From a virus: DNA of 32,534 bases. Below the pieces are notes generated by a model that had not been told where the DNA came from, made no database searches, and saw nothing but the letters and a program-made list of their open reading frames with translations. Made by a program: the position numbers and the translations under genes. The stretch lies in the IMG/VR virus record IMGVR_UViG_3300035510_000237. One strand, given 5' to 3'. Positions within the stretch are counted from its first letter, which is position 1, and every line of letters starts with the position of its first letter. Shown piece by piece: positions 1 to 32,534 of the stretch.

Positions 1-254
1 AAGATACTGAGAAAGGTAACTCTCTTCAAGGTATTAATTTTTGTATTACAGGAAAGCTAACTAAATATAAAAATCGTGATGCTTTAAAGGCTGAAATTGA
101 AAACAATGGTGGTAAAGTATTAAGTTCAATCAGTAAGAATACTAACTATTTAATCAATAATGATGTAAATAGTTCAAGTAGTAAGAACGCTTCTGCTAAA
201 AAAATGGGAATTCCCATTATTTCGGAAGAAGAATTTATTGAGAAATTTTTATAA
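1..254 (+). CDS. ligA: NAD-dependent DNA ligase, C-terminal BRCT domain (5'-partial)
   Basis: Frame 3 reads ...NSLQGINFCITGKLTKYKNRDALKAEIENNGGKVLSSISKNTNYLINN...KMGIPIISEEEFIEKFL, then TAA at 252-254. This is the LigA C-terminal BRCT pattern (G-x-TG-L...R-EA...IE-GGKV-SVSKKT-YLV). The gene continues upstream of the window. Confidence 0.65.
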   Translation, partial: DTEKGNSLQGINFCITGKLTKYKNRDALKAEIENNGGKVLSSISKNTNYLINNDVNSSSSKNASAKKMGIPIISEEEFIEKFL

Positions 255-261
255 TTTTTTC

Positions 262-290
262 TTGACATAAGAAAAAAAATATTATATAAT
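262..290 (+). promoter_or_regulatory. sigma70-type promoter (TTGACA-17-TATAAT)
   Basis: TTGACA at 262-267, 17-nt spacer, TATAAT at 285-290, upstream of the small ORF at 329. Confidence 0.5.
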
Positions 291-328
291 ATGCTTGTAA
301 ATAAAACAAAAGGATGAAAAATAAATCT

Positions 329-523
329 ATGAAGAAAAAAGAGCTATAGGCTCTAGCGAAAAAGATTGCTAACGCAGAATATATCATTTAGCACAGCGAT
401 GATAAAAAGGCTATCGCAAGAGCGCAAGAGGAAACTATTAAACTTTGTAGTCATGTTGATAGTCTTGATGACATTACTTTAATAGATGAATATGTTCAAG
501 AATATTTAAGAAAAAAATCTTGA
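329..523 (+). CDS. hypothetical small protein (64 aa, 2 in-frame TAG read as Gln)
   Basis: ATG at 329 and TGA stop at 521-523. Two internal TAG codons (EL-TAG-AL and II-TAG-HS). The gene overlaps the -35 box of the next promoter. Confidence 0.45.
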
Positions 524-548
524 CAATTTAAAATTTTTTTGTTATAAT
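519..548 (+). promoter_or_regulatory. sigma70-type promoter
   Basis: TTGACA at 519-524, 18-nt spacer, TATAAT at 543-548. It is followed by the RBS AAGGAG at 597-602. Confidence 0.45.
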
Positions 549-613
549 ATTTACATGAAAAGTTCAAGAAATTTAGAACAAATATTTTTAATTTTAAAGG
601 AGATTATTTAATT

Positions 614-877
614 ATGGCAATGAGCGAGAAGTCTAAGAAGATTTTTGAGTATTTGAAGAGCATTAATGGTGCTAATGTTACTGCTGCTGATGTGGCAACT
701 ACCCTTGGCCTTGAGAAGCGTACAGTTGATGGCGCATTCACTTCTGCAATTTAGAAGAAGGGCTATGGTATTCGTGTTCCCGCAGAGGTTGAGCTGCCAG
801 ATCACTCTCATGCAAAGGTGAAGTTCCTCCAGCTGACTGACGAGGGCATGGCGCTGGATCTTGACTCACTTGAGTAA
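614..877 (+). CDS. winged-helix DNA-binding protein (87 aa, 1 TAG), paralog of 3412-3768
   Basis: RBS AAGGAG, ATG at 614, TAA at 875-877. Reads ...ADVATTLGLEKRTVDGAFTSAI(TAG)KKGYGIRV, which is HTH-like and resembles ...KDIAEGLFVSSRTVSGAFRKLVSDGFVEKV in the 3412 gene. Codon usage is GC-richer than in neighbouring genes. Confidence 0.55.
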
Positions 878-886
878 TTAATTATA

Positions 887-918
887 AAGGGGTAGAGTAA
901 TCTGCCCCTTATTTTTAT
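887..918 (+). terminator. rho-independent terminator
   Basis: 10-bp stem AAGGGGTAGA/TCTGCCCCTT with one G-U pair and a GTAA loop, followed by ATTTTTAT. Confidence 0.7.
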
Positions 919-924
919 AAAACC

Positions 925-1914
925 ATGTTTATTATTTATATTTTAATTGGTCTAATTGTTGGCGCAATTGCTGCATATTTAATTATTAGGCCAAAATTAA
1001 AAACTACTCAAGTGGCAGACCAAGAAACCGCTAATAAAAATCAAGAACTTTTAAATAAAAACAAAGAATTATCTAAAGAATTAAATTAGCGACAAGAAGA
1101 ATTAACTTCTTTAAATCAGTAGATTTATATTCTTGACGATAAAAAAATTAGATATACAGAAGAATTACAAAACCAAATAGACCAAAGTAAAGAGATTGCT
1201 AAAACTATTTATGACCAAGATTTAAAACTTGCTAAGAATCAACTTGAAAAAGATAAAGAGCAATTAAAAAAAGATTATTAGCAAGCTTCACAAGAATTTT
1301 CAGAAGCTTATTTAGAATCATTAAATGATTCCGCTAAATATTTTACTACTACTATTACCAGCAAAAAAGAAACTCTTGATGCTTTAGAGGAGTAGATTGC
1401 TCAATATAATAAAGATATGTCTGCAATGGTTGAAGCTAATAAAAGAGCAGAAGAAATATCTTAGCAATCAAATTTTTATCGTTTAAATCTTTCTGATGAA
1501 GATATTGAAGAAATTAAAAAGTTGCGTTCTATTATTCCTTATTTAAGGAACCCAGAAGCTTTAAATAAAGTAATTTGGAAAACATATTATGAAAAGCCTT
1601 ATTCAGATTTAGTTGGCCGAGTAATTGGAACCGGAGTTCATACTGGAATTTATAAAATCACAAACCTAGAAAACGGAATGTGTTATGTAGGCTAGAGCGT
1701 AAATTTGATAGAACGTTGGCGGCAACACATTAAACGAGGTATTGGCGCAGAAACGCCAACCCGCAATAAATTATATCCAGCCATGTTAGCTATTGGAGTT
1801 GAAAATTTCACTTTTGAAGTTATTGAGGAATGTAGTAAAGATTAGCTGGATGAACGAGAAGATTATTGGCAAAACTATTTCCACTCAAATGAGTTTGGAT
1901 ACAGCATTAAATAA
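925..1914 (+). CDS. membrane-anchored coiled-coil protein with C-terminal GIY-YIG nuclease domain (329 aa, 8 TAG)
   Basis: The N-terminus MFIIYILIGLIVGAIAAYLIIRP is a transmembrane helix. About 200 aa of K/E/Q-rich coiled coil follows. The C-terminus GIYKITNLENGMCYVG(TAG)SVNLIERWRQH...NFTFEVIEE is a GIY-YIG domain. TAG occupies the conserved Gln of YIGQS. The stop is TAA at 1912-1914. Confidence 0.65.
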
Positions 1915-1927
1915 GGAGATTATTTAA

Positions 1928-2215
1928 TTGGTTAGAATTATTGATAAGAGAGCATCAGGAAAAACAAGCAGACTTATGCTAATCGCAAAGGAAAATAATG
2001 CTACATTTGTTTGCTCAAATCCAGCTGTTATGGAAGCCAAAGCTCATGCTTATGGTATTGTAGGAATTAATTTTATTTCCTATAGAGACTTTTTAAAAAG
2101 AAGTCAACAGCCTTTTAATTATGTAGTAGATGAATTAGAGAATTTTATTGCTTATATGAATACTTATGAAAAGCGTGGAAAAATGATTGCCTATAGTCTG
2201 AGTAATGAGGAGTAA
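1928..2215 (+). CDS. hypothetical protein with P-loop-like motif (95 aa)
   Basis: TTG start 9 nt after AAGGAG. The 17-nt RBS context AAGGAGATTATTTAATT is identical to the one at 597-613. The motif DKRASGKTSRL resembles a Walker A. No internal TAG. Confidence 0.45.
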   Translation: MVRIIDKRASGKTSRLMLIAKENNATFVCSNPAVMEAKAHAYGIVGINFISYRDFLKRSQQPFNYVVDELENFIAYMNTYEKRGKMIAYSLSNEE

Positions 2216-2220
2216 TAAAT

Positions 2221-2586
2221 TTGGAATTTAGAAATATTAGAACTTTTAATTGGGAAAATGCGCTGAGGGGAATGCGCAATCCTAAAGAGTCATATGATAG
2301 AATTGACAGCTAGTATGGTATTGCGCCTTATGATGCTTATGAGGATGTCGTAAATACTTTTATCTAGGAATTAGAGCCTGACGCAGAATATTCAGAAGAA
2401 TTTTATCAGAATAGTATTATTCACGAAGGTATTCTTGGGGATGATTCTTATATTGAATATGCTATGATTGGCCCTAAAGACATGAAGCTGGCGCAGACTC
2501 TTATTAAGGCTGGCCCAGAGCATCGTAAATTTCTACGTTAGATTTTCGTGAGTGTAGATATTACCGCTCCGTTATACTGGTATTAA
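2221..2586 (+). CDS. Thy1/ThyX-like (flavin-dependent thymidylate synthase-like) protein, exon 1 (3 TAG)
   Basis: TTG start after GAGGAG. Reads ...IKAGPEHRKFLRQIFVSVDITAPLYWY, which resembles the ThyX segment ...GHE-P-EH-F-F-V-APIF-. It ends in TAA at 2584-2586, directly before the intron-like sequence. Confidence 0.45.
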
Positions 2587-2899
2587 GGAGAAATTCTTTC
2601 TGCCAATGAAATACTTTTCCTAGTTATCGCTAGGGGTTGCGGATTTCCAATTTTTTGGTAAAACGCAGCTAACGGGGAACCACCCATTGGAATCCCGTGG
2701 GAAACTAATTGAATGATTAGAACCTGTAGAGACTATTCCCTAAGCCTTATGGGCAGGGAAGTAGGGCTACTATTGATACGTAGTTATGTTTTAGGAAACG
2801 AAGCATATGAAAATCGAAATGGTATCCTTCACAAGAAGTAAAAGATAGTCCACAAATGGGAAAGAATTTGATACCTACAAAGTCGGCACTGTCGCTAAC
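2587..2899 (+). mobile_element. ORF-less group I intron (approximate bounds) splitting the thyX-like gene
   Basis: A GC-richer non-coding insert. The core R-like element GTAGAGACTAT (GACTAT at 2731-2736) and the S-like element AAGATAGTCC (ATAGTC at 2845-2850) can pair as P7. Short hairpins are present, for example CCCA...TGGG at 2688-2706. Confidence 0.5.
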
Positions 2900-3340
2900 T
2901 CAACCTCCACCATGCACAAGATTCAGAGTAAGCCCATTACTATTGATTGTTTTGAGATTGATGATTATACACCACTTACTACAACTCTTCCATATGGAGA
3001 AAATCAGACAATCGAAGCAAATGTTTTTGAGGGTATTACAATTCCTTATCTTGAGGCTCTTCGTAATAATTATAATGAAACCAAAGATAAGAGAATCTGG
3101 AAGGAGCTTATTAGAGCGCTCCCTGAATCTTGGCTTCAAACTCGAACTGTTACTATGAATTATGAAAATCTTCTTAGTATGTGTTCAAAGAGTCAACGTA
3201 GATTCCATAAGCTAACTGAATGGTCTGGCGATAGCGAAGATTTCGTTACACCTAGTTTTATTAAATTTGCGCGCAGTCTGCCCTATGCGCAAGAGTTCAT
3301 TTTTATTGATGAAGGGCAACAAGAACCAGTAAATGAATGA
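2900..3340 (+). CDS. Thy1/ThyX-like protein, exon 2 (5' boundary approximate)
   Basis: Reads ...WKELIRALPESWLQTRTVTMNYENLLSMCSKSQRRFHKLTEW, which matches the ThyX C-terminal pattern R-x-LP-x4-TR-x3-T-x-N-x3-L-x6-R-x3-H-x3-E. TGA stop at 3338-3340. No canonical RHR(X)7S motif was located. Confidence 0.45.
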   Translation, partial: STSTMHKIQSKPITIDCFEIDDYTPLTTTLPYGENQTIEANVFEGITIPYLEALRNNYNETKDKRIWKELIRALPESWLQTRTVTMNYENLLSMCSKSQRRFHKLTEWSGDSEDFVTPSFIKFARSLPYAQEFIFIDEGQQEPVNE

Positions 3341-3347
3341 GTTAATA

Positions 3348-3376
3348 TTGACTTTTTAAATTAAATATGATATAAT
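3348..3376 (+). promoter_or_regulatory. sigma70 promoter with extended -10 (TTGACT-17-TGaTATAAT)
   Basis: TTGACT at 3348-3353 and TATAAT at 3371-3376. The motif ATATGATATAATATATATA is repeated at 5934-5952. Confidence 0.5.
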
Positions 3377-3411
3377 ATATATACAAGATATAGAAAGTGA
3401 GTTTTTAGAAA

Positions 3412-3768
3412 ATGACTAAAAAGCAAGAATTTATCGAGTATGTAGAAAATTTAATTAAAAATCAAAATGAACCAATTGAAATGAGTGAAAGTGTTCGGTT
3501 TTATTGGGAAGCCCTTAAAGCTGGACAAAACACAAAAGAAAAACCACTTTTTACGGATAATGGAAAACTTGTTCTCCAGTATATGAAGGATAATCTTGAT
3601 ACTGAAATGTGGAAATCTAAGGATATTGCAGAAGGCTTGTTTGTTTCTTCTCGTACTGTATCTGGAGCTTTCCGCAAGTTGGTATCAGATGGCTTTGTAG
3701 AGAAGGTTGGAGAGAATCCAACAATATATACATTAACCGAAGATGGAAAGAATATTGTAATTGAATAA
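3412..3768 (+). CDS. winged-helix DNA-binding protein (118 aa), paralog of 614-877
   Basis: ATG at 3412, TAA stop. HTH-like region KDIAEGLFVSSRTVSGAFRKLVSDGFVEKV. No TAG. Confidence 0.55.
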   Translation: MTKKQEFIEYVENLIKNQNEPIEMSESVRFYWEALKAGQNTKEKPLFTDNGKLVLQYMKDNLDTEMWKSKDIAEGLFVSSRTVSGAFRKLVSDGFVEKVGENPTIYTLTEDGKNIVIE

Positions 3769-3789
3769 TTAAAAAAAGGAGAAAATATT

Positions 3790-4734
3790 ATGTCTAAGAA
3801 AATGATTAATGAATGCCATATCGAAGGATTTCTCTATAATCATACTCTCAAGGAGAAGGTAACTGGCGAGACTTCTAAGAACCCTGGTACTCAGTATATT
3901 ACTGGCGAGGTAGAGATTGCTACCGATAATAACCTGACAAATGTTGTAAAGGTGCATTTTACTTATGTGACCGCGATTACAAAGAGTAAGCAGCCCAATG
4001 CAACTTATACGACACTGAAGAATATCATTGATGGTAAGCTGAAGTCTATTATGGGCGATGGCATTGAGAATGCAGCTAAGCTTCGTATTGATACTGCTAT
4101 TGGTCTAAGAGAGTTCTATTCTGACCGTAATGGTAATGAAGAGCTTGTTAGTGTTAAGCGCAATGAGGGTGGTTTTGTTCATAATGCTTCTCTGCTGAAT
4201 GAGGATGAAAATAAGCGTAATACCTTTAAGACAGATATGGTCATTACAAATGTTGTCCATGTTGAAGCAGATGAAGAGACTTCTACTCCTGAGAAGGGGA
4301 TTGTTAAGGGCTTTGTCTTTAATTTCCGCAAGGATTTGCTCCCTGTGCAGTTTACAGTGCTGAATCCTAATGCTATCAGTTATTTTGAGAGCCTTGAAGC
4401 ATCTCCTAATACGCCTGTATTTACTCAAGTTTGGGGCCGTCAGGTATCTCAGACTACTGTAAAGCAGACTATTACTAAGTCTGCTTTCGGCGAGGATGAC
4501 GTTAAGGAAACTGTAACTTCTCAGAAGGATTTTGTCATCACTGGTGCCCTTGCTGATACTTATATTTGGGATGATGAATCTACTATCCTTGCATCTGAGT
4601 TCCAGACCGCTCTTAATGAAAGAGAGATTACCCTGGCAACTCTGAAGAAGAATGCCGATGAGTATAAAGCTAAGAAGGCCGAGACTGCAAATGTGAGTGC
4701 TGCGGCTCCTGCGGCTGGCGTTTTTAACTTTTAA
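3790..4734 (+). CDS. hypothetical protein (314 aa), adjacent to the Sak4-like ATPase, possibly a ssDNA-binding partner
   Basis: RBS AAGGAG, ATG at 3790, TAA stop. No TAG. Codon usage is GC-richer (AAG, GAG, CTG). Function is inferred only from position. Confidence 0.55.
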   Translation: MSKKMINECHIEGFLYNHTLKEKVTGETSKNPGTQYITGEVEIATDNNLTNVVKVHFTYVTAITKSKQPNATYTTLKNIIDGKLKSIMGDGIENAAKLRIDTAIGLREFYSDRNGNEELVSVKRNEGGFVHNASLLNEDENKRNTFKTDMVITNVVHVEADEETSTPEKGIVKGFVFNFRKDLLPVQFTVLNPNAISYFESLEASPNTPVFTQVWGRQVSQTTVKQTITKSAFGEDDVKETVTSQKDFVITGALADTYIWDDESTILASEFQTALNEREITLATLKKNADEYKAKKAETANVSAAAPAAGVFNF

Positions 4735-4753
4735 TTAACCTTGAGGTGGCATA

Positions 4754-4900
4754 ATGAAGGGAAATAATTATAAAAAGGAAAGAACTTCATTATGCCACTA
4801 TTGCGATTATTCATGTCGCAAAGGGCATAAATGTAAATATTATAAAAAGTATGTGAAAAGTAAATTTTGTAAGAAACGGAGAAAATATAATGGCAATTGA
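4754..4900 (+). CDS. small basic Cys-rich peptide (48 aa), zinc-ribbon-like
   Basis: RBS GAGGTGG, ATG at 4754. Reads MKGNNYKKERTSLCHYCDYSCRKGHKCKYYKKYVKSKFCKKRRKYNGN. Its TGA at 4898-4900 overlaps the Sak4 start at 4890. Confidence 0.35.
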   Translation: MKGNNYKKERTSLCHYCDYSCRKGHKCKYYKKYVKSKFCKKRRKYNGN

Positions 4901-5885
4901 TTTGAAAAATCTACAGCCCCATAAGGTTAGTAGAGATTTAAGTGGATATATTACTTACATTTATGGCGCTGAGAAGGCTGGTAAGACCACCTTTGCCTCT
5001 TAGATGCCTTCTCCTCTGATTCTGGCATTCGAGAAAGGTTATAATGCTCTTCCTGGCGTTATGGCGCAGGATGTCACGACTTGGGGCGAAATGAAGCAGG
5101 TTCTTCGTCAGTTGAAGGACGAAGATATTAAGAATATGTTTAAGTCAGTTATTATTGATACTATTGATATTGCCGGCGGCCTTTGTGAGCGCTATGTTTG
5201 TTCTCAGGCAGGAGTTGATTCCATTGGAGACATTCCTTATGGTCAAGGTTGGACAAAGGTAAAGAAAGAGTTTGAAGATACTTGCCGCACTATTACACAG
5301 CTTGGTTATGCGCTTGTATTTATTTCTCACTCTAAGGATAAGACTTTTAAAGCAAAGAATGGTATTGAATATAATCAGACAGTTCCTACTTGCTCCAGTT
5401 CTTTTAATAATATCGCCAAGGATATGGCTGATATTTATGCTTATGCTGAGAAGTATACTGGCGAAAATGGAGAAGGCAAAGTTCGACTGGTAATGCGTTC
5501 TCCTGATAATAGTGCTGAGACTGGTTGTCGTTTTAAGTATATTAAGCCCATTGTTGAAGAGTTTAATTATGAAAATGTCGTTCAGGCTTTGAATGAGGCC
5601 ATTGACAAGGAAGCTGCTCTTAATGGCGGTAAGTATATTACTAATGACCGTGAAAGCATTGTGACTAAGGCTGAGTACGATTATGATGCTCTGATGAAGG
5701 AGTTCCAGGAGTATGTTGGTGCTCTTATGAATAAGGACCAGGCATACTTTGGACCAAGAATTACTCAGATTATTGAGAAATATCTGGGTAAAGGTAAGAA
5801 GATTTCCGAGGCTTCTATTGACCAGGCAGAGCTTATTAATCTGATTGTAACAGAGATTAAAGAAGATTTGATGGCTGCTGAGTAA
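4890..5885 (+). CDS. Sak4-like RecA-fold ATPase (AAA_24 family recombination protein; 331 aa, 1 TAG)
   Basis: Walker A YIYGAEKAGKTTFAS(TAG)MPSPLILAFEKG and Walker B-like VIIDTIDIAG. The TAG at 5001-5003 joins the upstream start to the 5004-5885 track ORF. Confidence 0.75.
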
Positions 5886-5891
5886 TACATA

Positions 5892-5930
5892 AAGTCAAGT
5901 TGGTGGTAACACTGACTTGACTTTATTTTT
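5892..5930 (+). terminator. rho-independent terminator
   Basis: 9-bp stem AAGTCAAGT/ACTTGACTT followed by a T-tract. The right arm supplies the -35 box of the next promoter. Confidence 0.65.
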
Positions 5931-5945
5931 GAAATATGATATAAT
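5917..5945 (+). promoter_or_regulatory. sigma70 promoter (TTGACT-17-TGaTATAAT)
   Basis: TTGACT at 5917-5922 and TATAAT at 5940-5945. Confidence 0.5.
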
Positions 5946-5977
5946 ATATATAGAAAGAATAGAAGGGAGCGTAAAAG

Positions 5978-6640
5978 ATGCCACATTAGGTACTTTGTTC
6001 TATTTGTCGAGAAAGATTTGATAGAGATAAACAAGAATTTGTACAAACTGGCTCAAGGCGGTATGCTCATGCCGATTGTGCTCTCAGAGAAGCAGAAAGA
6101 ACTAAATCGCCAATTCCAGAAATTATTAATCCTTTAGATTCGGTAATTTGTATTTATTGTCGCAAACCTTTACATAGAAAAGATAAAGATTGCGTAAAAA
6201 TCACCGATACAAAGTATGCTCATGCAGATTGCGTAGAAGTTGAAAATAATAGAGAATTGACAGATTCAGAAAAATTAGATAGATATATTGAGAATCTATT
6301 TAAAACTGATTATGTTTCTGCTAGAATTAGAAAACAAATTAATTCATTTATTGAAGATTATGGATTCTCATATTCTGGGATTTTAAAATCTTTAATTTAT
6401 TTTTATGAGGTAAAAGGCAATTCTATAGAGAAATCTAAAAATGGAATTGGAATAGTTCCTTATATTTATCAAGATGCAAAAAACTATTATTATTCAATTT
6501 GGTTAGCCAAGCAAAAAAATGAGGCAAAACGAATTGAAGAATATGTTCCAGAAGAAAAAGAAATACATATTAAATCGCCGCAAAGGAATGTTAAAAAACG
6601 TCCTTTATTTAGCTTTTTGGATGAAGAGGAGGAATTTTAA
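5978..6640 (+). CDS. zinc-finger protein with duplicated CxxC...YAHADC motif, possible replication organiser (220 aa, 1 TAG)
   Basis: ATG at 5978 after GGGAG. Reads MPH(TAG)VLCSICREKF...RRYAHADC and a second ...CIYCRKPL...KYAHADC. It sits immediately upstream of the DnaB-like helicase. Confidence 0.5.
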
Positions 6641-6661
6641 CTGGCTTCAAAATATGTTGAT

Positions 6662-7912
6662 GTGACCAGTATAATTCAGGTAATTGGTTGTGTATTTAAT
6701 ACACCACAACTTTTGGATTATACTGATAAGTATACAATTATAGATGAAGATTTCCCCAATTCATTCCATAAAATTGTATTTGGGGCAATTTATAAACTCC
6801 ATGAATTAGGGTCAGAAAAAATTACGCTAGAAACAGTTTCAGATTTCTTATCTTCTCGCCCAAAAAGCTATGCCATTTATCAAAAAGAAAAAGGCGAAGA
6901 ATGGTTAATGAATGCGTCAACTGCCGCAGTTGAGTTATCTTTTGATTATTATTATCATAGAATGAAGAAAATGACTTTGCTTCGAGCTTATGATAATTGC
7001 GGTATTGATGTCAGTGATATTTATGACCCAGACAATATTTTAGATACAAAAAAGAAACAGCAACAAGAAGATTATTTAGATAATTCTTCACTTGACCAGA
7101 TTGCTGATAAAATTGATGAAAAGATTAGTTCTATACGACTCCAATATGTTGATGACGCTTATGGAGAAGCATATCAAGCAGGTGATGGAATTATGGAGTT
7201 AATTGATAAATTTAAAGAAGCTCCAGAAGTAGGTATTCCATTATATGGTCAGTTAATTAATACGGTTACGCGAGGCGCAAGATTAAAAAAGTTTTATCTT
7301 CAATCTGCGGCCAGTGGTGTTGGTAAGACTCGTAGCATGATTGCGAATGCTTGTTTTATTGCTTGTGATAAGATTTATGATGAATCATTCGGATGGATAA
7401 AGAATGGGACAAAAGAGCCTACTTTATTCATTACAACAGAGCAGGAACTTGAAGAAATTCAAACTATGATGTTAGCTTTTCTTTCAAATGTAAATGAGGA
7501 ACATATCTTAAATGGTTCTTATGAGGGCAATGAAGAAGAAAGAGTGCGGGAGGCCGCAATTTATCTTTCAGAAAGTCCTTTATATATTGAAGAACTTCCT
7601 GATTTTTCATTAAAGGATGTTGAAGATAGAATAAAGAAGAATATAAGAGATCATGATGTAAAGTATGTGTTTCATGACTACATTCATACCAGCCTCAAGA
7701 TTCTCGAAGAGATAACTCGTCGCAGTGGTGGAATTAAACTCCGAGAGGATAATGTCTTGTTTATGCTATCTACAAGGCTTAAAGATATGTGTAATAAATA
7801 CGGTATCTTTATTATGTCCGCAACTCAGTTAAATGCGGACTATCAAGAATCTAAAACTCCTGACCAAAATCTACTTCGTGGTGCAAAAAGTATTGCTGAT
7901 TGGACAAAGTAA
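6662..7912 (+). CDS. dnaB: DnaB-like replicative helicase, exon 1 (start codon uncertain: GTG at 6662 or earlier)
   Basis: A DnaB N-domain pattern is followed by Walker A SAASGVGKT and ...IMSATQLNADYQESKTPDQNLLRGAKSIADW. That last segment aligns to the DnaB motif SQLNRSLEQR...SDLRESGSIEQDAD. The ORF then stops in TAA at 7910-7912, at the point where the intron begins. Confidence 0.8.
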   Translation: MTSIIQVIGCVFNTPQLLDYTDKYTIIDEDFPNSFHKIVFGAIYKLHELGSEKITLETVSDFLSSRPKSYAIYQKEKGEEWLMNASTAAVELSFDYYYHRMKKMTLLRAYDNCGIDVSDIYDPDNILDTKKKQQQEDYLDNSSLDQIADKIDEKISSIRLQYVDDAYGEAYQAGDGIMELIDKFKEAPEVGIPLYGQLINTVTRGARLKKFYLQSAASGVGKTRSMIANACFIACDKIYDESFGWIKNGTKEPTLFITTEQELEEIQTMMLAFLSNVNEEHILNGSYEGNEEERVREAAIYLSESPLYIEELPDFSLKDVEDRIKKNIRDHDVKYVFHDYIHTSLKILEEITRRSGGIKLREDNVLFMLSTRLKDMCNKYGIFIMSATQLNADYQESKTPDQNLLRGAKSIADWTK

Positions 7913-9075
7913 TTGAATAATTTACTATCAATTTTTATATAGATTAAGGGATAAAGCGAAAATCTATATAAGGAGCGATAAATATGAAAAAAATAGAATT
8001 AACACAAGAACAAATAAGCCAAATATTAAACTTATATAAGAATAATTACTCTCAACAAAAGATTGCTAATATTTTAGAGGTATCTAGGCCTGTTATAAAA
8101 AGAGTTCTTACCGAGAACGAGGTTCTGTTAAGAGAAAGAACTCATAAATATAAAGCAGATTATGATATTTTTGAAAATATAGATACTCCAGAAAAAGCTT
8201 ATTGGTTAGGTTTTATAGCAGCAGATGGTTGTAATTATTAGAGAGAGAATAATTCTTCAATAATCATTTCTATAAACTAGAAAGATATTGACCATTTAGA
8301 GAAATTTAAAAAATTTGTAAATACTAATGCTGAAATAAAACTTTTTGAGCAAGATATGGGGTATTCAAATAAGACCTAGATGTGCAAAATAGTTTTAAAT
8401 AGTAAAAAAATGAGTAATGATTTATATGATAAAGGTATAGTGCCTAATAAAAGTTTAATATTAGATATTCCAAAAATAGATGAAAAATATTATTATCCAT
8501 TTATTCTAGGATATTTTGATGGTGATGGTTCTATAAGTAAAACTAATTGTTATAATAATTATTGTATTAGCTTTCAAGGAACTAAAGAAATTTTAAATTG
8601 GATAAATAATTTATTTGAAATTTCAAAATTGGATAAAAGATAGAAAGAAAGTTCTAAGAATAGTTATTATATTAGGTGTGGTGGAACTAATAAACCATAT
8701 AATATATTAAAATAGCTTTATGATTCTTGTGAAGTTCATTTAGATAGAAAATATAAATTATTTAAAGCTTTGGAAACAGTCGTCCTTAGTAGAAATACTA
8801 AGTGATTATTAGACCGAGAATTGCTGGAAAACCCTTAGAGCTAATTAAACTACAACGTAAATATGAAATAAAATTAAGCGTGAATGTTTGAAAATTAATT
8901 AGATTGGGTAATCAGCAGCCGAGCCTTGAAGAGAGGAAGGTTCAACGACTATCTGGTAGCGCAGAGTAGCAGAAATGCGAAGTACGGTCTACCTAAACTC
9001 TTAATAAAAGAGCAGGGTAAAGATATAGTCTACTCCTTTATGAAAATAAAGGTATTAAGGAAAATTGATTATGGT
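7903..9075 (+). mobile_element. group I intron (approximate bounds) in dnaB, carrying a LAGLIDADG homing endonuclease ORF
   Basis: The core R element GGTTCAACGACTATC (GACTAT at 8947-8952) and the S element AAGATATAGTC (ATAGTC at 9025-9030) match the IA-type consensus. A P9-like hairpin CCTTTA...TAAAGG lies at 9036-9053. A 10-bp hairpin at 7936-7970 sits just before the endonuclease RBS. Confidence 0.6.
7984..8805 (+). CDS. LAGLIDADG homing endonuclease with N-terminal HTH (273 aa, 5 TAG)
   Basis: RBS AAGGAG, ATG at 7984. Two LAGLIDADG motifs, LGFIAADGC and ILGYFDGDGS. TGA stop at 8803-8805. Internal TAGs at 8239, 8278, 8380, 8641 and 8713. Confidence 0.75.
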
Positions 9076-9339
9076 AGTATTTTACTTCTTGTTAAAGATG
9101 AAGATTTGGAAGCTCTTGAACCAGTTTTGTCGGCAAATGTCTTTGACAAACCAACAATTAAAATGTCTGTTTATAAAAATAGACGAGGTAAATATAAGGG
9201 TGTTTATTTATGGTGTAGAGCTGATTTGGGAACCTGTAGAATAAATCCTATGTTTTGTACCACCTGGGATTATGAAGTAATAAATGTAAATAATATTCGT
9301 ATTATTGTCGATGGTGACAATGAACAAAATTGGAATTAA
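9076..9339 (+). CDS. dnaB: DnaB-like helicase, exon 2 (5' boundary approximate)
   Basis: Reads ...SILLLVKDEDLEA...KNRRGKYKGVYLWCRADLGTCR, which aligns to the DnaB C-terminus ...DADIVAFLYRDDYY...KQRNGPVGTV-L-F. TAA stop at 9337-9339. The track ORF beginning at TTG 8926 is intron sequence read in the same frame. Confidence 0.6.
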   Translation, partial: SILLLVKDEDLEALEPVLSANVFDKPTIKMSVYKNRRGKYKGVYLWCRADLGTCRINPMFCTTWDYEVINVNNIRIIVDGDNEQNWN

Positions 9340-9353
9340 GGAGAAACTAATTT

Positions 9354-9545
9354 ATGAATATGCTTGATTTTAAAAGACCTATTGAATATAAGATGCCCAA
9401 TGCTATTGCTGTAGGATATTTGAAGGCTAATAAGGCAATGAAGTCTAAAGACCCAAATCATGCTAAGTCTCAGGAATATCTTTGTAAGATTGTGAATGAG
9501 GAATTTGGAATTAGAGGAAATTGCGTTAAAGTAATTACTTTTTAA
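9354..9545 (+). CDS. hypothetical protein (63 aa)
   Basis: RBS AAGGAG 7 nt upstream of ATG. No TAG. Confidence 0.4.
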   Translation: MNMLDFKRPIEYKMPNAIAVGYLKANKAMKSKDPNHAKSQEYLCKIVNEEFGIRGNCVKVITF

Positions 9546-9546
9546 T

Positions 9547-10647
9547 ATGCTGTCTTTTGATAAAGATGAAATTAAGGAGCAGTTGGATATAGCCGATATA
9601 TTCCAACTGCTTTTTGATTTCGGGGGAAATCCCAAGTATACAGATTTTGGAATTATTTCTCAGACCATCTGCCATAATAAGCCAGGAGAAGGAAGTTATA
9701 AACTTTATTACTATGAAAATAGTCAAGCTTTTTATTGCTATACCGATTGTGGATTTTTGGATATTTACACTCTTGTAATTAAAGTCGCAGGTATTCAATT
9801 CAATAAAAACTATAATTTAAATGATGCCATTAGGTGGGTAGCAAATAGATTTAATATTAGTGGTAGTTATGAAAGTGAAGCTAGTGAACAATTAGAAGAT
9901 TGGGTTTATTTAGAAAATTATAAAAGGATTGAAGAAATAAATCCAACTTCAAATGAGCAGATCACCTTAAAAGAATATAACAATAAAATTTTATCTCGAT
10001 TAAATTATAATGTTAATATTACACCTTGGTTAAATGAAGGAATTACTCAAGAAGTCTTAGACTTGGCTATGATTGGTTTTTACCCTGGAGGCGACCAGAT
10101 AACGATTCCGCATTTTGATAAAGATAATCGTTTTATAGGTTTGCGCGGCCGTACACTATCTCTTGAAGATGCTGAAAAATATGGGAAATATCGACCCGTT
10201 AAAGTAGGAAAACAACAATTCAATCATCCTCTTGGAATGAATCTTTATGGTTATAACTGGAATAAAGACAATATCCGAAAAATGAAAAAAGTTATTGTTT
10301 TTGAATCTGAAAAATCGGTTTTAAAATATGCTTCTTATTTTGGATGGCAAAATAATATTTCAGTTGCGTGTTGTGGCAGTAATATATCTTCTTATCAAAT
10401 GCGACTATTATTCGATTTAGATGTCGAAGAAGTAATTGTTGCTTTTGATAAGCAGTACCAAGAGTTAAACACTGACGAAAGTAAACAATGGAAAAATAAA
10501 CTTTTAAAGATTTATAATAAATATCACCAATATTGCAATATTTCTTTTATGTGGGATAAAGGTCATTTACTTGGTTATAAAGATTCTCCAATTGACGATG
10601 GAAAAGAAATTTTTCTGGAGCTATTTAAAGAAAGGGTTATATTATAA
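9547..10647 (+). CDS. dnaG: DnaG-like DNA primase (zinc-binding plus TOPRIM domains; 366 aa)
   Basis: Zinc-ribbon motif CHNKPGEGSYKLYYYENSQAFYCYTDCG and TOPRIM-like segment VIVFESEKSVLKYASYFG...VACCGSNIS...EVIVAFDKQ. Confidence 0.7.
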   Translation: MLSFDKDEIKEQLDIADIFQLLFDFGGNPKYTDFGIISQTICHNKPGEGSYKLYYYENSQAFYCYTDCGFLDIYTLVIKVAGIQFNKNYNLNDAIRWVANRFNISGSYESEASEQLEDWVYLENYKRIEEINPTSNEQITLKEYNNKILSRLNYNVNITPWLNEGITQEVLDLAMIGFYPGGDQITIPHFDKDNRFIGLRGRTLSLEDAEKYGKYRPVKVGKQQFNHPLGMNLYGYNWNKDNIRKMKKVIVFESEKSVLKYASYFGWQNNISVACCGSNISSYQMRLLFDLDVEEVIVAFDKQYQELNTDESKQWKNKLLKIYNKYHQYCNISFMWDKGHLLGYKDSPIDDGKEIFLELFKERVIL

Positions 10648-10650
10648 ATA

Positions 10651-10956
10651 ATGAAAGGCATAATTTGGTGTACAGAAATTGAATTAGGGAAAAAGCAATT
10701 AAAAGATATTATTTATAATTATGTAGATTACGGGAAAATAGAGCTTAATAGAATTTAGCAAAGTAGAAATAAAACTTTTGCAGAGTTTAAAAATGGAGAT
10801 ATTTGGGAAGTAGCACTGGCCAGCGAGTCAGCAAGAGGTAAACGTTGTAATATTTCATATATTCAAGAAGGTATTCCACAGATTCTCATTGATACAGTTA
10901 TCAGACCTTCTACAATAGCAAGACCCTTTAACGGATTTTATTATTATTATCCCTAA
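10651..10956 (+). CDS. hypothetical protein (101 aa, 1 TAG)
   Basis: ATG at 10651 directly after the primase TAA. One internal TAG (NRI-TAG-QS). TAA stop at 10954-10956. Confidence 0.4.
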
Positions 10957-11052
10957 AAGAAAGAAAAGAGTTGAATAAAAATAGATTATAAATTAATTAA
11001 TCCAATAAATAATGAATTAACAATTACCTAGCAGATTTTTGCAAATAGAGGA

Positions 11053-12681
11053 ATGAAGCCACCAGAAACAGACTTTTATCTCCATTTAGATGATAGTATT
11101 ATTTATCCAGCTGTTTTAATTGATAGAATGACTGATGGCGCAAAAATGCTTATCCAGCATATCGTTAATAATGATAATATTTTTATCCAAGTGGACAGTG
11201 ATGCTGATGGATACACGTCTTCGGCGATTTTAATTAACTATTTAAATAAATTATTTCCGCACTATGTCTCTGAACATTTGACCTTCAGGCTTTAGGATGG
11301 CAAACAGCATGGAATTATTTTGGATACTATTCCTGACGATACTAAACTTGTAATTGCACCAGACTCTAGCAGTAATCAGTTTGATGAACACCAGCAATTA
11401 AAAGATAAAAATATTGATGTTTTAGTTATCGACCATCATGAGGCTGAAAAAATTTCAGAAGCAGCTTGTATTATTAATAATCAACTTTGTGATTATCCTA
11501 GTAAGTCTTTATCTGGCGCAGGAATGGTTTATAAATTCTGTTCATACATTGATTCCATTTTGGAAATTGATTATGCAGAGAATTATCTTGACCTTGCGGC
11601 TTTGGGTATGGTAGCTGATATGATGGATTTGCGTGACTATGAAACAAAAAGATTGATTGATAAAGGTCTCAGTAATGTTAATAACCCTTTTATGCTTGAG
11701 ATGATGAATGTACAAAATTACTCGATTGAGAAGCATGGCGGGTTTGACCCATTTTGTATTAGTTTTTATATCGCACCCCAAGTAAATGCCACAATTCGCA
11801 TGGGCAGCCAAGAAGAGAAATTACTTTTGTTTAAGTCAATGCTAGAGAATTATGCTTATGAAAAGGTTCCTTCCACTAAAAGAGGTTGTAAAGGCCAGAT
11901 GGAAACACTTGTTGAGCAAGCCTGTCGTAATTGTACTAATATCAAAAATAGACAAACTAAAGCCCGTGATGAAGGTTTTGCTATTGTTGAGAGTTTGATT
12001 GAAGAAGAAAATCTTTTAGATAATAAAATTTTATATATACAAATTCCTGAAGAAAAAGCTGTTAATAAGAATTTAACAGGTTTAATTGCAAACCAGCTTA
12101 TGGCAGAATATCAACGCCCTGTTGCTTTGTTAAATAAAGTAAATAGAGACGGTGCAACATTTTGGGAAGGAAGCTGCCGCAATTATGATAAATCTGCCTT
12201 TACGAATTTTAAAGATTTCTTAAACAATAGCAATTTAGTTGATTTTGCAGAAGGACATCAATCTGCTTTTGGTCTTGGGGTCGCAGCTGACCAAATGGAG
12301 AATTTAATTGAATATACAAATACTGCTCTCGCAGATTTCTCTTTTTCACCTCATTATGATGTTGATTTTATTTTTAGCGGTAGCAATTTTAGTCCGGCAG
12401 ATATTCTTGAAGTCGCTGAGTTAAAATATTATTGGGGACAGGGTTTATCTGAACCTTATATTGCGATTGAGCGAATTAATGTCACTAAAGACAATATTCA
12501 ATTACTTTCTCCAGACAAACATCCTACTTTAAAAATTACTCTTGCCAATGGAGTTAGTTTGATGAAATTTAAATCTTCTCAAGAAGAATTTAATAGTTTG
12601 TATAGAGATACCGGTAGTACAGTTATTACAATTATTGGAACGTGCAATGAAAATAATTGGAATGGTAATATTAGTGCTTAG
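11053..12681 (+). CDS. recJ: RecJ-like DHH-family ssDNA exonuclease (542 aa, 1 TAG)
   Basis: DHH motifs DSDADGYTSSAIL and VIDHHE. DHHA1-like segment FAEGHQSAFGLG. The TAG at 11293-11295 fuses the track ORFs 11053-11295 and 11320-12681 in one frame. Confidence 0.7.
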
Positions 12682-12697
12682 ATTTTAATTGAGGAAT

Positions 12698-12991
12698 ATG
12701 AGATTACAGATGTACAACAATATTATTTCTGATATTGATAATGACTTTTTGTAGCCAGAAGAGGAGGAAGTGGATAATCTATATACTTGTGATGAATTGT
12801 CTCAAATTATTATAGATGCTATAAATGCTTGGGAATCTATTAAACCCACTAGTGAGGATTTAATAGATGCTTTAGCGACATTGGGAGATTGCGGTTATCC
12901 CTTATCCATGTAGGACACTACCGAGGCAATAAAGAAAGTTAATTAGGCATTAGATTCTTTATTGCCTTCTCTTGAAACTTCTACTAGCTAA
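12698..12991 (+). CDS. hypothetical acidic protein (97 aa, 3 TAG)
   Basis: RBS GAGGA, ATG at 12698, TAA at 12989-12991. Three in-frame TAGs. Confidence 0.4.
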
Positions 12992-13111
12992 TACGCAGCA
13001 GCTTATCCGCGCGCGCTTGGCCCAGCCTTCCGAAACCACAAATTAAAATGGGTTTTAGAATTTTTCGAGCAAAAAGTTCAAAAAAGCTTTTTTACTATAA
13101 GAAGAAACTAA

Positions 13112-13140
13112 TTGATTTTTATTAAAATATATGGTATAAT
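13112..13140 (+). promoter_or_regulatory. sigma70 promoter (TTGATT-17-TGgTATAAT)
   Basis: TTGATT at 13112-13117 and TATAAT at 13135-13140 with an extended TGG. Confidence 0.5.
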
Positions 13141-13164
13141 AAAAGAAAAAAGGAAATTATAATT

Positions 13165-13389
13165 ATGAATTTTAAAGATACTTATAAGGAACTTGATAGT
13201 CTCATAAAGCGTTGTAGGGGTTATGGATATGATAGTCTTTGCCTAAGATATAAAATTGCGCGAGAAGGCCAGGCTCGTTATGAGGCTCATAATGTTTATT
13301 CAGATTTAGAACAGTCTATGAAGGCGGCAAAACGTGATGAATTAAAATTTTATCAGCTTTTAGATGAACTCATTGGAGAACATGATTAA
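13165..13389 (+). CDS. hypothetical protein (74 aa)
   Basis: RBS AAAGGAAA, ATG at 13165. No TAG. Confidence 0.45.
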   Translation: MNFKDTYKELDSLIKRCRGYGYDSLCLRYKIAREGQARYEAHNVYSDLEQSMKAAKRDELKFYQLLDELIGEHD

Positions 13390-13410
13390 AGGAAGGAGGA
13401 AGTGTAAAAC

Positions 13411-14594
13411 TTGACTCTTACTAATAAGCAAGAAGAGGGTTTGAAAGAAATCGTAGCCAGACACAGACGGGGAGAGAAATATACTGTAGTGTCTGGCTAC
13501 GCCTGACTGGAACAGGTAAAAGTACTCTTGTTAAATTTGCTATTGAAGCTTTGGATGTTGCTAGAGATCGAGTAGCATATGCGACATTTACTGGTAAGGC
13601 CGCAGAGGTTCTACGAAAGAAGGGTAATGAAGGAGCTATTACACTTCATAGATTGCTTTATGAGCATTATCCTAGACCAGGCGGAGGCTTTTTTAGAAAG
13701 AAACGTCGTTTTCTTGACTATGACATCATAATCGTAGATGAGGTATCTATGGTTCCAAAATCCATGATTGATTTGCTTTTAACTTATAAAGTATATATAA
13801 TCTTTCTTGGTGACCCCTTTCAGCTGCCACAAATTGACAAAGATGAAAAGCATGACCTTCTTGAACATCCTCATATCTTTCTTGATGAAGTAATGCGCCA
13901 GGCTGCAGAATCAGAGATTATTCGAGCGACTATGAAGATTAGAAATATGGAGACTTTACCTTTCCAAAAAGGTCAAGAGATGCAAATTCTTTCTATGTCC
14001 GATTTAGTTGATGGATGTTACCTTTGGGCGGACCAAATTATTACAGGCACAAATATTACTCGCCGCAAAATAAATGATTGTGTTCGCAGACTAAAGGGGT
14101 TTAATGGAAATCCGCAAGAAGGAGAAAAAATCATCTGCCTTCAGAATTATTGGGAAACATTATCTGACAATGGTGATGCCTTAGTAAATGGCACAACTGG
14201 TATCCTTCATAATCCTCAAGAGTTTATTCAAGATATTCCTTATTATATTCCTTCTGAAAAACATGAAGTAGAGGTTATATTAGGTAACTTTAAAACTGAA
14301 GATGGCTGTGACTTTTGGGTCGATATGGATAAAGAAATGATTACTACTGGAGAATTTTCTTTGGATTGGCGTGCTACCTATTAGCTAGGTAAACGAAAGG
14401 CACAACTTGGTGATATAGTGCCTAAGAAGTTTGATTATGGTTATGCCATAACAGCTCATAAATCACAAGGTTCTGAATGGTTAAAAGTCTTAGTTGTTGA
14501 AGAAAAATTTCCTTTTGATAAGCTGGAGCATGCACGCTGGCTTTATACAGCGGCTACTCGTGCTAGTGAAAAGTTAGTTATTGTTCGGAATTAA
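13411..14594 (+). CDS. RecD/Dda-like SF1B helicase (AAA_30-type), interrupted by a frame shift inside Walker A (-1/+2) plus 1 TAG; possible pseudogene or sequencing error
   Basis: RBS AGGAGG and TTG at 13411 give MTLTNKQEEGLKEIVARHRRGEKYTVVSGYA, then TGA at 13504. The other frame continues L-TGTGKSTLVKFAI...IIIVDEVSMV. After the TAG at 14382 it reads ...AITAHKSQGSEW...YTAATRASEKLVIV (helicase motifs V and VI). TAA stop at 14592-14594. Confidence 0.6.
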
Positions 14595-14607
14595 AGAGGT
14601 GCTTTAA

Positions 14608-14772
14608 TTGAAAGGATATTTAGAAAAGGAACGAGACTTTGGTACTATTTATGATATGCCAGACCCAAAAGATGATAAAGATGCAGAAGATTGGCTAAAA
14701 ATTCTTAAAAAACTATTAACAGAATCTCCAAATCCAGAAGGAAAAGTTCTTACTTTTGATGAAGTTAAATAA
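14608..14772 (+). CDS. hypothetical small protein (54 aa)
   Basis: TTG start after AAAGAGG. TAA at 14770-14772. Confidence 0.35.
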   Translation: MKGYLEKERDFGTIYDMPDPKDDKDAEDWLKILKKLLTESPNPEGKVLTFDEVK

Positions 14773-14782
14773 GAGGTATAAT

Positions 14783-15454
14783 ATGGATAACATTAAATAT
14801 CAATCTAATTTTGGCACTAAATTTACACCTTATGATGGTGAAGCAATTGACATCAGTGGGTCTGTTTATGTCACAGATAGTAATTATATATCACAATTAG
14901 TTAATAGGTATAATGAAGAAGAGCTATATGAAAAGAGAAGGCAGGCTCTAAAAGCTGGAGATAAGATTGTTGAAGAGATAACTGATAAACTTAAAGAATG
15001 GGAAAAATGCGCGGCTGAGGCCCAAGCTTGCCGCCATGCTATTGAGTTTTTAAAAGTGCCGGTAGCTAAGCATAGCAATAATAAATGGGAAATTTCTGAT
15101 GATTATATTGGCGGAAGCGAATATACTAGAAAACATATTAGGCGAGAAAGCATTAGTAATATGACGTATAAATTAAATATAAATATTGCTTATGATAAAT
15201 CTATAGGTTGGGACGAGACAAAATATTTACGATGGCGTGTTTATGGTGCAGCAATATTGAATACTCCTATAACTTCAAAAAGCTACGTTGTTTGCGATTT
15301 TGACCGAGAGTTTTGGACAAGAGAAGAAGCCTATGATTTTGTTGAAGAAATTAAATATATCTATGCGGATTGGTTCAAAAGTATTTCTCCTCCAGTTGGC
15401 GAATGGTATGAACATTTTAGCATTGATGGAGTTTTGCTTCCTGGCTATCATTAA
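14783..15454 (+). CDS. hypothetical protein (223 aa)
   Basis: RBS AAGAGG 6 nt before ATG 14783. This start is preferred over the upstream ATG at 14756, which lies inside the previous gene. Confidence 0.5.
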   Translation: MDNIKYQSNFGTKFTPYDGEAIDISGSVYVTDSNYISQLVNRYNEEELYEKRRQALKAGDKIVEEITDKLKEWEKCAAEAQACRHAIEFLKVPVAKHSNNKWEISDDYIGGSEYTRKHIRRESISNMTYKLNINIAYDKSIGWDETKYLRWRVYGAAILNTPITSKSYVVCDFDREFWTREEAYDFVEEIKYIYADWFKSISPPVGEWYEHFSIDGVLLPGYH

Positions 15455-15472
15455 AATAAATGAGGTAAATAA

Positions 15473-16069
15473 ATGTAGACAGTTTTAACAATAGATTTTG
15501 ATATTATCATGGCTCCAAGTATTGAAGCTTATAATAATAGAATAGATGCTGGCTGGGAAAATTTGGAAAAAGAGCCTATTTATAGTTCGCTAACAGCTGA
15601 CCTAGACCACTACCAAAGATTAACCAGTTTTATTTTTACTCTAGTAAATCAAATGGACGCAAAGAAAATCCATTTTATAGATACGCATGAATCAATTATT
15701 AAATTTCTTAATAAGGATGAAACTTATTATGTAACTAATATTGACCATCATCATGATGTAGGGTATATAATGCCTCCAAAGCCAGATGAACCTTTGAACT
15801 GTGGCAATTGGGTTAAGTTTGTTCCAAACTTAATTTCCTATACTTGGATTAATAATGATAATTCTCATGCTCCAGAAGAGCCTTATGAAGATAAAAAATA
15901 TAATATTAAACCTTTTAGAGATTTAGATTTGAGCACTTTGGCTGTACCTGATGAATTATTTATTTGTCTTTCTACGCCATGGGTGCCTAAAACTTTTAGA
16001 CCGTTGTTTTTTACCTGGATGGATTTATGTAATGGTATAAAGGGAACTCACTTTGATTTTGAAGATTAA
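15473..16069 (+). CDS. hypothetical protein (198 aa, TAG as codon 2)
   Basis: RBS TGAGGT, ATG at 15473, then TAG. The frame continues into the track ORF 15509-16069. Contains an NIDHHHD motif. Confidence 0.45.
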
Positions 16070-16081
16070 ATATGTTATAAT
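16053..16081 (+). promoter_or_regulatory. sigma70 promoter (TTGATT-17-TGtTATAAT)
   Basis: TTGATT at 16053-16058 and TATAAT at 16076-16081. Confidence 0.45.
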
Positions 16082-16103
16082 ATAAATAAGAAATATAAAG
16101 AGG

Positions 16104-19100
16104 GTGGTTAATATTTCAGAAAGATTTTTTCCCGGTTCGTTACATAATCATACGCAATATTCTAATCTCCGATTAAGAGATTGTATTATTAAAGAAAATG
16201 ATTTAATAGATTATGCAATTAAATTGGGACATGAAGTTGTTGCAATTACAGACCATGAGAGTGTCAGTAATGCAGTTAAAGTACAAAAATATTATAATAA
16301 AATTAAAAAAGAACACCCTGATTTCAAAGTTATATTAGGCAATGAGATTTATTTATGTAGAAATGGCTTAACTAAAGACACTTTTATTAAAGGTGAAGAT
16401 AGTTATTGGCACTTTATTTTGTTGGCTAAAGATGCTATTGGCCATCAGCAAATTAGAGAAATTTCTACAAAAGCTTGGTATCGCTCTTGGATGACTGGTA
16501 AAATGCGGCGAGTGCCTACATATTATCAAGACCTTGAAGATATTATTGGCGCAAACCAAGGTCATGTAATTGGCTCAACTGCTTGTCTTGGTGGTTTTTT
16601 ACCTTCATTAATTAATAAATATAAAGCGGCTGAGAATGAGGAAGAAAAAGATTTAATTCTAAACCGTATCCATGTTTTTTGTGACTATATGGAGAATAAA
16701 ATCTTTGGAAAAGGAAATTTCTTTTTTGAATTGCAACCCTCTGATTCAGAAGAACAAACTTATGTAAATAGTTTTTTAATTACTCTTTCTAAAGAATTAA
16801 ATATTCCATATATCATCACAACTGATAGCCATTATTTAGCTAAAGAAGATAGACCAATCCATAAAGCTTATTTAAATGCGCAAAACGGTGATAGAGAGGT
16901 TGATGCATTTTATGCAACAACTTATATGATGGATACAGAGGAATTAGAAAGCTATTTAGATTTAACTGAAAATGATTTGGAAGTAGCCTATCAAAATATC
17001 AAAAAAATAAAAGATATGTGTTCTGATTATGACTTACAAAAGTCTCTAAAAATTCCTCAATTAATGTGGAAAAAACCTGAATCTTTAATTCATCCAAAAG
17101 CATATTATAATAAAATCCCTTATCTTCAAACTTTTGTTGATTCAGACTATTATGGAGATAATGTCTTAGCGCAGCATATTGTAGATAGGTTGTTTTGGGA
17201 TGAAACTCTTCAAAATCAAGCTTCTTATGACGCAATAGAAGAATGCTTAAAAATGACTTGGGAATCTTCTGTCGTGAATAAAACGCATTGGAGTGCTTAT
17301 TATTTAAACCTTCAAAAGATAATTGATGTTTGTTGGGAAGCTGGAAGTATCGTTGGGCCTGGCCGAGGAAGTGGTGTAGGCTTTATTTTGCTGTATGTAT
17401 TAGGAATTACACAAATAAATCCCTTGCGCGAGACTACTAAAACATTCGCTTGGCGTTTTCTTAATCCAAGTCGTGTATCTGTTCTTGATGTAGACTTTGA
17501 CATTGAGGGCGGCAGACGCCCGCAAGTATTGGCAAAATTTAGAGAAGTATATGGTGAAGATCGAGTAGCTAATGTTATTACTTTTGGAACCGAAAAATCC
17601 AAACAAGCAATCTTAACAGCAGCCCGTGGCCTTGAAATGGATAATAATGATGCGCAATATATTTCATCTTTGATTCCAGCAGACAGAGGTATTACTAGAA
17701 CTTTACATCAATGTTATTATGGTGATAAAGAAAATGATTATGCACCAATAGCATTGTTTGTTAAAGAGATGAATAATAATCCTGAACTTTGGGAAATCGC
17801 TCAGAAAATTGAAGGATTAGTTTGCCGCATGGGTATTCATGCAGGTGGTGTTATTTTTGTTGACGAGCCTTTCACTAATTCAACTGGATTAATGCGCGCG
17901 CCTGATGGAACAATTATCACAGCATTTGACCTTCATGATTGCGAAGCAGTAAGCTTAATTAAATATGATGCTCTTTCTGTTGAAGCAGAAGATAAAATTC
18001 ATATTTGCTTAGATTTGCTGTGTGACGCAGGACATATCCAAAGACAAAATACTCTAAAAGAAACTTATGAATCAGCTTTAGGCGTTTATAATCTCGAAAG
18101 AGATGACCCTAAAATGTGGGAAATGGTATGGAACCATAAAATTCTATCTTTGTTCCAGATGGAAAAACAAAGTGGAATCCAAGGTATTGCCCTTACAAAA
18201 CCTAAAAGCGTTGAGGATTTAGCGCACTTAAACTCTGTTATTCGTCTTATGGCGCAAGAAAAAGGCGGAGAGCAGCCACTTCAAAAGTTTGCTAGATTTA
18301 AACATAATATTAATCTTTGGTATCAAGAAATGGATAAGTATGGTTTAACGAAAGAAGAACAAGAATTGTTGAAGCCATATTTATTAGGTTCTTATGGCAT
18401 TTGCGAGTCGCAGGAAGGCTTTATGCAGTTAGTACAAATTCCTGAGTGCGGTGGATTTGACCTTAACTGGGCAGACCGTCTACGTAAAAGTATTGCAAAG
18501 AAAAATCCAAAAGAGTTTGACCAATTAGCAAAAGAATATTTTGCTAGAGTTGAAGAACAGCAATTAAGCAAACCTTTATGTAGTTATGTATGGAACGTCT
18601 TAGTGTCTACAAGTAAAGGTTATGGCTTTAACCTAAGTCATACATTAGCCTATTCTCTTGTTGCTTTACAAGAAATGAATTTGGCTTTTAGGTATCCTAT
18701 TATATATTGGAATTGCGCTTGTCTAATTACAGATAGTGGCAGTATTGAATATGATGATATAGATATTGAAGATAAAGAAGATCAGAGTACTAACTATGAT
18801 AAAATTGCGCAGGCTATTGGTAAGATGCGCGACGCAGGCGTCGAGATTAGTTTAGTTAATATTAACGAGTCTGGCTATACCTTTATTCCGGATGAAAAGA
18901 ATAATAAGATTTGGTTTGGTTTAAAAGGATTAGTTAATGTTGGCGATGAAGTGGTTGAACAAATTATCCAAAACCGTCCATATTTATCGGTTAAAGATTT
19001 TTATTATAGAGTAAAGCCTAAGAAAAATGTTATGATAGCATTAATTAAAGGTGGCGCTTTTGATAGCTTAATGGATAGAACAGAATGTATGATTTGGTAT

Positions 19101-20024
19101 ATTTGGGAGACTTGTGATAAGAAGAGTCGTTTAACTCTTCAAAACTTACCGAGTTTAATTAAATTTGGATTACTTCCAGCTAGAGTAGAAGAAGAGATTA
19201 TGGCTTATCGTGTTTATGAATTTAATAGATACTTAAAAGCCATGTGTAAAACCAAAGACGGCTATTATAAATTAGACGAACGCGCAATTAATTTTCTTAG
19301 TGAAATAGATAAAACCTCTTTAATAAATAGCACGGAAAATGGTTCCATTTATTTTATGTCAGAAAAATCTTGGGACAAGGTTTATCAAAGATGGATGGAT
19401 GTTTTTAGAGATTGGATTAAGAGTGATAAAGATAATATCTTAATGAGCCTTAATAACAGTATCTTCCAAGAGGATTGGTGCAATTATGCAAAAGGCTCTC
19501 TGTCAACTTGGGAAATGGCATCTGTTTGCTTCTATTATCATGAACATGAATTAGCGAATGTTAATAGAGGAATGTATGGGATTGTAGATTTTTATAGCTT
19601 GCCAGAAGACCCTGTAGTTGCAAAAACTTTCTCTAAAGGCGGAAAAGAAATTAAGATTTTTAAGCTCTCTAAGATTTGCGGTACCTGTATTGCCAAAAAT
19701 AAGGCAAAAGGCACAGTTTCCCTATTGACAACCACTGGTGTTGTTGAGGTTAAATTTTCTAAAGAATATTTTTCTATGTTTGACAAACGAATCTCTCAGG
19801 TAGATGCAAAAGGGAAAAAGAAAGTCATTGAGTATAGTTGGTTTAATAGAGGCAGTATGATTCTGGTTCAGGGCATGCGCTCAGGCGATAATTTTGTCGC
19901 TAAGAAATATGCCTCTCAAGGCGGCCATCAGCTTTATAAAATTGATAAACTTGAAGATGACGGTTCTCTTATTCTTCGCACAGAGAGATATACTGGCGAT
20001 GCAGAGGAAGATGATAGTGAATAA
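16104..20024 (+). CDS. dnaE: DNA polymerase III alpha-type (DnaE-like) replicative polymerase with N-terminal PHP domain (1306 aa, no TAG)
   Basis: PHP motifs LHNHTQYSNL and AITDHES. Conserved DnaE motif GRGSGVGFILLYVLGITQINPL. The GTG start directly abuts AAGAGGG, so the start is uncertain. Confidence 0.85.
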   Translation: MVNISERFFPGSLHNHTQYSNLRLRDCIIKENDLIDYAIKLGHEVVAITDHESVSNAVKVQKYYNKIKKEHPDFKVILGNEIYLCRNGLTKDTFIKGEDSYWHFILLAKDAIGHQQIREISTKAWYRSWMTGKMRRVPTYYQDLEDIIGANQGHVIGSTACLGGFLPSLINKYKAAENEEEKDLILNRIHVFCDYMENKIFGKGNFFFELQPSDSEEQTYVNSFLITLSKELNIPYIITTDSHYLAKEDRPIHKAYLNAQNGDREVDAFYATTYMMDTEELESYLDLTENDLEVAYQNIKKIKDMCSDYDLQKSLKIPQLMWKKPESLIHPKAYYNKIPYLQTFVDSDYYGDNVLAQHIVDRLFWDETLQNQASYDAIEECLKMTWESSVVNKTHWSAYYLNLQKIIDVCWEAGSIVGPGRGSGVGFILLYVLGITQINPLRETTKTFAWRFLNPSRVSVLDVDFDIEGGRRPQVLAKFREVYGEDRVANVITFGTEKSKQAILTAARGLEMDNNDAQYISSLIPADRGITRTLHQCYYGDKENDYAPIALFVKEMNNNPELWEIAQKIEGLVCRMGIHAGGVIFVDEPFTNSTGLMRAPDGTIITAFDLHDCEAVSLIKYDALSVEAEDKIHICLDLLCDAGHIQRQNTLKETYESALGVYNLERDDPKMWEMVWNHKILSLFQMEKQSGIQGIALTKPKSVEDLAHLNSVIRLMAQEKGGEQPLQKFARFKHNINLWYQEMDKYGLTKEEQELLKPYLLGSYGICESQEGFMQLVQIPECGGFDLNWADRLRKSIAKKNPKEFDQLAKEYFARVEEQQLSKPLCSYVWNVLVSTSKGYGFNLSHTLAYSLVALQEMNLAFRYPIIYWNCACLITDSGSIEYDDIDIEDKEDQSTNYDKIAQAIGKMRDAGVEISLVNINESGYTFIPDEKNNKIWFGLKGLVNVGDEVVEQIIQNRPYLSVKDFYYRVKPKKNVMIALIKGGAFDSLMDRTECMIWYIWETCDKKSRLTLQNLPSLIKFGLLPARVEEEIMAYRVYEFNRYLKAMCKTKDGYYKLDERAINFLSEIDKTSLINSTENGSIYFMSEKSWDKVYQRWMDVFRDWIKSDKDNILMSLNNSIFQEDWCNYAKGSLSTWEMASVCFYYHEHELANVNRGMYGIVDFYSLPEDPVVAKTFSKGGKEIKIFKLSKICGTCIAKNKAKGTVSLLTTTGVVEVKFSKEYFSMFDKRISQVDAKGKKKVIEYSWFNRGSMILVQGMRSGDNFVAKKYASQGGHQLYKIDKLEDDGSLILRTERYTGDAEEDDSE

Positions 20025-20035
20025 AGGAGAAATAA

Positions 20036-20620
20036 ATGTATAATATTATTGCTCTAATGGGCAAAGCAGGCGCAGGAAAAGATGCGTTAATGAAAACTTG
20101 CCTGGCCCAACATCCTCGGTGGCATGAGATAATTAGCTATACTACTCGCCCTCCTAGAGAGGGCGAGATCGATGGCGTTAATTACCATTTTGTCACAGAA
20201 GAAGAATTTAAAGAAAAAATTAAAAATCATGAAATGCTTGAACATACTTGCTTTAACAATTGGTTTTATGGGACCAGTGAAGACAGTCTTGACAAAAATT
20301 GTTTAAACATTGGAGTCTTTAATCCATCTGGAATTATAAAAATTCAAAAAGAACAAGAACGTAGAGCCACCTATACTATGGAATATACGGATGCTCAAAT
20401 TAATTTGCAAACTTTTTATATAACTACTTCTGATAAAGAGCGTTTATTGCGCCAGCTTAATCGAGAAGAAAATCCTGATGTTAATGAGATTATACGTCGT
20501 TGGCAAGCCGATGAAAAAGATTTTCAATTATTAAATTTTACTTTTGTTAATTATACAATGCTTGACAACAGTGGTGATTTGAATGATGCCGCCTAGCGTT
20601 TGCAGGCCAATTTAGATTAA
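20036..20620 (+). CDS. gmk: guanylate kinase-like nucleoside monophosphate kinase (194 aa, 1 TAG)
   Basis: P-loop GKAGAGKD and guanylate-kinase signature TTRPPREGEIDGVNYHFV. The TAG at 20594-20596 extends the ORF to TAA at 20618-20620. Confidence 0.65.
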
Positions 20621-20630
20621 TTGTTTTATC

Positions 20631-20659
20631 TCAAAACACAAAATATAGTAGACGACTTA
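20631..20659 (+). promoter_or_regulatory. possible promoter (TTGTTT-17-TATAGT)
   Basis: Weak match upstream of nrdD. Confidence 0.25.
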
Positions 20660-20689
20660 AAACAAAACACAAGATGGAGGTATCTATAT

Positions 20690-22918
20690 ATGGCTAAAAT
20701 CATTAAACGTGATGGTTCATTGGCTACTTTTGATAAAGATAAAATCATAAATGCTATTAACAAAGCATTTATCGAAATAGATGGAACTTTATATGAAACT
20801 GATACTGCAAAAGATATTGCCGCAGATATTGAAGATAAGGTCTTAGAAAGTTCTGCAACTATAACAGTTGAAACTATTTAGGATTGGGTAGAAGATTATT
20901 TAATGGCTTCCGATAGAAAAGATGTCGCAAGGTCTTATATTCGTTATCGTTATAAGAAAGAAGTTGTAAGAAATCTTCATAGTGATTTCTTTGATGCTAT
21001 TGGAGAAAAACTTTCAGCTAGTAATGTCCAAAATCAGAATGCTAATGTAGATGAACAATCTTTCGGCGGGCGCATTGGAGAAGCCGCAAGTGTAATGACA
21101 AAGAATTATGCTTTGACTCAAATAGTTTCTGAAATGGCTAGAAAGAACCATGAAAATAATGAAATTTATATTCATGACTTGGATAGTTATGCTGTCGGTA
21201 TGCACAATTGTTTGTCAATTCCTTTTGATGATTTGCTCGCCAAAGGATTTAATACCAGACAAACAGATGTGCGGCCAGCCAATAGCGTAAATACAGCTTT
21301 CCAACTTGTTGCAGTTATTTTCCAGCTTCAATCTCTTCAGCAGTTCGGCGGCGTGAGTGCTACTCATATTGATTGGACTATGGTCCCATATGTAAGAAAG
21401 AGCTTTTATAAACATTATGCTAATGGTTTAAAGTATTGTGAACATCAAGAAAAATATATTGATGGATTTACGAGCGAAATGTCAATACATGATAGTGCGT
21501 ATTATGAATATAGCCCATTGGCATATGACTACGCCATGGATATGACAGTTAAAGAAATCTATCAAGCAGTTGAAGGTATGTATCATAACCTCAATACTCT
21601 TCAAAGCAGAAGTGGCAATCAGTTGCCTTTTACTTCTATTAACTATGGTACGTGCACTTTGCCAGAAGGTAGGATGATAACTAAGGCTCTTCTTGAAGTC
21701 TCTCTTGAAGGACTTGGAAAGCTTCATAAAACTTCTATTTTTCCATGTGGAATTTTTCAATGTATGAAAGGTGTAAACCGCGCACCTGGCGACCCTAATT
21801 ATGACTTATATCAGCTAGCATTAAAATCTACAGCACAAAGATTATACCCTAATTACGCGAATGTTGATTGGAGCGGTAATGCTGGCTATGATATTAACGA
21901 TCCTAGAACATACTTCTCAACGATGGGTTGTAGGACCGCCAATGGCTGGGATATTAACGGTTTTGGCCAGCTTAAAGACGGTAGAGGCAATATTTGCCCA
22001 GTTACTATTATTATGCCAACGTTGGCTATGGAGGCAAAAGAAATGGCTTCTAATAGTGATTTTCAAGTTGAGCCTGAAAAAGCTATAATTCGTTCTTTTA
22101 TGACTTTACTTGATGCAAAAATCTGTGAAGCTAAGGATATGCTTCTGGAGCGTTTTAACTGGATTTGCGCGCAAGACCCCTCTAGTGCAAAGTTTATGTA
22201 TGAGAACAATGTAATGGCTGGTTATGTTCCTGAAGAAGGAATTAAAAGCGCGCTAAAACATGGCACTTTAGCAATTGGACAACTTGGTTTGGCTGAGACA
22301 CTTCAGATTCTTGTCGGCTGTGACCATACAGAAGCAAAAGGCATGGAATTAGCTAAGACGATTGAACAGCTATTCAAGGATAGATGTGCTCAGTTTAAAG
22401 AAGAATATCATTTAAATTTTGGTGTATATTATACCCCAGCAGAAAATTTATGCCATACGGCTTTAAAGAAATTTAAAAATAAATATGGTGTAATTGAAAA
22501 CGTATCTGATAAAGATTTCTTTACTAATAGTATTCATGTTCCTGTATGGAAGGAAGTTAGTCCTTTTGATAAAATTGATATTGAAAGTCAACTAACTGGA
22601 TATAGTTCTGCGGGCTGTATTACTTATGTTGAGCTAGATACAAGTGTAAAGAAAAATTTAGAGGGACTTGAAACCATTGTTAATTATGCTATGGACCATG
22701 ATATACCATACTTCGCTGTAAATACAATTAATGACACTTGTTTAACGTGCGGATATACAGATGAAATAAATGATGTCTGTCCTATCTGTGGAGGAACAAA
22801 AATTCAACAATTACGTAGAGTGACTGGATATTTGACAGGTTCGTATAAAGATGCTTTTAACAAAGGTAAGATCCAAGAAACCGAAATGCGAGTTAAACAT
22901 ACTGGGAGACTCGAATAA
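20690..22918 (+). CDS. nrdD: anaerobic ribonucleoside-triphosphate reductase (class III RNR; 742 aa, 1 TAG)
   Basis: N-terminal ATP-cone MAKIIKRDGSLATFDKDKIINAINKA. C-terminal zinc ribbon CLTCGYTDEINDVCPICGG and glycyl-radical motif RRVTGYL. The TAG at 20879-20881 fuses the track ORFs. The ATG at 20690 follows GGAGG. Confidence 0.85.
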
Positions 22919-23604
22919 TGGGTGTTATATATAAATATGAAAATAATATCAACCATCATATTTATATTGGGCAAAGTGTAAATTTAAAAAAGAGGATTAG
23001 AGAACACAAATGCGCGTTCTCTAATCCTAATAACCCAGATTACGACTTCCCAATTCATCGAGCATTAAGAAAATATGGAGTTGAAAATTTTACTATTTCT
23101 ATCTTAGAAGAAGTAGAAGATAACGCACTTGATGAAAGAGAAGTATATTGGATTGCTTATTATGATTCATACAAAAATGGATATAATGCCACCCCTGGAG
23201 GACAAAACGGAGGAAGCTATAATGGGAAAGAAGTTTGTTTATATGATTTAAATGGTAACTTTGTAAGAAGTTATAAAAATGCTAAAACAGCTTGTGAAGC
23301 AATAAAAGTTTCTTATTCTACAATTTAGCAAGTTTTACATCAAAAAAGACCGACCTGCAAAGGCTATTAGATAAAATATAGAGATGATAATAGAGAGATA
23401 AAAAAGTTTAAATCTCGTCAAGGAGGCGCTATACCTATTTATTAGTTAGAAAAAAATACTAATAATATAATTAAAGAATGGGATAGCGCACAATAGGCCG
23501 CTAGGGAATTAAACTTAGACGCTTCTACCATTACAAAATGTTTAAAAGGTAAATTAAAAAGTCATGGCGGTTATAGTTGGAAATATAAGGAGGAATAGAA
23601 ATGA
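22918..23604 (+). CDS. free-standing GIY-YIG homing endonuclease (I-TevI-like) with C-terminal NUMOD/HTH region (228 aa, 5 TAG)
   Basis: GVIYKYENNINHHIYIGQSVNLKKRIREH reads YIGQS with Gln as CAA. C-terminus ...LNLDASTITKCLKGKLKSHGGYSWKY. The start overlaps the nrdD stop (TAATGG) and its TGA overlaps the nrdG ATG. Confidence 0.75.
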
Positions 23605-24080
23605 GATACGCGGGAATTATATATAACGACTTGGCCGCTGCCCCTGGAATATGTGTAACTTTTTTTACTCAAGGATGTAACCGGCATTGTTTAAATTGCC
23701 ACAATCCTGAGACTTGGGATTTCTTTGGTGGGAAAGAGTTCAGTTATGAAACAATAGCTGATATAAAGCAAGCTCTTCGAGCAAATGGAGTTAAAAGAAA
23801 CTTAGCCATTATGGGCGGAGAACCTTTATGCGAAGATAATTTGTTTTTAACGAACCTCGTTATAGAATCAGTGAAAAAAGATTTGCCCGACACGAAAGTC
23901 TATATTTGGACAGGATATACTTATGAAGAATTAATTTTAGAGGAAGGCTCTAGTTCTCTTTTAAATAATATTTTAAGTAATACAGATTGCCTAATTGATG
24001 GGCCATATATTGATAGCGAGAGAGATATTACATTGCATATGCGAGGCTCTCGTAATCAAAGAATTCTTTATAAAGGTTAG
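23601..24080 (+). CDS. nrdG: anaerobic RNR activating protein (radical-SAM)
   Basis: Reads GICVTFFTQGCNRHCLNCHNPETW and an ...IMGGEPL motif. Confidence 0.8.
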   Translation: MRYAGIIYNDLAAAPGICVTFFTQGCNRHCLNCHNPETWDFFGGKEFSYETIADIKQALRANGVKRNLAIMGGEPLCEDNLFLTNLVIESVKKDLPDTKVYIWTGYTYEELILEEGSSSLLNNILSNTDCLIDGPYIDSERDITLHMRGSRNQRILYKG

Positions 24081-24089
24081 GATTTTTAA

Positions 24090-24734
24090 ATGACAGAAGA
24101 AAAAAGACAGCTCCTACGCCGATAGCATAAGGAACTATTAGAAAAGCTTTCTGAAATGGAAGAGCCTTATGAAGAGACAATAGCAAAAGTTATTGCTGCT
24201 TATATTAAAGATTATCCTAAAAATTGGGCTAATGGCGTAGATGAATTAATTGATATTTTTTATGAAGAATTAACTGAAACTATTTCTATTACAATAAAAG
24301 AAATCAAAAACATTTATACTAGAATAAAAGATTTTGATATTAAAGATGTATTTGATTTAACCTATAATGCAGACGGTCAAACCTTAAAAGCCAGAATCCA
24401 AAAGCATTGGGATTAGACAGAAGAAGCTTTAAATAAACTTGATAAAAATAAGTTTGACATTAGAGATTAGCTACTTAGACAAATTTTAAAAATTTTAGAT
24501 AATGAAACTAAAATTGTTTAGAATAAAGTTATCAAGAATAAAGTCGAGCCTTTAGCAGATATTATTGTAATTGAGGGCGATGGCACAGATGAATGTAGTG
24601 ATTGGTTCGGAGAGCATCCAGTAGGAGAGGTAGAATTACCTCCTTACCATCCTGGATGTACGTGTTCTTTTTATTACGACCAAACAGATGACCCAGATGA
24701 CTTTCAAGACTTAGATTTGGAGCCAAACGCTTGA
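24090..24734 (+). CDS. hypothetical protein with C-terminal PPYHPGCTC motif (214 aa, 4 TAG)
   Basis: ATG at 24090. C-terminus CSDWFGEHPVGEVELPPYHPGCTCSFYY resembles the Mu-F/SPP1-gp7-type HPNCRC motif. TGA at 24732-24734 overlaps the next -35 box. Confidence 0.45.
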
Positions 24735-24759
24735 CTTTTATCAAAAAATATGGTATAAT
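24731..24759 (+). promoter_or_regulatory. sigma70 promoter (TTGACT-17-TGgTATAAT)
   Basis: TTGACT at 24731-24736 and TATAAT at 24754-24759. Confidence 0.5.
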
Positions 24760-24796
24760 TTAAATAGAAAATATAAACGACAGGAGAAAAATTCTA

Positions 24797-25288
24797 TTGA
24801 TTCGAGCAAATACATATGCTGAGATGTTAGCGCTTCAAAACCATGAAGAAGGCGAAGTCTGTTACTGCGACGATGTAGAAAAAGGTTATATTTTTCAAGA
24901 TGGCGAATGGCATGAGGCAGTAGTCAGTTCTAAAGGCGTTGAAATGACTCTTCATGATATTAATAAAAGTATTATTGGATAGCTGCCCGCCTATAATAAG
25001 CATGATTTGAAAAAGGCCAAACAGACAATTCAAAAATGGCAAGCGCAGGATAATGGTGAATTTTATCTGCTATATGGCAAAGAGATTAGTTACTTTACTT
25101 TATTTAAAAAGGATATTGTTGAAGATTCCTTTAGCGATGTAGTAATGGAAATCGTAACTGAACTTGGTCCAATTCATACTATTGAGGAAACTGACCATGG
25201 TATTGAATTTTGGATTAAAGTGGATGATGAACTAATTTATTTTCAGCTATTTAATTATGATATGGGGATTGTGACATATGGAAGCTAA
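24797..25288 (+). CDS. hypothetical protein (163 aa, 1 TAG)
   Basis: TTG start 9 nt after AGGAG. The TAG at 24980-24982 fuses the track ORFs 24797-24982 and 25007-25288. Confidence 0.45.
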
Positions 25289-25535
25289 TAAAGAAAAAGA
25301 ATTGGTTTGTTATGTTAATATGTTTGATGCAGAACAGACTATTACGACCCCAAGAGGGACTGTAAAAGTTCCTAATGGTTTTTTAGCAGCACTTTTACCG
25401 GATATTTGTTTTAAAGAAAATGTTTCTAAAGTCCATTTATTCGGAAATGAACAATACATTAGTGGCATCGTAAAGAATGCCCGTGAAACCGCAAAAACAA
25501 CTTATAATAAAGAAATTGAAATTGAGGTAAATTAA
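25278..25535 (+). CDS. hypothetical protein (85 aa)
   Basis: Track ORF. Overlaps the previous stop. Confidence 0.4.
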   Translation: MEANKEKELVCYVNMFDAEQTITTPRGTVKVPNGFLAALLPDICFKENVSKVHLFGNEQYISGIVKNARETAKTTYNKEIEIEVN

Positions 25536-25536
25536 T

Positions 25537-25782
25537 ATGTCTAAGTATTTAGTTAGTACAACAGAAGTTTATAGAGTAGATAGTGAGCCAGAAGTAGAGA
25601 ATTTTATTGCGGAAGCCAAGGCAGATGATACTTACGAGCTTACGAAGTATAATTGCGAATATAAAGAGTTAAAGAGTAAGGGCGAAGTTTATGATACTTA
25701 TTACAAGGTAACTCTTACTAAAGCCTTTAACGATATTAAAGAGCCTGGATGCCAGGTTGATATTTCTTATGAGGTGAATTAA
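25537..25782 (+). CDS. hypothetical protein (81 aa)
   Basis: Track ORF. Tightly packed with its neighbours. Confidence 0.4.
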   Translation: MSKYLVSTTEVYRVDSEPEVENFIAEAKADDTYELTKYNCEYKELKSKGEVYDTYYKVTLTKAFNDIKEPGCQVDISYEVN

Positions 25783-26208
25783 TTGAATATTAAGCTTTTA
25801 ACAGATACGGCTAAAGTCCCTTATCGTGGGTCTGCGGCCGCAGCTGGTTACGATATTTATGCAGATGAAACTATTATGATTCTTCCTGGTGAGGTATCTA
25901 AAGTTCATACAGGAATTGCTACTGAACTTCCTGAAGGAACATTTGCAGGCATTTATCCTAGAAGTGGCCTTGCTACTAAGAACGGTCTGCGGTTGGCTAA
26001 TTGCGTGGCTGTTATTGACTCAGATTATCGTGGCGAATGGCTAGTTCCAATTTATAATGATTCTAGTTCTCCTCAGATTATTTCTAAGGGCGACCGCATT
26101 GCGCAGATGGTTATTCATAAATATGAGACTGTTGACTTTAATGTTGTTGATAAATTAAACGATACTATTAGGGGTGCTGGTGGTTTTAATTCCACTGGGA
26201 TAAGATGA
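25783..26208 (+). CDS. dut: dUTP diphosphatase
   Basis: All five dUTPase motifs are present: AGYDIYA, RSGLA, VIDSDYRGEW, RIAQMV and RGAGGFNSTG. Confidence 0.85.
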   Translation: MNIKLLTDTAKVPYRGSAAAAGYDIYADETIMILPGEVSKVHTGIATELPEGTFAGIYPRSGLATKNGLRLANCVAVIDSDYRGEWLVPIYNDSSSPQIISKGDRIAQMVIHKYETVDFNVVDKLNDTIRGAGGFNSTGIR

Positions 26209-26696
26209 TAAAACTTTTAGCCCTTGACTAGGCTTCAAATGTTTCAGGTTGGGCTGTTTTTGAAGATGGAAAATTATTGGAAAGCGGCACCTTTACCGCT
26301 AAAGGAAAGGACCTTGGCGAACGTCTTTATGATATTCGCCAAAAGGTCTCCAACCTTATTTCTAAATATAATATCAATTATTTAATTTTTGAAGATATTT
26401 AGCTTTAGGGAAATGTAACCGGTAATGTCCAAACTTTTAAAGCCTTGGCAGAAGTATTTGGAATTATTTATGAATTGGCCACTGAATTAAATATTCCCAA
26501 CGAGGCAGTATTAGCTAGCTCTTGGAAATCTACTCTTGGCATTAAAGGCCGATAGAGAGCGGAACAAAAGCGAAATGCGCAAAAGTACGTCCTGGAAAAT
26601 TATGGCAAAAAGGTATCTCAAGATGAATCAGATAGTATTTGTATTGGCACACACTATTTCCTAAAGCAATAGAAAGTCTTTGACTGGTCGGATTAA
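26205..26696 (+). CDS. ruvC: RuvC-like Holliday-junction resolvase (163 aa, 5 TAG)
   Basis: Reads MIKLLALD(TAG)ASNVSGWAVFEDGKLLESG and DESDSICIGTHYF, with the catalytic Asp/Glu pattern of RuvC/YqgF-fold resolvases. It overlaps the dut stop. Confidence 0.65.
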
Positions 26697-26770
26697 GTAA
26701 AAGTATCCCCTTTATTTTTTATTATCCTTTAGATAGGGTAAATTTTTCGACAAATAAGGGGGAGATTACA

Positions 26771-27205
26771 ATGGTGGAATTTGTCATAAAGTACTGGGTT
26801 GAATTTGTATTTGGTTTAATCGTTACTGGCGGAGGTTTGTTCTTAAAACGCTTTTGGACTTTGACCAAAGAAAATTAGCAAAAACAATAGGACGAATTTT
26901 ACAGTAAAATTAAAGAAGAAATCAACAAAAGTACTGAATAGTCCCAAAAGGATGATAGTCTCTTACAGGGTGAAATTGATGACTTAAAGACAGCCATGGA
27001 AGCTCTACGCAATGGAGTATTATCTCTCTAGGGTAGATAGTTCAAAGCAGAATGTATGAGACTCTTAGAAGAGGGACACGAAATCACGATTGAAGAATTT
27101 AAAGACCTAGATAAAGACCATGATGTGTATAACGCTTTAGGCGGAAACCATAATGGCGATCACCTTTATGACTTAGTAAAGAAAAAAGTGGAGAATAAGT
27201 TGTAA
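26771..27205 (+). CDS. single-pass membrane coiled-coil protein (144 aa, 6 TAG)
   Basis: RBS AAGGGGGAG. N-terminal TM helix VEFVIKYWVEFVFGLIVTGGGLFL. TAA at 27203-27205. Confidence 0.45.
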
Positions 27206-27212
27206 AAAAAAT

Positions 27213-27250
27213 AAGGGGACTTAGTAATTAAACTAAGTCCCCTTATTGTG
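27213..27250. terminator. bidirectional rho-independent terminator
   Basis: 13-bp perfect stem AAGGGGACTTAGT/ACTAAGTCCCCTT. The T-run on the minus side is TTTTTTTT and a weaker one lies on the plus side. It separates the convergent genes at 26771 (+) and 27251 (-). Confidence 0.7.
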
Positions 27251-27736
27251 TTAGGTATTAATCTTTGTGGCTAAAATTGCTATTTTCTTCTGAAGAAGTT
27301 GCTTTTCTTCAGCAGTAGCTTCTTTAATCATTTCCATTATATCGTCGGATAAATCTTGTGCGTATTTTTCCAGCTCTTTCATTTCCATTTCTGCGTCATG
27401 TGCCATCTTAGCTTCCATATATTTTGTTCTAGTGTGCGGGCTTTTACCCATCATAGTAGCATCAGTATGGTCGTGGCTAGTTCGAGAAGTAGTATCATAA
27501 GAAGTATAATGCTCACGGGTCATGCCTCCCTCACGGCAAGACTGGTGGCAATATATTTCAGATTCTGAACCTTCTTCCATTGCCCTAATAGCAGTATGAT
27601 AATACATAGCTTCTTCTAAGTCTTTTATCATATCTATTGCTTCACCAAGTTCTTTGGCGTCCACGCAATCTAAATGGCTCATTTCAGTAGCGACTTTTTC
27701 CATTAAAGTCTTTTTCATCCATTTAAGTTTTTCCAC
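27251..27736 (-). CDS. hypothetical Met/His/Glu-rich protein (161 aa)
   Basis: RBS AGGGTGG 7 nt before GTG at 27736. An alternative ATG lies at 27718. No TAG. Confidence 0.45.
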   Translation of the reverse strand: MEKLKWMKKTLMEKVATEMSHLDCVDAKELGEAIDMIKDLEEAMYYHTAIRAMEEGSESEIYCHQSCREGGMTREHYTSYDTTSRTSHDHTDATMMGKSPHTRTKYMEAKMAHDAEMEMKELEKYAQDLSDDIMEMIKEATAEEKQLLQKKIAILATKINT

Positions 27737-27738
27737 TG

Positions 27739-28158
27739 TTAAGCCACCCTTTCAATAATAATATTTGCGTGCTCCACACTAATGGACTAATCTCCTACAT
27801 TCATGACACTAATCTAAGAGCAGCAGTTTTTTGGTACATCCACAAATACAGAAGAAGAAACATTATTAAAATCTTCTACATCTCCTGGAGTGGAAATCAT
27901 AGTTGTAGATACTATTGGCTCACCATCAATCGCTATTGCTAAACTGGCAGGACCGGCAGTCCCACCAGTAGGTATAGCAATATTGGCACCAAAAGTAATA
28001 CGGTATCTAGCTCGACACTATTGCGTCAAGCCACGTAAAGTTACTAAGCCGCTACCAACCCGATGTAGCATACTACAGTTGCCTGGAATTACAACTGTAG
28101 TAAATAAAATATCTTGATTAGTAGAGACTGTCTGAACAGCATTACTTGTAAGCTCCAT
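27739..28158 (-). CDS. hypothetical beta-rich protein (139 aa, 3 TAG), possibly a C1q/BclA-C-terminal-like domain
   Basis: RBS AAAGGAG 9 nt before ATG (plus CAT 28156-28158). Reads ...GANIAIPTGGTAGPASLAIAIDGEPIVSTTMISTPGD. Confidence 0.45.
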
Positions 28159-28175
28159 AATCTTAATCTCCTTTA

Positions 28176-28889
28176 TCAAGCAGCGCAATTACAGCCGTTA
28201 TAGGTATAACCATATAACTGAGATGCTGGAAATGCTGGAATAGGGGTTGGGCGCAGTTGATTGACCAAATACTGGTTCTGCGAGCACTGTGAAAGCTAGA
28301 AGTTTGCCCCTAAAAGTTCAGTATTCTTAGCTTCTAAACGGTCGCGTAAATCCTGCATAGTATTAGAATTAATCAGAGCGCGAGTAGCTTCGCCTTCCTG
28401 ATGAATAGCGTTAGTGATATCGCAGGTATTCTGCGCAGCAGCATAACGGTTCTCCAGGATATTTTGCTTTACATCACAGCAACAAGATTGCATAGAATAG
28501 CGATTGTCTGCTAGATTTTGATTTACAGTGTCAAAGCCCTGCGCAACAGAACTAAAGCCTGTACACAAATCACGCTGTAAATTTCCAAAATTTGTTAAAA
28601 GAGTAGTATTATTGCTGTAGAATCCATCACATAAACCCTATGAGAGTCCACGAACACCATTTTCAACCTACTGGAAATTCATATCTTGCGCGAGTTCGCC
28701 TCTTGTTAAAGCTCCCTAAGCAGATGAATTATTGCTGCCCCAGGCACCATTACCGCCCCAGCCCATAAACATGAACAGGAACAATATGATAATCCACCAT
28801 GCGCCTCCATTACTCCCACCGAAACCATCTCTATCGCCAGTTACTGCGGCGAGGTCAGATAAAGAATAACCACTTGCTTCGTTAAACAT
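28176..28889 (-). CDS. membrane protein with Gly/Trp-flanked TM helix and Cys-rich C-terminal region (237 aa, 4 TAG)
   Basis: RBS AGGAGG 9 nt before ATG (plus CAT 28887-28889). TM segment GGAWWIIILFLFMFMGWGG resembles the YjcZ-family TM motif. Cys clusters CCCD and YNGCNCAA. Confidence 0.45.
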
Positions 28890-28915
28890 AAAAAATTGCC
28901 TCCTAAAAATATATA

Positions 28916-29149
28916 TTATTTAATCCCAAGCTATTGCTTAAAGGAATTAAATTCGGTATCAAAATCTACGCCTTTCTATTGGCATAGATTACGAGCAATT
29001 TGTTCAATCTCCGCAGTTTTATTATTCTTGGCTAAATTTAATAAATTACTTCCTAATGGAGTATCTGCCATTTGAGATTCTAACATATTCAACACAAATT
29101 GTTGAGGATTACTGCCCATCTACAGAAGGGTCATTGGATTTATATTCAC
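28916..29149 (-). CDS. hypothetical small protein (77 aa, 3 TAG)
   Basis: RBS AAGGAGGG 6 nt before GTG (plus CAC 29147-29149). TAA at plus 28916-28918. Confidence 0.4.
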
Positions 29150-29161
29150 TTATATCCCTCC

Positions 29162-29539
29162 TTAAAAATTATATTCCGTAGATTCATTTGTAGAAGGAAT
29201 CTACGGAAGGGCAGATTTGATCTGGTTAATGGCTGACTCAAACTCTTCTCTTGTTATGTAATTGCCCATATTATTATTTATTTGTTCAGTTGTGGGCATT
29301 TCCTTTAATTCATACATATTGAAAAGCGCTGAGCCATCCATCCCAATCTGTTTAGTATAAATGCGTTTATTTGCCAAATCTGGAAAAAAGAATACTGACC
29401 CATCAAAATCAATAGTGGTGGCTCTTACTTCGTCCAATGAGGATACTGGCCTACCTTTTAAATTATACTATAGCTATTGTTGATAAGTGTTCTATGTCCG
29501 GTATGGCGTTTGTTGCTATGGATAGTAGTTAGTATACAT
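29162..29539 (-). CDS. hypothetical protein with Gln/Tyr-rich N-terminus partly encoded by TAG (125 aa, 5 TAG)
   Basis: ATG (plus CAT 29537-29539) after AAGGAA. Reads MYTNYYPQQQTPYRTQNTYQQQLQYN..., where four of the Gln codons are TAG. An alternative ATG lies at 29581. TAA at plus 29162-29164. Confidence 0.4.
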
Positions 29540-29659
29540 TTTATTTCCTTCTTTCTAACAGTTCTTCTCTAACCCTTCCATAGCTATATAAAAAATAAAT
29601 GGGATAAATTTACTAATTTTGTCCTAAAAACTTAAAAAAATTTTTAATAAAATATAACA

Positions 29660-29716
29660 GAAAAATGGGGAACCGCTCTACCTTTAAAGAGCGGTTCCCC
29701 ATTTTATTTTTTATTA
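29660..29716. terminator. bidirectional rho-independent terminator
   Basis: 13-bp perfect stem GGGGAACCGCTCT/AGAGCGGTTCCCC with T-tracts on both strands. Confidence 0.75.
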
Positions 29717-30106
29717 AGAAACCTTTAATTGATTAACCTGTGACTCAATTTTTTGATTGATATAAGTCTCTAAATCTCCAACAGCAGAAGATAAATAGCT
29801 TTGTGCCTCTTGGCTCAGGATTGTCATAACTGCTTGATAAGTTTGCTAGAAAGCAGCTTTTTGAGCTTCTGTGTCAAAACTACCTTGAGCTTTTAAAGAA
29901 TTTACATATGTTTGATTTGTAGCAGTTACACATTCTGTAATTGTCTAATCTAACATCTCAATATATTTCTTAGTTGTTTCATCCTCTATATTAGAAGTAA
30001 CTTCCTCAGTCTTAGAATTTATCCATTTAACAAAGAAACTCGTTAAAATGGTTAAAAGTGGAATTAAAACAATCTCAAAAATTTCAGTGATTAATTCTTG
30101 TGCCAT
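29714..30106 (-). CDS. holin-like protein: N-terminal TM helix plus long coiled-coil tail (130 aa, 2 TAG)
   Basis: RBS AAGGGAGAG 6 nt before ATG (plus CAT 30104-30106). Reads MAQELITEIFEIVLIPLLTILTSFFVKW..., followed by a Q/E/K-rich helix. Confidence 0.45.
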
Positions 30107-30223
30107 ATAAATCTCTCCCTTCATATTAAATATGAAAAAGTAGCATAATAAATTATCTAACTTAGGCCATTTAAAGATAATAATATTCTACTAAAAATTA
30201 ACAAATATAGAGATAATTTCCAG

Positions 30224-30252
30224 TTGCATTATGATGAAAAAAATGATATAAT
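30224..30252 (+). promoter_or_regulatory. sigma70 promoter (TTGCAT-17-TGaTATAAT)
   Basis: TTGCAT at 30224-30229 and TATAAT at 30247-30252, upstream of the DGR target gene. Confidence 0.5.
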
Positions 30253-30284
30253 ATTTATAGAAATTAAGAAAGGAGGAACGTATT

Positions 30285-31811
30285 ATTTCAAACAAAGTAA
30301 TTTTACTTGAATAGGGTGGAATTAACACCAATGCAGTTACTTTATCAGGCATTACTGTCTCAACATTACCGACTAAAACAGTATATGAATACGGTGATTC
30401 TTTTGACCCTACTGGCATGGTAATTACTGCGACTTATACTGATGGTACTACTGCAATAGTATCTAATTATATTTATACACCAACTTCTGTTTTAAATACA
30501 ATAGGAAGTTAGGCAGTCCTTATATCTTATAGCGAAAACGGATTAACTTATCTTAATAGTGTAACAATTACAGTAAACCGTAAAAAAATTTCTATACCTA
30601 CTTGGAAATCAAATTTAACTTATAATGGTAATACCTAGCATGTAGATGCTGAACAATATTGGAATAATTATGATTCTAGTAAAATGGTTATTAGTGGAAC
30701 TACATCTGGCACAAATGCTAGTACGTATTCCGCTTCATTTACACCAGGAAGTAATTATTAGTGGTCTGACGAAACAACTTCTGCAAAATCTGTAAATTGG
30801 ACTATTAATAAGGCTACTGGATATTTATATATAAATGGAAGTGTCAGTAGCCCAACAGTAAGTTTAGATTCTAGTAATTCTAGTTACTCTGCTACCATAA
30901 CAGGTTCAGGTACTATTAGTTATACACCTACTTCAGTGACTGGATTAACTTTAAGTCTTAGCAATGGGACTTTCACTGTTAAAGCTACAGCTAATGTTTC
31001 CTCACAAATTATTACCATTAAATGCGCGGCAAGTACCAATTATACAGCCCCTGCAAATTTAACTATTACAGTTAGCGCAAATGTTTGGTCATGGGGAGAT
31101 GAAACTGCAGTAGGCGACGCTGACTGGTGGGCTAGACTAAAGTCTTGGGCTTCTACAGCTTCTGCCACAGAAAGATCTGATTGCGTTGGTAAGAAAAAAT
31201 TAGTCAGCTTATCTACCTCAGTGCTTGGCGCTAATGCGGCTACAATGATATGTATTGGAGCTGACTAGGATGGGTCAAATACTTTAACCTTTTAGACTGC
31301 TGGAGTATTGCCCAATACAACTGCTTTTAGCTCTTCTAGTGCCGTTTGGATAGGTTCTACTGCTAGAACTTTATGTTAGAATTTCTATAATTATTGTAGT
31401 GCAAAAAATTCAATAAAAACTATTAGTAAAGGCACTTGCGCATCTACTAATAGTTCTAAAAGTGGCACAGCAACTTATAATGATGAAACAGTTTTTTTAC
31501 CATCAGAGGCTGAAATGGGTTTAGATTCTTATTCTAGCTTGACTTATAGTAATTCTACTACAAGTAACGCCGAATGTACTAAAGGATTAAAATTTAAATA
31601 TAGTTATTATAGTTCTAATACTACAAGAATTAAATATGTTATGAGCGCAGATGGTACAATTGGTTCAACAGCTGGTTATTATTGGGAGAGGTCGCGTTAC
31701 TACAACTCGGGCAACTCGAACATTGTTTGCCATGTCTACGGTGATGGATCTGCGGTCAACTCCGGCTACTACAACAGCTGTTACTTGGCCCCCGCTTTCG
31801 CCATCGGCTAA
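30285..31811 (+). CDS. DGR target (variable) protein: bacterial Ig-like domain plus Ser/Thr-rich region plus C-terminal variable repeat; putative receptor-binding tail fibre (508 aa, 7 TAG; apparent ATT start)
   Basis: GGAGGA at 30272-30277 is followed by ATT ATT, and no in-frame ATG/GTG/TTG occurs upstream. An Ig-like domain VTLSGITVSTLPTKTVYEYGDSFDPTGMVITATYTDGTT follows. Seven TAGs interrupt the frame, and the gene ends at TAA 31809-31811. The last 36 codons are the VR. Confidence 0.7.
31690..31798 (+). repeat. DGR variable repeat (VR)
   Basis: 109 nt. 92 of 109 positions are identical to the TR at 32392-32500. All 17 mismatches lie opposite TR adenines. The 3' end TTACTTGGCCCCCG is shared with the TR (IMH-like). 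Confidence 0.85.
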
Positions 31812-31885
31812 TACCAAAAGAATCAAACTCGCCGTTAATAAAAAAATCAAACAAACTTAACCATTTTAACAAAGAAAGGTAATAT

Positions 31886-32359
31886 ATGTCAGTTAAACTT
31901 AAAGATCGTCATTTAGCAAAAAAAGATTGTTTACAAAAATCCCGAGAATTAATAAATTATATTTTAATATTAACTAGACCAAGAGAATATAATGAAGAAG
32001 GAAAACAAATACAAAAACCTGGATTATTAGGAGAAGGCCAAGCTTTATCAGCCTTTGGCATAGATATATTGAAGTGTGGAAAAAGAATTCATGCTTGTTG
32101 CTTTAATGCTTGTAATATTTATATTAAAAATAAAGAGACCTATGAAGCAAGACGAGAATATTTCTATGAGGCAATTAAATATTGTGACAGTATTTTTAGG
32201 CAAATTGACTTATGTATCTTTCAATACGCTAAAAATAATAAAAAGAAAAGAAATTCTTTTTATCATTTAAGTAAATTAAACTTAACAATGAAACGTTCTA
32301 TTCAAGACAGAATGAATAGAGACAAAATAATTTATGAACATAACTATTTAAATAAATAA
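31886..32359 (+). CDS. DGR accessory protein candidate (Avd position; basic 157-aa protein)
   Basis: Located between VR and TR as Avd is in canonical DGRs. K/R-rich. No recognisable four-helix-bundle (NIAEG-type) Avd motif was seen. Confidence 0.45.
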   Translation: MSVKLKDRHLAKKDCLQKSRELINYILILTRPREYNEEGKQIQKPGLLGEGQALSAFGIDILKCGKRIHACCFNACNIYIKNKETYEARREYFYEAIKYCDSIFRQIDLCIFQYAKNNKKKRNSFYHLSKLNLTMKRSIQDRMNRDKIIYEHNYLNK

Positions 32360-32391
32360 ATGAAAAAATACAGGTTAAATTCTATTTTTTC

Positions 32392-32500
32392 GGTCGCGTT
32401 ACTACAACTCGAACAACTCGAACAATGTTTGCAATGTCAACAGTGATGGATCTGCGAACAACAACAACTACAACAACAGCAATTACTTGGCCCCCGATTA
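32392..32500 (+). repeat. DGR template repeat (TR)
   Basis: In the VR frame it reads S R Y Y N S N N S N N V C N V N S D G S A N N N N Y N N S N Y L A P D. This is an AAC/AAT-rich template. It is non-coding in situ. The reverse transcriptase is expected downstream, beyond the window end. Confidence 0.85.
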
Positions 32501-32534
32501 GATGGAGTATTTGCGTTGCGGCCTTAGTGAGCCG

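Follow-up and report, generated by a model that had tools for sequence, protein, structure and literature searches.

TAG is a sense codon, best read as glutamine and absent from replisome genes, in part of an SPbeta/EF1-like phage genome

The stretch of DNA analysed here (32,534 nt of IMG/VR record IMGVR_UViG_3300035510_000237, hereafter the window) comprises a replication and nucleotide-metabolism module and the beginning of a late/lysis block, together with a DGR. The source is a large, tailed, SPbeta/EF1-like phage, with a genome that is probably 100-170 kb and a host that is probably a low-GC Bacillota bacterium. With TAA and TGA as the sole stops, the window resolves into approximately 40 closely packed genes, and ORFs bounded by these two codons form three consecutive tiled blocks, at 329-27205 (+ strand), 27251-30124 (- strand), and 30297-32359 (+ strand) (Table 1). 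As the initial annotation had stated, the gene models end in TAA (32 of 40) or TGA (8 of 40), albeit partly by construction, and no gene in the tiling requires a TAG terminator. One of the homing endonuclease genes, of the LAGLIDADG family, is located within the DnaB intervening sequence.

Table 1. Coordinates of the TAG-recoded region, selected genes, and individual TAG codons in the window.
Feature	Coordinates	Strand	Remarks
TAG-as-sense region	329..31811		TAG = 18.5% of Gln-type codons
TAG in first small gene (exception)	347..349	+	Lys in 11/12 relatives
TAG in small wHTH-like protein	752..754	+	Conserved Gln column, 26/29 relatives
TAG in GIY-YIG motif (YVG-x-S)	1693..1695	+	Gln in 19/24 relatives; 7 more with TAG
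YorF-like protein	3790..4734	+	No TAG
DnaB helicase, exon 1	6662..7900	+	No TAG; exon 2 at 9061-9339
LAGLIDADG homing endonuclease	7984..8805	+	5 TAGs, 42% of its Gln-type codons
Primase-like gene	9547..10647	+	No TAG
TAG in RecJ-like gene (exception; motif L-H-x-G-K-x-H-G)	11293..11295	+	His in 39/40 relatives
TAG in OB domain of RecJ-like gene	12679..12681	+	Invariant Gln, 36/36 relatives; 4 more with TAG
DnaE-type (SPbeta YorL-like) DNA polymerase	16104..20024	+	1,306 codons; 51 Gln codons, 0 TAG
TAG in NrdD ATP-cone (ITVETI-x-DWVE)	20879..20881	+	Invariant Gln, 21/22 relatives
GIY-YIG/NUMOD homing endonuclease	22918..23604	+	5 TAGs (45%); flanked by nrdD and nrdG
RuvC-like resolvase	26205..26696	+	5 TAGs, 45% of its Gln-type codons
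Late block	27739..30124	-	15 TAGs over four genes
TAG in late-block membrane protein (CTA on +)	28296..28298	-	Gln in 13/16 relatives
Holin (phrog_13712), part of late block	29714..30124	-	
DGR target gene	30297..31811	+	Big_3 domain; VR 31690-31797; 7 TAG vs 2 CAA

In-frame TAGs numbered 76 in the trimmed gene models (74 without the two inside a 277-bp insert at 2584-2860) and approximately 84 in the raw stop-to-stop ORFs, in rough agreement with the "more than 80" reported initially; the count given for the DGR target gene was exact. At least one TAG occurred in 26 of the 40 gene models, so that about two-thirds of genes are affected, rather than the one-third originally proposed. Coordinates were checked for in-frame TAGs at 347, 752, 1693, 5001, 11293, 12679, 20594, 20879, 26229, 26400, 26406, and 27029, for minus-strand TAGs (read as CTA) at 27814 and 28296, and for a CAA at 22972. 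The median length of open frame downstream of an in-frame TAG was 96 codons, compared with 9 for real stops and 10 for the 927 out-of-frame TAGs (Mann-Whitney p = 2.5e-9). The expected gain in coding density was also obtained: greedy ORF calling yielded 75.5% under table 11 and 94.4% with TAG as sense (TGA-sense control, 81.5%), and coverage by ORFs of at least 150 aa was 0.58, 0.89, and 0.65, respectively. Pfam domains crossed the TAGs (AAA_24, DHH/RecJ, ATP-cone plus NRDD, guanylate kinase, RuvC, GIY-YIG, and LAGLIDADG), and tblastn alignments continued across them. Genes were interrupted internally by TAG alone, never by TAA or TGA. Among near-identical strains, TAG was kept as TAG in all 46 comparisons, none of which showed a swap to CAG or CAA. 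TAG is a sense codon in the window, far beyond chance. TAA and TGA act as stops, and a TGA-led insert of 5 nt in a helicase gene is the sole oddity, and not a reassignment.

The insert in question (TGACT, 13504-13508) lies in the Walker A motif of the RecD-like helicase, where it separates the GYA codons from those of GTGKST, and the helicase requires that ribosomes get past it. Relatives carry inserts of 0, 5, 6, 7, or 8 nt at the identical spot; these begin with TAA or TGA, never TAG, and their final triplet is always an Ala codon or differs from one by a single mismatch. Tentatively, this could reflect a second non-standard decoding event, a natural short "stop-hop", in which peptidyl-tRNA-Ala would leave at GCC, skip the stop, and land beside GGN. 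Such a hop would fit all insert lengths, although on balance we consider it doubtful; as of a 2016 review, short stop-hops were known only from synthetic constructs.

To identify the amino acid read at TAG while keeping the query unbiased, TAG was translated as X and each gene was codon-aligned to approximately 390 fetched loci (clade relatives included), giving 71 TAG columns and 1,224 cells, 1,164 of them informative. Gln was by far the commonest residue opposite the window's TAGs (Q 345, E 107, S 86, N 86), and gaps or another residue were not the rule. Its share of informative cells was 30% opposite TAG versus 36% opposite the window's own CAA/CAG. Conversely, the window's Gln codons were matched by TAGs of relatives at 3-4 times the rate seen for any other residue (12.4 versus ≤3.6 per 1,000 cells), and TAG and CAA/CAG interchanged at the same columns among relatives. 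TAG columns stayed Gln or TAG across relatives diverged to 40%-60% identity, as seen for RuvC-like TAGs 26229, 26400, and 26406, and strongly conserved columns were Gln in 5 of 7 cases for TAG versus 42 of 50 for true Gln codons. Two examples put forward initially held up well. The NrdD TAG at 20879 corresponds to Gln in solved NrdD structures (PDB 8p23 and 9d3x) as well as in relatives, and the GIY-YIG paralogue has CAA (22972-22974, YIGQS) where the 1693 gene has TAG. The guanylate kinase column at 20594 was covered by one relative only. Collectively, the alignments support Gln as the best-fitting amino acid for TAG, consistent with the table-15-like code first suggested.

We consider it highly likely that the window uses genetic code 15 (TAG as Gln, with TAA and TGA terminating), with a phage-borne suppressor tRNA as the likeliest mechanism. 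No tRNA genes were found in the window, relaxed ARAGORN thresholds included, or within approximately 10 kb of DnaE, the gene at 28176, or the ligase in relatives. Two recoded relatives do encode a tRNA(CUA), within tRNA clusters separated from the homologous replication module by approximately 40-55 kb. In each, the tRNA locus and the module share a TAG-recoded contig (L367 and L018 on IMGVR_UViG_3300028048_000053; L365 and L052 on 3300031998_000028). The CUA tRNAs of relatives, and those of the code-15 phage phAss-1, combine G73 with a 1:72 pair that is weak or mismatched, both tRNA-Gln identity elements; those of relatives show no obvious paralogy with their own tRNA-Gln genes. We infer that the source phage encodes its own CUA tRNA, charged with Gln. 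This amber suppressor would be carried in a tRNA cluster elsewhere in the phage genome, be loaded with glutamine by the Gln-charging machinery of the host, and then outcompete release factor 1 at TAG.

The use of TAG differed strikingly between genes. In the replisome core (YorF, DnaB, primase, and DnaE), TAG accounted for 0 of 96 Gln-type codons versus 76 of 314 elsewhere (Fisher p = 2e-10), and replication and nucleotide-metabolism genes had 14 of 219 versus 49 of 131 for endonuclease and late genes (p = 7e-13). TAG made up approximately 40% of Gln-type codons in the homing endonucleases, RuvC, and the holin/late block. This gene-by-gene bias is conserved across the clade: in 16 recoded relatives, TAG represented 0 of 608 Gln-type codons in DnaE homologues and 71 of 152 (47%) in RuvC homologues. 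Lacking TAG, DnaE, DnaB, primase, and YorF are translatable under the standard host code, and these first-needed genes would be made under it, whereas the TAG-rich endonucleases, RuvC, holin, and other late genes would give full-length products only once the suppressor is active. The bias may therefore act as a timing gate for late expression. Alternatively, TAG could be a leaky stop with inefficient read-through that mainly keeps endonuclease and late protein levels low. The absence of TAG from the replisome genes and its rarity in long conserved enzymes would be expected if every TAG costs yield, and just 40% of TAG-recoded genomes had a detected suppressor tRNA (Borges et al., bioRxiv 10.1101/2021.08.26.457843). 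However, TAG terminates no gene, and with 5-8 TAGs per gene (RuvC, the DGR target, and 29162-29581) almost no full-length product would be made unless suppression were efficient. We consider a leaky stop unlikely, and it overlaps with the timing-gate version of code 15 rather than opposing it.

TAG might also be sense and encode an amino acid other than Gln, or be ambiguous: Ser, Leu, or Tyr, inserted by a CUA tRNA with a long variable arm, or pyrrolysine. The CUA tRNA at L367 is 94 nt, has such an arm, and is homologous to number 1 of phAss-1. In bacteria, long variable arms are typical of Ser, Leu, and Tyr tRNAs. Some columns also depart from Gln. Of the initial examples, the Sak4-like column at 5001 is mixed (Q 13, S 11) and the RecJ-like column at 11293 is His, which along with 347 (Lys) makes up the strongly conserved TAG columns that are not Gln. 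Against these, Gln led its nearest competitor by a log-likelihood margin of over 500 nats (Glu, Asn, Lys, and Ser compared), invariant columns are Gln, and the share of Ser opposite TAG (approximately 7%) is near that opposite true Gln codons (approximately 5%). Another amino acid is accordingly improbable. Pyrrolysine was rejected: no pyl genes occur within the window, and TAG is spread across 26 unrelated genes and aligned to Gln.

A host that itself decodes TAG as Gln, with the phage matching its code, is more improbable still. There would then be no reason for early replisome genes to exclude TAG so strictly throughout the clade; close relatives are standard-code or apparently TGA-recoded, which fits phage-borne recoding; and the hosts of published code-15 phages use the standard code (Borges et al., bioRxiv 10.1101/2021.08.26.457843). 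Finally, the reading of the TAGs as true stops in a (pro)phage that is decaying or fragmented and rich in pseudogenes, to which JGI standard-code calls on identical contigs lend some appearance by yielding fragments (LAGLIDADG, 85 + 87 aa; AAA_24, 37 + 293 aa), has a negligible probability and is refuted by interruptions confined to TAG, the long open frames beyond them, column conservation among diverged relatives, the TAGs kept in near-identical strains, and the TAG-free DnaE of the clade.

TAG as Gln under code 15 is thus real here but ordinary, being already known in gut phages. Its framing as remarkable does not stand, as the pattern is that of published code-15 phages, and Logan gene calls from a public pipeline already translate TAG as Q on an identical contig. 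While current understanding is not changed by these findings, they add an SPbeta/EF1-like lineage to the code-15 phages, and provide a clean clade-wide case of the proposed late-timing pattern, with a replisome lacking TAG and TAG-rich homing endonucleases, resolvase, and holin. They also have consequences for annotation. Under table 11, this phage and its many relatives are seriously misannotated. Standard gene callers break most of the window's genes, which in the JGI calls appear as short "hypothetical proteins"; function, host range (DGR target), and lysis genes would therefore be missed. Re-annotation with table 15 is needed.

Among known systems, phAss-1 (OQ749652; Babkin et al. 2023, PMC10607447) is a siphophage of 136 kb and a relative of Enterococcus phage EF1, placed in the proposed "Phassvirus" group and labelled "Caudoviricetes code 15 clade" by NCBI. 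Like the window, it reads TAG as Gln, and the two have a common gene set (DnaE, RecJ, YorF, AAA_24, primase, RuvC, NrdD/NrdG, and a GIY-YIG gene). However, phAss-1 has three tRNA-Sup-CTA genes, two of them directly upstream of nrdD, whereas the window has none. Membership of Phassvirus was rejected, given that megablast of the window against phAss-1 gave no nucleotide-level match, proteins were 27%-40% identical at the amino-acid level, and gene order differed; the three named Phassvirus genomes share 80%-86% nucleotide identity (PMC10607447).

Agate and the other "gemstone" clades, which comprise gut phages with alternative codes (Borges et al., bioRxiv 10.1101/2021.08.26.457843), are similar in several respects. 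Agate phages resemble the source phage in size (approximately 150 kb), predicted Firmicutes hosts, and mixed codes among close relatives, and the window in low GC, TAA as the dominant stop, and replication machinery without recoded stops. As here, recoded stops are enriched in structural and lysis genes and in an early-gene group I intron endonuclease. The Agate analyses cited concern TGA-recoded genomes, whereas the window is TAG-recoded, and Agate membership is set by large-terminase phylogeny, while the window has no terminase gene.

In crAss-like code-15 phages, TAG as Gln is backed by metaproteomic peptides (Peters et al. 2022, PMC9523058). These phages belong to an unrelated podovirus-like lineage with Bacteroidota hosts and other replication genes. 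In Escherichia coli, the supE tRNA-Gln(CUA) likewise competes with RF1 at UAG, as a weak host mutation giving partial suppression. In the system proposed here, by contrast, the suppressor would be phage-borne, and the genome would have evolved to depend on it.

With only TAA and TGA taken as stops, open reading frames covered the plus strand from 329 to 27205, the minus strand from 27251 to 30124 and the plus strand again to 32359, almost without gaps. The trimmed gene models contained 76 in-frame TAG codons in 26 of 40 genes (74 without the two inside a non-coding insert), and all genes terminated in TAA (32) or TGA (8). Past an in-frame TAG, the median run free of TAA and TGA in the same frame was 96 codons (p = 2.5e-9), compared with 9 codons past real gene ends and 10 past 927 out-of-frame TAGs, and Pfam domains spanned TAGs uninterrupted. 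Coding density from a greedy ORF picker rose from 75.5% under table 11 to 94.4% with TAG as sense, while a control in which TGA was sense gave 81.5%, with many spurious strand switches. The initial annotation had proposed that TAG is read as glutamine (table-15-like) and had forecast that standard-code calling would shatter genes, as was seen in JGI calls on identical contigs. Its coordinates were all verified, the observation is real, and its interpretation is correct.

We assessed which amino acid TAG encodes by aligning all window proteins, with TAG masked as X, to approximately 390 loci fetched from viral and metagenome collections (including clade relatives; L-numbers below), and reading the codon facing each TAG. 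Across 71 covered TAG columns (1,224 cells), Gln was the commonest residue (345), followed by Glu (107), Ser (86), Asn (86), Thr (76), Lys (71) and TAG itself (60). Gln made up 30% of informative cells facing TAG versus 36% of those facing true Gln codons, and the residue profile of TAG columns agreed with that of the window's own CAA and CAG codons. Every other residue trailed Gln by more than 500 nats in a likelihood comparison. In the reverse test, TAGs of relatives fell on window Gln codons at 12.4 per 1,000 cells and on any other residue at 3.6 or fewer. Conserved Gln columns were found at TAGs 752 (26/29), 12679 (36/36) and 20879 (21/22), the NrdD position being Gln also in two solved NrdD structures. 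The GIY-YIG TAG at 1693 faced Gln in 19 of 24 relatives (plus seven with TAG), as the initial annotation held. Its RecJ example at 11293 is indeed an in-frame TAG, but not in a Gln column, as 39 of 40 relatives have His there in an unambiguous alignment; were TAG read as Gln, the RecJ-like gene would have exchanged His for Gln at a position invariant in its lineage. A second conserved non-Gln column occurred at TAG 347 (Lys in 11 of 12 relatives). Overall, conserved TAG columns were Gln in 5 of 7 cases and genuine Gln codons in 42 of 50, which are not clearly different. No TAG-to-CAG swaps were found between near-identical strains.

No tRNA was detected in the window by ARAGORN with relaxed thresholds, which returned only spurious intragenic matches. 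Contigs from exact-protein look-ups lay within the window or extended only 0.5–1.7 kb past its right end, and scanning viral, metagenome and genome collections for exact occurrences of the right-end sequence gave no match. A ligase-fragment scan of metagenomes recovered only relatives of ≤71% identity, whose flanks had no suppressor tRNA. Using a TAG-free 500-aa gene that adjoins the tRNA cluster of clade member L150, we reached two tRNA clusters (L367 and L365), each with a CUA-anticodon tRNA. These loci share contigs with L018 and L052, respectively, both recoded and both bearing a homologous replication module. The published code-15 phage phAss-1 (OQ749652; Babkin et al. 2023, PMC10607447) has three CUA tRNAs and shares the window's replication module at 27–40% identity. 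The matches listed in a generic CUA-tRNA pattern scan were mostly unrelated phages, and a scan specific to the L150 tRNA gave five contigs, none with a fetched DnaE-homologue locus. Given the CUA tRNAs of recoded relatives and phAss-1, a suppressor-tRNA mechanism is well supported for the clade, and we infer the same for the window's own phage.

A weak 1:72 pair is common to the CUA tRNAs, as is G73; we take both features to fit Gln identity. One CUA tRNA type, common to phAss-1 and the close recoded relative L367, has a long variable arm, a feature unusual for Gln tRNAs; in bacteria such arms are characteristic of tRNAs for Ser, Leu and Tyr. Five loci (L021, L022, L024, L045 and L008) carry a long-armed UUG (Gln) tRNA of 84–86 nt alongside a CAA-anticodon tRNA of 76 nt; in-frame TAG is almost absent from them (0–2 each). 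Codes among relatives were a mix of standard, TAG-recoded and apparently TGA-recoded. One clade relative (L349/L189, contig IMGVR_UViG_3300035520_000607) has a UCA-anticodon tRNA, and its ORFs gain more length when TGA is taken as sense; the more distant contig L340 has a UUA tRNA, its only gene in common being the 500-aa one beside the tRNA cluster. Different codes thus seem to be in use among close relatives.

By gene content, we identify the window (34% GC over 32.5 kb) as the replication and nucleotide-metabolism module of a large tailed phage of the SPbeta/EF1-like type; no close relative was found among isolated phages. The upstream genes encode the end of an NAD-ligase (BRCT domain), YorF, an AAA_24/Sak4-like ATPase, YorH, DnaB, and primase-like, RecJ-like, RecD-like and LPD34 proteins. 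They are followed by a central DnaE-type polymerase of 1,306 codons (best isolate match SPbeta YorL, 38%) and by guanylate kinase, NrdD, NrdG, dUTPase and RuvC. Past RuvC, a late block on the minus strand, with a holin among its genes, precedes a diversity-generating retroelement (DGR), whose reverse transcriptase lies beyond the window.

Coordinates of features in the window and in related sequences
Feature	Sequence	Position	Details
GIY-YIG gene	window	925-1914	N-terminal membrane helix, long coiled coil, C-terminal GIY-YIG domain
Insert in phrog_6721 gene	window	2584-2860	277 bp, ORF-less
Match to Enterococcus phage EF1/EF5	window	2721-2806	87.5%
DnaB intervening sequence	window	7901-9060	1,160 bp; exons end at 7900 and start at 9061
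LAGLIDADG endonuclease gene	window	7984-8805	free-standing, inside the DnaB intervening sequence
RecJ-like ATA	window	10981-10983	at the start position of relatives; I-D-Y-K-L-I, M-D/E-Y-K-L-I in relatives
RecJ-like TAG	window	11293-11295	replaces His of motif L-H-x-G-K-x-H-G
RecD-like helicase	window	13411-14594	TTG start at 13411
Helicase insert	window	13504-13508	TGACT
DGR	window	30297-32534	target gene with Big_3 domain
DGR VR	window	31690-31797	85% identical to TR
Avd-like gene	window	31886-32359	DGR
DGR TR	window	32392-32499	all mismatches to VR at TR adenines
Intein-like insertion	L391	~400-1497	~1.1 kb, in helicase P-loop region
Long-arm CUA tRNA	L367	6615-6708	91-94 nt in L367 and phAss-1
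Long-arm CUA tRNA	phAss-1	62442-62532
Long-arm UUG tRNA	L021	22235-22320

The RecD-like helicase reads MTLTNKQEEGLKEIVARHRRGEKYTVVSGYA from its start and then meets TGA at 13504, while the remainder (GTGKSTLVKF...) resumes at 13509 in a different frame, so that 5 nt lie within the Walker A coding sequence, between GYA and GTGKST in the protein. The same TGACT insert was present in an independent, 100% identical contig. At that exact spot approximately 30 relatives are insert-free and others carry TAACT, TGAACT, TGAGTT, TAAGGCG, TAAGACA, TAAAGGCG, TAAAAGCT or TAAAAGTT (relatives named for the site: L044, L019/L020/L046, L025, L385, L386, L393, L370, L377 and L047/L053), giving insert lengths of 0, 5, 6, 7 or 8 nt. 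All inserts begin with TAA or TGA and have a last triplet that is GCN (Ala) or one mismatch off. Each flank is conserved in its own frame, the G-x-G-K-S/T motif is intact, and the helicase tree intermixes alleles that have the insert with alleles that lack it. An independent start of the C-terminal part was ruled out, as no in-frame start codon occurs past the insert, as was a -1 slip at GGGTTTG, since the upstream frame is conserved up to GYA. With inserts of 5, 6, 7 and 8 nt, no single fixed frameshift serves all; every length would be accommodated if peptidyl-tRNA-Ala made a short hop across the stop. The site may represent a naturally occurring short 'stop-hop' of the ribosome, an event reported only from synthetic constructs according to a 2016 review. 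In L391, the insertion a few codons downstream of the insert site looks like an intein after GTGKS (C-terminal H-N-T motif, end ...THN/T); the helicase P-loop region may thus be a target for mobile elements.

Two other genes are split. The DnaB exons are contiguous in L018, L006, L273 and L292, and the intervening sequence appears intron-like; Rfam gave no group I intron or other match for either intervening sequence. The halves of the phrog_6721 gene (unknown function) are contiguous in L283, L292 and L309, and part of its insert is the window's only nucleotide match to any isolated phage. ThyX was ruled out for the genes at 2221–3340, which had no Pfam match and matched only phrog_6721. Where relatives start the RecJ-like gene with ATG or TTG, the window has ATA; the sequence was identical in an independent identical contig, and no canonical start was found upstream of the conserved N-terminus. 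The GIY-YIG gene at 925–1914 is found at one and the same syntenic position across many relatives (L273, L276, L277, L292 and others), which suggests a resident gene and not a mobile homing endonuclease.

TAG accounted for 18.5% of Gln-type codons overall, but its use was uneven: YorF, DnaB, primase and DnaE had none in 96, compared with 76 of 314 elsewhere (p = 2e-10). All replication and nucleotide-metabolism genes together used TAG at approximately 6% (14/219); the share was 36–45% in the LAGLIDADG and GIY-YIG/NUMOD endonucleases, RuvC, a membrane protein, the late block and the DGR target. Among 16 TAG-recoded relatives, DnaE homologues had 0 of 608 Gln-type codons as TAG and RuvC homologues 47%. 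The distribution is the same as that reported by Borges et al. (bioRxiv 10.1101/2021.08.26.457843), in which replication genes keep the standard code, late and lysis genes are recoded, and a recoded intron endonuclease sits within an early gene, a pattern they read as a translational timing gate.

Reassignment of TAG to Gln has been documented repeatedly in phages, and a 'Caudoviricetes code 15 clade' exists in NCBI taxonomy. TAG is already rendered as Q in the Logan gene calls for a contig 100% identical to window positions 2694–14734, and the LAGLIDADG and AAA_24 proteins are present in a public collection in exactly this Q-containing form. The window carries no terminase gene, the marker that defines the Agate clade of Borges et al. 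The value of the finding is chiefly correct annotation. The window phage falls outside the phAss-1 genus and is an ordinary new code-15 phage, in which the phenomenon is already known in kind.

Follow-up and report, generated by a model that had tools for sequence, protein, structure and literature searches.

Phage GIY-YIG homing endonucleases of the I-TevI type (TIGR01453/PF01541 plus NUMOD) carry their catalytic domain at the N-terminus, together with linker, zinc finger, NUMOD or helix-turn-helix modules. They occur sporadically, and thymidylate synthase genes are their classic targets. T4 endonuclease II (EndoII, DenA) has a GIY-YIG domain without a separate DNA-binding domain; it is small and soluble, has neither anchor nor coiled coil, and distinguishes host from phage DNA by means of cytosine modification. 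Uzume UzuA, PD-T4-3 and PD-lambda-1 are bacterial single-gene anti-phage systems. RNase Y, EzrA, ZapG and phi29 p16.7 share a layout in which a short membrane helix at the N-terminus is followed by a long coiled coil in the cytoplasm and by a functional domain that acts on nucleic acid or on the division machinery; p16.7 combines a transmembrane (TM) segment and a coiled coil with DNA binding.

When the literature was searched for membrane-anchored GIY-YIG proteins, only an unrelated and probably inactive protein from Mycoplasma was found (PMC13621843). ICP1 Odn is reported to be a chimeric nuclease providing sequence-specific immunity against the PLE satellite, and represents a precedent for the re-use of a homing-endonuclease-type domain by a phage in a non-mobile role (PMC8263062).

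The protein described here is encoded in a 32,534-nt stretch of viral DNA, which is referred to as the window. In contrast to the I-TevI type, its catalytic domain is C-terminal, and anchor, stalk and adaptor are found instead of linker, zinc finger, NUMOD and helix-turn-helix; furthermore, its gene has a fixed position. Unlike Odn, which we take to be soluble, it is bound to the membrane and has no DNA-recognition part, and unlike the bacterial anti-phage systems, it is a phage core gene located in a replication module. Both the architecture and the non-mobile core status presented below are very probably correct.

Reading frame and protein architecture

The open reading frame at 925..1914 (+) comprises 330 codons without TAA or TGA, ends with a TAA stop and encodes 329 aa with TAG read as Gln. 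The probability of finding such a frame by chance at about 34% GC, estimated from the base composition, is roughly 1e-8. The gene contains seven in-frame TAGs, not eight as counted in the earlier note, namely codons 55, 66, 119, 156, 180, 257 and 306 (positions 1087, 1120, 1279, 1390, 1462, 1693 and 1840, + strand). Since the TAG columns are occupied by Q in homologues, TAG was assigned to Gln; the reading frame is real if TAG encodes this residue. One of these columns is Q257, located directly after YVG. This is the TAG that the earlier note placed at the catalytic-motif Gln; the residue is invariant in the family, but it is not a known catalytic residue of I-TevI. An artefact or a pseudogene with true TAG stops was ruled out by the absence of TAA and TGA from the 330 codons and by the Q at the TAG columns; the pseudogene reading is also countered by an intact gene in relatives that are not recoded.

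Residues 2-22 (928..990, +) form the N-terminal TM anchor and are followed by RPKLK. Over residues 3-21, the 19-residue Kyte-Doolittle hydropathy averages 2.82, and a comparable hydrophobic segment was found in 125/134 full-length family representatives. In all 125, K/R residues are in excess on the C-terminal side of this segment (mean 3.5 vs 0.1), so the predicted orientation is N-out/C-in, with a cytoplasmic stalk and nuclease. The TM helix proposed in the earlier note was thus borne out by topology analysis.

The anchor is followed by a helical stalk with heptad character (residues 23-182; 991..1470, +), identified from composition, AlphaFold and periodicity. It contains no Gly, a single Pro and K/E/Q in numbers of 21/20/20. 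An AlphaFold run of the monomer gave a single helix over residues 2-181, and hydrophobic residues recur with a period of 3.5 residues (z=4.1 in the stalk; median 3.8 across 123 relatives). On these three grounds the coiled coil is about 160 aa long rather than the 200 aa suggested previously; its heptad-periodic helical nature stands, and the remaining 55-65 aa constitute a separate helical module. Sequence and length of the stalk vary among relatives while the helical character is kept, and the distance from TM segment to GIY ranges from 168 to 297 aa (median 213). From the heptad periodicity we infer that the stalk may oligomerise the protein.

The separate module is an adaptor of about 55-65 aa with core residues ~183-238 (1471..1638, +), delimited by conservation across 135 representatives. 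Conservation begins near residue 167, and the strongly conserved module includes the motifs FYxLxLS..D..EI..LR and LNKVIWKxYYEKP..DLIGRV. AlphaFold predicted three short helices with a pLDDT of 55-70. A profile of 45 adaptor sequences gave no significant match in PDB or Pfam. PDB sequence matches to designed PPR proteins were rejected as artefacts, since they add up weak repeats and no single stretch reaches significance. Searches of the N-terminal 238 aa against Pfam, NCBIfam, PHROGs and PADLOC returned nothing but sub-threshold coiled-coil noise (SMC, JetC, ZorA, ZapG and EMC3).

The I-TevI-type GIY-YIG domain occupies residues 239-329 at the end of the protein (1639..1911, +). The motif pair GIY ... 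YIG on a three-stranded sheet, which characterizes the GIY-YIG superfamily (PF01541), is present. Query residues 240-328 match I-TevI residues 3-91 at equal length, with Y243, Y254, R264, H268 and E312 mapping onto I-TevI residues 6, 17, 27, 31 and 75; the last three correspond to R27, H31 and E75 (Arg, His/Tyr and metal-binding Glu). All five residues are invariant or nearly so across the 135 representatives obtained by clustering at 50% identity. In 22 close relatives R264, H268 and E312 do not vary, and their conservation in the 135 representatives is 90% or more. The Asn at the end of the I-TevI core (N90) is replaced by Ser327 within an invariant GYSIK C-terminus in the close clade, while distant family members retain GYN. 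The change from Asn to Ser is conservative, and the predicted nuclease activity is therefore probably retained.

The match to TIGR01453 is limited to model positions 2-87 of 215, and the protein terminates 88-99 aa past GIY in 122/122 representatives with a located motif. No DNA-binding family was matched anywhere in the protein by Pfam or by the adaptor profile against PDB and Pfam. The domain is of the I-TevI type but no longer has the DNA-recognition modules that homing endonucleases carry. Anchor, stalk and the lack of a DNA-binding module, all proposed in the earlier note, are conserved across the family; the description of the catalytic domain as bare requires modification, since the conserved adaptor (~170-238) precedes it.

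As to other proteins, UzuA is matched by residues 240-326 only (model 184-275 of 278, E=2.7e-7), and this match is not full-length. A specific relationship to T4 EndoII in sequence or structure was not found, and EndoII is not the closest relative. Matches of anchor and stalk to ZapG (NF008672, E=4e-4, 20.3 bits vs a cut-off of 150; Pfam ZapG-like, 16.2 bits vs 33.5) and to PRK12705 (E=0.043) are sub-threshold and driven by composition, and the likeness to RNase Y, EzrA and ZapG is therefore one of analogy; homology is not supported, and the stalk sequence is unconserved even within the family.

Distribution and genomic position

The family comprises at least 538 clusters at 50% identity, with thousands of metagenomic sequences, and at least 485 viral contigs in IMG/VR carry the gene. 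It was detected exclusively on contigs that are from phages or of phage size, and its carriers form a large clade of phages from gut and rumen with genomes of 100-200 kb. Sixteen matches to bacterial "genomes" are all contigs of metagenome-assembled genomes, mostly of 20-180 kb and many with phage synteny, and hence probably represent mis-binned phages. An informative name was attached to none of 120 close homologues and none of 8 clusters; Pfam, NCBIfam and PHROGs hold no family-level model, and no name was found in the sources searched. Near full-length matches in BFVD were the viral proteins A0A345BPZ2 and A0A8S5RTR9. When a close and a distant member were compared by tblastn with 50,697 phage records, no cultured phage with the gene was found, and Phass-1 alone carried the adaptor plus GIY-YIG module. 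Phass-1 is the only GenBank relative found; owing to its TAG codons, the gene is split there into fragments annotated as 'hypothetical'.

In 53 loci chosen by a YorF-like marker, independently of the nuclease gene, this gene was present 2.1-3.7 kb upstream of the marker in every case (53/53). About 80 of 100 loci share the same synteny, at identities as low as 30%, and the neighbours belong to a replication module with ligase, YorF-like, AAA_24 and DnaB-like genes. The window also contains a conventional homing endonuclease (22918-23604) consisting of GIY-YIG and two NUMOD1 modules, the catalytic domain of which is 41% identical to that of the membrane-tethered protein. Conventional GIY-YIG genes occur in the same loci at variable positions, from -8.2 to +7.7 kb. 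The nuclease gene is a vertically inherited, fixed core gene of the replication and nucleotide module, in agreement with the earlier view that it does not encode a mobile endonuclease. Apparently, it is universal in its clade.

Two small genes precede the nuclease gene. Gene A (329..523, +; 64 aa, two in-frame TAGs) has no match in Pfam or PHROGs. Gene B (614..877, +; 87 aa) is found in 81/100 related loci, where 300-400 nt separate it from the nuclease start that follows, and in the close clade it always lies directly upstream. Its product gave weak, sub-threshold matches to EarA/DUF3489 and is probably winged-helix-like and DNA-binding. The local GC content of gene B is 47%, compared with 25-30% around it. 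Downstream, 14 nt past the nuclease stop, lies a gene for a 95-aa protein of phrog_1828, which has no assigned function (1928..2215, +); it is present in 41/100 related loci. The gene at 2221-3340 was considered as ThyX and rejected, as this was not confirmed by Pfam or PDB and the gene belongs to phrog_6721. In the window an insert interrupts this gene, and in one related locus (L051) the neighbour gene holds a conventional GIY-YIG gene. Rfam detected no RNA family in the window, including the insert that splits 2221-3340.

Genes of nucleotide metabolism adjoin the nuclease gene in several relatives. ThyX is encoded directly upstream in two distant clades (L083 and L017), where stop and start codons overlap or adjoin, and ThyA and DHFR directly downstream in a third locus (L001); in these three loci the ThyX or ThyA neighbours are confirmed. 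In a further locus (L072), genes for a nucleoside 2-deoxyribosyltransferase and for a nucleobase permease (Pfam Xan_ur_permease) lie downstream, along with another large ORF for a second, putative membrane protein, and in Phass-1 NrdD/NrdG are located near the nuclease gene. A confirmed ThyX or ThyA was found within 1.5 kb in only 9/60 loci; in a further 24/60 the neighbour belongs to the unannotated family phrog_6721.

Expression signals and TAG codons

A consensus sigma-70-type promoter, TTGACA-17-TATAAT, is located ahead of gene A (262..290, +), and a second one with a TG extension ahead of gene B (520..548, +); both match at 12/12 positions. The early-looking context described in the earlier note can be accepted as regards these two perfect promoters, but a terminator-like hairpin with a T-tract (887..920, +; hairpin 887-910, 10 pairs, 5 GC) intervenes. 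The T-tract ends 5 nt before the nuclease start codon and no Shine-Dalgarno sequence follows. A similar hairpin was found at most 70 nt upstream in 53/78 orthologues, as compared to 0-15% for neighbouring genes, and a Shine-Dalgarno-like motif is present in 35% of nuclease orthologues as compared to about 99% of neighbouring genes.

Furthermore, the gene is rich in TAG, which accounts for 7/24 of its Gln codons as compared to 5/177 in the core replication genes of the window (Fisher p=8e-5). Among 26 relatives whose recoding was judged by the neighbouring genes alone, TAG made up 31.5% of Gln codons in the nuclease gene against 11.3% in replication genes (p=9e-27). The terminator-like hairpin, the absent Shine-Dalgarno sequence and the TAG richness together point to low or delayed expression of the predicted nuclease.

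Possible functions of the tethered nuclease

Host DNA degradation, superinfection exclusion and a role in defence had been proposed in the earlier note, and the genomic context favours the first of these. Our explanation as a whole, function included, is that a domesticated homing-endonuclease domain tethered to the membrane may cut host DNA for salvage; it is offered tentatively, and the functional part taken by itself, host-DNA breakdown with nucleotide salvage, we likewise regard as possible rather than probable. The stalk would oligomerise the protein and place at least two catalytic domains side by side; oligomerisation would thereby stand in for a DNA-binding module, a part that it also plays in T4 EndoII. 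The tether would confine the nuclease to a layer of about 20-25 nm beneath the membrane on the cytoplasmic face. Owing to terminator, absent Shine-Dalgarno sequence and TAG load, the protein would be scarce and delayed until TAG is read as Gln. It would then introduce nicks or cuts of low sequence specificity, mainly into host DNA, and the breakdown of this DNA would feed nucleotide salvage for phage replication; a RecJ-like exonuclease, a dNMP kinase and thymidylate synthase, encoded nearby, are possible partners.

The salvage function is supported by the linkage to nucleotide metabolism in several different contexts. Several points stand against it. Nothing was seen that would protect the phage genome itself: among the ORFs of the window, most of them labelled by eye and few scanned against family libraries, none was recognised as a DNA-modification gene; the window covers 32.5 kb, and the whole genome has roughly 100-200 kb. 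A membrane tether is odd for an attack on the nucleoid, and delayed expression is ill-suited to an early need for nucleotides. The thymidylate synthase linkage may be historical, given the targets of I-TevI-type enzymes and the neighbour gene with a GIY-YIG insert in L051, and it is confirmed in only a minority of loci (9/60). Additionally, the close clade has Ser in place of the core Asn, and the helix predicted by AlphaFold was monomeric and single.

The main rival is exclusion, which we consider unlikely. Here, the nuclease would sit at the inner face of the membrane and cut entering DNA from superinfecting phages, plasmids or transformation; the resident genome would have entered before the enzyme is made and would replicate out of its reach, so that place and time, and not sequence or modification, would distinguish self from non-self. 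A tether facing the cytoplasm, a stalk of limited length and the absence of a sequence-recognition module are in line with this proposal, and delayed or low expression would shield the phage's own entry. However, genes for exclusion and defence are usually variable and accessory, whereas the nuclease gene is apparently universal in its clade and has a fixed place among genes of replication and nucleotide metabolism; the match to UzuA is confined to the catalytic domain, and we know of no superinfection-exclusion protein that is a nuclease.

A broader form of the same idea, which we judge comparably unlikely, is that these phages distinguish self from non-self without sequence or base-modification cues, by giving a non-specific nuclease a stalk of fixed reach beneath the membrane and by gating its synthesis through their own switch of genetic code. 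The TAG-rich mRNA would be unreadable until TAG is decoded as Gln; membrane-proximal or entering DNA (host chromosome, superinfecting phages, plasmids) would then be destroyed and the resident replicating genome left untouched. More generally, DNA-cutting enzymes would be the TAG-rich genes of the replication region in these recoded phages, next to replisome genes nearly free of TAG; in the window the TAG-rich set comprises this gene, a RuvC-like candidate and the homing endonucleases, and in relatives a RecJ-like gene belongs to it. Recoding would in this case act as a safety lock on nucleases.

Alternatively, the protein might process the phage's own DNA, anchoring replicating or recombining molecules at the membrane and nicking or trimming them there, for instance in replication start, branch removal or concatemer maturation. 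In such a role its layout would be comparable to that of phi29 p16.7. The position of this core gene by the ligase, YorF-like, AAA_24 and DnaB-like genes would fit such a role, as would the small, probably DNA-binding gene B that always precedes it in the close clade. We regard this as rather improbable: the window already contains a RuvC-like resolvase candidate, identified by eye (26205-26696), no origin-like or specific target was identified, distant clades pair the nuclease with ThyX and not with replication genes, and its TAG load and weak initiation signals are unlike those of replisome genes.

An RNA-directed or catalytically silent GIY-YIG domain, in a protein that serves as a membrane scaffold or an RNase-Y-like factor, seems very improbable. 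Anchor and coiled coil recall the layout of RNase Y, ZapG and EzrA, and the last residue of the core is Ser and not Asn in the close clade; but the matches to these proteins are compositional and far under the cut-offs, deep divergence has left five catalytic residues unchanged, and distant clades retain the Asn. To our knowledge, all characterised GIY-YIG enzymes cut DNA. A still-mobile, free-standing homing endonuclease aimed at the neighbouring gene, suggested by the insert that interrupts that gene in the window and by the GIY-YIG gene that does so in L051, is scarcely credible for a protein that lacks a DNA-binding domain, conserves its anchor in 125/134 representatives and keeps one position in 53/53 loci with synteny down to 30% identity.

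The tethered nuclease is small and readily expressed, and the key claims made here are thus directly testable. It provides a clear case in which a selfish homing-endonuclease domain was converted to a core phage function, and it suggests a new type of nuclease control, with tether and oligomerisation replacing DNA recognition. If either host-DNA salvage or exclusion is true, the protein would indicate how phages with unmodified DNA avoid self-attack by a non-specific nuclease, and it would offer a concrete example of stop-codon recoding that times the synthesis of a dangerous enzyme.

Reading frame and genetic code

The tethered nuclease gene, an ORF at 925-1914 (+ strand), contains seven in-frame TAG codons, no TAA or TGA, and ends with TAA. 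An earlier note on the sequence had counted eight TAG codons; with small corrections such as this one, its observation was confirmed. Reading TAG as a sense codon raised the long-ORF coverage of the + strand of the window from 19.8 to 26.9 kb. Multiple alignment placed the TAG positions of the nuclease opposite Q in homologues, and Q257, located directly after the YVG motif and TAG-encoded in the window, is invariant in the family. Public assemblies contain a protein of 99% identity (P0001) already translated with Q. The gene is real. ARAGORN detected no tRNA in the 32.5-kb window; hence, a suppressor tRNA, if phage-encoded, is located elsewhere.

Among the orthologues, those of two related phage loci (L075, 7932-8846; L086, 7995-8927) carry in-frame TGA at conserved Trp positions within RW and IW motifs; therefore, the family spans phages using the standard code, TAG as Gln and, apparently, TGA as Trp. 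With TAG read as Gln, locus 7467-8447 of phage Phass-1 (L004, OQ749652.1) encodes one 326-aa TM-stalk-GIY-YIG protein with eight TAG codons; a pair of suppressor tRNA genes lies two genes downstream of it. The GenBank record splits this orthologue into coding sequences of 141 nt and 435 nt, both annotated as 'hypothetical protein', and the description of the phage (PMC10607447) does not mention the gene.

Membrane anchor, stalk and catalytic domain

An N-terminal membrane helix had been proposed from the sequence. This was borne out by a Kyte-Doolittle 19-residue mean of 2.82 at residues 3-21 and by a hydrophobic segment in 125 of 134 full-length representatives of the family; the representatives without it look like truncated gene calls. 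Lys/Arg residues are more numerous after the helix than before it in all 125 proteins (means 3.5 vs. 0.1), with almost no N-terminal flank present; this predicts an N-out/C-in orientation with the catalytic domain in the cytoplasm. In the stalk, residues 23-182 include no Gly, one Pro and 54% K/E/Q/D/N/R; AlphaFold modeled residues 2-181 as a single helix (pLDDT about 80-90), and the hydrophobic periodicity is 3.5 residues (z = 4.1 vs. shuffled sequences). Across the family, stalk sequence is not conserved and its length varies (168-297 aa from TM to GIY, median 213), but its character is maintained: the periodicity z has a median of 3.8, and G+P amounts to 0.7% compared with 9.6% for the C-terminal part.

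The adaptor and the catalytic domain are strongly conserved across the family. The adaptor (residues about 170-238) forms a module of its own, for which AlphaFold modeled three short helices at lower confidence, and the adaptor profile gave no match in PDB or Pfam. A known DNA-binding domain was thus not found in the N-terminal part, in agreement with the earlier note; the GIY-YIG domain, described there as bare, is not strictly so because this conserved adaptor precedes it. The end of the catalytic domain is the exact end of the protein. Since the match to TIGR01453 does not extend beyond position 87 of the 215-position model, the DNA-binding half of homing endonucleases is missing.

Residues 240-328 were mapped to I-TevI residues 3-91 by an equal-length match. 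Y243, Y254, R264, H268, E312 and S327 correspond to I-TevI Y6, Y17, R27, H31, E75 and N90, respectively, residues with roles in catalysis. The family shows little or no variation at the first five; S327 represents an Asn to Ser exchange within GYSIK, the invariant C-terminus of the close clade, and distant members keep GYN. Conservation of catalytic residues, maintained down to 30% identity, speaks for an enzyme that is active and under selection. Within the GIY-YIG superfamily, the domain is nearest to the I-TevI type. T4 EndoII was the second-best structural match; the tethered nuclease is not specifically related to it, nor to Uzume, and it resembles RNase Y/ZapG-type anchors in layout only.

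Gene order and relation to homing endonucleases

In about 80 of 100 related loci the order is gene B (a small, putatively winged-helix-like gene, 614-877 in the window), tethered nuclease, a variable slot, a second winged-helix-like gene, then YorF-like, AAA_24, YorH-like and DnaB-like genes. A second locus set was collected with the YorF-like protein as query to avoid circularity; here, the tethered nuclease gene was located 2.1-3.7 kb upstream of the YorF-like gene in 53 of 53 loci with enough upstream sequence. The fixed site and shared order uphold the view that this is not a mobile endonuclease; two defining features of homing endonucleases, DNA-binding modules and sporadic distribution, are lacking.

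A conventional, free-standing homing endonuclease is encoded at 22918-23604 (+; 228 aa, five in-frame TAG), combining GIY-YIG with two NUMOD1/I-HmuI-like modules. The ORFs on either side were assigned by eye as nrdD (20621-22918, upstream) and nrdG (23601-24089, downstream); the endonuclease gene shares bases with the upstream stop codon at its start and overlaps the downstream start at its end. Its relatives occupy variable positions in related loci, from -8.2 to +7.7 kb. The catalytic domains of this endonuclease and the tethered nuclease are 41% identical, consistent with the tethered enzyme having arisen when a local homing-endonuclease domain was captured. A second homing-endonuclease-like gene with HTH and LAGLIDADG_3 domains (7984-8805, +; 273 aa, five TAG), directly after the DnaB-like helicase gene, is limited to 10 of 100 related loci. 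In a distant relative (L017, 8641-10585), the tethered nuclease gene is followed directly by two conventional GIY-YIG endonuclease-like genes in tandem (304 and 348 aa).

The variable slot holds either orf95 and the phrog_6721 gene or, in other relatives, ThyA+DHFR. orf95 (phrog_1828; 1928-2215, +) starts 14 nt past the nuclease stop codon with a strong AAGGAG site and is found alongside the nuclease gene in 41 of 100 loci; near the N-terminus of its product is a P-loop-like GKT motif, which takes the proper GxxxxGKT form in L072. The phrog_6721 gene (2221-3340, +) matched its model over the full length only if two ORFs were joined across an ORF-free insert of about 270 nt (about 2587-2856), which looks like a small intron; no Rfam family matched the insert. 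Bases 2721-2806 share 87.5% identity with Enterococcus phages EF1 and EF5. Inserts of about 1 kb were observed in this gene in L011, L032 and L059, and a GIY-YIG gene separates its halves in L051. Its motifs are faintly similar to ThyX, but this assignment gained no confirmation from Pfam or PDB.

The small genes at 614-877 and 3397-3768 (+) share a similar motif (RTVDGAF and RTVSGAF), follow near-perfect sigma-70 promoters (520-548 and 3348-3376, respectively) and bracket the nuclease gene and variable slot. Sub-threshold winged-helix matches were obtained for 3397-3768 only; the GC content of 614-877 is 47% in surroundings of 25-30%.

Expression and proposed function

The two strong promoters noted earlier are perfect and real, but a hairpin of 10 pairs with a T-tract (887-920), downstream of gene B and ahead of the start codon at 925, separates them from the nuclease gene, and no Shine-Dalgarno sequence precedes this ATG. 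A terminator-like hairpin within 70 nt upstream was found for 53 of 78 orthologues and for 0-15% of neighboring genes; SD-like motifs precede 35% of the nuclease genes and about 99% of gene B, YorF-like and AAA_24 genes. TAG accounts for 7 of 24 Gln codons in the nuclease gene; eight core replication genes of the window together use it for 5 of 177 (Fisher P = 8e-5). In 26 relatives classed as recoded by neighboring genes only, the proportions were 31.5% for the nuclease gene and 11.3% for neighbors (P = 9e-27), the nuclease value being the larger in 25 of 26 loci. The first TAG lies at median codon 45; until TAG is decoded as Gln, the anchor peptide is all that could be produced. From the hairpin, the missing SD sequence and the TAG load we infer low and delayed production. 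Hence, the earlier interpretation was supported in part: the non-mobile reading held, whereas the 'early' context and the strictly bare domain did not.

TAG use among the window genes is bimodal. It is 0/51 Gln codons for polymerase, 0/16 for helicase and 0/17 for a primase-like gene (labels by eye or from the L001 annotation) and 1/31 for an nrdD-like gene (by eye). TAG makes up 30-75% in the homing endonucleases, a RuvC-like candidate (26205-26696), a small membrane protein (26771-27205) and a minus-strand block (27739-30418). The other TAG-rich genes of the replication region, the two homing endonucleases and the RuvC-like candidate (by eye), are also DNA-cutting; a RecJ-like DHH gene is TAG-rich in relatives.

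Genes of nucleotide metabolism recur nearby in loci that are otherwise dissimilar. In L001, the tethered nuclease gene is directly followed by ThyA and DHFR genes, and in two distant clades (L083, L017) a confirmed ThyX gene lies directly upstream with stop and start codons adjacent or overlapping. Phass-1 carries NrdD/NrdG and suppressor tRNA genes near it. In L072, the region after the nuclease gene and orf95 (9238-12668) encodes a nucleoside 2-deoxyribosyltransferase, a xanthine/uracil-family nucleobase permease and a second large ORF for a putative multi-pass membrane protein; such a nucleobase-uptake and salvage set is unusual in phage. No more than 9 of 60 loci carried confirmed ThyX or ThyA at a distance of up to 1.5 kb. 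Thymidylate synthase genes are classic homing-endonuclease targets, so this linkage may only be a trace of the origin of the domain.

T4 EndoII, also a GIY-YIG nuclease, lacks a DNA-binding domain; its oligomers bind DNA, and it initiates host DNA breakdown and a nucleotide scavenge pathway (PMC2764454). This parallel and the recurring neighbors favor a function in nucleotide salvage over the main rival, interception of entering DNA, to which the tether is at least as well suited. A tethered, oligomeric DNA endonuclease of low specificity that supplies nucleotide salvage is a plausible hypothesis. T4 DNA is protected by base modification; for the tethered nuclease, the tether and restricted expression would replace such modification in protecting phage DNA.

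A word-indexed search yielded 5,714 matches; the best 120 of these are all 308-336 aa long, with query coverage of 90-100% and identity of about 50-55%. Exhaustive searching with the last 168 aa as query returned at least 538 cluster representatives at E < 1e-30; among the matches listed, nearly all were C-terminal in proteins of about 280-390 aa. No name or family-level model was found in Pfam, NCBIfam, PHROGs or the best 120 homologues. The gene is carried by at least 485 IMG/VR contigs, typically of 100-200 kb, and by 16 MAG contigs, many of them with phage synteny and probably mis-binned phage. The tethered nuclease represents a new architecture within a known kind of nuclease, widespread and unannotated.

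What the first reader, a model, noticed from the sequence alone, without database searches (positions are those of the whole stretch)
2221..3340. ThyX-like gene interrupted by a short ORF-less group I intron; canonical RHR(X)7S motif not found
Exon 1 (...IKAGPEHRKFLRQIFVSVDITAPLYWY then TAA) and the downstream ORF (...LIRALPESWLQTRTVTMNYENLLSMCSKSQRRFHKLTEW...) both match the Thy1/ThyX pattern. They are separated by about 310 nt of GC-richer non-coding sequence. That sequence carries P7-forming elements GAGACTAT (2729-2736) and AAGATAGTCC (2841-2850), as in the dnaB intron. Thymidylate synthase genes are classic phage intron sites. ThyX's RHR(X)7S should lie right at the exon junction and I could not reconstruct it in any frame. 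Either the splice sites differ from my guess or this is a divergent Thy1-fold enzyme, for example one involved in nucleotide or DNA modification.
Basis: partly seen in the sequence, partly recalled or inferred. Interest (0 to 1): 0.6.

Follow-up and report, generated by a model that had tools for sequence, protein, structure and literature searches.

The report
Self-splicing intron in ThyX-fold phage gene
A phage gene for an uncharacterised protein with the fold of the flavin thymidylate synthase ThyX is split by a 277-base, ORF-less group I intron of the T4 td type; the intron is an ordinary mobile element, and the protein family, which lacks ThyX's catalytic motif in all members examined, is the more interesting part.

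The parts
2221..2581 (+). Exon 1 of the ThyX-fold gene. It starts at TTG, with GAGGAG 8 nt upstream, and ends with T2581, the first base of Trp codon 121.
   Evidence: (profile positions 10-83).
2311..2313 (+). In-frame TAG no. 1, read as a sense codon (Gln).
   Evidence: The aligned column is variable.
2365..2367 (+). In-frame TAG no. 2, read as a sense codon.
   Evidence: The aligned column is variable.
2539..2541 (+). In-frame TAG no. 3, read as a sense codon.
   Evidence: It aligns with Gln in 44 of 45 homologues. L001 keeps TAG at this position.
2582..2858 (+). Group I intron, 277 nt, with no ORF. An in-frame TAA follows the 5' splice site at 2584-86.
   Evidence: It is precisely absent from L001. 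Core pairings were verified and covary.
2591..2605 (+). Internal guide sequence. Bases 2591-2601 pair with the first 11 nt of exon 2 (P10). Bases 2602-2605 (GCCA) pair with exon 1 UGGU 2578-2581 (P1, with a U2581.G2602 wobble at the splice site).
   Evidence: Most relatives have a 6-bp P1, AUUGGU/GCCAAU.
2611..2615 (+). P3 5' strand (AUACU). It pairs with 2821-2825.
   Evidence: 100% paired, with 2-3 pairs changed on both sides.
2619..2669 (+). Two hairpins between P3 and J3/4: 2619-2634 and 2636-2669. T4 td has no counterpart to them.
   Evidence: four pairs in each hairpin changed on both sides. Comparison with td.
2673..2697 (+). P4 (CGGGG/UCCCG) enclosing a short P5. UAACGGGGAACC and AAUCCCGUG are shared with T4 td.
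   Evidence: P4 never varies, so covariation says nothing about it.
2699..2725 (+). P6 (GGG/CCU) and the P6a hairpin 2705-2720. This is where many relatives carry their ORF.
2729..2736 (+). P7 5' strand, G[A]GACUAU, with bulged A2730 next to the G2731-C2850 pair (the expected guanosine-binding site).
   Evidence: The outer pair covaries as G-C/U-A/C-G.
2737..2807 (+). Peripheral helices: P7.1 (2737-2759), P7.2 (2767-2783) and an extra hairpin (2785-2807) with the conserved 15-nt loop UUUUAGGAAACGAAG.
2821..2838 (+). P3 3' strand (2821-2825) followed by the P8 hairpin (2827-2838).
2845..2858 (+). P7 3' strand AUAGUCC (2845-2851), then a 7-nt tail ACAAAUG ending in the terminal G2858. There is no P9.
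2859..3340 (+). Exon 2. G2859 and G2860 complete Trp121. The stop codon is TGA at 3338-3340.
   Evidence: (profile positions 84-215).

Best explanation
A mobile group I intron of the T4 td type sits inside the most conserved block of a phage gene (...DITAPLYW|WKEFDTYKVGTVANSTSTMH...).

**Splicing (inferred).** After transcription the RNA folds into the group I core. One guide sequence (2591-2605) holds the end of exon 1 through P1, with the U2581.G2602 wobble, and the start of exon 2 through an 11-bp P10. An exogenous guanosine bound at the G2731-C2850 / bulged-A2730 site in P7 attacks after U2581. The freed exon 1 then attacks after the terminal G2858. This restores a TGG codon and an mRNA for a 280-residue protein.

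**This copy.** It has no homing-endonuclease ORF. Relatives at the same site carry GIY-YIG or other ORFs in the P6 or P8 loop.

**Translation.** The mRNA also needs TAG to be read as Gln, because the phage is TAG-recoded.

**The protein.** It belongs to a large uncharacterised phage family with a ThyX-like fold. The family lacks ThyX's RHR and R90 arginines but keeps residues that align with N85, S88, R174 and H178. It is therefore most likely a pyrimidine-nucleotide-binding protein of the replication module, and not a canonical FAD-dependent thymidylate synthase.

**Shown versus inferred.** Shown: the exact insertion, the structure with covariation, the presence/absence polymorphism, the fold and the recoding. 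Inferred: self-splicing chemistry and the protein's activity.
For: **Junction.**
- The intron-less allele L001 differs by exactly 2582-2858, with no target-site duplication.
- Uninterrupted homologues of 60-66% identity read YWWKEF.
- The PHROG profile abuts at positions 83/84.

**Structure.**
- All listed pairs are canonical.
- Fourteen related introns from several genes: 98.9% of cells paired against 37-45% when partners are slid; 20 pairs changed on both sides; 0 of 500 shuffles reach the covariation score.
- Nineteen introns at this same site: 99.4% against 40-46%, with 23 such pairs.
- Core motifs are shared with T4 td and with an intron of Enterococcus phage EF1 that carries a GIY-YIG-like ORF.

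**Mobility.** Sixty-three viral contigs have an intron at the same site and at least 120 have the uninterrupted junction. Intron lengths run from 262 to 2277 nt, with GIY-YIG or other ORFs.

**Protein.**
- The AlphaFold model has pLDDT 81.8.
- The Foldseek top 50 are all ThyX or PolB.
- Thy1 is the only recurrent Pfam hit, in 18 of 85 family members, all sub-threshold.
- The window protein keeps every invariant residue of the alignment of 46 close homologues.

**Recoding.** TAG aligns with Gln in 44 of 45 homologues of this gene, and in 120 of 120 homologues at three RuvC positions.
Against: - No RNA data exist, so splicing is inferred.
- Rfam RF00028 gives no hit even at E<=10.
- The intron lacks P2 and P9, and its P1 in this window is only 4 bp plus a C.A mismatch. 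Efficient splicing may therefore need a protein helper.
- P4 and most of P7 never vary, so they are untested by covariation.
- The alignments used for pair counting were built from stem segments I cut out by fixed anchors. The loops were trimmed.
- L001 could in principle be a spliced transcript and not an intron-less genome; the sample type is unknown.
- The ThyX relationship rests on one predicted structure of a 66%-identical homologue, with low TM-scores (0.29-0.37).
- Sequence-profile evidence is not significant.
Confidence: 0.9

Rival explanations
1. The gene is a canonical ThyX, and the RHR(X)7S motif reappears once the true splice sites are used.
For: The intron does sit where ThyX has its RHR motif in the colinear hhalign alignment.
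Against: - The junction is fixed by an intron-less allele and gives YWWKEFDTYKVGTVANSTSTMH.
- More than 100 uninterrupted homologues have the same block and no RHR.
- Pfam Thy1 is below threshold.
Confidence: 0.01
2. The insert is a dead or non-splicing remnant, and the gene, with its TAG 'stops', is a pseudogene.
For: - There are three in-frame TAGs.
- The intron has no ORF, no P2 and no P9, and P1 is weak.
- Rfam is silent.
Against: - TAG is a sense codon across the window.
- Every core pair is intact.
- Relatives at the same site keep the same P9-less design through compensatory changes.
- The protein keeps all family-invariant residues.
- The only stop in the exon 1 frame lies inside the intron.
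Confidence: 0.04
3. It is a true group I intron but not autonomous. Having lost P2 and P9, it needs a phage or host protein (a maturase or chaperone) to splice.
For: - No P9 or P2 is present, where td and the EF1-type relatives have P9.
- P1 in this window has only 4 contiguous pairs.
Against: - An 11-bp P10 and extra covarying peripheral hairpins could compensate.
- Four independent ORF-less copies exist.
- No tool here can test this.
Confidence: 0.15
4. The protein is unrelated to ThyX. The fold match is convergence or an artefact of the model.
For: - hhalign probability is below 1%.
- HMM searches of PDB sequences give no hit.
- Foldseek TM-scores are 0.29-0.37, with rmsd about 14 A.
Against: - In BFVD, phage ThyX proteins come straight after family members.
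- Thy1 is the only Pfam family hit repeatedly.
- The hhalign alignment is colinear over 149 columns and lines up N85, S88, R174 and H178.
Confidence: 0.12

Closest known systems
T4 td intron (group IA, in the thymidylate synthase ThyA gene; carries I-TevI)
   Same: - Shared core strings in the same order: UAA(A)CGGGGAACC, AAUCCCGUG, GACUAU, AGUAGGG, CGAAA and AUAGUC.
- P7.1 and P7.2 lie between P7 and the 3' strand of P3.
- The ORF site is in the P6 loop in relatives.
- It is inserted in a highly conserved block of a phage gene.
   Different: - No P2 between P1 and P3.
- Two hairpins between P3 and P4.
- An extra hairpin with a conserved 15-nt loop after P7.2.
- No P9, P9.1 or P9.2.
- No ORF in this copy.
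- The host gene has a ThyX-like fold and is unrelated to ThyA.
- RF00028 scores td at 40 bits and this intron not at all.
Intron carrying a GIY-YIG-like ORF beside the DNA polymerase III alpha gene of Enterococcus phages EF1/EF5, with related IMG/VR introns (L002, L007, L008, L012, L014)
   Same: - 84-87% identity over the P7-P7.2 region.
- The same hairpins between P3 and P4, and the same conserved loop.
- Covarying P3, P6 and P7.
   Different: Those introns sit in other genes, have a P9 hairpin and carry ORFs.
Flavin-dependent thymidylate synthase ThyX (PF02511; PDB 3ah5, 5chp, 1o26) and its paralogue PolB
   Different: - RHR becomes T-Y-K, R90 becomes M, Y91 becomes H and R165 becomes E.
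- No significant sequence or profile match.
- About 60 residues longer.
- Activity unknown.
TAG-recoded (code 15) gut phages of Firmicutes and Bacteroidetes (Borges et al., bioRxiv 10.1101/2021.08.26.457843)
   Same: In-frame TAG aligns with Gln, and homing-endonuclease ORFs are rich in the recoded codon.
   Different: Here several replication-module genes also carry TAG, and no suppressor tRNA lies in the window.

Membership tests
Group I intron | The 5' exon ends in U, which forms a U.G wobble with the guide sequence in P1. | tested here: met
   U2581.G2602, with UGGU/GCCA. Most relatives have a 6-bp version.
Group I intron | The intron ends in G, and P10 between the guide sequence and the 3' exon lies directly 5' of the P1 strand. 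| tested here: met
   G2858 is the last base. An 11-bp P10 pairs 2591-2601 with 2859-2869.
Group I intron | Conserved core: the P3/P7 pseudoknot with P4-P6 and P3-P8 in the canonical order. | tested here: met
   P3, P6, P8 and the outer P7 pair covary. P4 and the inner part of P7 are invariant.
Group I intron | Guanosine-binding site: a G-C pair in P7 next to a bulged nucleotide. | tested here: met
   G2731-C2850 lies next to bulged A2730. The bulge is kept as A or C in relatives. Sequence evidence only.
Group I intron | P9 and P2 peripheral helices. These are usual but not universal. | tested here: not met
   Only 7 nt lie between P7 and the terminal G, and no hairpin lies between P1 and P3.
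Group I intron | Match to the curated model Rfam RF00028. | tested here: not met
   No hit at the gathering threshold or at E<=10. The control, T4 td, scores 40.3 bits against a threshold of 50.
Group I intron | GTP-dependent self-splicing. | not testable with these tools
   This needs an in vitro transcript or RNA-seq.
Subgroup IA (td-like) | P7.1 and P7.2 inserted between P7 and the 3' strand of P3, with td-like P and Q motifs. | tested here: met
   The T4T record annotates td as a 'group 1A intron'.
ThyX / Thy1 (PF02511) flavin-dependent thymidylate synthase | Pfam gathering score. | tested here: not met
   The spliced protein gives no hit, and exon 2 gives E=0.1 at 12.8 bits against a cut-off of 24.8. 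Of 85 relatives, 18 hit Thy1, none better than E=3.1e-4.
ThyX / Thy1 (PF02511) flavin-dependent thymidylate synthase | The RHR(X)7S motif. | tested here: not met
   The family-wide block is KEFDTYKVGTVANSTSTMH. Only the Ser is kept.
ThyX / Thy1 (PF02511) flavin-dependent thymidylate synthase | Profile-level homology. | tested here: not met
   hhalign probability 0.8%, E=0.07. HMM searches of PDB sequences find nothing.
ThyX / Thy1 (PF02511) flavin-dependent thymidylate synthase | ThyX fold. | tested here: met
ThyX / Thy1 (PF02511) flavin-dependent thymidylate synthase | FAD binding and dUMP methylation. | not testable with these tools
   Biochemistry is needed.
TAG->Gln recoded phage (code 15) | In-frame TAG at conserved Gln positions, and a gain in coding density when TAG is read through. 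| tested here: met
TAG->Gln recoded phage (code 15) | Suppressor tRNA(CUA). | tested here: not met
   No tRNA lies in the 32.5-kb window. The rest of the genome was not seen.

The most novel reading that the evidence does not exclude
The host protein may represent a large, unstudied offshoot of the ThyX fold: 3,604 clusters at 50% identity, fixed in the SPbeta-like replication module of 140-180 kb Firmicutes phages. It has swapped the flavin- and phosphate-binding arginines (RHR, R90, R165) for D/T/Y/K/M/E, while keeping the counterparts of S88, R174 and H178. On this reading it performs chemistry other than dTMP synthesis, for example making or recognising a modified pyrimidine for phage DNA. 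Separately, the intron may be a distinct architectural subclass of IA introns: no P2 or P9, a two-hairpin insertion between P3 and P4, a conserved 15-nt loop, and a long P10 that may replace P9.
Probability: 0.25. Interest if true: 0.7.

Novelty: new member of a known kind. Interest (0 to 1): 0.4.

Why it matters
- **Annotation.** Standard gene callers break this gene into fragments, because of the TAG codons and the intron. Rfam does not flag the intron. The database 'protein' P0003 is an example: it starts at a GTG just after a TAG. The exact junction and a covariation-backed structure give a template for finding this intron family, which occurs at this site in at least 63 viral contigs and also in other phage genes.
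- **Biology.** The intron marks the most conserved block of a very large uncharacterised phage protein family that has the ThyX fold without the ThyX motif. A published review (PMC5954106, read) calls the origin of ThyX 'elusive'. A widespread divergent branch is therefore a concrete target for biochemistry.
- **Recoding.** The window also shows TAG recoding reaching into replication-module genes, not only late genes.

Tried and rejected
- **Rfam.** No group I hit at the gathering threshold on the window, at E<=10 on 2450-3000, on the EF1 locus or on three ORF-less relatives. The td control is itself below threshold.
- **Protein family and structure libraries.** Pfam, NCBIfam and PADLOC give nothing significant on the spliced protein. 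HMM searches of PDB sequences with two alignments give only noise.
- **hhalign.** Comparison with T. maritima ThyX and with a 35-sequence ThyX alignment was not significant.
- The afdb50 library was unavailable.
- **Alignment and folding.** Plain MAFFT alignments of the introns misplace the variable hairpins, so I cut stems out by fixed anchors before counting pairs. The minimum-free-energy fold pairs the two exons' flanks and misses the pseudoknot.
- **Alternative P3.** I considered pairing UUUCC (2616-2620) with GGAAA in the 15-nt loop. The variable fourth base (U/G/A) does not covary, so this pairing is left as an untested tertiary contact.
- **Literature.** Searches for helices between P3 and P4, for P9-less introns and for ThyX-like paralogues in phages found nothing relevant.
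- **Whole-window search.** Megablast of 25 kb against deposited phages matched only the intron core.
- **Not cited.** My per-gene TAG/CAA/CAG table has two genes in the wrong frame, so I do not use it.

Full report
**1. What is in the sequence**

The window is AT-rich (33.8% GC) phage DNA. Its ORFs are broken by in-frame TAG. Reading TAG through raises the summed length of long ORFs from 24 to 36 kb and yields an almost continuous gene array. ARAGORN finds no tRNA in the window.

The target gene starts at TTG 2221 behind a GAGGAG and runs to TAA 2584-86. It has TAG at 2311, 2365 and 2539. The second half runs in another frame to TGA 3338-40.

**2. The gene is split, and where**

- The conceptually joined protein hits PHROG phrog_6721 (function unknown) at 7.7e-49. 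Exon 1 covers profile positions 10-83 and exon 2 covers 84-215, an exact abutment.
- The large protein collection holds thousands of uninterrupted homologues. The best full-length ones are 245-301 aa and 57-66% identical. All 18 that I aligned read APLYW(W/F)KEFDTYK, where the window's exon 1 frame gives ...APLYWY then a stop.
- P0003 is a 164-aa JGI protein, 99% identical, that starts VSVDITAPLYWWKEFD. Its contig L001 reads TTATACTGGT|GGAAAGAATTTGATACC.
- The window therefore carries exactly 277 extra bases, 2582-2858, with no target-site duplication. Trp121 is T2581 + G2859 G2860.
- GC content is only slightly higher in the intron, 39.4% against 37.5% in the exons.

**3. It is a group I intron**

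Exon 1 ends in U and the insert ends in G. One guide sequence pairs with both exons:
- GCCA 2602-05 pairs with UGGU 2578-81 (P1, with a U.G wobble at the splice site).
- 2591-2601 pairs with the first 11 nt of exon 2 (P10).

blastn of the insert finds only an intron-like element beside the DNA polymerase III alpha gene of Enterococcus phages EF1/EF5, which carries a GIY-YIG-like ORF, and Lak megaphages. A scan of viral contigs with the P7.2 string returned 17 loci, and these loci supplied the compensatory changes.

I cut the stems out by fixed anchors and counted pairs.

| Set | Cells paired | Paired when 3' partners slid 1-3 columns | Pairs changed on both sides | Shuffles (of 500) reaching the covariation score |
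|---|---|---|---|---|
| 14 introns from several genes | 98.9% | 37-45% | 20 | 0 |
| 19 distinct introns at this same site | 99.4% | 40-46% | 23 | 0 |

The helices supported are the long-range P3, P6, P8, P7.1, P7.2, the outer P7 pair across a bulged base (G-C/U-A/C-G), two hairpins between P3 and P4, and an extra hairpin with an invariant 15-nt loop. P4 and the inner part of P7 never vary. P3 and P7 cross, which is the group I pseudoknot.

The strings UAACGGGGAACC, AAUCCCGUG, GACUAU, AGUAGGG, CGAAA and AUAGUC occur in the same order as in the T4 td intron, which I fetched and compared.

Differences from td:
- No P2.
- Two hairpins between the 5' strand of P3 and J3/4.
- One extra hairpin after P7.2.
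- Only ACAAAUG after P7, so no P9.

Relatives in other genes do have P9.

Rfam RF00028 finds nothing. It also scores td itself at 40.3 bits against a threshold of 50, so this silence weighs little.

**4. It is a mobile, polymorphic element**

- In IMG/VR, 63 contigs have ...GAUAGUCNNNNAAUG|GGAARGARTTYGAYAC.
- Forty-five complete introns at this site range from 262 to 2277 nt.
- Four have no ORF: this window plus L196, L163 and L199.
- Others carry a GIY-YIG endonuclease, a nuclease-like ORF with two TAGs, or a crAss001_48-like ORF, placed in the P6 or the P8 loop.
- Most relatives have exon UAUUGGU and therefore a 6-bp P1. The window has UACUGGU, which gives a C.A mismatch.

**5. The host protein**

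At sequence level there is no significant link to ThyX:
- Pfam Thy1 does not hit the spliced protein or exon 1, and gives E=0.1 on exon 2.
- NCBIfam and PADLOC give nothing.
- HMM searches of PDB sequences give nothing.
- hhalign against a 35-sequence ThyX alignment gives probability 0.8%.
- Thy1 is nevertheless the only Pfam family hit repeatedly by family members, in 18 of 85, with a best E of 3.1e-4.

At fold level the link holds:
- An AlphaFold model of a 66%-identical homologue has pLDDT 81.8.
- Its Foldseek top 50 are all ThyX family.
- In BFVD, phage ThyX proteins follow straight after family members.

The colinear hhalign alignment (not itself significant) maps ThyX residues onto the family as follows:

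| ThyX residue(s) | Aligned residue(s) in this family |
|---|---|
| RHR | T-Y-K |
| N85 | N |
| S88 | S |
| R90 | M |
| Y91 | H |
| R165 | E |
| R174 | R |
| H178 | H |

RHR(X)7S is thus absent from every homologue aligned here, not lost through a wrong junction. The protein has the ThyX fold but fails every sequence criterion for membership.

The family is large, with 3,604 clusters at 50% identity. It sits in a conserved SPbeta-like replication module, in this gene order:
- a GIY-YIG protein;
- sometimes a small ORF;
- this gene;
- a winged-helix protein;
- YorF;
- AAA_24;
- YorH;
- DnaB;
- two or three ORFs with no Pfam domain (the window's 9535-10647 looks primase-like);
- DHH/RecJ;
- a helicase;
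- Pol III alpha.

**6. Recoding**

The third TAG of exon 1 aligns with Gln in 44 of 45 homologues. In the window's RuvC, three TAGs align with Gln in 120 of 120 homologues, and two near-identical database proteins have Q at all five TAG positions. TAG->Gln recoding in gut phages, including TAG- or TGA-rich homing-endonuclease genes, is published.

**7. Verdict**

The intron interpretation is right. The 'ThyX' label holds only at fold level. Both the intron and the recoding belong to known kinds. The uncharacterised ThyX-fold family and the P2/P9-less intron architecture are the parts that deserve experiments.

Noticed in passing
whole window; e.g. 26190-26696 (RuvC), 7972-8805, 22897-23604, 30252-31811: The phage reads TAG as Gln. 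Many ORFs carry 1-8 in-frame TAGs, including replication-module genes, and homing-endonuclease ORFs are especially rich in them. No tRNA of any kind, and so no suppressor, lies in the window.
   Followed up: yes
window 7901-9060: A second group I intron splits dnaB. Homologue residues 3-422 map to 6644-7900 and residues 423-505 map to 9061-9309. The intron follows U7900 and ends in G9060. It carries a LAGLIDADG ORF (7972-8805, five TAGs), the R element GUUCAACGACUAUC (8941-54) and the S element AAGAUAUAGUC (9020-30), and it has a P9, unlike the intron studied here.
   Followed up: partly
window 13411-14594: The RecD-like helicase changes frame inside its Walker A motif. Homologue residues 1-31 match frame 1 (13411-13503) and residues 31-389 match frame 3 (13506-14588). 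Five extra bases, TGACT, or a -1 shift, separate ...SGYA from GTGKST. This could be a sequencing error, a pseudogene or a programmed shift.
   Followed up: partly
window 22897-23604: A GIY-YIG endonuclease ORF with five TAGs is wedged between nrdD (20621-22918) and nrdG (23589-24089). It is either a free-standing homing endonuclease or part of another mobile element.
   Followed up: no
window 12993-13040: A strikingly GC-rich stretch (ACGCAGCAGCTTATCCGCGCGCGCTTGGCCCAGCCTTCCGAAACCAC) lies in an otherwise AT-rich intergenic gap of about 420 nt. The gap also holds a 74-codon ORF (13166-13388).
   Followed up: no
window 2584-2590 and 2606-2716: The P1 loop contains TAAGGAG, which is the in-frame TAA followed by a Shine-Dalgarno-like AGGAG. 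It is followed by an ATG that opens a 36-codon ORF if TAG is read as Gln. The AUUAAG(G)AG insertion is shared with L015 and L163 but absent from most relatives.
   Followed up: no
window 2789-2803 and all related loci (L002-L019, L143-L199): The 15-nt loop UUUUAGGAAACGAAG is almost invariant across introns in different genes. This suggests a tertiary contact or a protein-binding site. A possible pairing with UUUCC (2616-2620) shows no covariation.
   Followed up: partly
L146, L154, L198, L177: In these relatives a second copy of the intron's 5' part (…CTTTCTGCCAATGAAA…) follows a …CCACAAAT string inside the intron. This looks like tandem or nested intron pieces.
   Followed up: no
window 901-1914 and L020-L022: The gene upstream of the ThyX-fold gene, separated from it in some genomes by a short ORF (1928-2215 here), encodes a transmembrane, coiled-coil and C-terminal GIY-YIG protein (seven TAGs here). 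Its position is conserved in distant relatives, so it is probably not a homing endonuclease.
   Followed up: partly
L200 (T4 td locus): Rfam RF00028 scores the classical T4 td intron at only 40.3 bits, below its gathering score of 50. Phage IA introns are therefore systematically missed by gathering-threshold scans.
   Followed up: yes

Follow-up and report, generated by a model that had tools for sequence, protein, structure and literature searches.

The td intron of phage T4 and its endonuclease I-TevI are among the closest known parallels to the element described here. According to the published td account (PMC3073962, citing Gibb & Edgell 2010), the I-TevI open reading frame (ORF) overlaps the intron core, the entry of ribosomes into that region impairs splicing, the ribosome-binding site is sequestered, and efficient splicing requires that translation of the endonuclease be delayed. 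In-frame stop codons early in the intron are known for phage group I introns (PMC3073962, PMC3984707). The present intron resembles td (PMC3073962) in being a group I intron, predicted to splice itself, that interrupts an early gene of DNA metabolism, with a stop codon just after the 5′ splice site, an endonuclease ORF whose 3′ end overlaps core helices, and a ribosome-binding site located in a hairpin. However, I-TevI is a GIY-YIG enzyme that is encoded in the P6 loop and overlaps P6a/P7, whereas the enzyme described here is a LAGLIDADG protein that is encoded in the P1 loop and overlaps the 3′ strand of P1, the guide sequence, and P2. The delay also differs: T4 employs a late promoter, whereas in the present intron the TAG codons within the frame probably act as an additional lock. 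A related idea appears in the preprint of Borges et al. (bioRxiv 10.1101/2021.08.26.457843), where in-frame stops are proposed to hold back the production of an intron endonuclease until late infection in Agate phages, which recode TGA. As in the present case, the preprint concerns an early-gene intron endonuclease of a recoded gut phage that is enriched in the recoded stop; the difference is that TGA is read as tryptophan in Agate phages, whereas TAG is probably read as glutamine here.

Other known introns match individual parts of this one. Staphylococcus Kayvirus rec introns encode I-MsaII-type enzymes of the same family, in which two LAGLIDADG motifs come after a helix-turn-helix; there, too, the endonuclease ORF runs into the intron core at its 3′ end. 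Unlike in the present intron, the ORF of MSA6 lies between the two P7 strands (the P8 region) of an intron in a recA-like gene, and this ORF uses the standard code. Two ORF-less introns (major capsid gene), one from Streptococcus phage Str-PAP-1 and the other from Bacillus phage SP-15, have a P3-P7 core that is 80 to 84% identical at the nucleotide level. Their guide lies ∼20 to 27 nt before AAUUGCUGG and forms a U•G pair at the splice site, and the spacing here is comparable when P2 is discounted. In those introns, P1 is a short local hairpin and an endonuclease gene is absent or downstream, whereas here P1 is closed over 830 nt. Finally, the host gene compares with YorI of SPbeta (37% identity over 96% of the length), which, in contrast, is uninterrupted and uses the standard code. 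The insert is interpreted as a mobile group I intron with a phage-type, IA-like core that interrupts the gene for a DnaB-like replicative helicase in a tailed phage with recoded TAG, a reading to which a probability of roughly 85% is assigned.

The split helicase gene and its predicted splice junction

The window, that is, the whole 32,534-nt stretch of viral DNA that was analyzed (IMG/VR record IMGVR_UViG_3300035510_000237), contains a DnaB-like helicase gene of the SPbeta YorI type that is broken between positions 7900 and 9061:

6662 to 7900, plus strand: helicase exon 1, 413 codons with the GTG start of the ORF list, ending ...LRGAKSIAD; matches Pfam DnaB and DnaB_C and PHROG 19
7901 to 9060, plus strand: group I intron, 1,160 nt, with U7900 before the 5′ splice site and G9060 as the terminal G (omega G)
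7910 to 7912, plus strand: TAA stop in the exon 1 frame, three codons inside the intron, ending translation of unspliced RNA as judged from the sequence
9061 to 9339, plus strand: helicase exon 2, 92 codons plus TAA, starting at A9061 and reading KIDYGSILLL...KNRRGKY...

Exon 1, which contains no in-frame TAG, continues as an open frame from 6662 to 7912 and terminates in ...LRGAKSIADWTK followed by TAA. The first-pass annotation had placed the end of exon 1 there, after LRGAKSIADW; the ORF indeed ends at 7912, but the true end of the exon is T7900 (...SIAD), and the tryptophan belongs to the W-T-K tripeptide that the intron encodes before the stop. Early in-frame stops are also found in all four related introns. 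Joining 7900 to 9061 restores the helicase frame exactly. The resulting 505-aa protein matches both DnaB (26 bits) and DnaB_C (66 bits) of Pfam within one polypeptide, with the DnaB_C match (residues 198 to 464) crossing the junction, and matches PHROG 19 over residues 5 to 477 (3e-57). It aligns without a gap with SPbeta YorI and with the helicases of Enterococcus, Lactobacillus, and Geobacillus phages, and its C-terminal 92 residues include invariant helicase positions. Related helicase loci were drawn from IMG/VR, a public collection of viral contigs; in 76 of them the gene is uninterrupted and the two halves abut (gap of 0) exactly at the predicted splice site, which fixes the position of the exon end. 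The ligated junction is predicted to be GCTGAT joined to AAAATTGAT or, at greater length, ...AGTATTGCTGAT joined to AAAATTGATTATGG...; exon ligation with G9060 as the omega G would reproduce both the uninterrupted sequence of the 76 homologs and the DnaB_C profile.

A DnaB-like helicase split by a group I intron, resuming after an insert of about 1.17 kb, had been proposed at first pass. The uninterrupted homologs and the DnaB_C match of the joined exons bear this out, and the insert measures exactly 1,160 nt. Conversely, the suggestion that KVLRKIDYGS partly duplicates the end of exon 1 (LLRGAKSIADW) through exon co-conversion has to be abandoned: KVLR is an in-frame reading of the P9/3′ tail of the intron, and nothing comparable links the related introns to the exon 1 ends of their own host genes. 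A locus of the same phage (L005) carries the identical 1,160-nt insert, and this phage is also represented by Logan contigs SRR11793975 and SRR11794174 and in JGI 3300035497 and 3300035511. The neighborhood of the helicase is SPbeta-like (YorF, AAA_24, YorH, helicase, primase). A megablast search of 25 kb against GenBank phages yielded a sole match of 86 bp, and the phage therefore has no close cultured relative.

The ribozyme core and the long-range P1

The elements of the core, all on the plus strand, are listed below, each paired helix being given by its two strands:

8785 to 8802, plus strand: P2 hairpin, 7 bp with a GAAA loop, inside the ORF and followed by the ORF stop TGA (8803 to 8805)
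8812 to 9052, plus strand: catalytic core, from the RF00028 alignment and comparative pairs
8812-8816/8985-8989, plus strand: P3, core helix
8822-8827/8912-8917, plus strand: P4, core helix
8832-8834/8906-8908, plus strand: P5, core helix
8841-8847/8896-8902, plus strand: P5a, core helix
8919-8920/8939-8940, plus strand: P6, core helix
8924-8926/8934-8936, plus strand: P6a, core helix
8947-8952/9025-9030, plus strand: P7, core helix
8990-8994/9015-9019, plus strand: P8, core helix
9035-9041/9046-9052, plus strand: P9 hairpin, core helix

The covariance-model check recommended by the first-pass annotation gave a clear result, with RF00028 matching 8760 to 9052 at 64.6 bits (gathering score, 50; E = 1.1e-15) under relaxed filters only; with Rfam's own standard filters, the intron is not reported. 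Because the ORF splits P1, the model misplaces the 5′ strand of this helix. Rfam also returned no matches for the related L060 intron and the MSA6 rec intron, and it is insensitive to phage introns that are split by ORFs. The core elements GGTTCAACGACTATC (8939 to 8953) and AAGATATAGTC (9020 to 9030), which had been recognized at first pass as the two sides of P7, do pair within this helix, and the P9-like hairpin seen at the same time was recovered as well. Across five homologous introns, 95.3% of the cells are paired over the 55 pairs counted, and 22 of these pairs have changed on both sides, compared with 35 to 42% paired for slid partners; none of 500 shuffles reached the observed level. 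In P2, 100% of the cells are paired and four of the seven pairs show compensatory changes; P7 is invariant and hence uninformative for covariation. The comparison shows a predicted core that is complete and covarying from P2 to P9. These sequences point to an intact ribozyme core that is maintained by both purifying and compensatory selection, and guanosine-dependent self-splicing is predicted for the intron.

The same comparison places P1 not in a local hairpin but in a long-range helix:

7897 to 7924, plus strand: P1 5′ strand, formed by exon UGAU and intron UG (7897 to 7902) with extensions at 7905 to 7910 and 7913 to 7924, from RNAduplex
8754 to 8782, plus strand: P1 3′ strand, in the last ORF codons, with extensions at 8754 to 8765 and 8767 to 8772 and the guide CAGUCG at 8777 to 8782

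The predicted splice-site pairing, UGAUUG/CAGUCG, includes U7900•G8779 at the splice site. RNAduplex assigns −19.1 kcal/mol to P1, compared with −10.9 for the best of 153 control windows, and in four of the five homologous introns the long-range P1 ranks first as a duplex against ∼150 control windows. The register is constant in all five even though the extension sequences are unrelated (CAAAGU/GCUUUG, CUAGUUCUAAG/CUUAGAACUAG, AAUUCUUUAUA/UAUAAAGAAUU, AAAUUUUUA/UAAAAAUUU, and AAUUGU/ACAAUU). Only the extension covaries, since all five introns share one site and the exon-guide pairs cannot do so. The sequence GAAAC(A/G)GUCGU does not vary, even at codon third positions, between endonuclease genes whose proteins share only 54 to 62% identity. 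With P1 closed between these two strands, the whole LAGLIDADG gene and its leader therefore constitute the P1 loop, and the last ∼17 ORF codons serve at the same time as the 3′ strand of P1, the internal guide sequence, and P2. The first-pass annotation had recognized neither the long-range P1 nor the place of the ORF in its loop, nor the recoding of the phage as a whole.

Pairing in P1 involves only four exon bases, and a canonical P10 is not apparent. A local P1 and guide within the 83-nt stretch that separates the endonuclease start codon from the 5′ splice site was rejected in favor of the downstream guide: such candidates form only 3 to 4 bp, with U-A at the splice site, and are conserved in none of the five introns. 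A candidate for P10 was likewise considered:

7927 to 7935, plus strand: AUCAAUUUU, perfect reverse complement (9/9) of the first nine positions of exon 2 (+1 to +9)

This complement is present in L088, partial with a compensatory change in L060, and absent from L087 and L089; it also does not adjoin the guide sequence, and it was rejected as P10 on both counts.

The endonuclease gene and TAG recoding

Two features occupy most of the P1 loop:

7932 to 7974, plus strand: Shine-Dalgarno hairpin, with the U-rich arm 7932 to 7945 pairing with 7961 to 7974; 14 bp, fold z-score −4.4
7984 to 8805, plus strand: homing endonuclease ORF, 273 codons plus TGA, with an N-terminal helix-turn-helix and two LAGLIDADG motifs

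The double-motif LAGLIDADG ORF with its own ribosome-binding site and ATG that was noticed at first pass is there as described: both motifs are present in one chain with conserved acidic residues (YWLGFIAADG at 8200 to 8229 and FILGYFDGDG at 8500 to 8529), as are exactly five in-frame TAG codons (8239 to 8241, 8278 to 8280, 8377 to 8379, 8641 to 8643, and 8713 to 8715). No TAA, TGA, or frameshift interrupts the 273 codons, in sequence of 24% GC, and the frame is open only with TAG as a sense codon. Pfam identifies LAGLIDADG_3 (36.2 bits; cut-off, 22.5) and the helix-turn-helix, phrog_4645 matches at 1.5e-54, the I-MsaII family is 31% identical over 97% of the length, and PDB 2DCH aligns to both motifs. 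On these matches, the predicted product is a double-motif, monomeric LAGLIDADG homing endonuclease, for which cleavage and homing are predicted. The intron and endonuclease occur at the same site in helicases that are only ∼53 to 75% identical to the present one, and despite this divergence the intron cores are 73 to 84% identical at the nucleotide level. In L060, L088, and L089, the homologous endonuclease genes have their TAG codons at different positions, and the L087 gene has no TAG.

The hairpin upstream of this ORF, described earlier as 10 bp at 7936 to 7970, is real but larger. It pairs A7970 to A7974 of AAGGAG (7970 to 7975), i.e., five of the six Shine-Dalgarno bases, and equivalent hairpins of different sequence are found in L060, L087, L088, and L089 (z-scores of −3.3 to −8.7). 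Folding thus places the endonuclease Shine-Dalgarno sequence in a conserved predicted hairpin, and this conservation in four homologous introns backs the regulatory role suggested for it. The 5′ arm of the hairpin, TTTTTATATAG, was examined as a phage promoter motif and discarded, since it occurs 5 times in the window, compared with an expectation of 5.2; a sigma-70 scan was at background and gave no support to an internal late promoter.

Reading TAG as sense, as the first-pass annotation did for this ORF, is backed by the coding pattern across the window, where it closes many gaps in the ORF map. By this pattern, the window derives from a TAG-recoded (code 15-like) phage. The replication core contains no TAG in 4,065 codons, compared with 17 in 830 codons of three endonuclease ORFs and 38 in 1,888 codons of other TAG-bearing genes. 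The endonuclease density is that of the other TAG-bearing genes, while the nearby replication genes are TAG-free; all three endonuclease ORFs are TAG-rich and embedded in this otherwise TAG-free module. Interruption by TAG only, at equal density, is seen in ∼20 further ORFs across the window. One of the restored frames is the RecJ-like gene, which reads on through TAG and whose homologs extend beyond its TAG at 12681. TAG is probably decoded as glutamine, the commonest partner in homologs in both directions of comparison (92 and 42 counts), with exceptions at one site that is histidine in 59 relatives and another that is glutamate in 47. For the intron endonuclease itself, glutamine is not established because homologs have varied residues at its five TAG positions. 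No suppressor tRNA (anticodon CUA) and no tRNA gene of any kind was found within the 32.5-kb window; published recoded phages sometimes lack a suppressor tRNA (PMC7886860, PMC10607447). The published model for stop-recoded phages is a late switch of the code (PMC7886860). TAG is also present in some genes of nucleotide metabolism or recombination, namely, the RecJ-like gene (10975 to 12732), a RuvC-like gene (26190 to 26696), and a phrog_6721 gene, so that TAG-bearing genes cannot be equated with cleanly late ones. A second split gene at 2209 to 3340 gave no Pfam match, which leaves its by-eye resemblance to ThyX unsupported.

Proposed timing of expression, alternatives, and significance

In the proposed sequence of events, the early helicase message would be transcribed, a translating ribosome would stop at the TAA at 7910, and the ribozyme would fold and splice with guanosine, yielding the mRNA for the 505-aa helicase. 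Early in infection the endonuclease would not be made, its ribosome-binding site being occluded, and ribosomes that start anyway would be halted by the first TAG, which as codon 86 precedes the guide sequence by >500 nt. Owing to this occlusion and termination, P1 and P2 would never be unwound by early translation. Later, TAG would be read as an amino acid, probably glutamine, and the full-length endonuclease could cut intron-less helicase alleles of co-infecting relatives at GCxGAT/AARATTGA, allowing the intron to home. It is inferred that the TAG codons and the hairpin may keep ribosomes off the ribozyme until late infection. That this double translational lock (the Shine-Dalgarno hairpin plus five TAG codons) exists because the 3′ end of the ORF is the guide and P2 is proposed tentatively, at somewhat under even odds.

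The timing element is where a different reading has the most purchase. TAG might be sense throughout infection, owing to the host or a constitutive suppressor, with the endonuclease TAGs reflecting codon usage and the hairpin as the sole regulation. This would suit the TAG codons in the RecJ-like, RuvC-like, and phrog_6721 genes, with their replication and recombination functions, and the TAG-free L087 member of the intron family. It is nevertheless considered unlikely, given the sharp split between 0 TAG in 4,065 codons and about 20 per 1,000, the TAG richness of all three endonuclease ORFs in the TAG-free module, and the late-switch model (PMC7886860). A quite improbable variant holds that the intron splices but the endonuclease is a decaying pseudogene whose five TAGs are genuine stops, so that there is no homing and the intron persists because its loss is imprecise. 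Degenerate endonuclease genes are indeed common in group I introns, the window lacks a suppressor tRNA, and homolog residues at the TAG positions are not conserved. However, decay does not readily account for five interruptions that are all TAG when the 273 codons, at 24% GC, contain neither TAA nor TGA nor a frameshift, for two intact catalytic motifs, or for the same TAG-only pattern at the same density in ∼20 ORFs of the window and in the homologs of L060, L088, and L089.

Splicing itself could be doubted if the helicase were made in two separate pieces, one of 413 aa plus WTK and the other a C-terminal piece translated from ATG 9040, or if the gene were dead. An in-frame ATG does exist at 9040, 21 nt 5′ of exon 2, but it has no preceding Shine-Dalgarno sequence and lies within the P9 stem; moreover, the intact ribozyme core under purifying and compensatory selection, the invariant helicase positions in the C-terminal 92 residues, and the single polypeptide encoded in 76 of 76 relatives make this very improbable. 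DnaB helicases are classic hosts of inteins, and LAGLIDADG domains are found in inteins, both of which would fit an intein here. The chance that the insert is an intein or another intervening element (a group II intron or an insertion sequence) is nonetheless practically negligible: the TAA three codons past the junction and multiple stops in the exon frame, the endonuclease's own ribosome-binding site and start codon (a different arrangement), the lack of a Hint-domain match in Pfam, and the strong group I covariance-model match with covariation all speak against it. The early dismissal of an intein is upheld by the first and third of these observations.

The intron and its endonuclease form a well-known kind of selfish element, and the unusual feature is an endonuclease that is readable only in a TAG-sense code. 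Standard annotation would break this locus up into a shortened helicase gene, an orphan ORF for its C terminus, and two or three pieces of endonuclease, and default Rfam filters leave the intron unflagged. The mobile group I intron described here adds an independent, TAG-type case to the proposal that recoded stops delay the expression of selfish endonucleases, and the location of the guide inside the ORF, together with the long-range P1, provides a concrete reason for which such a delay would be selected. Natural TAG-free (L087) and TAG-bearing (the window copy, L060, L088, and L089) variants at one insertion site allow experimental comparison. If the double lock is true, the code switch of the phage would directly arbitrate between splicing of an essential early gene and the spread of a selfish element, and this intron family would be a compact reporter of when and how TAG read-through starts in recoded phages.

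Helicase exons and ribozyme core

The first-pass annotation had proposed a DnaB-like helicase gene split by a group I intron that carries a LAGLIDADG homing endonuclease, and its reading frames stand: the exon 1 ORF (6662-7912) closes with ...LRGAKSIADWTK followed by TAA, and a second ORF running to 9339 encodes the C-terminal remainder (...KIDYGSILLLVKDEDL...KNRRGKYKGVYLW...). The features are as follows.

6662-7900 (+), exon 1 of the helicase gene
7901-9060 (+), group I intron, 1160 nt
7984-8805 (+), endonuclease ORF within the intron
9061-9339 (+), exon 2 of the helicase gene

Joining 6662-7900 to 9061-9339 yields a 505-aa protein with Pfam DnaB (N-terminal) and DnaB_C matches and a match to PHROG 19, "DnaB-like replicative helicase," over residues 5-477. 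The DnaB_C match (residues 198-464) crosses the junction at residue 413. The joined protein aligns in one piece with uninterrupted helicases of Enterococcus, SPbeta-group (YorI), Geobacillus, and Lactobacillus phages (94-99% coverage, 35-41% identity), gap free across ...LRGAKSIAD/KIDYGS.... Scanning the viral contigs of the public IMG/VR collection returned 80 related loci (62-100% identical), in 76 of which the D413 codon directly abuts the K414 codon; L005, from the same phage as the window, carries the identical 1160-nt insert, and in L060 this helicase position is likewise occupied by an insert. The reading frame permits a single junction, T7900/A9061, which puts a U ahead of the 5' splice site and makes G9060 the last base of the intron, both of which are required by group I chemistry. 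The insert region is markedly AT rich (20-28% GC versus 30-37% in the flanks).

The core elements read from the sequence were recovered as described, namely, the R and S strings at 8939-8953 and 9020-9030, the P7 pairing of 8947-8952 with 9025-9030, and the P9 hairpin at 9035-9052 (7 bp, GAAA loop). The covariance model agrees: with relaxed filters, the Rfam group I intron model RF00028 matches 8760-9052 at 64.6 bits (gathering score, 50; E = 1e-15). In the default gathering mode, Rfam gave no match to either the full window or 7700-9300, its filters missing the intron despite a score above the gathering score, and nothing was returned for the L060 and Staphylococcus phage MSA6 rec introns (loci searched: window 7700-9300, L060, and L090). 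ORF-split phage introns are systematically under-called by Rfam. A sub-threshold match to the Rfam LOOT RNA at 8990-9069 (33.8 bits; gathering score, 46.4) overlaps P8-P9 of the intron and probably reflects just the two GAAA-capped hairpins.

Homologous introns at the same helicase site were found via the endonuclease protein in three further loci (L087, L088, and L089). The helicases of these three loci are just 53-75% identical to that of the window, whereas the ribozyme cores share 73-84% nucleotide identity, the pattern expected of a mobile element. When P2, P3, P4, P5, P5a, P5b, P6, P6a, P7, P8, and P9 were scored on the alignment of the five introns, 95.3% of the cells were paired, compared with 35-42% when partners were slid by 1-3 columns; double-sided changes occur in 22 pairs, and none of 500 shuffles matched the observed pairing values. 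At 80-84% identity, the core further resembles those of introns in Streptococcus, Bacillus, Lactococcus, and Serratia phages that lack an ORF or are organized differently, relatives that suggest assignment to the phage IA subgroup.

Group I-like introns and endonuclease-type ORFs occur elsewhere in this phage and its relatives. A 277-nt insert without an ORF interrupts another gene at 2582-2858 and contains P4-, P7-, and J8/7-like strings (GCUAACGGGGAACC, GAGACUAUU, and AAAAGAUAGUCC); joining 2209-2581 to 2859-3340 (...APLYW/WKEFDTYK...) gives a protein that matches phrog_6721 (unknown function) in one stretch over the junction (7e-51). Over 2721-2806, the window shares 87.5% identity with Enterococcus phages EF1 and EF5, and Rfam returned no match to this insert even at E <= 1. 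In two relatives, a second intron of this type, with a GIY-YIG ORF, lies in the same helicase gene (L060, 5174-6283; L087, 1354-2372); the L060 ORF has about 11 in-frame TAGs, and the two L087 introns flank an 18-nt micro-exon, GCGAAGTCCATAGCTGAT. A free-standing GIY-YIG gene at 22918-23604 (5 in-frame TAGs) has a 1-nt overlap with the stop codon of nrdD, and the ORF at 925-1914 (7 TAGs) has a C-terminal GIY-YIG domain and, by eye only, an N-terminal membrane/coiled-coil region.

An endonuclease gene in the P1 loop

A convincing local P1 was sought in the 83 nt past the splice site, and none was found. Instead, the last exon bases, UGAU, and the first intron bases, UG (together 7897-7902), form a helix with CAGUCG (8777-8782), which lies directly 5' of P2 (8785-8802) and P3 and places U7900 opposite G8779. 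Past a small internal loop, this P1 extends through 7905-7910/8767-8772 and then 7913-7924/8754-8765. RNAduplex gives -19.1 kcal/mol for the long-range interaction, versus -10.9 for the best among 153 intron-internal control windows. The other four introns all keep this register, with extensions of unrelated sequence, and in three of the four, the interaction is better than every control window.

P1 extensions in the four other introns
L087: CUAGUUCUAAG/CUUAGAACUAG
L089: AAUUCUUUAUA/UAUAAAGAAUU
L060: AAAUUUUUA/UAAAAAUUU
L088: AAUUGU/ACAAUU

The stretch GAAAC(A/G)GUCGU is invariant, codon third positions included, across genes whose endonuclease products share only 54-62% identity; its sole change, A to G in L087, preserves the pair. 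The P1 loop (7925-8753) is thus formed by the endonuclease gene and its leader. ORF codons ~258-273 double as the P1 3' strand, the guide sequence, and P2; 6 nt separate the stop codon from P3 downstream. A known case of such overlap of ORF and core ("core creep") is I-TevI of the td intron (PMC3073962). The homologous ORF of the related Staphylococcus rec intron overlaps the P7 3' strand, whereas that of the window overlaps the P1 3' strand, guide sequence, and P2. No canonical P10 is evident in the window intron. Positions 7927-7935, at the base of the P1 loop and outside the P10 position, are exactly complementary over 9 nt to the start of exon 2 (9061-9069) and overlap the U-run opposite the Shine-Dalgarno sequence in the hairpin described below; this complement is also present in L088 and, in part, with a compensatory change, in L060.

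As annotated, the endonuclease frame runs from ATG 7984 to TGA 8805 with five in-frame TAGs and no TAA or TGA. It encodes an N-terminal helix-turn-helix followed by two LAGLIDADG motifs (Pfam LAGLIDADG_3, HTH_38, and HTH_7; phrog_4645, 1.5e-54) and is 31% identical over 97% of its length to I-MsaII-type "DOD" endonucleases of Staphylococcus Kayvirus phages; both motifs align with the closest solved structure, PDB 2DCH. The hairpin noted ahead of the ribosome-binding site is likewise present, 7932-7945 (UUUUUAUAUAGAUU) pairing with 7961-7974 (AAUCUAUAUAAGGA; fold z-score, -4.4), and occupies five of the six bases of the Shine-Dalgarno sequence AAGGAG (7970-7975), 8 nt upstream of the ATG. The four related introns each fold into an equivalent hairpin whose stem differs in sequence (z-scores, -3.3 to -8.7), and in every case a U-run is paired with the Shine-Dalgarno sequence.

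TAG recoding

Reading TAG as a sense codon fills many gaps in the window's ORF map, and the window derives from a TAG-recoded phage. In alignments to related loci, Gln is the commonest partner of window TAGs (92 counts) and window Gln is the commonest partner of the relatives' TAGs (42 counts), with single TAG sites opposite His, Glu, or Lys; TAG is thus likely, but not certain, to be read as Gln (code 15). About 20 window ORFs open solely with TAG as sense (e.g., 901-1914, 10975-12732, 24090-24734, 26190-27205, 27739-30433 [minus], and 30252-31811). In the RecJ/DHH-like gene (10975-12732), 59 of 61 related sequences have His opposite the in-frame TAG at 11293-11295, an odd match should TAG stand for Gln; the TAG at 12681, an apparent code-11 stop, faces Gln in 36 relatives and is followed by 17 further open codons. 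Across gene sets, in-frame TAG is strongly bimodal, with a density of ~20 per 1,000 codons outside the replication core.

In-frame TAG codons by gene set in the window
Eleven replication/nucleotide genes (SSB-like, helicase, primase, Pol III alpha, NrdD, NrdG, dUTPase, others): 4065 codons, 0 TAG
Three endonuclease ORFs amid the replication genes (LAGLIDADG; GIY-YIG after nrdD; GIY-YIG-domain 925-1914): 830 codons, 17 TAG
Nine other TAG-bearing ORFs: 1888 codons, 38 TAG

Out-of-frame TAG trinucleotides are frequent in the helicase and polymerase genes, and the lack of in-frame ones there thus reflects selection. Homologous endonuclease ORFs carry TAG at differing positions (two in L060, one in L088, three in L089, and none in L087), which argues that these ORFs live under a TAG-sense code and are live genes, not pseudogenes. 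Some recombination and nucleotide-metabolism genes also carry TAG, and equating TAG-bearing with late is just an approximation. A search of the 32.5 kb found no suppressor tRNA and no tRNA gene of any kind.

A proposed order of splicing and endonuclease synthesis

The helicase is presumably an early gene. The ribosome on exon 1 would halt at TAA 7910, and the ribozyme could then fold, with P1 closing over the 830-nt loop, and splice to give helicase mRNA. A ribosome reading the final 17 codons of the endonuclease would open up P1, P2, and the guide sequence, and one positioned at the stop codon would cover P3 too. Two devices may block this early: the hairpin would occlude the Shine-Dalgarno sequence, and standard decoding would terminate at TAG codon 86, >500 nt ahead of the guide sequence. 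Once TAG read-through is available, the endonuclease could be completed and homing could occur. An internal late promoter was sought in the window, with no evidence found. For Agate phages, Borges et al. (bioRxiv 10.1101/2021.08.26.457843) argue explicitly that stop codons delay a TGA-rich endonuclease whose intron lies in an early gene. In crAss-like phages of the gut, introns and alternative coding are documented to co-occur densely (PMC7886860).

The replication module is SPbeta-like (YorF, AAA_24, YorH, helicase, and primase). No close GenBank relative of the window was found; among cultured phages, those of Enterococcus and Enterocloster are nearest, and they also neighbor the published TAG-recoded phAss-1 group (PMC10607447). 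Precedents exist for homing endonucleases in phage group I introns, for ORF-core overlap, for hairpins at the ribosome-binding site, and for recoding of intron endonucleases; what distinguishes the window intron is the unusual position of its ORF in the P1 loop. With its TAG-free and TAG-bearing variants, the intron family forms a clean natural series.

Follow-up and report, generated by a model that had tools for sequence, protein, structure and literature searches.

Uneven use of glutamine-coding TAG in replication and accessory genes of a recoded phage

Genes packed side by side in the 32,534-nucleotide stretch of viral DNA analysed here (IMG/VR record IMGVR_UViG_3300035510_000237, further designated as the window) differ sharply in their use of in-frame TAG. 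The initial annotation described this codon as absent from core replication enzymes and dense in homing endonucleases and accessory genes, and offered two readings: either recoded stops gate expression until a suppressor tRNA is available, or the TAG-free genes were recently acquired from standard-code genomes. What, then, keeps TAG out of one set of genes and admits it to another?

TAG as a glutamine codon

The window is a segment of a phage that reads TAG as glutamine (genetic code 15). Gene calling that let TAG be read through, followed by annotation with Pfam and PHROGs, raised the coverage by open reading frames from 56% under the standard code to 88%. All 40 gene ends are TAA or TGA, none is TAG; TAG-rich genes carry 61 in-frame TAG and not a single in-frame TAA or TGA, whereas out of frame TAA and TGA are each commoner than TAG. 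Aligned with relatives, the TAGs of the window meet glutamine at 270 of 638 positions, histidine being the next (41), and they occupy conserved Gln columns, for instance in LALD-Q of RuvC. The phage carrying the window is large, with contigs of relatives of ~100–175 kb. No tRNA of any kind, suppressor included, turned up, whether in the window itself, in the 24-kb neighbourhoods examined for recoded relatives or across 63.5 kb from the closest long relative, and an Rfam search gave no match; tRNAs of non-suppressor type are present in five non-recoded relatives.

TAG-free and TAG-rich genes of the window

In total 78 in-frame TAG were registered among 9,871 codons (18.75% of Gln codons), and their uneven spread was confirmed: between-gene heterogeneity came to G=124, a value attained in 0 of 20,000 simulations (their mean was 44, their maximum 81), and remained at G=94 (again 0 of 20,000) given the number of Gln codons in each gene. 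The pattern runs through the whole window, so that the range 16104–27205 initially assigned to it covers only part of the counted genes.

The TAG-free genes, all on the plus strand, are those of the YorF-like protein (3790..4734, 0/314; PF27337 YorF on an identical product), DnaB helicase, primase, DnaE and dUTPase. Exon 1 of dnaB (6641..7900, ~420 codons; Pfam DnaB, DnaB_C) is collinear with residues 1–420 of the uninterrupted DnaB in the related lineage L013, and exon 2 (9061..9339) was found by tblastn to residues 418–501 of that protein. DNA primase (9547..10647, 0/366) matches phrog_47 (4.8e-37), dUTPase (25783..26208, 0/141) matches Pfam dUTPase (2.8e-29), and the YorL-type DNA polymerase III alpha subunit DnaE (16104..20024, 0/1306; 37–38% identical to SPbeta YorL) spells glutamine 51 times as CAA or CAG and never as TAG. 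The four families from DnaB to dUTPase comprise 2,366 codons without TAG (probability by chance 7e-9), and recounting returned the same zeros for DnaE, primase, dUTPase and DnaB exon 1 (0/416).

Absence from core replication enzymes was nevertheless slightly overstated, with TAG present in the AAA_24 ATPase, the RecJ-like exonuclease and NrdD. The ATPase (4890..5885, plus; Pfam AAA_24 1e-38) has one TAG at codon 38, immediately past Walker A, which is also present in the 100% identical contig L054; since its homologues in relatives contain no TAG (0/1862), the window gene is an exception. The RecJ-like DHH exonuclease (11053..12732, plus; Pfam DHH, DHHA1, RecJ_OB) belongs to an intermediate class, with 6.8 TAG per 1000 codons in recoded relatives and two TAGs in 559 codons here, at positions 81 and 543, one of them within the DHH domain; the former count of 1/542 ended at the second TAG. 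Single TAGs are found in guanylate kinase (20036..20620, plus; Guanylate_kin 2.1e-24) near the C-terminus at codon 187 of 194, in the ATP-cone of the anaerobic ribonucleotide reductase NrdD (20621..22918, plus; NRDD 6.5e-144), where 1/742 was reproduced and becomes 1/765 if the gene begins at an upstream TTG, and at codon 160 of 162 in the NrdG activase (23601..24089, plus; Fer4_12 8.7e-33, Radical_SAM).

TAG makes up ~20–46% of Gln codons in homing endonucleases, RuvC, the membrane protein, holin and their neighbours, as well as in tail-like and lysis genes of a close relative. The LAGLIDADG endonuclease ORF (7984..8805, plus; LAGLIDADG_3 7.5e-9 and HTH) lies within the ~1.16 kb interruption of dnaB behind its own Shine-Dalgarno AAGGAG. 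The GIY-YIG/NUMOD endonuclease (22918..23604, plus; GIY-YIG, NUMOD1, I-HmuI_NUMOD-like) is free-standing at the nrdD–nrdG junction and overlaps both neighbours: its start shares TAATG with the stop of nrdD, and its stop runs into the nrdG start. The RuvC-like Holliday-junction resolvase (26205..26696, plus; RuvC 3.6e-6, phrog_827 2.7e-20), whose ATG overlaps the dUTPase stop (ATGA), has its first TAG at codon 9, right behind the catalytic Asp. For these three genes the counts of 5/273, 5/228 and 5/163 came out as before. A transmembrane/coiled-coil/GIY-YIG protein (925..1914, plus; GIY-YIG 5.6e-10) and a transmembrane protein (26771..27205, plus; phrog_4257) kept their lengths of 329 and 144 codons with 7 and 5 TAG instead of the 8 and 6 reported initially. 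A protein without family match (24090..24734, plus) has 4/214. A strong bidirectional terminator-like hairpin at 27210..27247 closes the plus-strand array according to a consensus scan only, in which promoter-like and terminator-like elements showed no excess over shuffled sequence. Beyond it five small minus-strand genes (27251..29581) carry 0, 3, 4, 3 and 6 TAG and are followed by the holin (29714..30106, minus, 2/130; phrog_13712 7.7e-31). The count of 5/125 for the Gln-rich minus-strand gene was reproduced (6/139 from the first ATG). The Ser/Thr-rich surface-type protein (30417..31811, plus; phrog_37900), a putative DGR target first counted as 7/508, holds 8/519 from stop to stop, or 6/464 if counted from the one start codon it has.

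Neither GC3 (rho 0.24, p 0.13) nor gene length (rho −0.12, p 0.46) correlates with in-frame TAG in the window genes, and neither accounts for the split. How conserved a protein is does not predict its TAG share (rho −0.27, p 0.21); dUTPase and AAA_24 equal RuvC in rate of divergence, yet remain TAG-free. Out of frame, core genes show 20.9 TAG per 1000 codons in each frame, and TAG-rich ones 21.6. Synonymous codon usage of TAG-free and TAG-rich genes is alike (RSCU r=0.94; 0.949±0.018 in random partitions) and their GC3 values, 0.258 and 0.263, are indistinguishable. Along genes TAG is placed uniformly (KS p=0.70), so its early placement shows no sign of optimisation, and the enrichment of TAG may reflect simple tolerance instead of gating as an adaptation.

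The same split in related lineages

Nine independent recoded lineages were distinguished by mutual DnaE identity below 90%, and in all of them DnaE is TAG-free (0 TAG in 10,312 aligned codons, 385 of them for Gln). Seven core families together contain 13 TAG in 18,823 codons, 10 of the 13 coming from one heavily recoded lineage; dUTPase has 1 TAG in 1,049 aligned codons. Per 1000 codons this gives a graded series of 0.7 for the core, 5.1 for RecJ/NrdD/NrdG/RecD/Gmk and 11.6–30 for the remaining classes, among them homing endonucleases (11.6), homologues of the transmembrane/coiled-coil/GIY-YIG protein (11.7) and the pooled homologues of the minus-strand block, holin and 26771 transmembrane protein (13.1). 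RuvC is the most TAG-dense family (38 TAG in 1,269 codons, 46% of Gln codons), carrying TAG in 8 of 8 recoded lineages and, in 8 of 9, showing a higher TAG share than the rest of the non-core genes.

In the 63.5 kb of L013, GyrB, GyrA, LigA and DnaE all have 0 TAG, and TAG is common in tail-like and lysis genes: large minus-strand tail-like genes hold 14–35 each, and the lysis enzymes amidase and NAGPA 4–7. The homologue of the 26771 gene adjoins the holin there. Exceptions in this lineage are TAGs in primase (6), DnaB (4) and NrdD (14), and one GIY-YIG endonuclease is a counter-case, with 0 TAG among 21 Gln codons. The clade mixes standard-code, TAG-recoded and TGA-recoded members, and the sister lineage L026, where TGA encodes Trp, is an independent replicate with another stop codon. 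Its in-frame TGA occur in RuvC, the RecJ-like protein, NrdD, YorH and the homologue of window gene 24797–25288, and none occurs in DnaE, DnaB, primase, AAA_24 or dUTPase. These data show that purifying selection purges TAG from DnaE, DnaB, primase, dUTPase and YorF, and in relatives likewise keeps AAA_24, gyrase and ligase TAG-free.

Code switch, competing explanations and known systems

Early-translated genes probably stay in the standard code and later ones are recoded, TAG being kept out of the former by selection. TAG-free replication genes would be translated by unmodified host machinery, with TAG still terminating, before the code switch. In genes whose products would not be required from the onset of infection, TAG behaves as an ordinary Gln codon. 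Such a switch is usually made by a suppressor tRNA; since none was found, its timing can only be inferred. Since tightly packed co-directional arrays mix TAG-free genes with TAG-rich ones, some with overlapping stops and starts, temporal control would act at translation, gene by gene, rather than by separate transcription units. Before suppression sets in, endonucleases and resolvase embedded in the arrays would then be made only as short, truncated peptides, RuvC terminating at codon 9. The scheme is not clean, as AAA_24 of the window would require read-through just past Walker A. As far as the nucleotide sequence allows one to judge, the initially proposed gating is supported: avoidance of TAG is frame-specific and gene-specific, kept in nine diverged recoded lineages and mirrored by TGA in a sister lineage.

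It is unlikely, though conceivable, that translation cost explains the split whatever the time of expression. Suppression would always be incomplete and TAG therefore purged where truncation or low yield is most harmful, from long or dosage-critical enzymes such as DnaE. That no gene is longer than that of DnaE and none more strictly free of TAG, that TAGs lie along genes without positional design and that classes form a gradation instead of two groups all fit this view. However, length has no effect in the window, very long tail-like genes of L013 (1,018–1,594 codons) hold 16–35 TAG each, NrdD of this lineage tolerates its 14, and dUTPase, only 141 codons long, is TAG-free across lineages.

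A historical origin, with TAG-rich genes as old residents and TAG-free ones as recent arrivals, is very improbable. Donors would exist, because the clade includes members with the standard code as well as both recoded types, but the TAG-free genes form a conserved syntenic SPbeta yor-like module found in all 26 related lineages (DnaE identity 45–77%), and DnaE of the nine recoded lineages differs by 25–55% at the protein level, leaving ample time for synonymous-site change. Codon usage and GC3 do not separate the classes, and the demonstrably mobile genes, polymorphic in presence between near-identical strains, are instead the TAG-bearing endonucleases; a strain 97–99% identical has two additional GIY-YIG insertions in DnaE, which is still TAG-free. 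An artefact, in which TAG density follows composition, length or evolutionary rate or TAG-rich ORFs are decaying pseudogenes, is scarcely credible at all: decay is frequent among homing endonucleases and some of the TAG-rich ORFs lack a functional assignment, but frames are broken by TAG alone, never by TAA or TGA, out-of-frame TAG is equal, GC3, length and conservation are uncorrelated, TAG sits at conserved Gln columns and domain architectures are recovered full-length.

Selection linked to a code switch, which we prefer, has been published for recoded gut phages, where early genes are standard-code and late or lysis genes recoded (Borges et al. 2021, preprint 10.1101/2021.08.26.457843, which cites crAss-like and Lak phage reports as earlier cases). 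Those phages resemble the window in reading TAG as Gln, in replication machinery without the recoded codon and in preferential recoding of a homing endonuclease inside an early gene; structural, lysis and transmembrane genes rich in the recoded codon and related clade members using codes 11, 15 and 4 are further common traits, and a suppressor tRNA was undetected in 40% of TAG-recoded genomes. The part of the preprint consulted here makes no mention of preferential recoding of RuvC (the word "resolvase" occurs 0 times), and we do not know a matching TAG/TGA partition in sister lineages to be described there. The gating model, intron homing endonuclease in an early gene included, is thus already published, and the sole new detail here is that RuvC is recoded consistently and preferentially.

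Unlike the phages of that preprint, the window clade has the SPbeta yor-like DnaE replication module; compared with a GenBank phage set it had no near match, the best DnaE match being 38%. Bacillus phage SPbeta keeps YorF, AAA_24, YorH, DnaB, primase, RecJ-like and DnaE/YorL in the same order in yorF–yorL, with ~38% DnaE identity to the window and nothing seen pointing to recoding; beyond this module the window has introns or endonucleases and nrdDG. In T4, homing-endonuclease genes located in early or middle transcripts are translated only late in the infection cycle (Edgell, Gibb & Belfort 2010, PMC2988022). There, as in the window, endonuclease ORFs lie in or between early–middle genes of nucleotide metabolism (nrd, introns) on shared transcripts, and overlap the upstream stop (UAAUGA at nrdA/mobE, TAATG at nrdD/endonuclease). 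The block differs: T4 relies on hairpins sequestering the ribosome-binding site and on late promoters, whereas in the window in-frame TAG awaiting the code switch would play this part.

Genetic code and gene content of the recoded segment

The window is 32.5 kb long and contains about 34% G+C. Under code 11, 56.5% of its length lies in open reading frames of 100 codons or more; the figure is 87.9% if TAG is read through and 59.4% if TGA is. Thus, TGA readthrough gives almost no gain in coverage, and only readthrough of TAG mends the fragmented genes. About 40 genes were called in this way, none of which is terminated by TAG, all of them ending with TAA or TGA. In alignments with relatives, positions occupied by TAG in the window hold Gln or TAG in 270 of 638 cases (His comes second with 41), the substitution profile of TAG codons is that of CAA/CAG codons, and TAG is found in conserved Gln columns of RuvC. 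Decay of TAG-rich genes into pseudogenes was rejected, since only TAG interrupts their frames: they contain 61 TAG and neither TAA nor TGA in frame, while out of frame TAA (281) and TGA (145) both exceed TAG (130). Judging from the sequence, this segment evidently belongs to a phage using genetic code 15, with TAG reassigned to Gln.

Pfam and PHROGs profiles assign a plus-strand array to replication and nucleotide metabolism. It begins with YorF, AAA_24, YorH, DnaB with a LAGLIDADG ORF inside, primase, RecJ-like exonuclease and RecD-like helicase, and continues with DnaE/YorL, guanylate kinase (Gmk), NrdD, a GIY-YIG/NUMOD endonuclease, NrdG, dUTPase, a RuvC-like resolvase and a membrane protein. 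Beyond it lies a convergent block on the minus strand, with a holin at its end. The scan for promoters and terminators gave counts not above those of shuffled sequence, its noteworthy finds being limited to two bidirectional terminators, both strong, and a handful of good sigma-70-like sites. Two long, perfect bidirectional terminator-like hairpins with stems of 16 and 18 bp (27210–27247 and 29662–29705, respectively) lie on either side of the first five genes in this block.

Several genes of the window are split or unusual. The RecD-like helicase (13411–14594) has a frameshift within Walker A, with residues 1–31 encoded at 13411–13503 and the rest in another frame from 13506, which may reflect a sequencing error, decay into a pseudogene or programmed frameshifting. 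ORFs 2221–2586 and 2786–3340 correspond to the N- and C-terminal halves of phrog_6721 (profile positions 10–83 and 84–215) and therefore represent one gene split by about 200 nt, the copy in the related locus L018 being contiguous. The region 30417–32359 encodes a Ser/Thr/Asn-rich protein with a Tyr/Asn/Ser-rich C-terminus, followed by a 157-aa helical protein. These two could be a putative target of a diversity-generating retroelement and its Avd-like accessory protein, as the initial annotation assumed; the template repeat and reverse transcriptase are absent from the window.

Partition of in-frame TAG codons

The per-gene TAG counts of the initial annotation, according to which these codons are lacking in core replication enzymes and dense in homing endonucleases and accessory genes, were reproduced within one codon per gene after the genes had been called anew. 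In total, 78 in-frame TAGs were registered in 9,871 codons. Their heterogeneity among genes (G=124) was not reached in any of 20,000 simulations (mean 44, maximum 81), nor was it with the number of Gln codons fixed for each gene (G=94, 0/20,000). DnaB, primase, DnaE and dUTPase together have no TAG in 2,366 codons, 89 of which encode Gln (P about 1e-8). Avoidance concerns only the coding frame: out of frame, TAG occurs 20.9 times per 1000 codons per frame in TAG-free core genes versus 21.6 in TAG-rich ones. A density of TAG tracking only AT content or gene length, which the initial annotation named as the outcome contrary to a functional partition, was not observed, since this density is independent of both GC3 (rho 0.24, p 0.13) and length (rho −0.12, p 0.46). 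Explanations of the split by composition, length, conservation or codon usage were each tested and each rejected.

The partition is graded rather than binary. From DnaE onwards the plus-strand array contains 0 TAG in DnaE, 1 in Gmk, 1 in NrdD, 5 in the homing endonuclease, 1 in NrdG, 4 in the gene at 24090–24734, 1, 0 and 0 in three small genes, 0 in dUTPase, 5 in RuvC and 5 in the transmembrane protein. This array is co-directional and gap-free, with intergenic distances not exceeding 74 nt and several overlapping stop and start codons. The holin has 2 TAGs in 130 codons, and the RecJ-like exonuclease has one within its DHH domain. In AAA_24 (4890–5885) TAG occupies codon 38 (nt 5001–5003) directly after the Walker A motif and is followed by ATG. 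The same codon is present in L054, a 100% identical contig that comes from a different run, and AAA_24 homologues of other recoded lineages have no TAG. Enrichment of TAG at 5′-ends, which might signify designed early termination, is absent, and the codons are placed uniformly along the genes.

For comparison we used 48 related IMG/VR loci around DnaE, mostly from contigs of about 75–174 kb supplemented by many shorter fragments. They represent 26 lineages at <90% DnaE identity, in nine of which TAG is clearly a sense codon. In these nine lineages DnaE has no TAG in 10,312 codons along with 385 CAA/CAG codons for Gln, and seven core families pooled have 13 in 18,823 (0.69 per 1000), ten of the 13 coming from a single heavily recoded lineage. 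The frequency is 5.1 per 1000 for RecJ-like, NrdD, NrdG, RecD-like and Gmk proteins (55 in 10,821), 11.6 for homing endonucleases (15 in 1,296), 13.1 for the right-hand block (50 in 3,809) and 29.9 for RuvC (38 in 1,269), where TAG makes up 46% of Gln codons. The share of TAG is unrelated to the evolutionary rate of the family (rho −0.27, p 0.21), and dUTPase and AAA_24, having divergence equal to that of RuvC, are yet TAG-free. The few TAGs registered within stop-to-stop DnaE ORFs of non-recoded loci proved to be genuine stops or to precede the start codon.

The sister lineage L026 (IMGVR_UViG_3300028591_000266), whose DnaE is 60% identical, has TGA rather than TAG recoded, with Trp as the new meaning, so that the clade holds codes 11, 15 and 4. 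In-frame TGA was found there in RuvC, RecJ-like, NrdD, YorH and one more gene, and was not found in DnaB, primase, AAA_24, dUTPase or DnaE. Hence this partition has arisen with another reassigned codon as well. Based on these comparisons one can conclude that the partition is genuine, has strong statistical support and has been preserved in evolution by selection acting at single-gene resolution.

Homing endonucleases and a wider genomic view

Both endonuclease ORFs inserted in or between presumed early genes of the window are recoded, with 5 TAGs in 273 codons of the LAGLIDADG ORF inside DnaB and 5 in 228 codons of the GIY-YIG ORF between nrdD and nrdG. The interruption of DnaB that carries the former (7901–9060, about 1.16 kb) separates exons corresponding to residues 1–420 and 418–501 of an uninterrupted homologue, the junction being collinear and loss-free. 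It gave no match to group I or group II RNA models of Rfam even at E<=1 and, having no Rfam group I core, is not filed here as a group I intron. In two related loci, L015 and L039, DnaB bears a GIY-YIG ORF at another site. DnaE of L008, a strain 97–99% identical to the window, contains two insertions (L008 positions 2297–3276 and 3761–5019) missing from the window, at sites that match window DnaE near 17445 and 17950. Each carries one GIY-YIG ORF, with 5 and 1 TAG, between TAG-free DnaE exons. Such presence/absence polymorphism is typical for mobile introns; Rfam models of group I introns matched neither insertion.

Exact-protein look-ups for the window genome yielded, apart from short contigs, just a 26-kb contig inside the window, and the wider view was taken instead from the closest long relative, L013, whose 172-kb contig was walked to 63.5 kb. 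In L013 TAG is missing from GyrB, GyrA, NAD-ligase (LigA) and DnaE; it occurs 6–9 times in each of four endonuclease-like genes, 4 times in an amidase, 7 times in a NAGPA/SPOR enzyme and 14–35 times in each of the large minus-strand tail-like genes. One GIY-YIG gene of L013 (7243–8196 of the 63.5-kb merged segment) has no TAG among 21 Gln codons, which means that recoding of endonucleases is not invariable. It sits among topoisomerase (gyrB/gyrA-like) genes of a genome that is otherwise heavily recoded.

Proposed gating of expression by recoded stops, and known systems

That recoded stops block expression until suppression becomes possible, which is the first of two readings offered by the initial annotation, fits all the sequence evidence, while the timing is what we infer; it is the accepted model and has already been published for recoded gut phages. 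Alternation of TAG-free and TAG-rich genes in a gap-free array would imply that temporal control is translational and gene-specific. Replication genes are depleted of the recoded codon, as expected by the model of Borges et al., in which early genes keep the standard code and late genes are recoded. Structural and lysis genes are rich in it as far as the sampled ones show, namely the holin and the tail-like, amidase and NAGPA genes of L013. One passage of Borges et al. (10.1101/2021.08.26.457843) describes an intron endonuclease in an early gene as preferentially recoded and hence a late product only, and endonucleases inserted in early genes seem to follow this rule here, with the one exception in L013.

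For most TAG-rich genes, tolerance of TAG combined with drift is as good an explanation as adaptive gating, and the uniform placement of TAGs along genes is in favor of the former. The RuvC-like resolvase (Pfam RuvC 27.4 bits at a cut-off of 22.2; phrog_827, 2.7e-20), whose acidic catalytic columns LALD, (F/L)E(D/G)I and DE.DA are conserved in relatives, contains TAG in all eight of eight lineages, exceeds other non-core genes in TAG share in eight of nine (sign test p=0.04) and is nearly the sole TAG-bearing gene near DnaE in four. The conserved Gln right after the catalytic Asp (LALD-Q) is often encoded by TAG. This excess in RuvC alone hints at positive selection for the codon. The second reading of the initial annotation, recent acquisition of TAG-free genes from standard-code genomes, is rejected, as these genes form the conserved syntenic core of all lineages, codon usage is alike in both classes (RSCU r=0.94, with 0.949±0.018 for random partitions; GC3 0.258 versus 0.263), and the genes that come and go between L008 and the window are TAG-bearing endonucleases.

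Beyond gating as such, it is conceivable, though we consider it rather unlikely, that positive selection favors recoded stops as a translational safety lock on enzymes that cleave DNA, going beyond mere tolerance in late genes. RuvC would then have been recoded first and most heavily in the replication region, with homing endonucleases next, and nuclease genes could sit in the operons of early replication genes, with codons of the two even overlapping, while their products appear only after the code switch. Sister lineages would have come to this same lock by way of different stops, TAG and TGA. That the resolvase is recoded preferentially, under either codon, is the one modest new detail, and RuvC and the endonucleases offer concrete cases in which to test whether recoding sets the time at which dangerous nucleases are made.

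ARAGORN registered no tRNA gene at all in the window, and neither a suppressor tRNA(CUA) nor a code-change gene was found there, around the 48 DnaE loci of the 26 lineages or in the 63.5 kb walked in L013; the ARAGORN search covered the window and viral-contig loci L001–L048, L056–L069 and L073–L083, most of the genome lying outside this sample. Rfam revealed no suppressor tRNA in the window and five loci. According to a passage in Borges et al. (10.1101/2021.08.26.457843), a suppressor is detected in only 40% of TAG-recoded genomes. Five non-recoded loci (L016 at 22276–22361, L003, L017, L019 and L040) carry a tRNA of 84–86 nt that has the class II shape, with its long variable arm, and the UUG (Gln) anticodon, adjoining tRNA-Leu(CAA); three of the five also have Met and Thr tRNAs.

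The phenomenon itself is already described and the current picture of phage recoding is unchanged. What is added is an independent, statistically clean case of partitioned stop-codon recoding, recurring with either recoded stop, in a clade that has an SPbeta-like replication module and for which no close relative turned up in the GenBank phage collection that was searched (no near-identical phage was matched when 13.5 kb were compared by megablast with the GenBank-derived INPHARED). For annotation it means that such contigs need code 15, otherwise half of the genes fragment. At the protein level YorL of SPbeta is the best relative of window DnaE (37–38% identity), and the gene order of the window mirrors the yor module of that phage. 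In phage T4, endonuclease ORFs lie within early nrd and td transcripts and are translated only late (PMC2988022). There mobE overlaps the stop codon of nrdA, and the window endonuclease likewise overlaps nrdD (TAATG).

Follow-up and report, generated by a model that had tools for sequence, protein, structure and literature searches.

The window, i.e., the whole 32,534-nucleotide stretch of viral DNA analyzed here, comes from a phage in which TAG is read as glutamine, and the six minus-strand genes at 27251–30106 of this phage replication window are genuine. They form two late transcription units, the first consisting of the holin-family gene g1 alone (unit 1) and the second of the g2–g6 operon (unit 2). 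The g2–g6 operon is not peculiar to this genome but is a widespread mobile module whose genes keep one order; thousands of gut phages carry it, as a rule right behind the holin and endolysin genes. We tentatively favor the view that its products make up a late, membrane-anchored stalk-and-knob complex that accompanies lysis.

Standard-code ORF calling broke up every gene in the region and was replaced by calling with TAA and TGA as the only stops, with which ORFs above 150 aa comprised 9,706 residues in the window instead of 6,313; the 33 gene stops counted there comprised 26 TAA and seven TGA codons. Genes g1 to g6 contained 2, 5, 3, 4, 3, and 0 TAG codons, respectively. Because these codons sit at conserved Gln positions, the genes are native to the recoded genome, as the preliminary description of this DNA had stated, although the heavy TAG usage that it ascribed to them does not extend to the TAG-free g6. 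The three TAG codons of g5 align with Gln in its homologues, with Gln being nearly invariant at two of the positions. No tRNA, and hence no suppressor tRNA, was found in the window, and a megablast search with 24.5 kb of window sequence gave no match in the phage collection. All six genes run antisense to the rest, as described earlier: outside g1–g6, every long ORF in the window was on the plus strand. The remaining large ORFs resembled replication genes by eye, and the sign of the GC skew flipped at around 27,000. The features of the region are as follows.

29714..30106, minus strand: g1, 130 aa; holin-family protein, transmembrane segment at the N-terminus, coiled-coil tail
29662..29705, bidirectional: terminator at the divide between g1 and g2–g6; 18 bp stem, -33 kcal/mol
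29585..29626, minus strand: promoter-like motif of the g2–g6 operon; TAGGACAAA, 27 nt, TATATA
29162..29539, minus strand: g2, 125 aa; Gln/Tyr/Pro-rich N-terminus, conserved core of about 50 aa, C-terminal helix
28916..29149, minus strand: g3, 77 aa, GTG start; Gln-rich, helical by eye
28176..28889, minus strand: g4, 237 aa; predicted membrane-anchored, cysteine-rich, largely helical protein
27739..28158, minus strand: g5, 139 aa; predicted free-standing TNF/C1q/BclA-fold beta-sandwich
27251..27736, minus strand: g6, 161 aa, GTG start; conserved helical ends, disordered non-conserved middle
27210..27247, minus strand: terminator ending the g2–g6 operon; 16 bp stem, -25 kcal/mol, z = -7.7

The two hairpins are very stable, as none of the shuffles folded as well as either of them (0/200), but their stems are 16 and 18 bp long rather than the perfect 13 bp reported previously. 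T-tracts on both strands, also reported for both terminators, were present at 29662–29705 (z = -8.0 for the minus and -9.2 for the plus strand), whereas the terminator at 27210–27247, which lies 5 nt beyond the stop of the convergent plus-strand gene 26771–27205, has an 8-T run after its stem on the minus strand and no T-run on the plus strand. The bidirectional terminator lies directly 3′ of g1, the position that had been noted for it, and a holin gene and a separate five-gene operon with a strong terminator between them replace the single six-gene cassette proposed earlier. The intergenic gaps within g2–g6 are 2–26 nt, and that between g1 and g2 is 174 nt. Ribosome-binding sites were strong and AGGAGG-like for g3, g4, and g5, as had been claimed for every gene, but only moderate for g1 (AAGGGAGAG), g2 (GAAGGAAA), and g6 (AGGGTGG). 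Comparable hairpins occur elsewhere: a hairpin with a T-run was found upstream of g2 or c0 in loci L004, L005, L009, and L010, in phage Ceridwen, and in Dulem virus 33, and hairpins at the position matching 27210–27247 follow g6 or c2 in L009, L010, and L013. Since terminators flank the module both here and in distant relatives, it is likely to be autonomous.

In an alignment of seven recoded relatives, the motif TTGGRCAAA ... TATAKAWAATG was kept between the upstream terminator and g2. Its spacing in the window is unlike that of a sigma-70 promoter, and it is a candidate promoter by conservation only. A sigma-70 promoter scan of the window showed no enrichment over shuffles, and the 9-mer TTGGRCAAA by itself was not clearly enriched in the window.

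The earlier description of a holin-like protein with a TM segment and a coiled coil was borne out for g1, which matched the 'holin' family phrog_13712 (E = 7.7e-31) and phrog_36209 (E = 2.9e-8) in PHROGs and has one N-terminal hydrophobic segment (residues 9–25; Kyte–Doolittle peak, 2.26) and a net charge of -9. It fits the holin build, being small, with at least one membrane-spanning segment and a C-terminus that is hydrophilic and charged, and resembles the LL-H-type and phrog_13712 holins in its length of 130 aa, its single N-terminal transmembrane segment, and its hydrophilic coiled-coil tail. Unlike LL-H-type holins, it matched Pfam Holin_LLH (Phage_holin_6_1) below threshold (E = 0.18; 12.7 bits, with a cut-off of 24.9) and has no adjacent endolysin in the window, and it is followed directly by a strong terminator. 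Its NCBIfam match was to ATP synthase B (E = 5e-5). From lysis cassettes of recoded phages, Borges et al. (bioRxiv 10.1101/2021.08.26.457843) reported a transmembrane protein family labeled 'holin / spanin / ATP synthase B chain'; g1 resembles it in its weak ATP synthase subunit B match and its internal recoded stop codons. By sequence similarity, g1 is thus probably a holin-like lysis gene. Consistent with the lack of a recognizable endolysin pointed out previously, no peptidoglycan hydrolase domain was detected in the 19 window proteins scanned.

Among the products of the g2–g6 operon, g4 alone has a hydrophobic segment (residues 30–46; Kyte–Doolittle peak, 1.84), and this membrane-type segment is conserved across the family. 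Both of its flanks are nearly free of Lys and Arg, and the positive-inside rule gave no topology signal. The protein has an invariant CCC at 136–138 and a Cys-rich C-terminal tail with CxC clusters; its monomer model, which is of low confidence (pLDDT 49.5), contained long helices at 72–111 and 126–212. It matched phrog_16490 (E = 2e-25), whereas sequence and profile searches of the PDB returned chance matches only. The G/W-flanked hydrophobic helix and the Cys-rich tail of the preliminary description were found, together with conserved cysteines, but the likeness to YjcZ was not supported: NCBIfam gave 0 families at E ≤ 1 for g4 and Pfam nothing relevant; a 283 aa relative of g4 likewise gave 0 NCBIfam families at E ≤ 1. 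Relatives of g4 were also found in crAss-like phages, in a phage of Bacteroides, and in viruses of methanogens. The family is thus not confined to one envelope type: its members come from phages of Bacillota and Bacteroidota as well as from viruses whose methanogen hosts have no wall, and the cytoplasmic membrane would be the feature that the hosts share, a point in favor of the stalk-and-knob complex.

T4 holin T (class III) and lambda Rz (an i-spanin) each have one N-terminal transmembrane segment, a large C-terminal domain, and functional cysteines. The architecture of g4 is similar, with a short N-terminal tail, the single hydrophobic segment at 30–46, and a C-terminal domain of about 190 aa with predicted long helices and conserved cysteines, and the gene is likewise associated with lysis genes in the genome. 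When g4 was checked against the i-spanin build, the hydrophobic segment and, in the low-confidence model, the long helices were present. Unlike holin T and the spanins, however, g4 has no sequence match to the Phage_holin_T or spanin families, and some of its relatives are in archaeal viruses; unlike in spanin systems, it has no lipoprotein partner, and most carrier hosts are Clostridia, with a single membrane. No o-spanin partner was identified, as neither a signal peptide nor a lipobox was found in g2, g3, g5, or g6.

The 139 aa protein, g5, had been described as reminiscent of C1q and BclA C-terminal domains, and structure prediction agreed with this. Its all-beta AlphaFold model (pLDDT 85) matched the F-BclA C-terminal domain (E = 4.5e-7; TM 0.73–0.75) and BxpB (TM 0.76) in Foldseek searches, followed by BclA, ExsFA, EDA, and C1q; there were 103 PDB matches at E ≤ 1e-3, and the best 50 of the 103 were nearly all exosporium, TNF-family, or C1q-type proteins. 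Sequence comparison placed g5 in phrog_20016 (E = 3.5e-49) and gave no Pfam family at E ≤ 1, including C1q and BclA_C, and a profile search of the PDB gave chance matches only (E ≥ 0.2). The model confidently predicts a jelly roll of the TNF/C1q/BclA type, a ten-strand beta-sandwich. Cysteines C28, C48, and C112–C113 are invariant, and all 120 of the 120 homologues checked among the matches listed were 139 aa long. The mean column identity was 89–91% among the closest homologues aligned, and the identity was 35–65% in 61 loci from other genomes; this high conservation argues for conserved partners and against a receptor that changes fast.

The BclA C-terminal domain, F-BclA, and BxpB/ExsFA are proteins of the Bacillus exosporium, on which g5 superposes with a TM of 0.73–0.76, and like BxpB/ExsFA, g5 is a free-standing domain of about 140 aa without a collagen stalk. 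It differs from BclA and BxpB in its sequence (13–19% identity and no Pfam, NCBIfam, or PDB sequence match) and in being a phage protein, found also in phages whose host does not sporulate, and from BclA in having no exosporium leader and no collagen repeats; in fact, neither a collagen-like nor any other stalk is present in the polypeptide, which has no G-X-Y repeats. CC motifs have been reported for endospore-appendage protomers and for the L-BclA N-terminal connector (PMC12357932), and the CC pair of g5, which is invariant, resembles these.

The remaining products, g2, g3, and g6, lack a hydrophobic segment by Kyte–Doolittle analysis, as does g5. The core of g2, which matched phrog_21718 (E = 6e-7), was judged beta-rich by eye, and its start was confirmed because a 125 aa database entry is 100% identical to the translation with TAG as Gln. 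A g2 homologue was found upstream of g4 in 61 loci, and in nearly all loci the gap between them holds an ORF of 65–90 aa with an NP...(D/N)PQQ-type motif, although jackhmmer detected only 15 of these g3-position ORFs. Homologues of g6 were detected by local jackhmmer searches immediately after g5 in 56 loci; searches of Pfam, NCBIfam, PHROGs, and PADLOC gave nothing significant for g6. While g6 is Met/His-rich in this genome (16 Met and 8 His), as reported earlier, the stretch concerned, in the middle of the protein, is not conserved, being rich in R, G, Y, S, and D in the homologues. No family in Pfam, NCBIfam, or PADLOC matched g2–g6, and no PADLOC model at E ≤ 0.01 matched g1–g6, c0, c2, c3, or g0.

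Next to the holin gene and the terminators, which are ordinary, the operon thus stands out as unannotated in Pfam, NCBIfam, and PADLOC, and its PHROG families carry no function. Nevertheless, each of three of its families numbers some 4,500 clusters or more at 90% identity (4,616 for g2, 4,714 for g4, and 4,503 for g5; 2,629 for g4 at 50% identity). Of the 71 loci examined, about 60 kept the order g2–g3–g4–g5–(g6); they belong to phages of gut Clostridia with either code, recoded or standard, and Clostridia is the class to which most carrier genomes were assigned. Every recoded relative examined had the module; in the phAss-1 recoded phages, the layout differs from the g2–g6 arrangement. Homologues of g1 lie directly 5′ of g2 in L009, L010, and L013. 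In standard-code carriers, which are mostly temperate, the module is downstream of holin and endolysin genes, and an integrase gene is downstream of it in at least 10 loci. A Pfam survey of 86 upstream ORFs from 43 standard-code loci showed that the commonest families were nearly all lysis families, with holins occurring eight times and Amidase_2 five times, together with GH25, ELLD, CHAP, NlpC/P60, glucosaminidase, M23, and PG_binding_1. The holin-family match of g1, its homologues preceding g2 in three relatives, and these mostly lytic upstream families argue for a link between the module and lysis.

With a holin gene adjoining the operon, g4 built like a class III holin or i-spanin, and no hydrolase domain in the window proteins tested or within about 8 kb of the module in L004–L007, one of the g2–g6 products might be a new wall- or membrane-disrupting effector that makes the lysis module self-sufficient. 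We regard this as very improbable: the standard-code relatives have ordinary endolysins immediately 5′ of the module, and g2–g6 have neither a catalytic motif nor a match to a hydrolase family. Moreover, the window covers only 32.5 kb, and a cluster member that has a fragment identical to the window is recorded on a contig of 139,568 bp, possibly the whole genome, so that an endolysin can lie elsewhere. A role in replacing the endolysin was rejected, as temperate carriers keep ordinary endolysins; their full holin and endolysin pair further indicates that the module is not needed for basic lysis.

In recoded phages, in-frame stop codons concentrate in structural and lysis genes, and proteins with recoded codons can be produced only once the code has changed (Borges et al., bioRxiv 10.1101/2021.08.26.457843). 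Late timing is indicated for g1–g5 since they carry 17 in-frame TAG codons, the TAG share of Gln-type codons being 27% in the cassette and 14% in the replication genes. A stalk-and-knob arrangement is suggested by the long predicted helices and invariant cysteines of g4 and by the predicted jelly roll and invariant CC of g5. In the complex that we tentatively favor, g4 would be anchored in the cytoplasmic membrane as an oligomeric helical stalk, and its Cys-rich tail would dock a trimer of the TNF/C1q-fold g5 through the invariant cysteine clusters of both proteins; we infer this g4–g5 contact from gene adjacency and shared cysteine motifs only. The products of g2, g3, and g6, having no signal peptide, may be cytoplasmic assembly or adaptor factors. 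The complex would be made late and come into play when the holin triggers or shortly afterward, assisting envelope breakdown or release without itself being the wall-degrading enzyme.

Several observations count against a lysis accessory. Apart from g1, no component matches any lysis family; g2–g3–g4 of Clostridium perfringens phage CPD1 lie among early and recombination genes; and in L004–L007 the module directly follows large tail-fiber-like ORFs on the same strand, with no holin gene between. The low confidence of the g4 model and the Lys/Arg-poor flanks, which give no topology, count against the stalk and knob.

The position in L004–L007 would instead suit a virion-associated fiber or decoration, in which a trimeric g4 stalk with a g5 knob is mounted on the head, neck, or tail, much like BclA or the viral fibers named below, and g2, g3, and g6 serve as assembly chaperones. 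TNF/C1q knobs are typical viral fiber tips, the Foldseek matches of g5 include phage tail-fiber, spike, and collagen-like proteins, and the TAG codons indicate late expression. The pairing of an elongated helical protein with a TNF-like beta-sandwich knob is also reminiscent of adenovirus fiber, reovirus sigma-1, and PRD1 P5, although here stalk and knob are separate polypeptides and the stalk has a membrane-type anchor. We consider this explanation rather unlikely because the strongly hydrophobic g4 segment is conserved family-wide and because the module forms a unit of its own, bounded by terminators and located outside the structural operon, usually after lysis genes and beside an integrase gene, and among early genes in CPD1. 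In addition, free-standing gut-phage proteins structurally similar to g5 (TM 0.8–0.85 in BFVD) come from phages named Siphoviridae, Myoviridae, and Podoviridae sp., so no single tail type is involved, and the conservation of g5 is far above that of usual receptor-binding tips. The labels 'spike protein' and 'outer capsid protein/viral fiber' on crAss-like g4 relatives favor a fiber, but they are deposited GenBank annotations for which no experimental basis was found.

Morons, described by Hendrix and co-workers, are accessory genes of phages with a promoter and a terminator of their own on their flanks. The g2–g6 unit has both, the promoter being only a conserved motif, and like morons it varies in genome position between phage groups. 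As moron or lysogenic-conversion cargo expressed apart from the late operon, it might alter the host surface (cell or spore) or exclude other phages, which would suit the strong terminators on both sides, its position between lysis genes and integrase in temperate phages, the small sigma-region-4/GerE-type HTH genes that often lie 5′ of it, the exosporium proteins among the best structural matches of g5, and the cysteine-richness of g4. This alternative appears unlikely, however. The recoded carriers look virulent, and the TAG-filled g2–g5 could be translated only late in lytic growth, which implies a late lytic function here rather than expression from a prophage; the unit comprises five co-conserved genes rather than one and is present in every recoded relative examined, so that it looks core-like there; g2, g3, g5, and g6 have no signal peptides; and no PADLOC defense family was matched. 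A spore-specific role is further disfavored by the presence of the module in Ceridwen, a phage of the non-sporulating Butyrivibrio fibrisolvens, and of g4 relatives in Bacteroides and archaeal viruses. The earlier choice among a lysis module, a moron, and a host-interaction or sporulation-related cassette is thereby narrowed, with the sporulation reading rejected on host range.

A literature search found no function for a BclA-like or TNF-like protein beside phage lysis genes. If g2–g6 encode a dedicated late or lysis-associated membrane complex, this would add a widespread component to how gut-anaerobe phages finish infection and would give names to several of the commonest 'hypothetical' genes in gut viromes. 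It is possible, though doubtful, that they form a multi-protein gut-virus machine of a kind not described before, with a cysteine-cross-linked g4 stalk and g5 knob made only at the end of infection and a function new to phage biology; such a machine might, for example, organize release, tether or shield progeny on membrane debris, or block re-adsorption to debris. The function of the module can be tested directly in cultured carriers, namely Butyrivibrio phage Ceridwen (QHJ73765–QHJ73770, with QHJ73766–QHJ73769 for the module), CPD1-type phages of C. perfringens (CPD1_036–040 in CPD1), and Bacteroides phage C3_41T2LP (gene 00036 and its neighbors). Comparison of the proteins beside g4 in crAss-like and Bacteroides phages with g2, g3, g5, and g6 using hhalign gave no support for the likeness noticed by eye, which involved a beta-rich protein with a CC pair, a small protein rich in R, Y, and D, and an HExxH peptidase.

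Six minus-strand genes (g1–g6) spanned positions 27251–30106, with every other long ORF on the plus strand, and the sign of the GC skew switched at ~27 kb. The region comprised the following features:

26771–27205, plus strand: g0, the last plus-strand gene (144 aa, 5 TAG codons), convergent with g6
27210–27247: hairpin 1, 16 bp stem, −25 kcal/mol, T-run on the minus strand only
27251–27736, minus strand: g6
27739–28158, minus strand: g5
28176–28889, minus strand: g4
28916–29149, minus strand: g3
29162–29539, minus strand: g2
29585–29626, minus strand: promoter-like motif (TTGGRCAAA, ~27–33 nt, TATAKAWAATG)
29662–29705: hairpin 2, 18 bp stem, −33 kcal/mol, T-runs on both strands, beginning 9 nt past the g1 stop
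29714–30106, minus strand: g1

Both hairpins were far beyond shuffled controls (z of about −6 to −9), with 0 of 200 shuffles as stable. The preliminary description of six antisense genes with two strong terminators was thus upheld, but the T-tracts that it placed on both strands of each terminator were found only at hairpin 2. The genes g2–g6 were separated by 2–26 nt, whereas 174 nt containing a terminator lay between g1 and g2; the region therefore forms two transcription units, g1 alone and g2–g6, rather than the single six-gene cassette first described.

Translation with table 11 fragmented the region into short ORFs. Reading TAG as a sense codon gave a clean gene map, and ORFs longer than 150 aa then accounted for 9,706 of ~10,800 possible residues, up from 6,313. 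In addition, the three TAG codons of g5 aligned with Gln in homologues, nearly invariantly so at two positions; the TAG-as-Gln translations of g2, g4, and g5 had database entries with 99–100% identity; and all 33 stops counted were TAA or TGA. These results establish that the window comes from a phage reading TAG as glutamine, to whose recoded genome the genes are native, as had been proposed. A tRNA search of the window found none.

Homologue searches returned 4,503, 4,714, and 4,616 clusters for g5, g4, and g2, respectively, none of which had a Pfam domain or was named informatively; the g4 homologues formed 2,629 clusters at 50% identity, all of ~200–300 aa. We collected 71 loci: 61 were on genome contigs, and the others came from annotated phages and metagenome contigs. 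Most of the genome contigs were metagenome-assembled genomes assigned to Oscillospiraceae, Lachnospiraceae, Ruminococcus, and other Clostridia. Local jackhmmer detected g5 in 69 of the 71, g4 in 67, g2 in 61, and g6 in 56; without exception these genes ran g2, g4, g5, g6 along a single strand, and an ORF of 65–90 aa with an NP...(D/N)PQQ-type motif filled the g2–g4 gap, the position of g3, in nearly all loci. Host range disfavors a spore-specific role, one of the options raised earlier.

A strong hairpin followed by a T-run was found directly upstream of g2, or of an additional module gene, c0, in L004, L005, L009, L010, Ceridwen (a Butyrivibrio fibrisolvens phage), and Dulem virus 33, and hairpins followed g6 or another added gene, c2, in L009, L010, and L013. 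Because hairpins recur at the module edges in these relatives, the insulation noted in the preliminary description is a conserved property of the module. The promoter-like motif, between the upstream terminator and g2, was conserved in the seven recoded relatives aligned (L004, L005, L008, L009, L010, L013, and L015); since its spacing does not fit sigma-70, it may represent a phage-specific late promoter.

We then examined the module's neighbors. In 43 standard-code loci, 86 upstream ORFs were surveyed, and nearly all of their commonest Pfam families had lysis functions: three holin families (eight members), Amidase_2, GH25, ELLD, CHAP, NlpC/P60, glucosaminidase, M23, and wall-binding domains. 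An integrase lay downstream on the opposite strand in 10 loci, and temperate phages often had added module genes, namely c0 (129 aa, Cys...His motif, phrog_3754), c2 (~110 aa, HExxH motif, phrog_1233), and small HTH proteins of the sigma-region-4/GerE type; none of these genes was present in the window. The convergent layout with g0, RuvC, and dUTPase genes was common to the window and nine recoded relatives. A g1 homologue directly preceded g2 in L009, L010, and L013; large tail-fibre-like ORFs took its place in L004–L007. In CPD1, a C. perfringens phage, g2, g3, and g4 lay among early and recombination genes. Together, these results show that the five genes g2–g6 form a conserved module, insulated and usually located behind the lysis genes. 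It is uncharacterized, clearly real, and very common.

g1 encodes 130 aa with a single N-terminal hydrophobic segment and matched holin families in PHROGs (E = 8e-31), with a weak match to ATP synthase subunit B and a sub-threshold match to Pfam Holin_LLH. The lysis cassette of recoded phages has a family with the same mixed labeling (holin/spanin/lysis regulator/ATP synthase B chain; Borges et al., bioRxiv 10.1101/2021.08.26.457843). By sequence, g1 is thus a holin-family gene, in line with the holin-like membrane protein first noted; the holin gene and the terminators are ordinary. As reported initially, no endolysin was recognizable: a Pfam scan of 19 window proteins found no peptidoglycan hydrolase. 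Replacement of the endolysin by the module is very unlikely, since temperate carriers keep ordinary endolysins. From the TAG content and Borges et al., we infer late expression, and we rate the module as an accessory operon of late infection appended to the lysis region.

The g5 model was confident (pLDDT 85) and all-beta. The F-BclA C-terminal domain, BxpB, BclA, and ExsFA were its best PDB matches, ahead of two TNF ligands (EDA and 4-1BBL) and C1q, agreeing with the C1q/BclA-like appearance suggested for this 139-aa protein. BFVD contained free-standing gut-phage proteins of ~135–145 aa (TM 0.8–0.85), some named "BclA protein", and the closest homologues had 89–91% mean column identity, with C28, C48, and C112–C113 invariant. 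This fold fits a virion fibre, and in some relatives the module adjoins tail-fibre genes; a fibre is nevertheless rather unlikely, fitting poorly with a membrane anchor and a site outside the structural operon. The predicted anchor is in g4, which has a short acidic N-tail, a G/W-flanked hydrophobic segment (30–46), and a Pro/Tyr/Cys-rich C-terminal tail (the G/W flanks and the Cys richness of the tail as anticipated), with invariant motifs including GLCDGFY, CCC(E/D), and NTC(D/E)I; its monomer model was poor, with helices predicted at 72–111 and 126–212. In g2, a Q/Y/P-rich N-terminus precedes a conserved ~50 aa core, which by eye looks beta-rich, and the protein finishes in a C-terminal helix; in g6, both helical ends are conserved, whereas the low-complexity stretch between them varies. 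No hydrophobic segment was found in g2, g3, g5, or g6, which thus have no export signal. A moron or surface-conversion role, with which insulation and temperate context are compatible, is improbable given that recoded phages would translate the genes only late and that signal peptides are lacking. Our best guess, a tentative one, is that g4 would form a membrane-anchored stalk capped by g5, the complex acting at or after holin triggering; this is based on genomic association, the single membrane anchor, shared cysteine motifs, and strong conservation. It is somewhat unlikely that the module is a truly new kind of machine.

Plus-strand genes left of g1–g6 were for replication and nucleotide metabolism. 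Pfam matched an AAA_24 ATPase, a GIY-YIG domain, and LPD34; PolIII-alpha, NrdD, NrdG, guanylate kinase, dUTPase, and RuvC were named by eye and by synteny with L005 (precomputed Pfam hits). LPD34 ("large polyvalent protein associated domain 34", E = 7e-29) was in a free-standing plus-strand ORF (14756–15454) among replication genes, and GIY-YIG domains were at 925–1914 (Pfam E = 6e-10) and 22918–23604 (by eye). By eye, a DnaB-like helicase was apparently split (6662–7912 and 8926–9339) by a LAGLIDADG-like ORF (7984–8805, 5 TAG codons); the endonuclease ORFs were richer in TAG than neighboring replication genes. g0 (phrog_4257, E = 3e-8) keeps its place beside RuvC in the recoded relatives and, as the third such protein, combines an N-terminal transmembrane segment with a coiled coil.

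Directly right of g1 lay a diversity-generating retroelement (30285–32534, continuing on contig L076), whose 108 nt repeat comprised a variable region (31690–31797), at the 3′ end of a plus-strand ORF ending at 31811, and a template region (32392–32499); at each of the 16 mismatches, the template has A where the variable copy has a different base. A 157 aa ORF (31886–32359) occupied the position of the Avd accessory protein, and L076 carried a 405 aa reverse transcriptase (YMDD motif, 8 TAG codons) starting ~290 nt beyond the window end. The target gene probably starts upstream of its first ATG (30417), as in-frame Ig-like sequence extended from ~30285 by eye, preceded by GGAGG (30272–30276), with ATT as the sole possible start codon there by eye.

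Proteins of g4 design (G/W-flanked hydrophobic segment, CCC, C-terminal CxC cluster) were also found in many crAss-like phages, the cultured Bacteroides phage C3_41T2LP, and viruses assigned to Methanomassiliicoccales. crAss-like and Bacteroides records carried labels such as "spike protein" and "viral fiber", and archaeal virus records "hypothetical"; their neighbors in these records had no detectable homology to g2, g3, g5, or g6. These relatives (L070, L078, and L079) had an added N-terminal segment, e.g., "ALIASLMQNKGVDPNLMAMLTN", whose resemblance by eye to the g3 motif would suggest a g3–g4 fusion, but hhalign gave this no support. In C3_41T2LP (L078, 4489–7734), the g4-like gene followed a Holliday-junction resolvase, and the block ended with a PolyVal-type HExxH metallopeptidase, echoing c2, which follows g6 in L004, L005, and temperate loci. 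In Methanomassiliicoccales virus vir215 (L079, 2652–5259), a reverse transcriptase gene lay ~0.7 kb upstream of the g4-like gene (phrog_16490), an arrangement much like that of the window.
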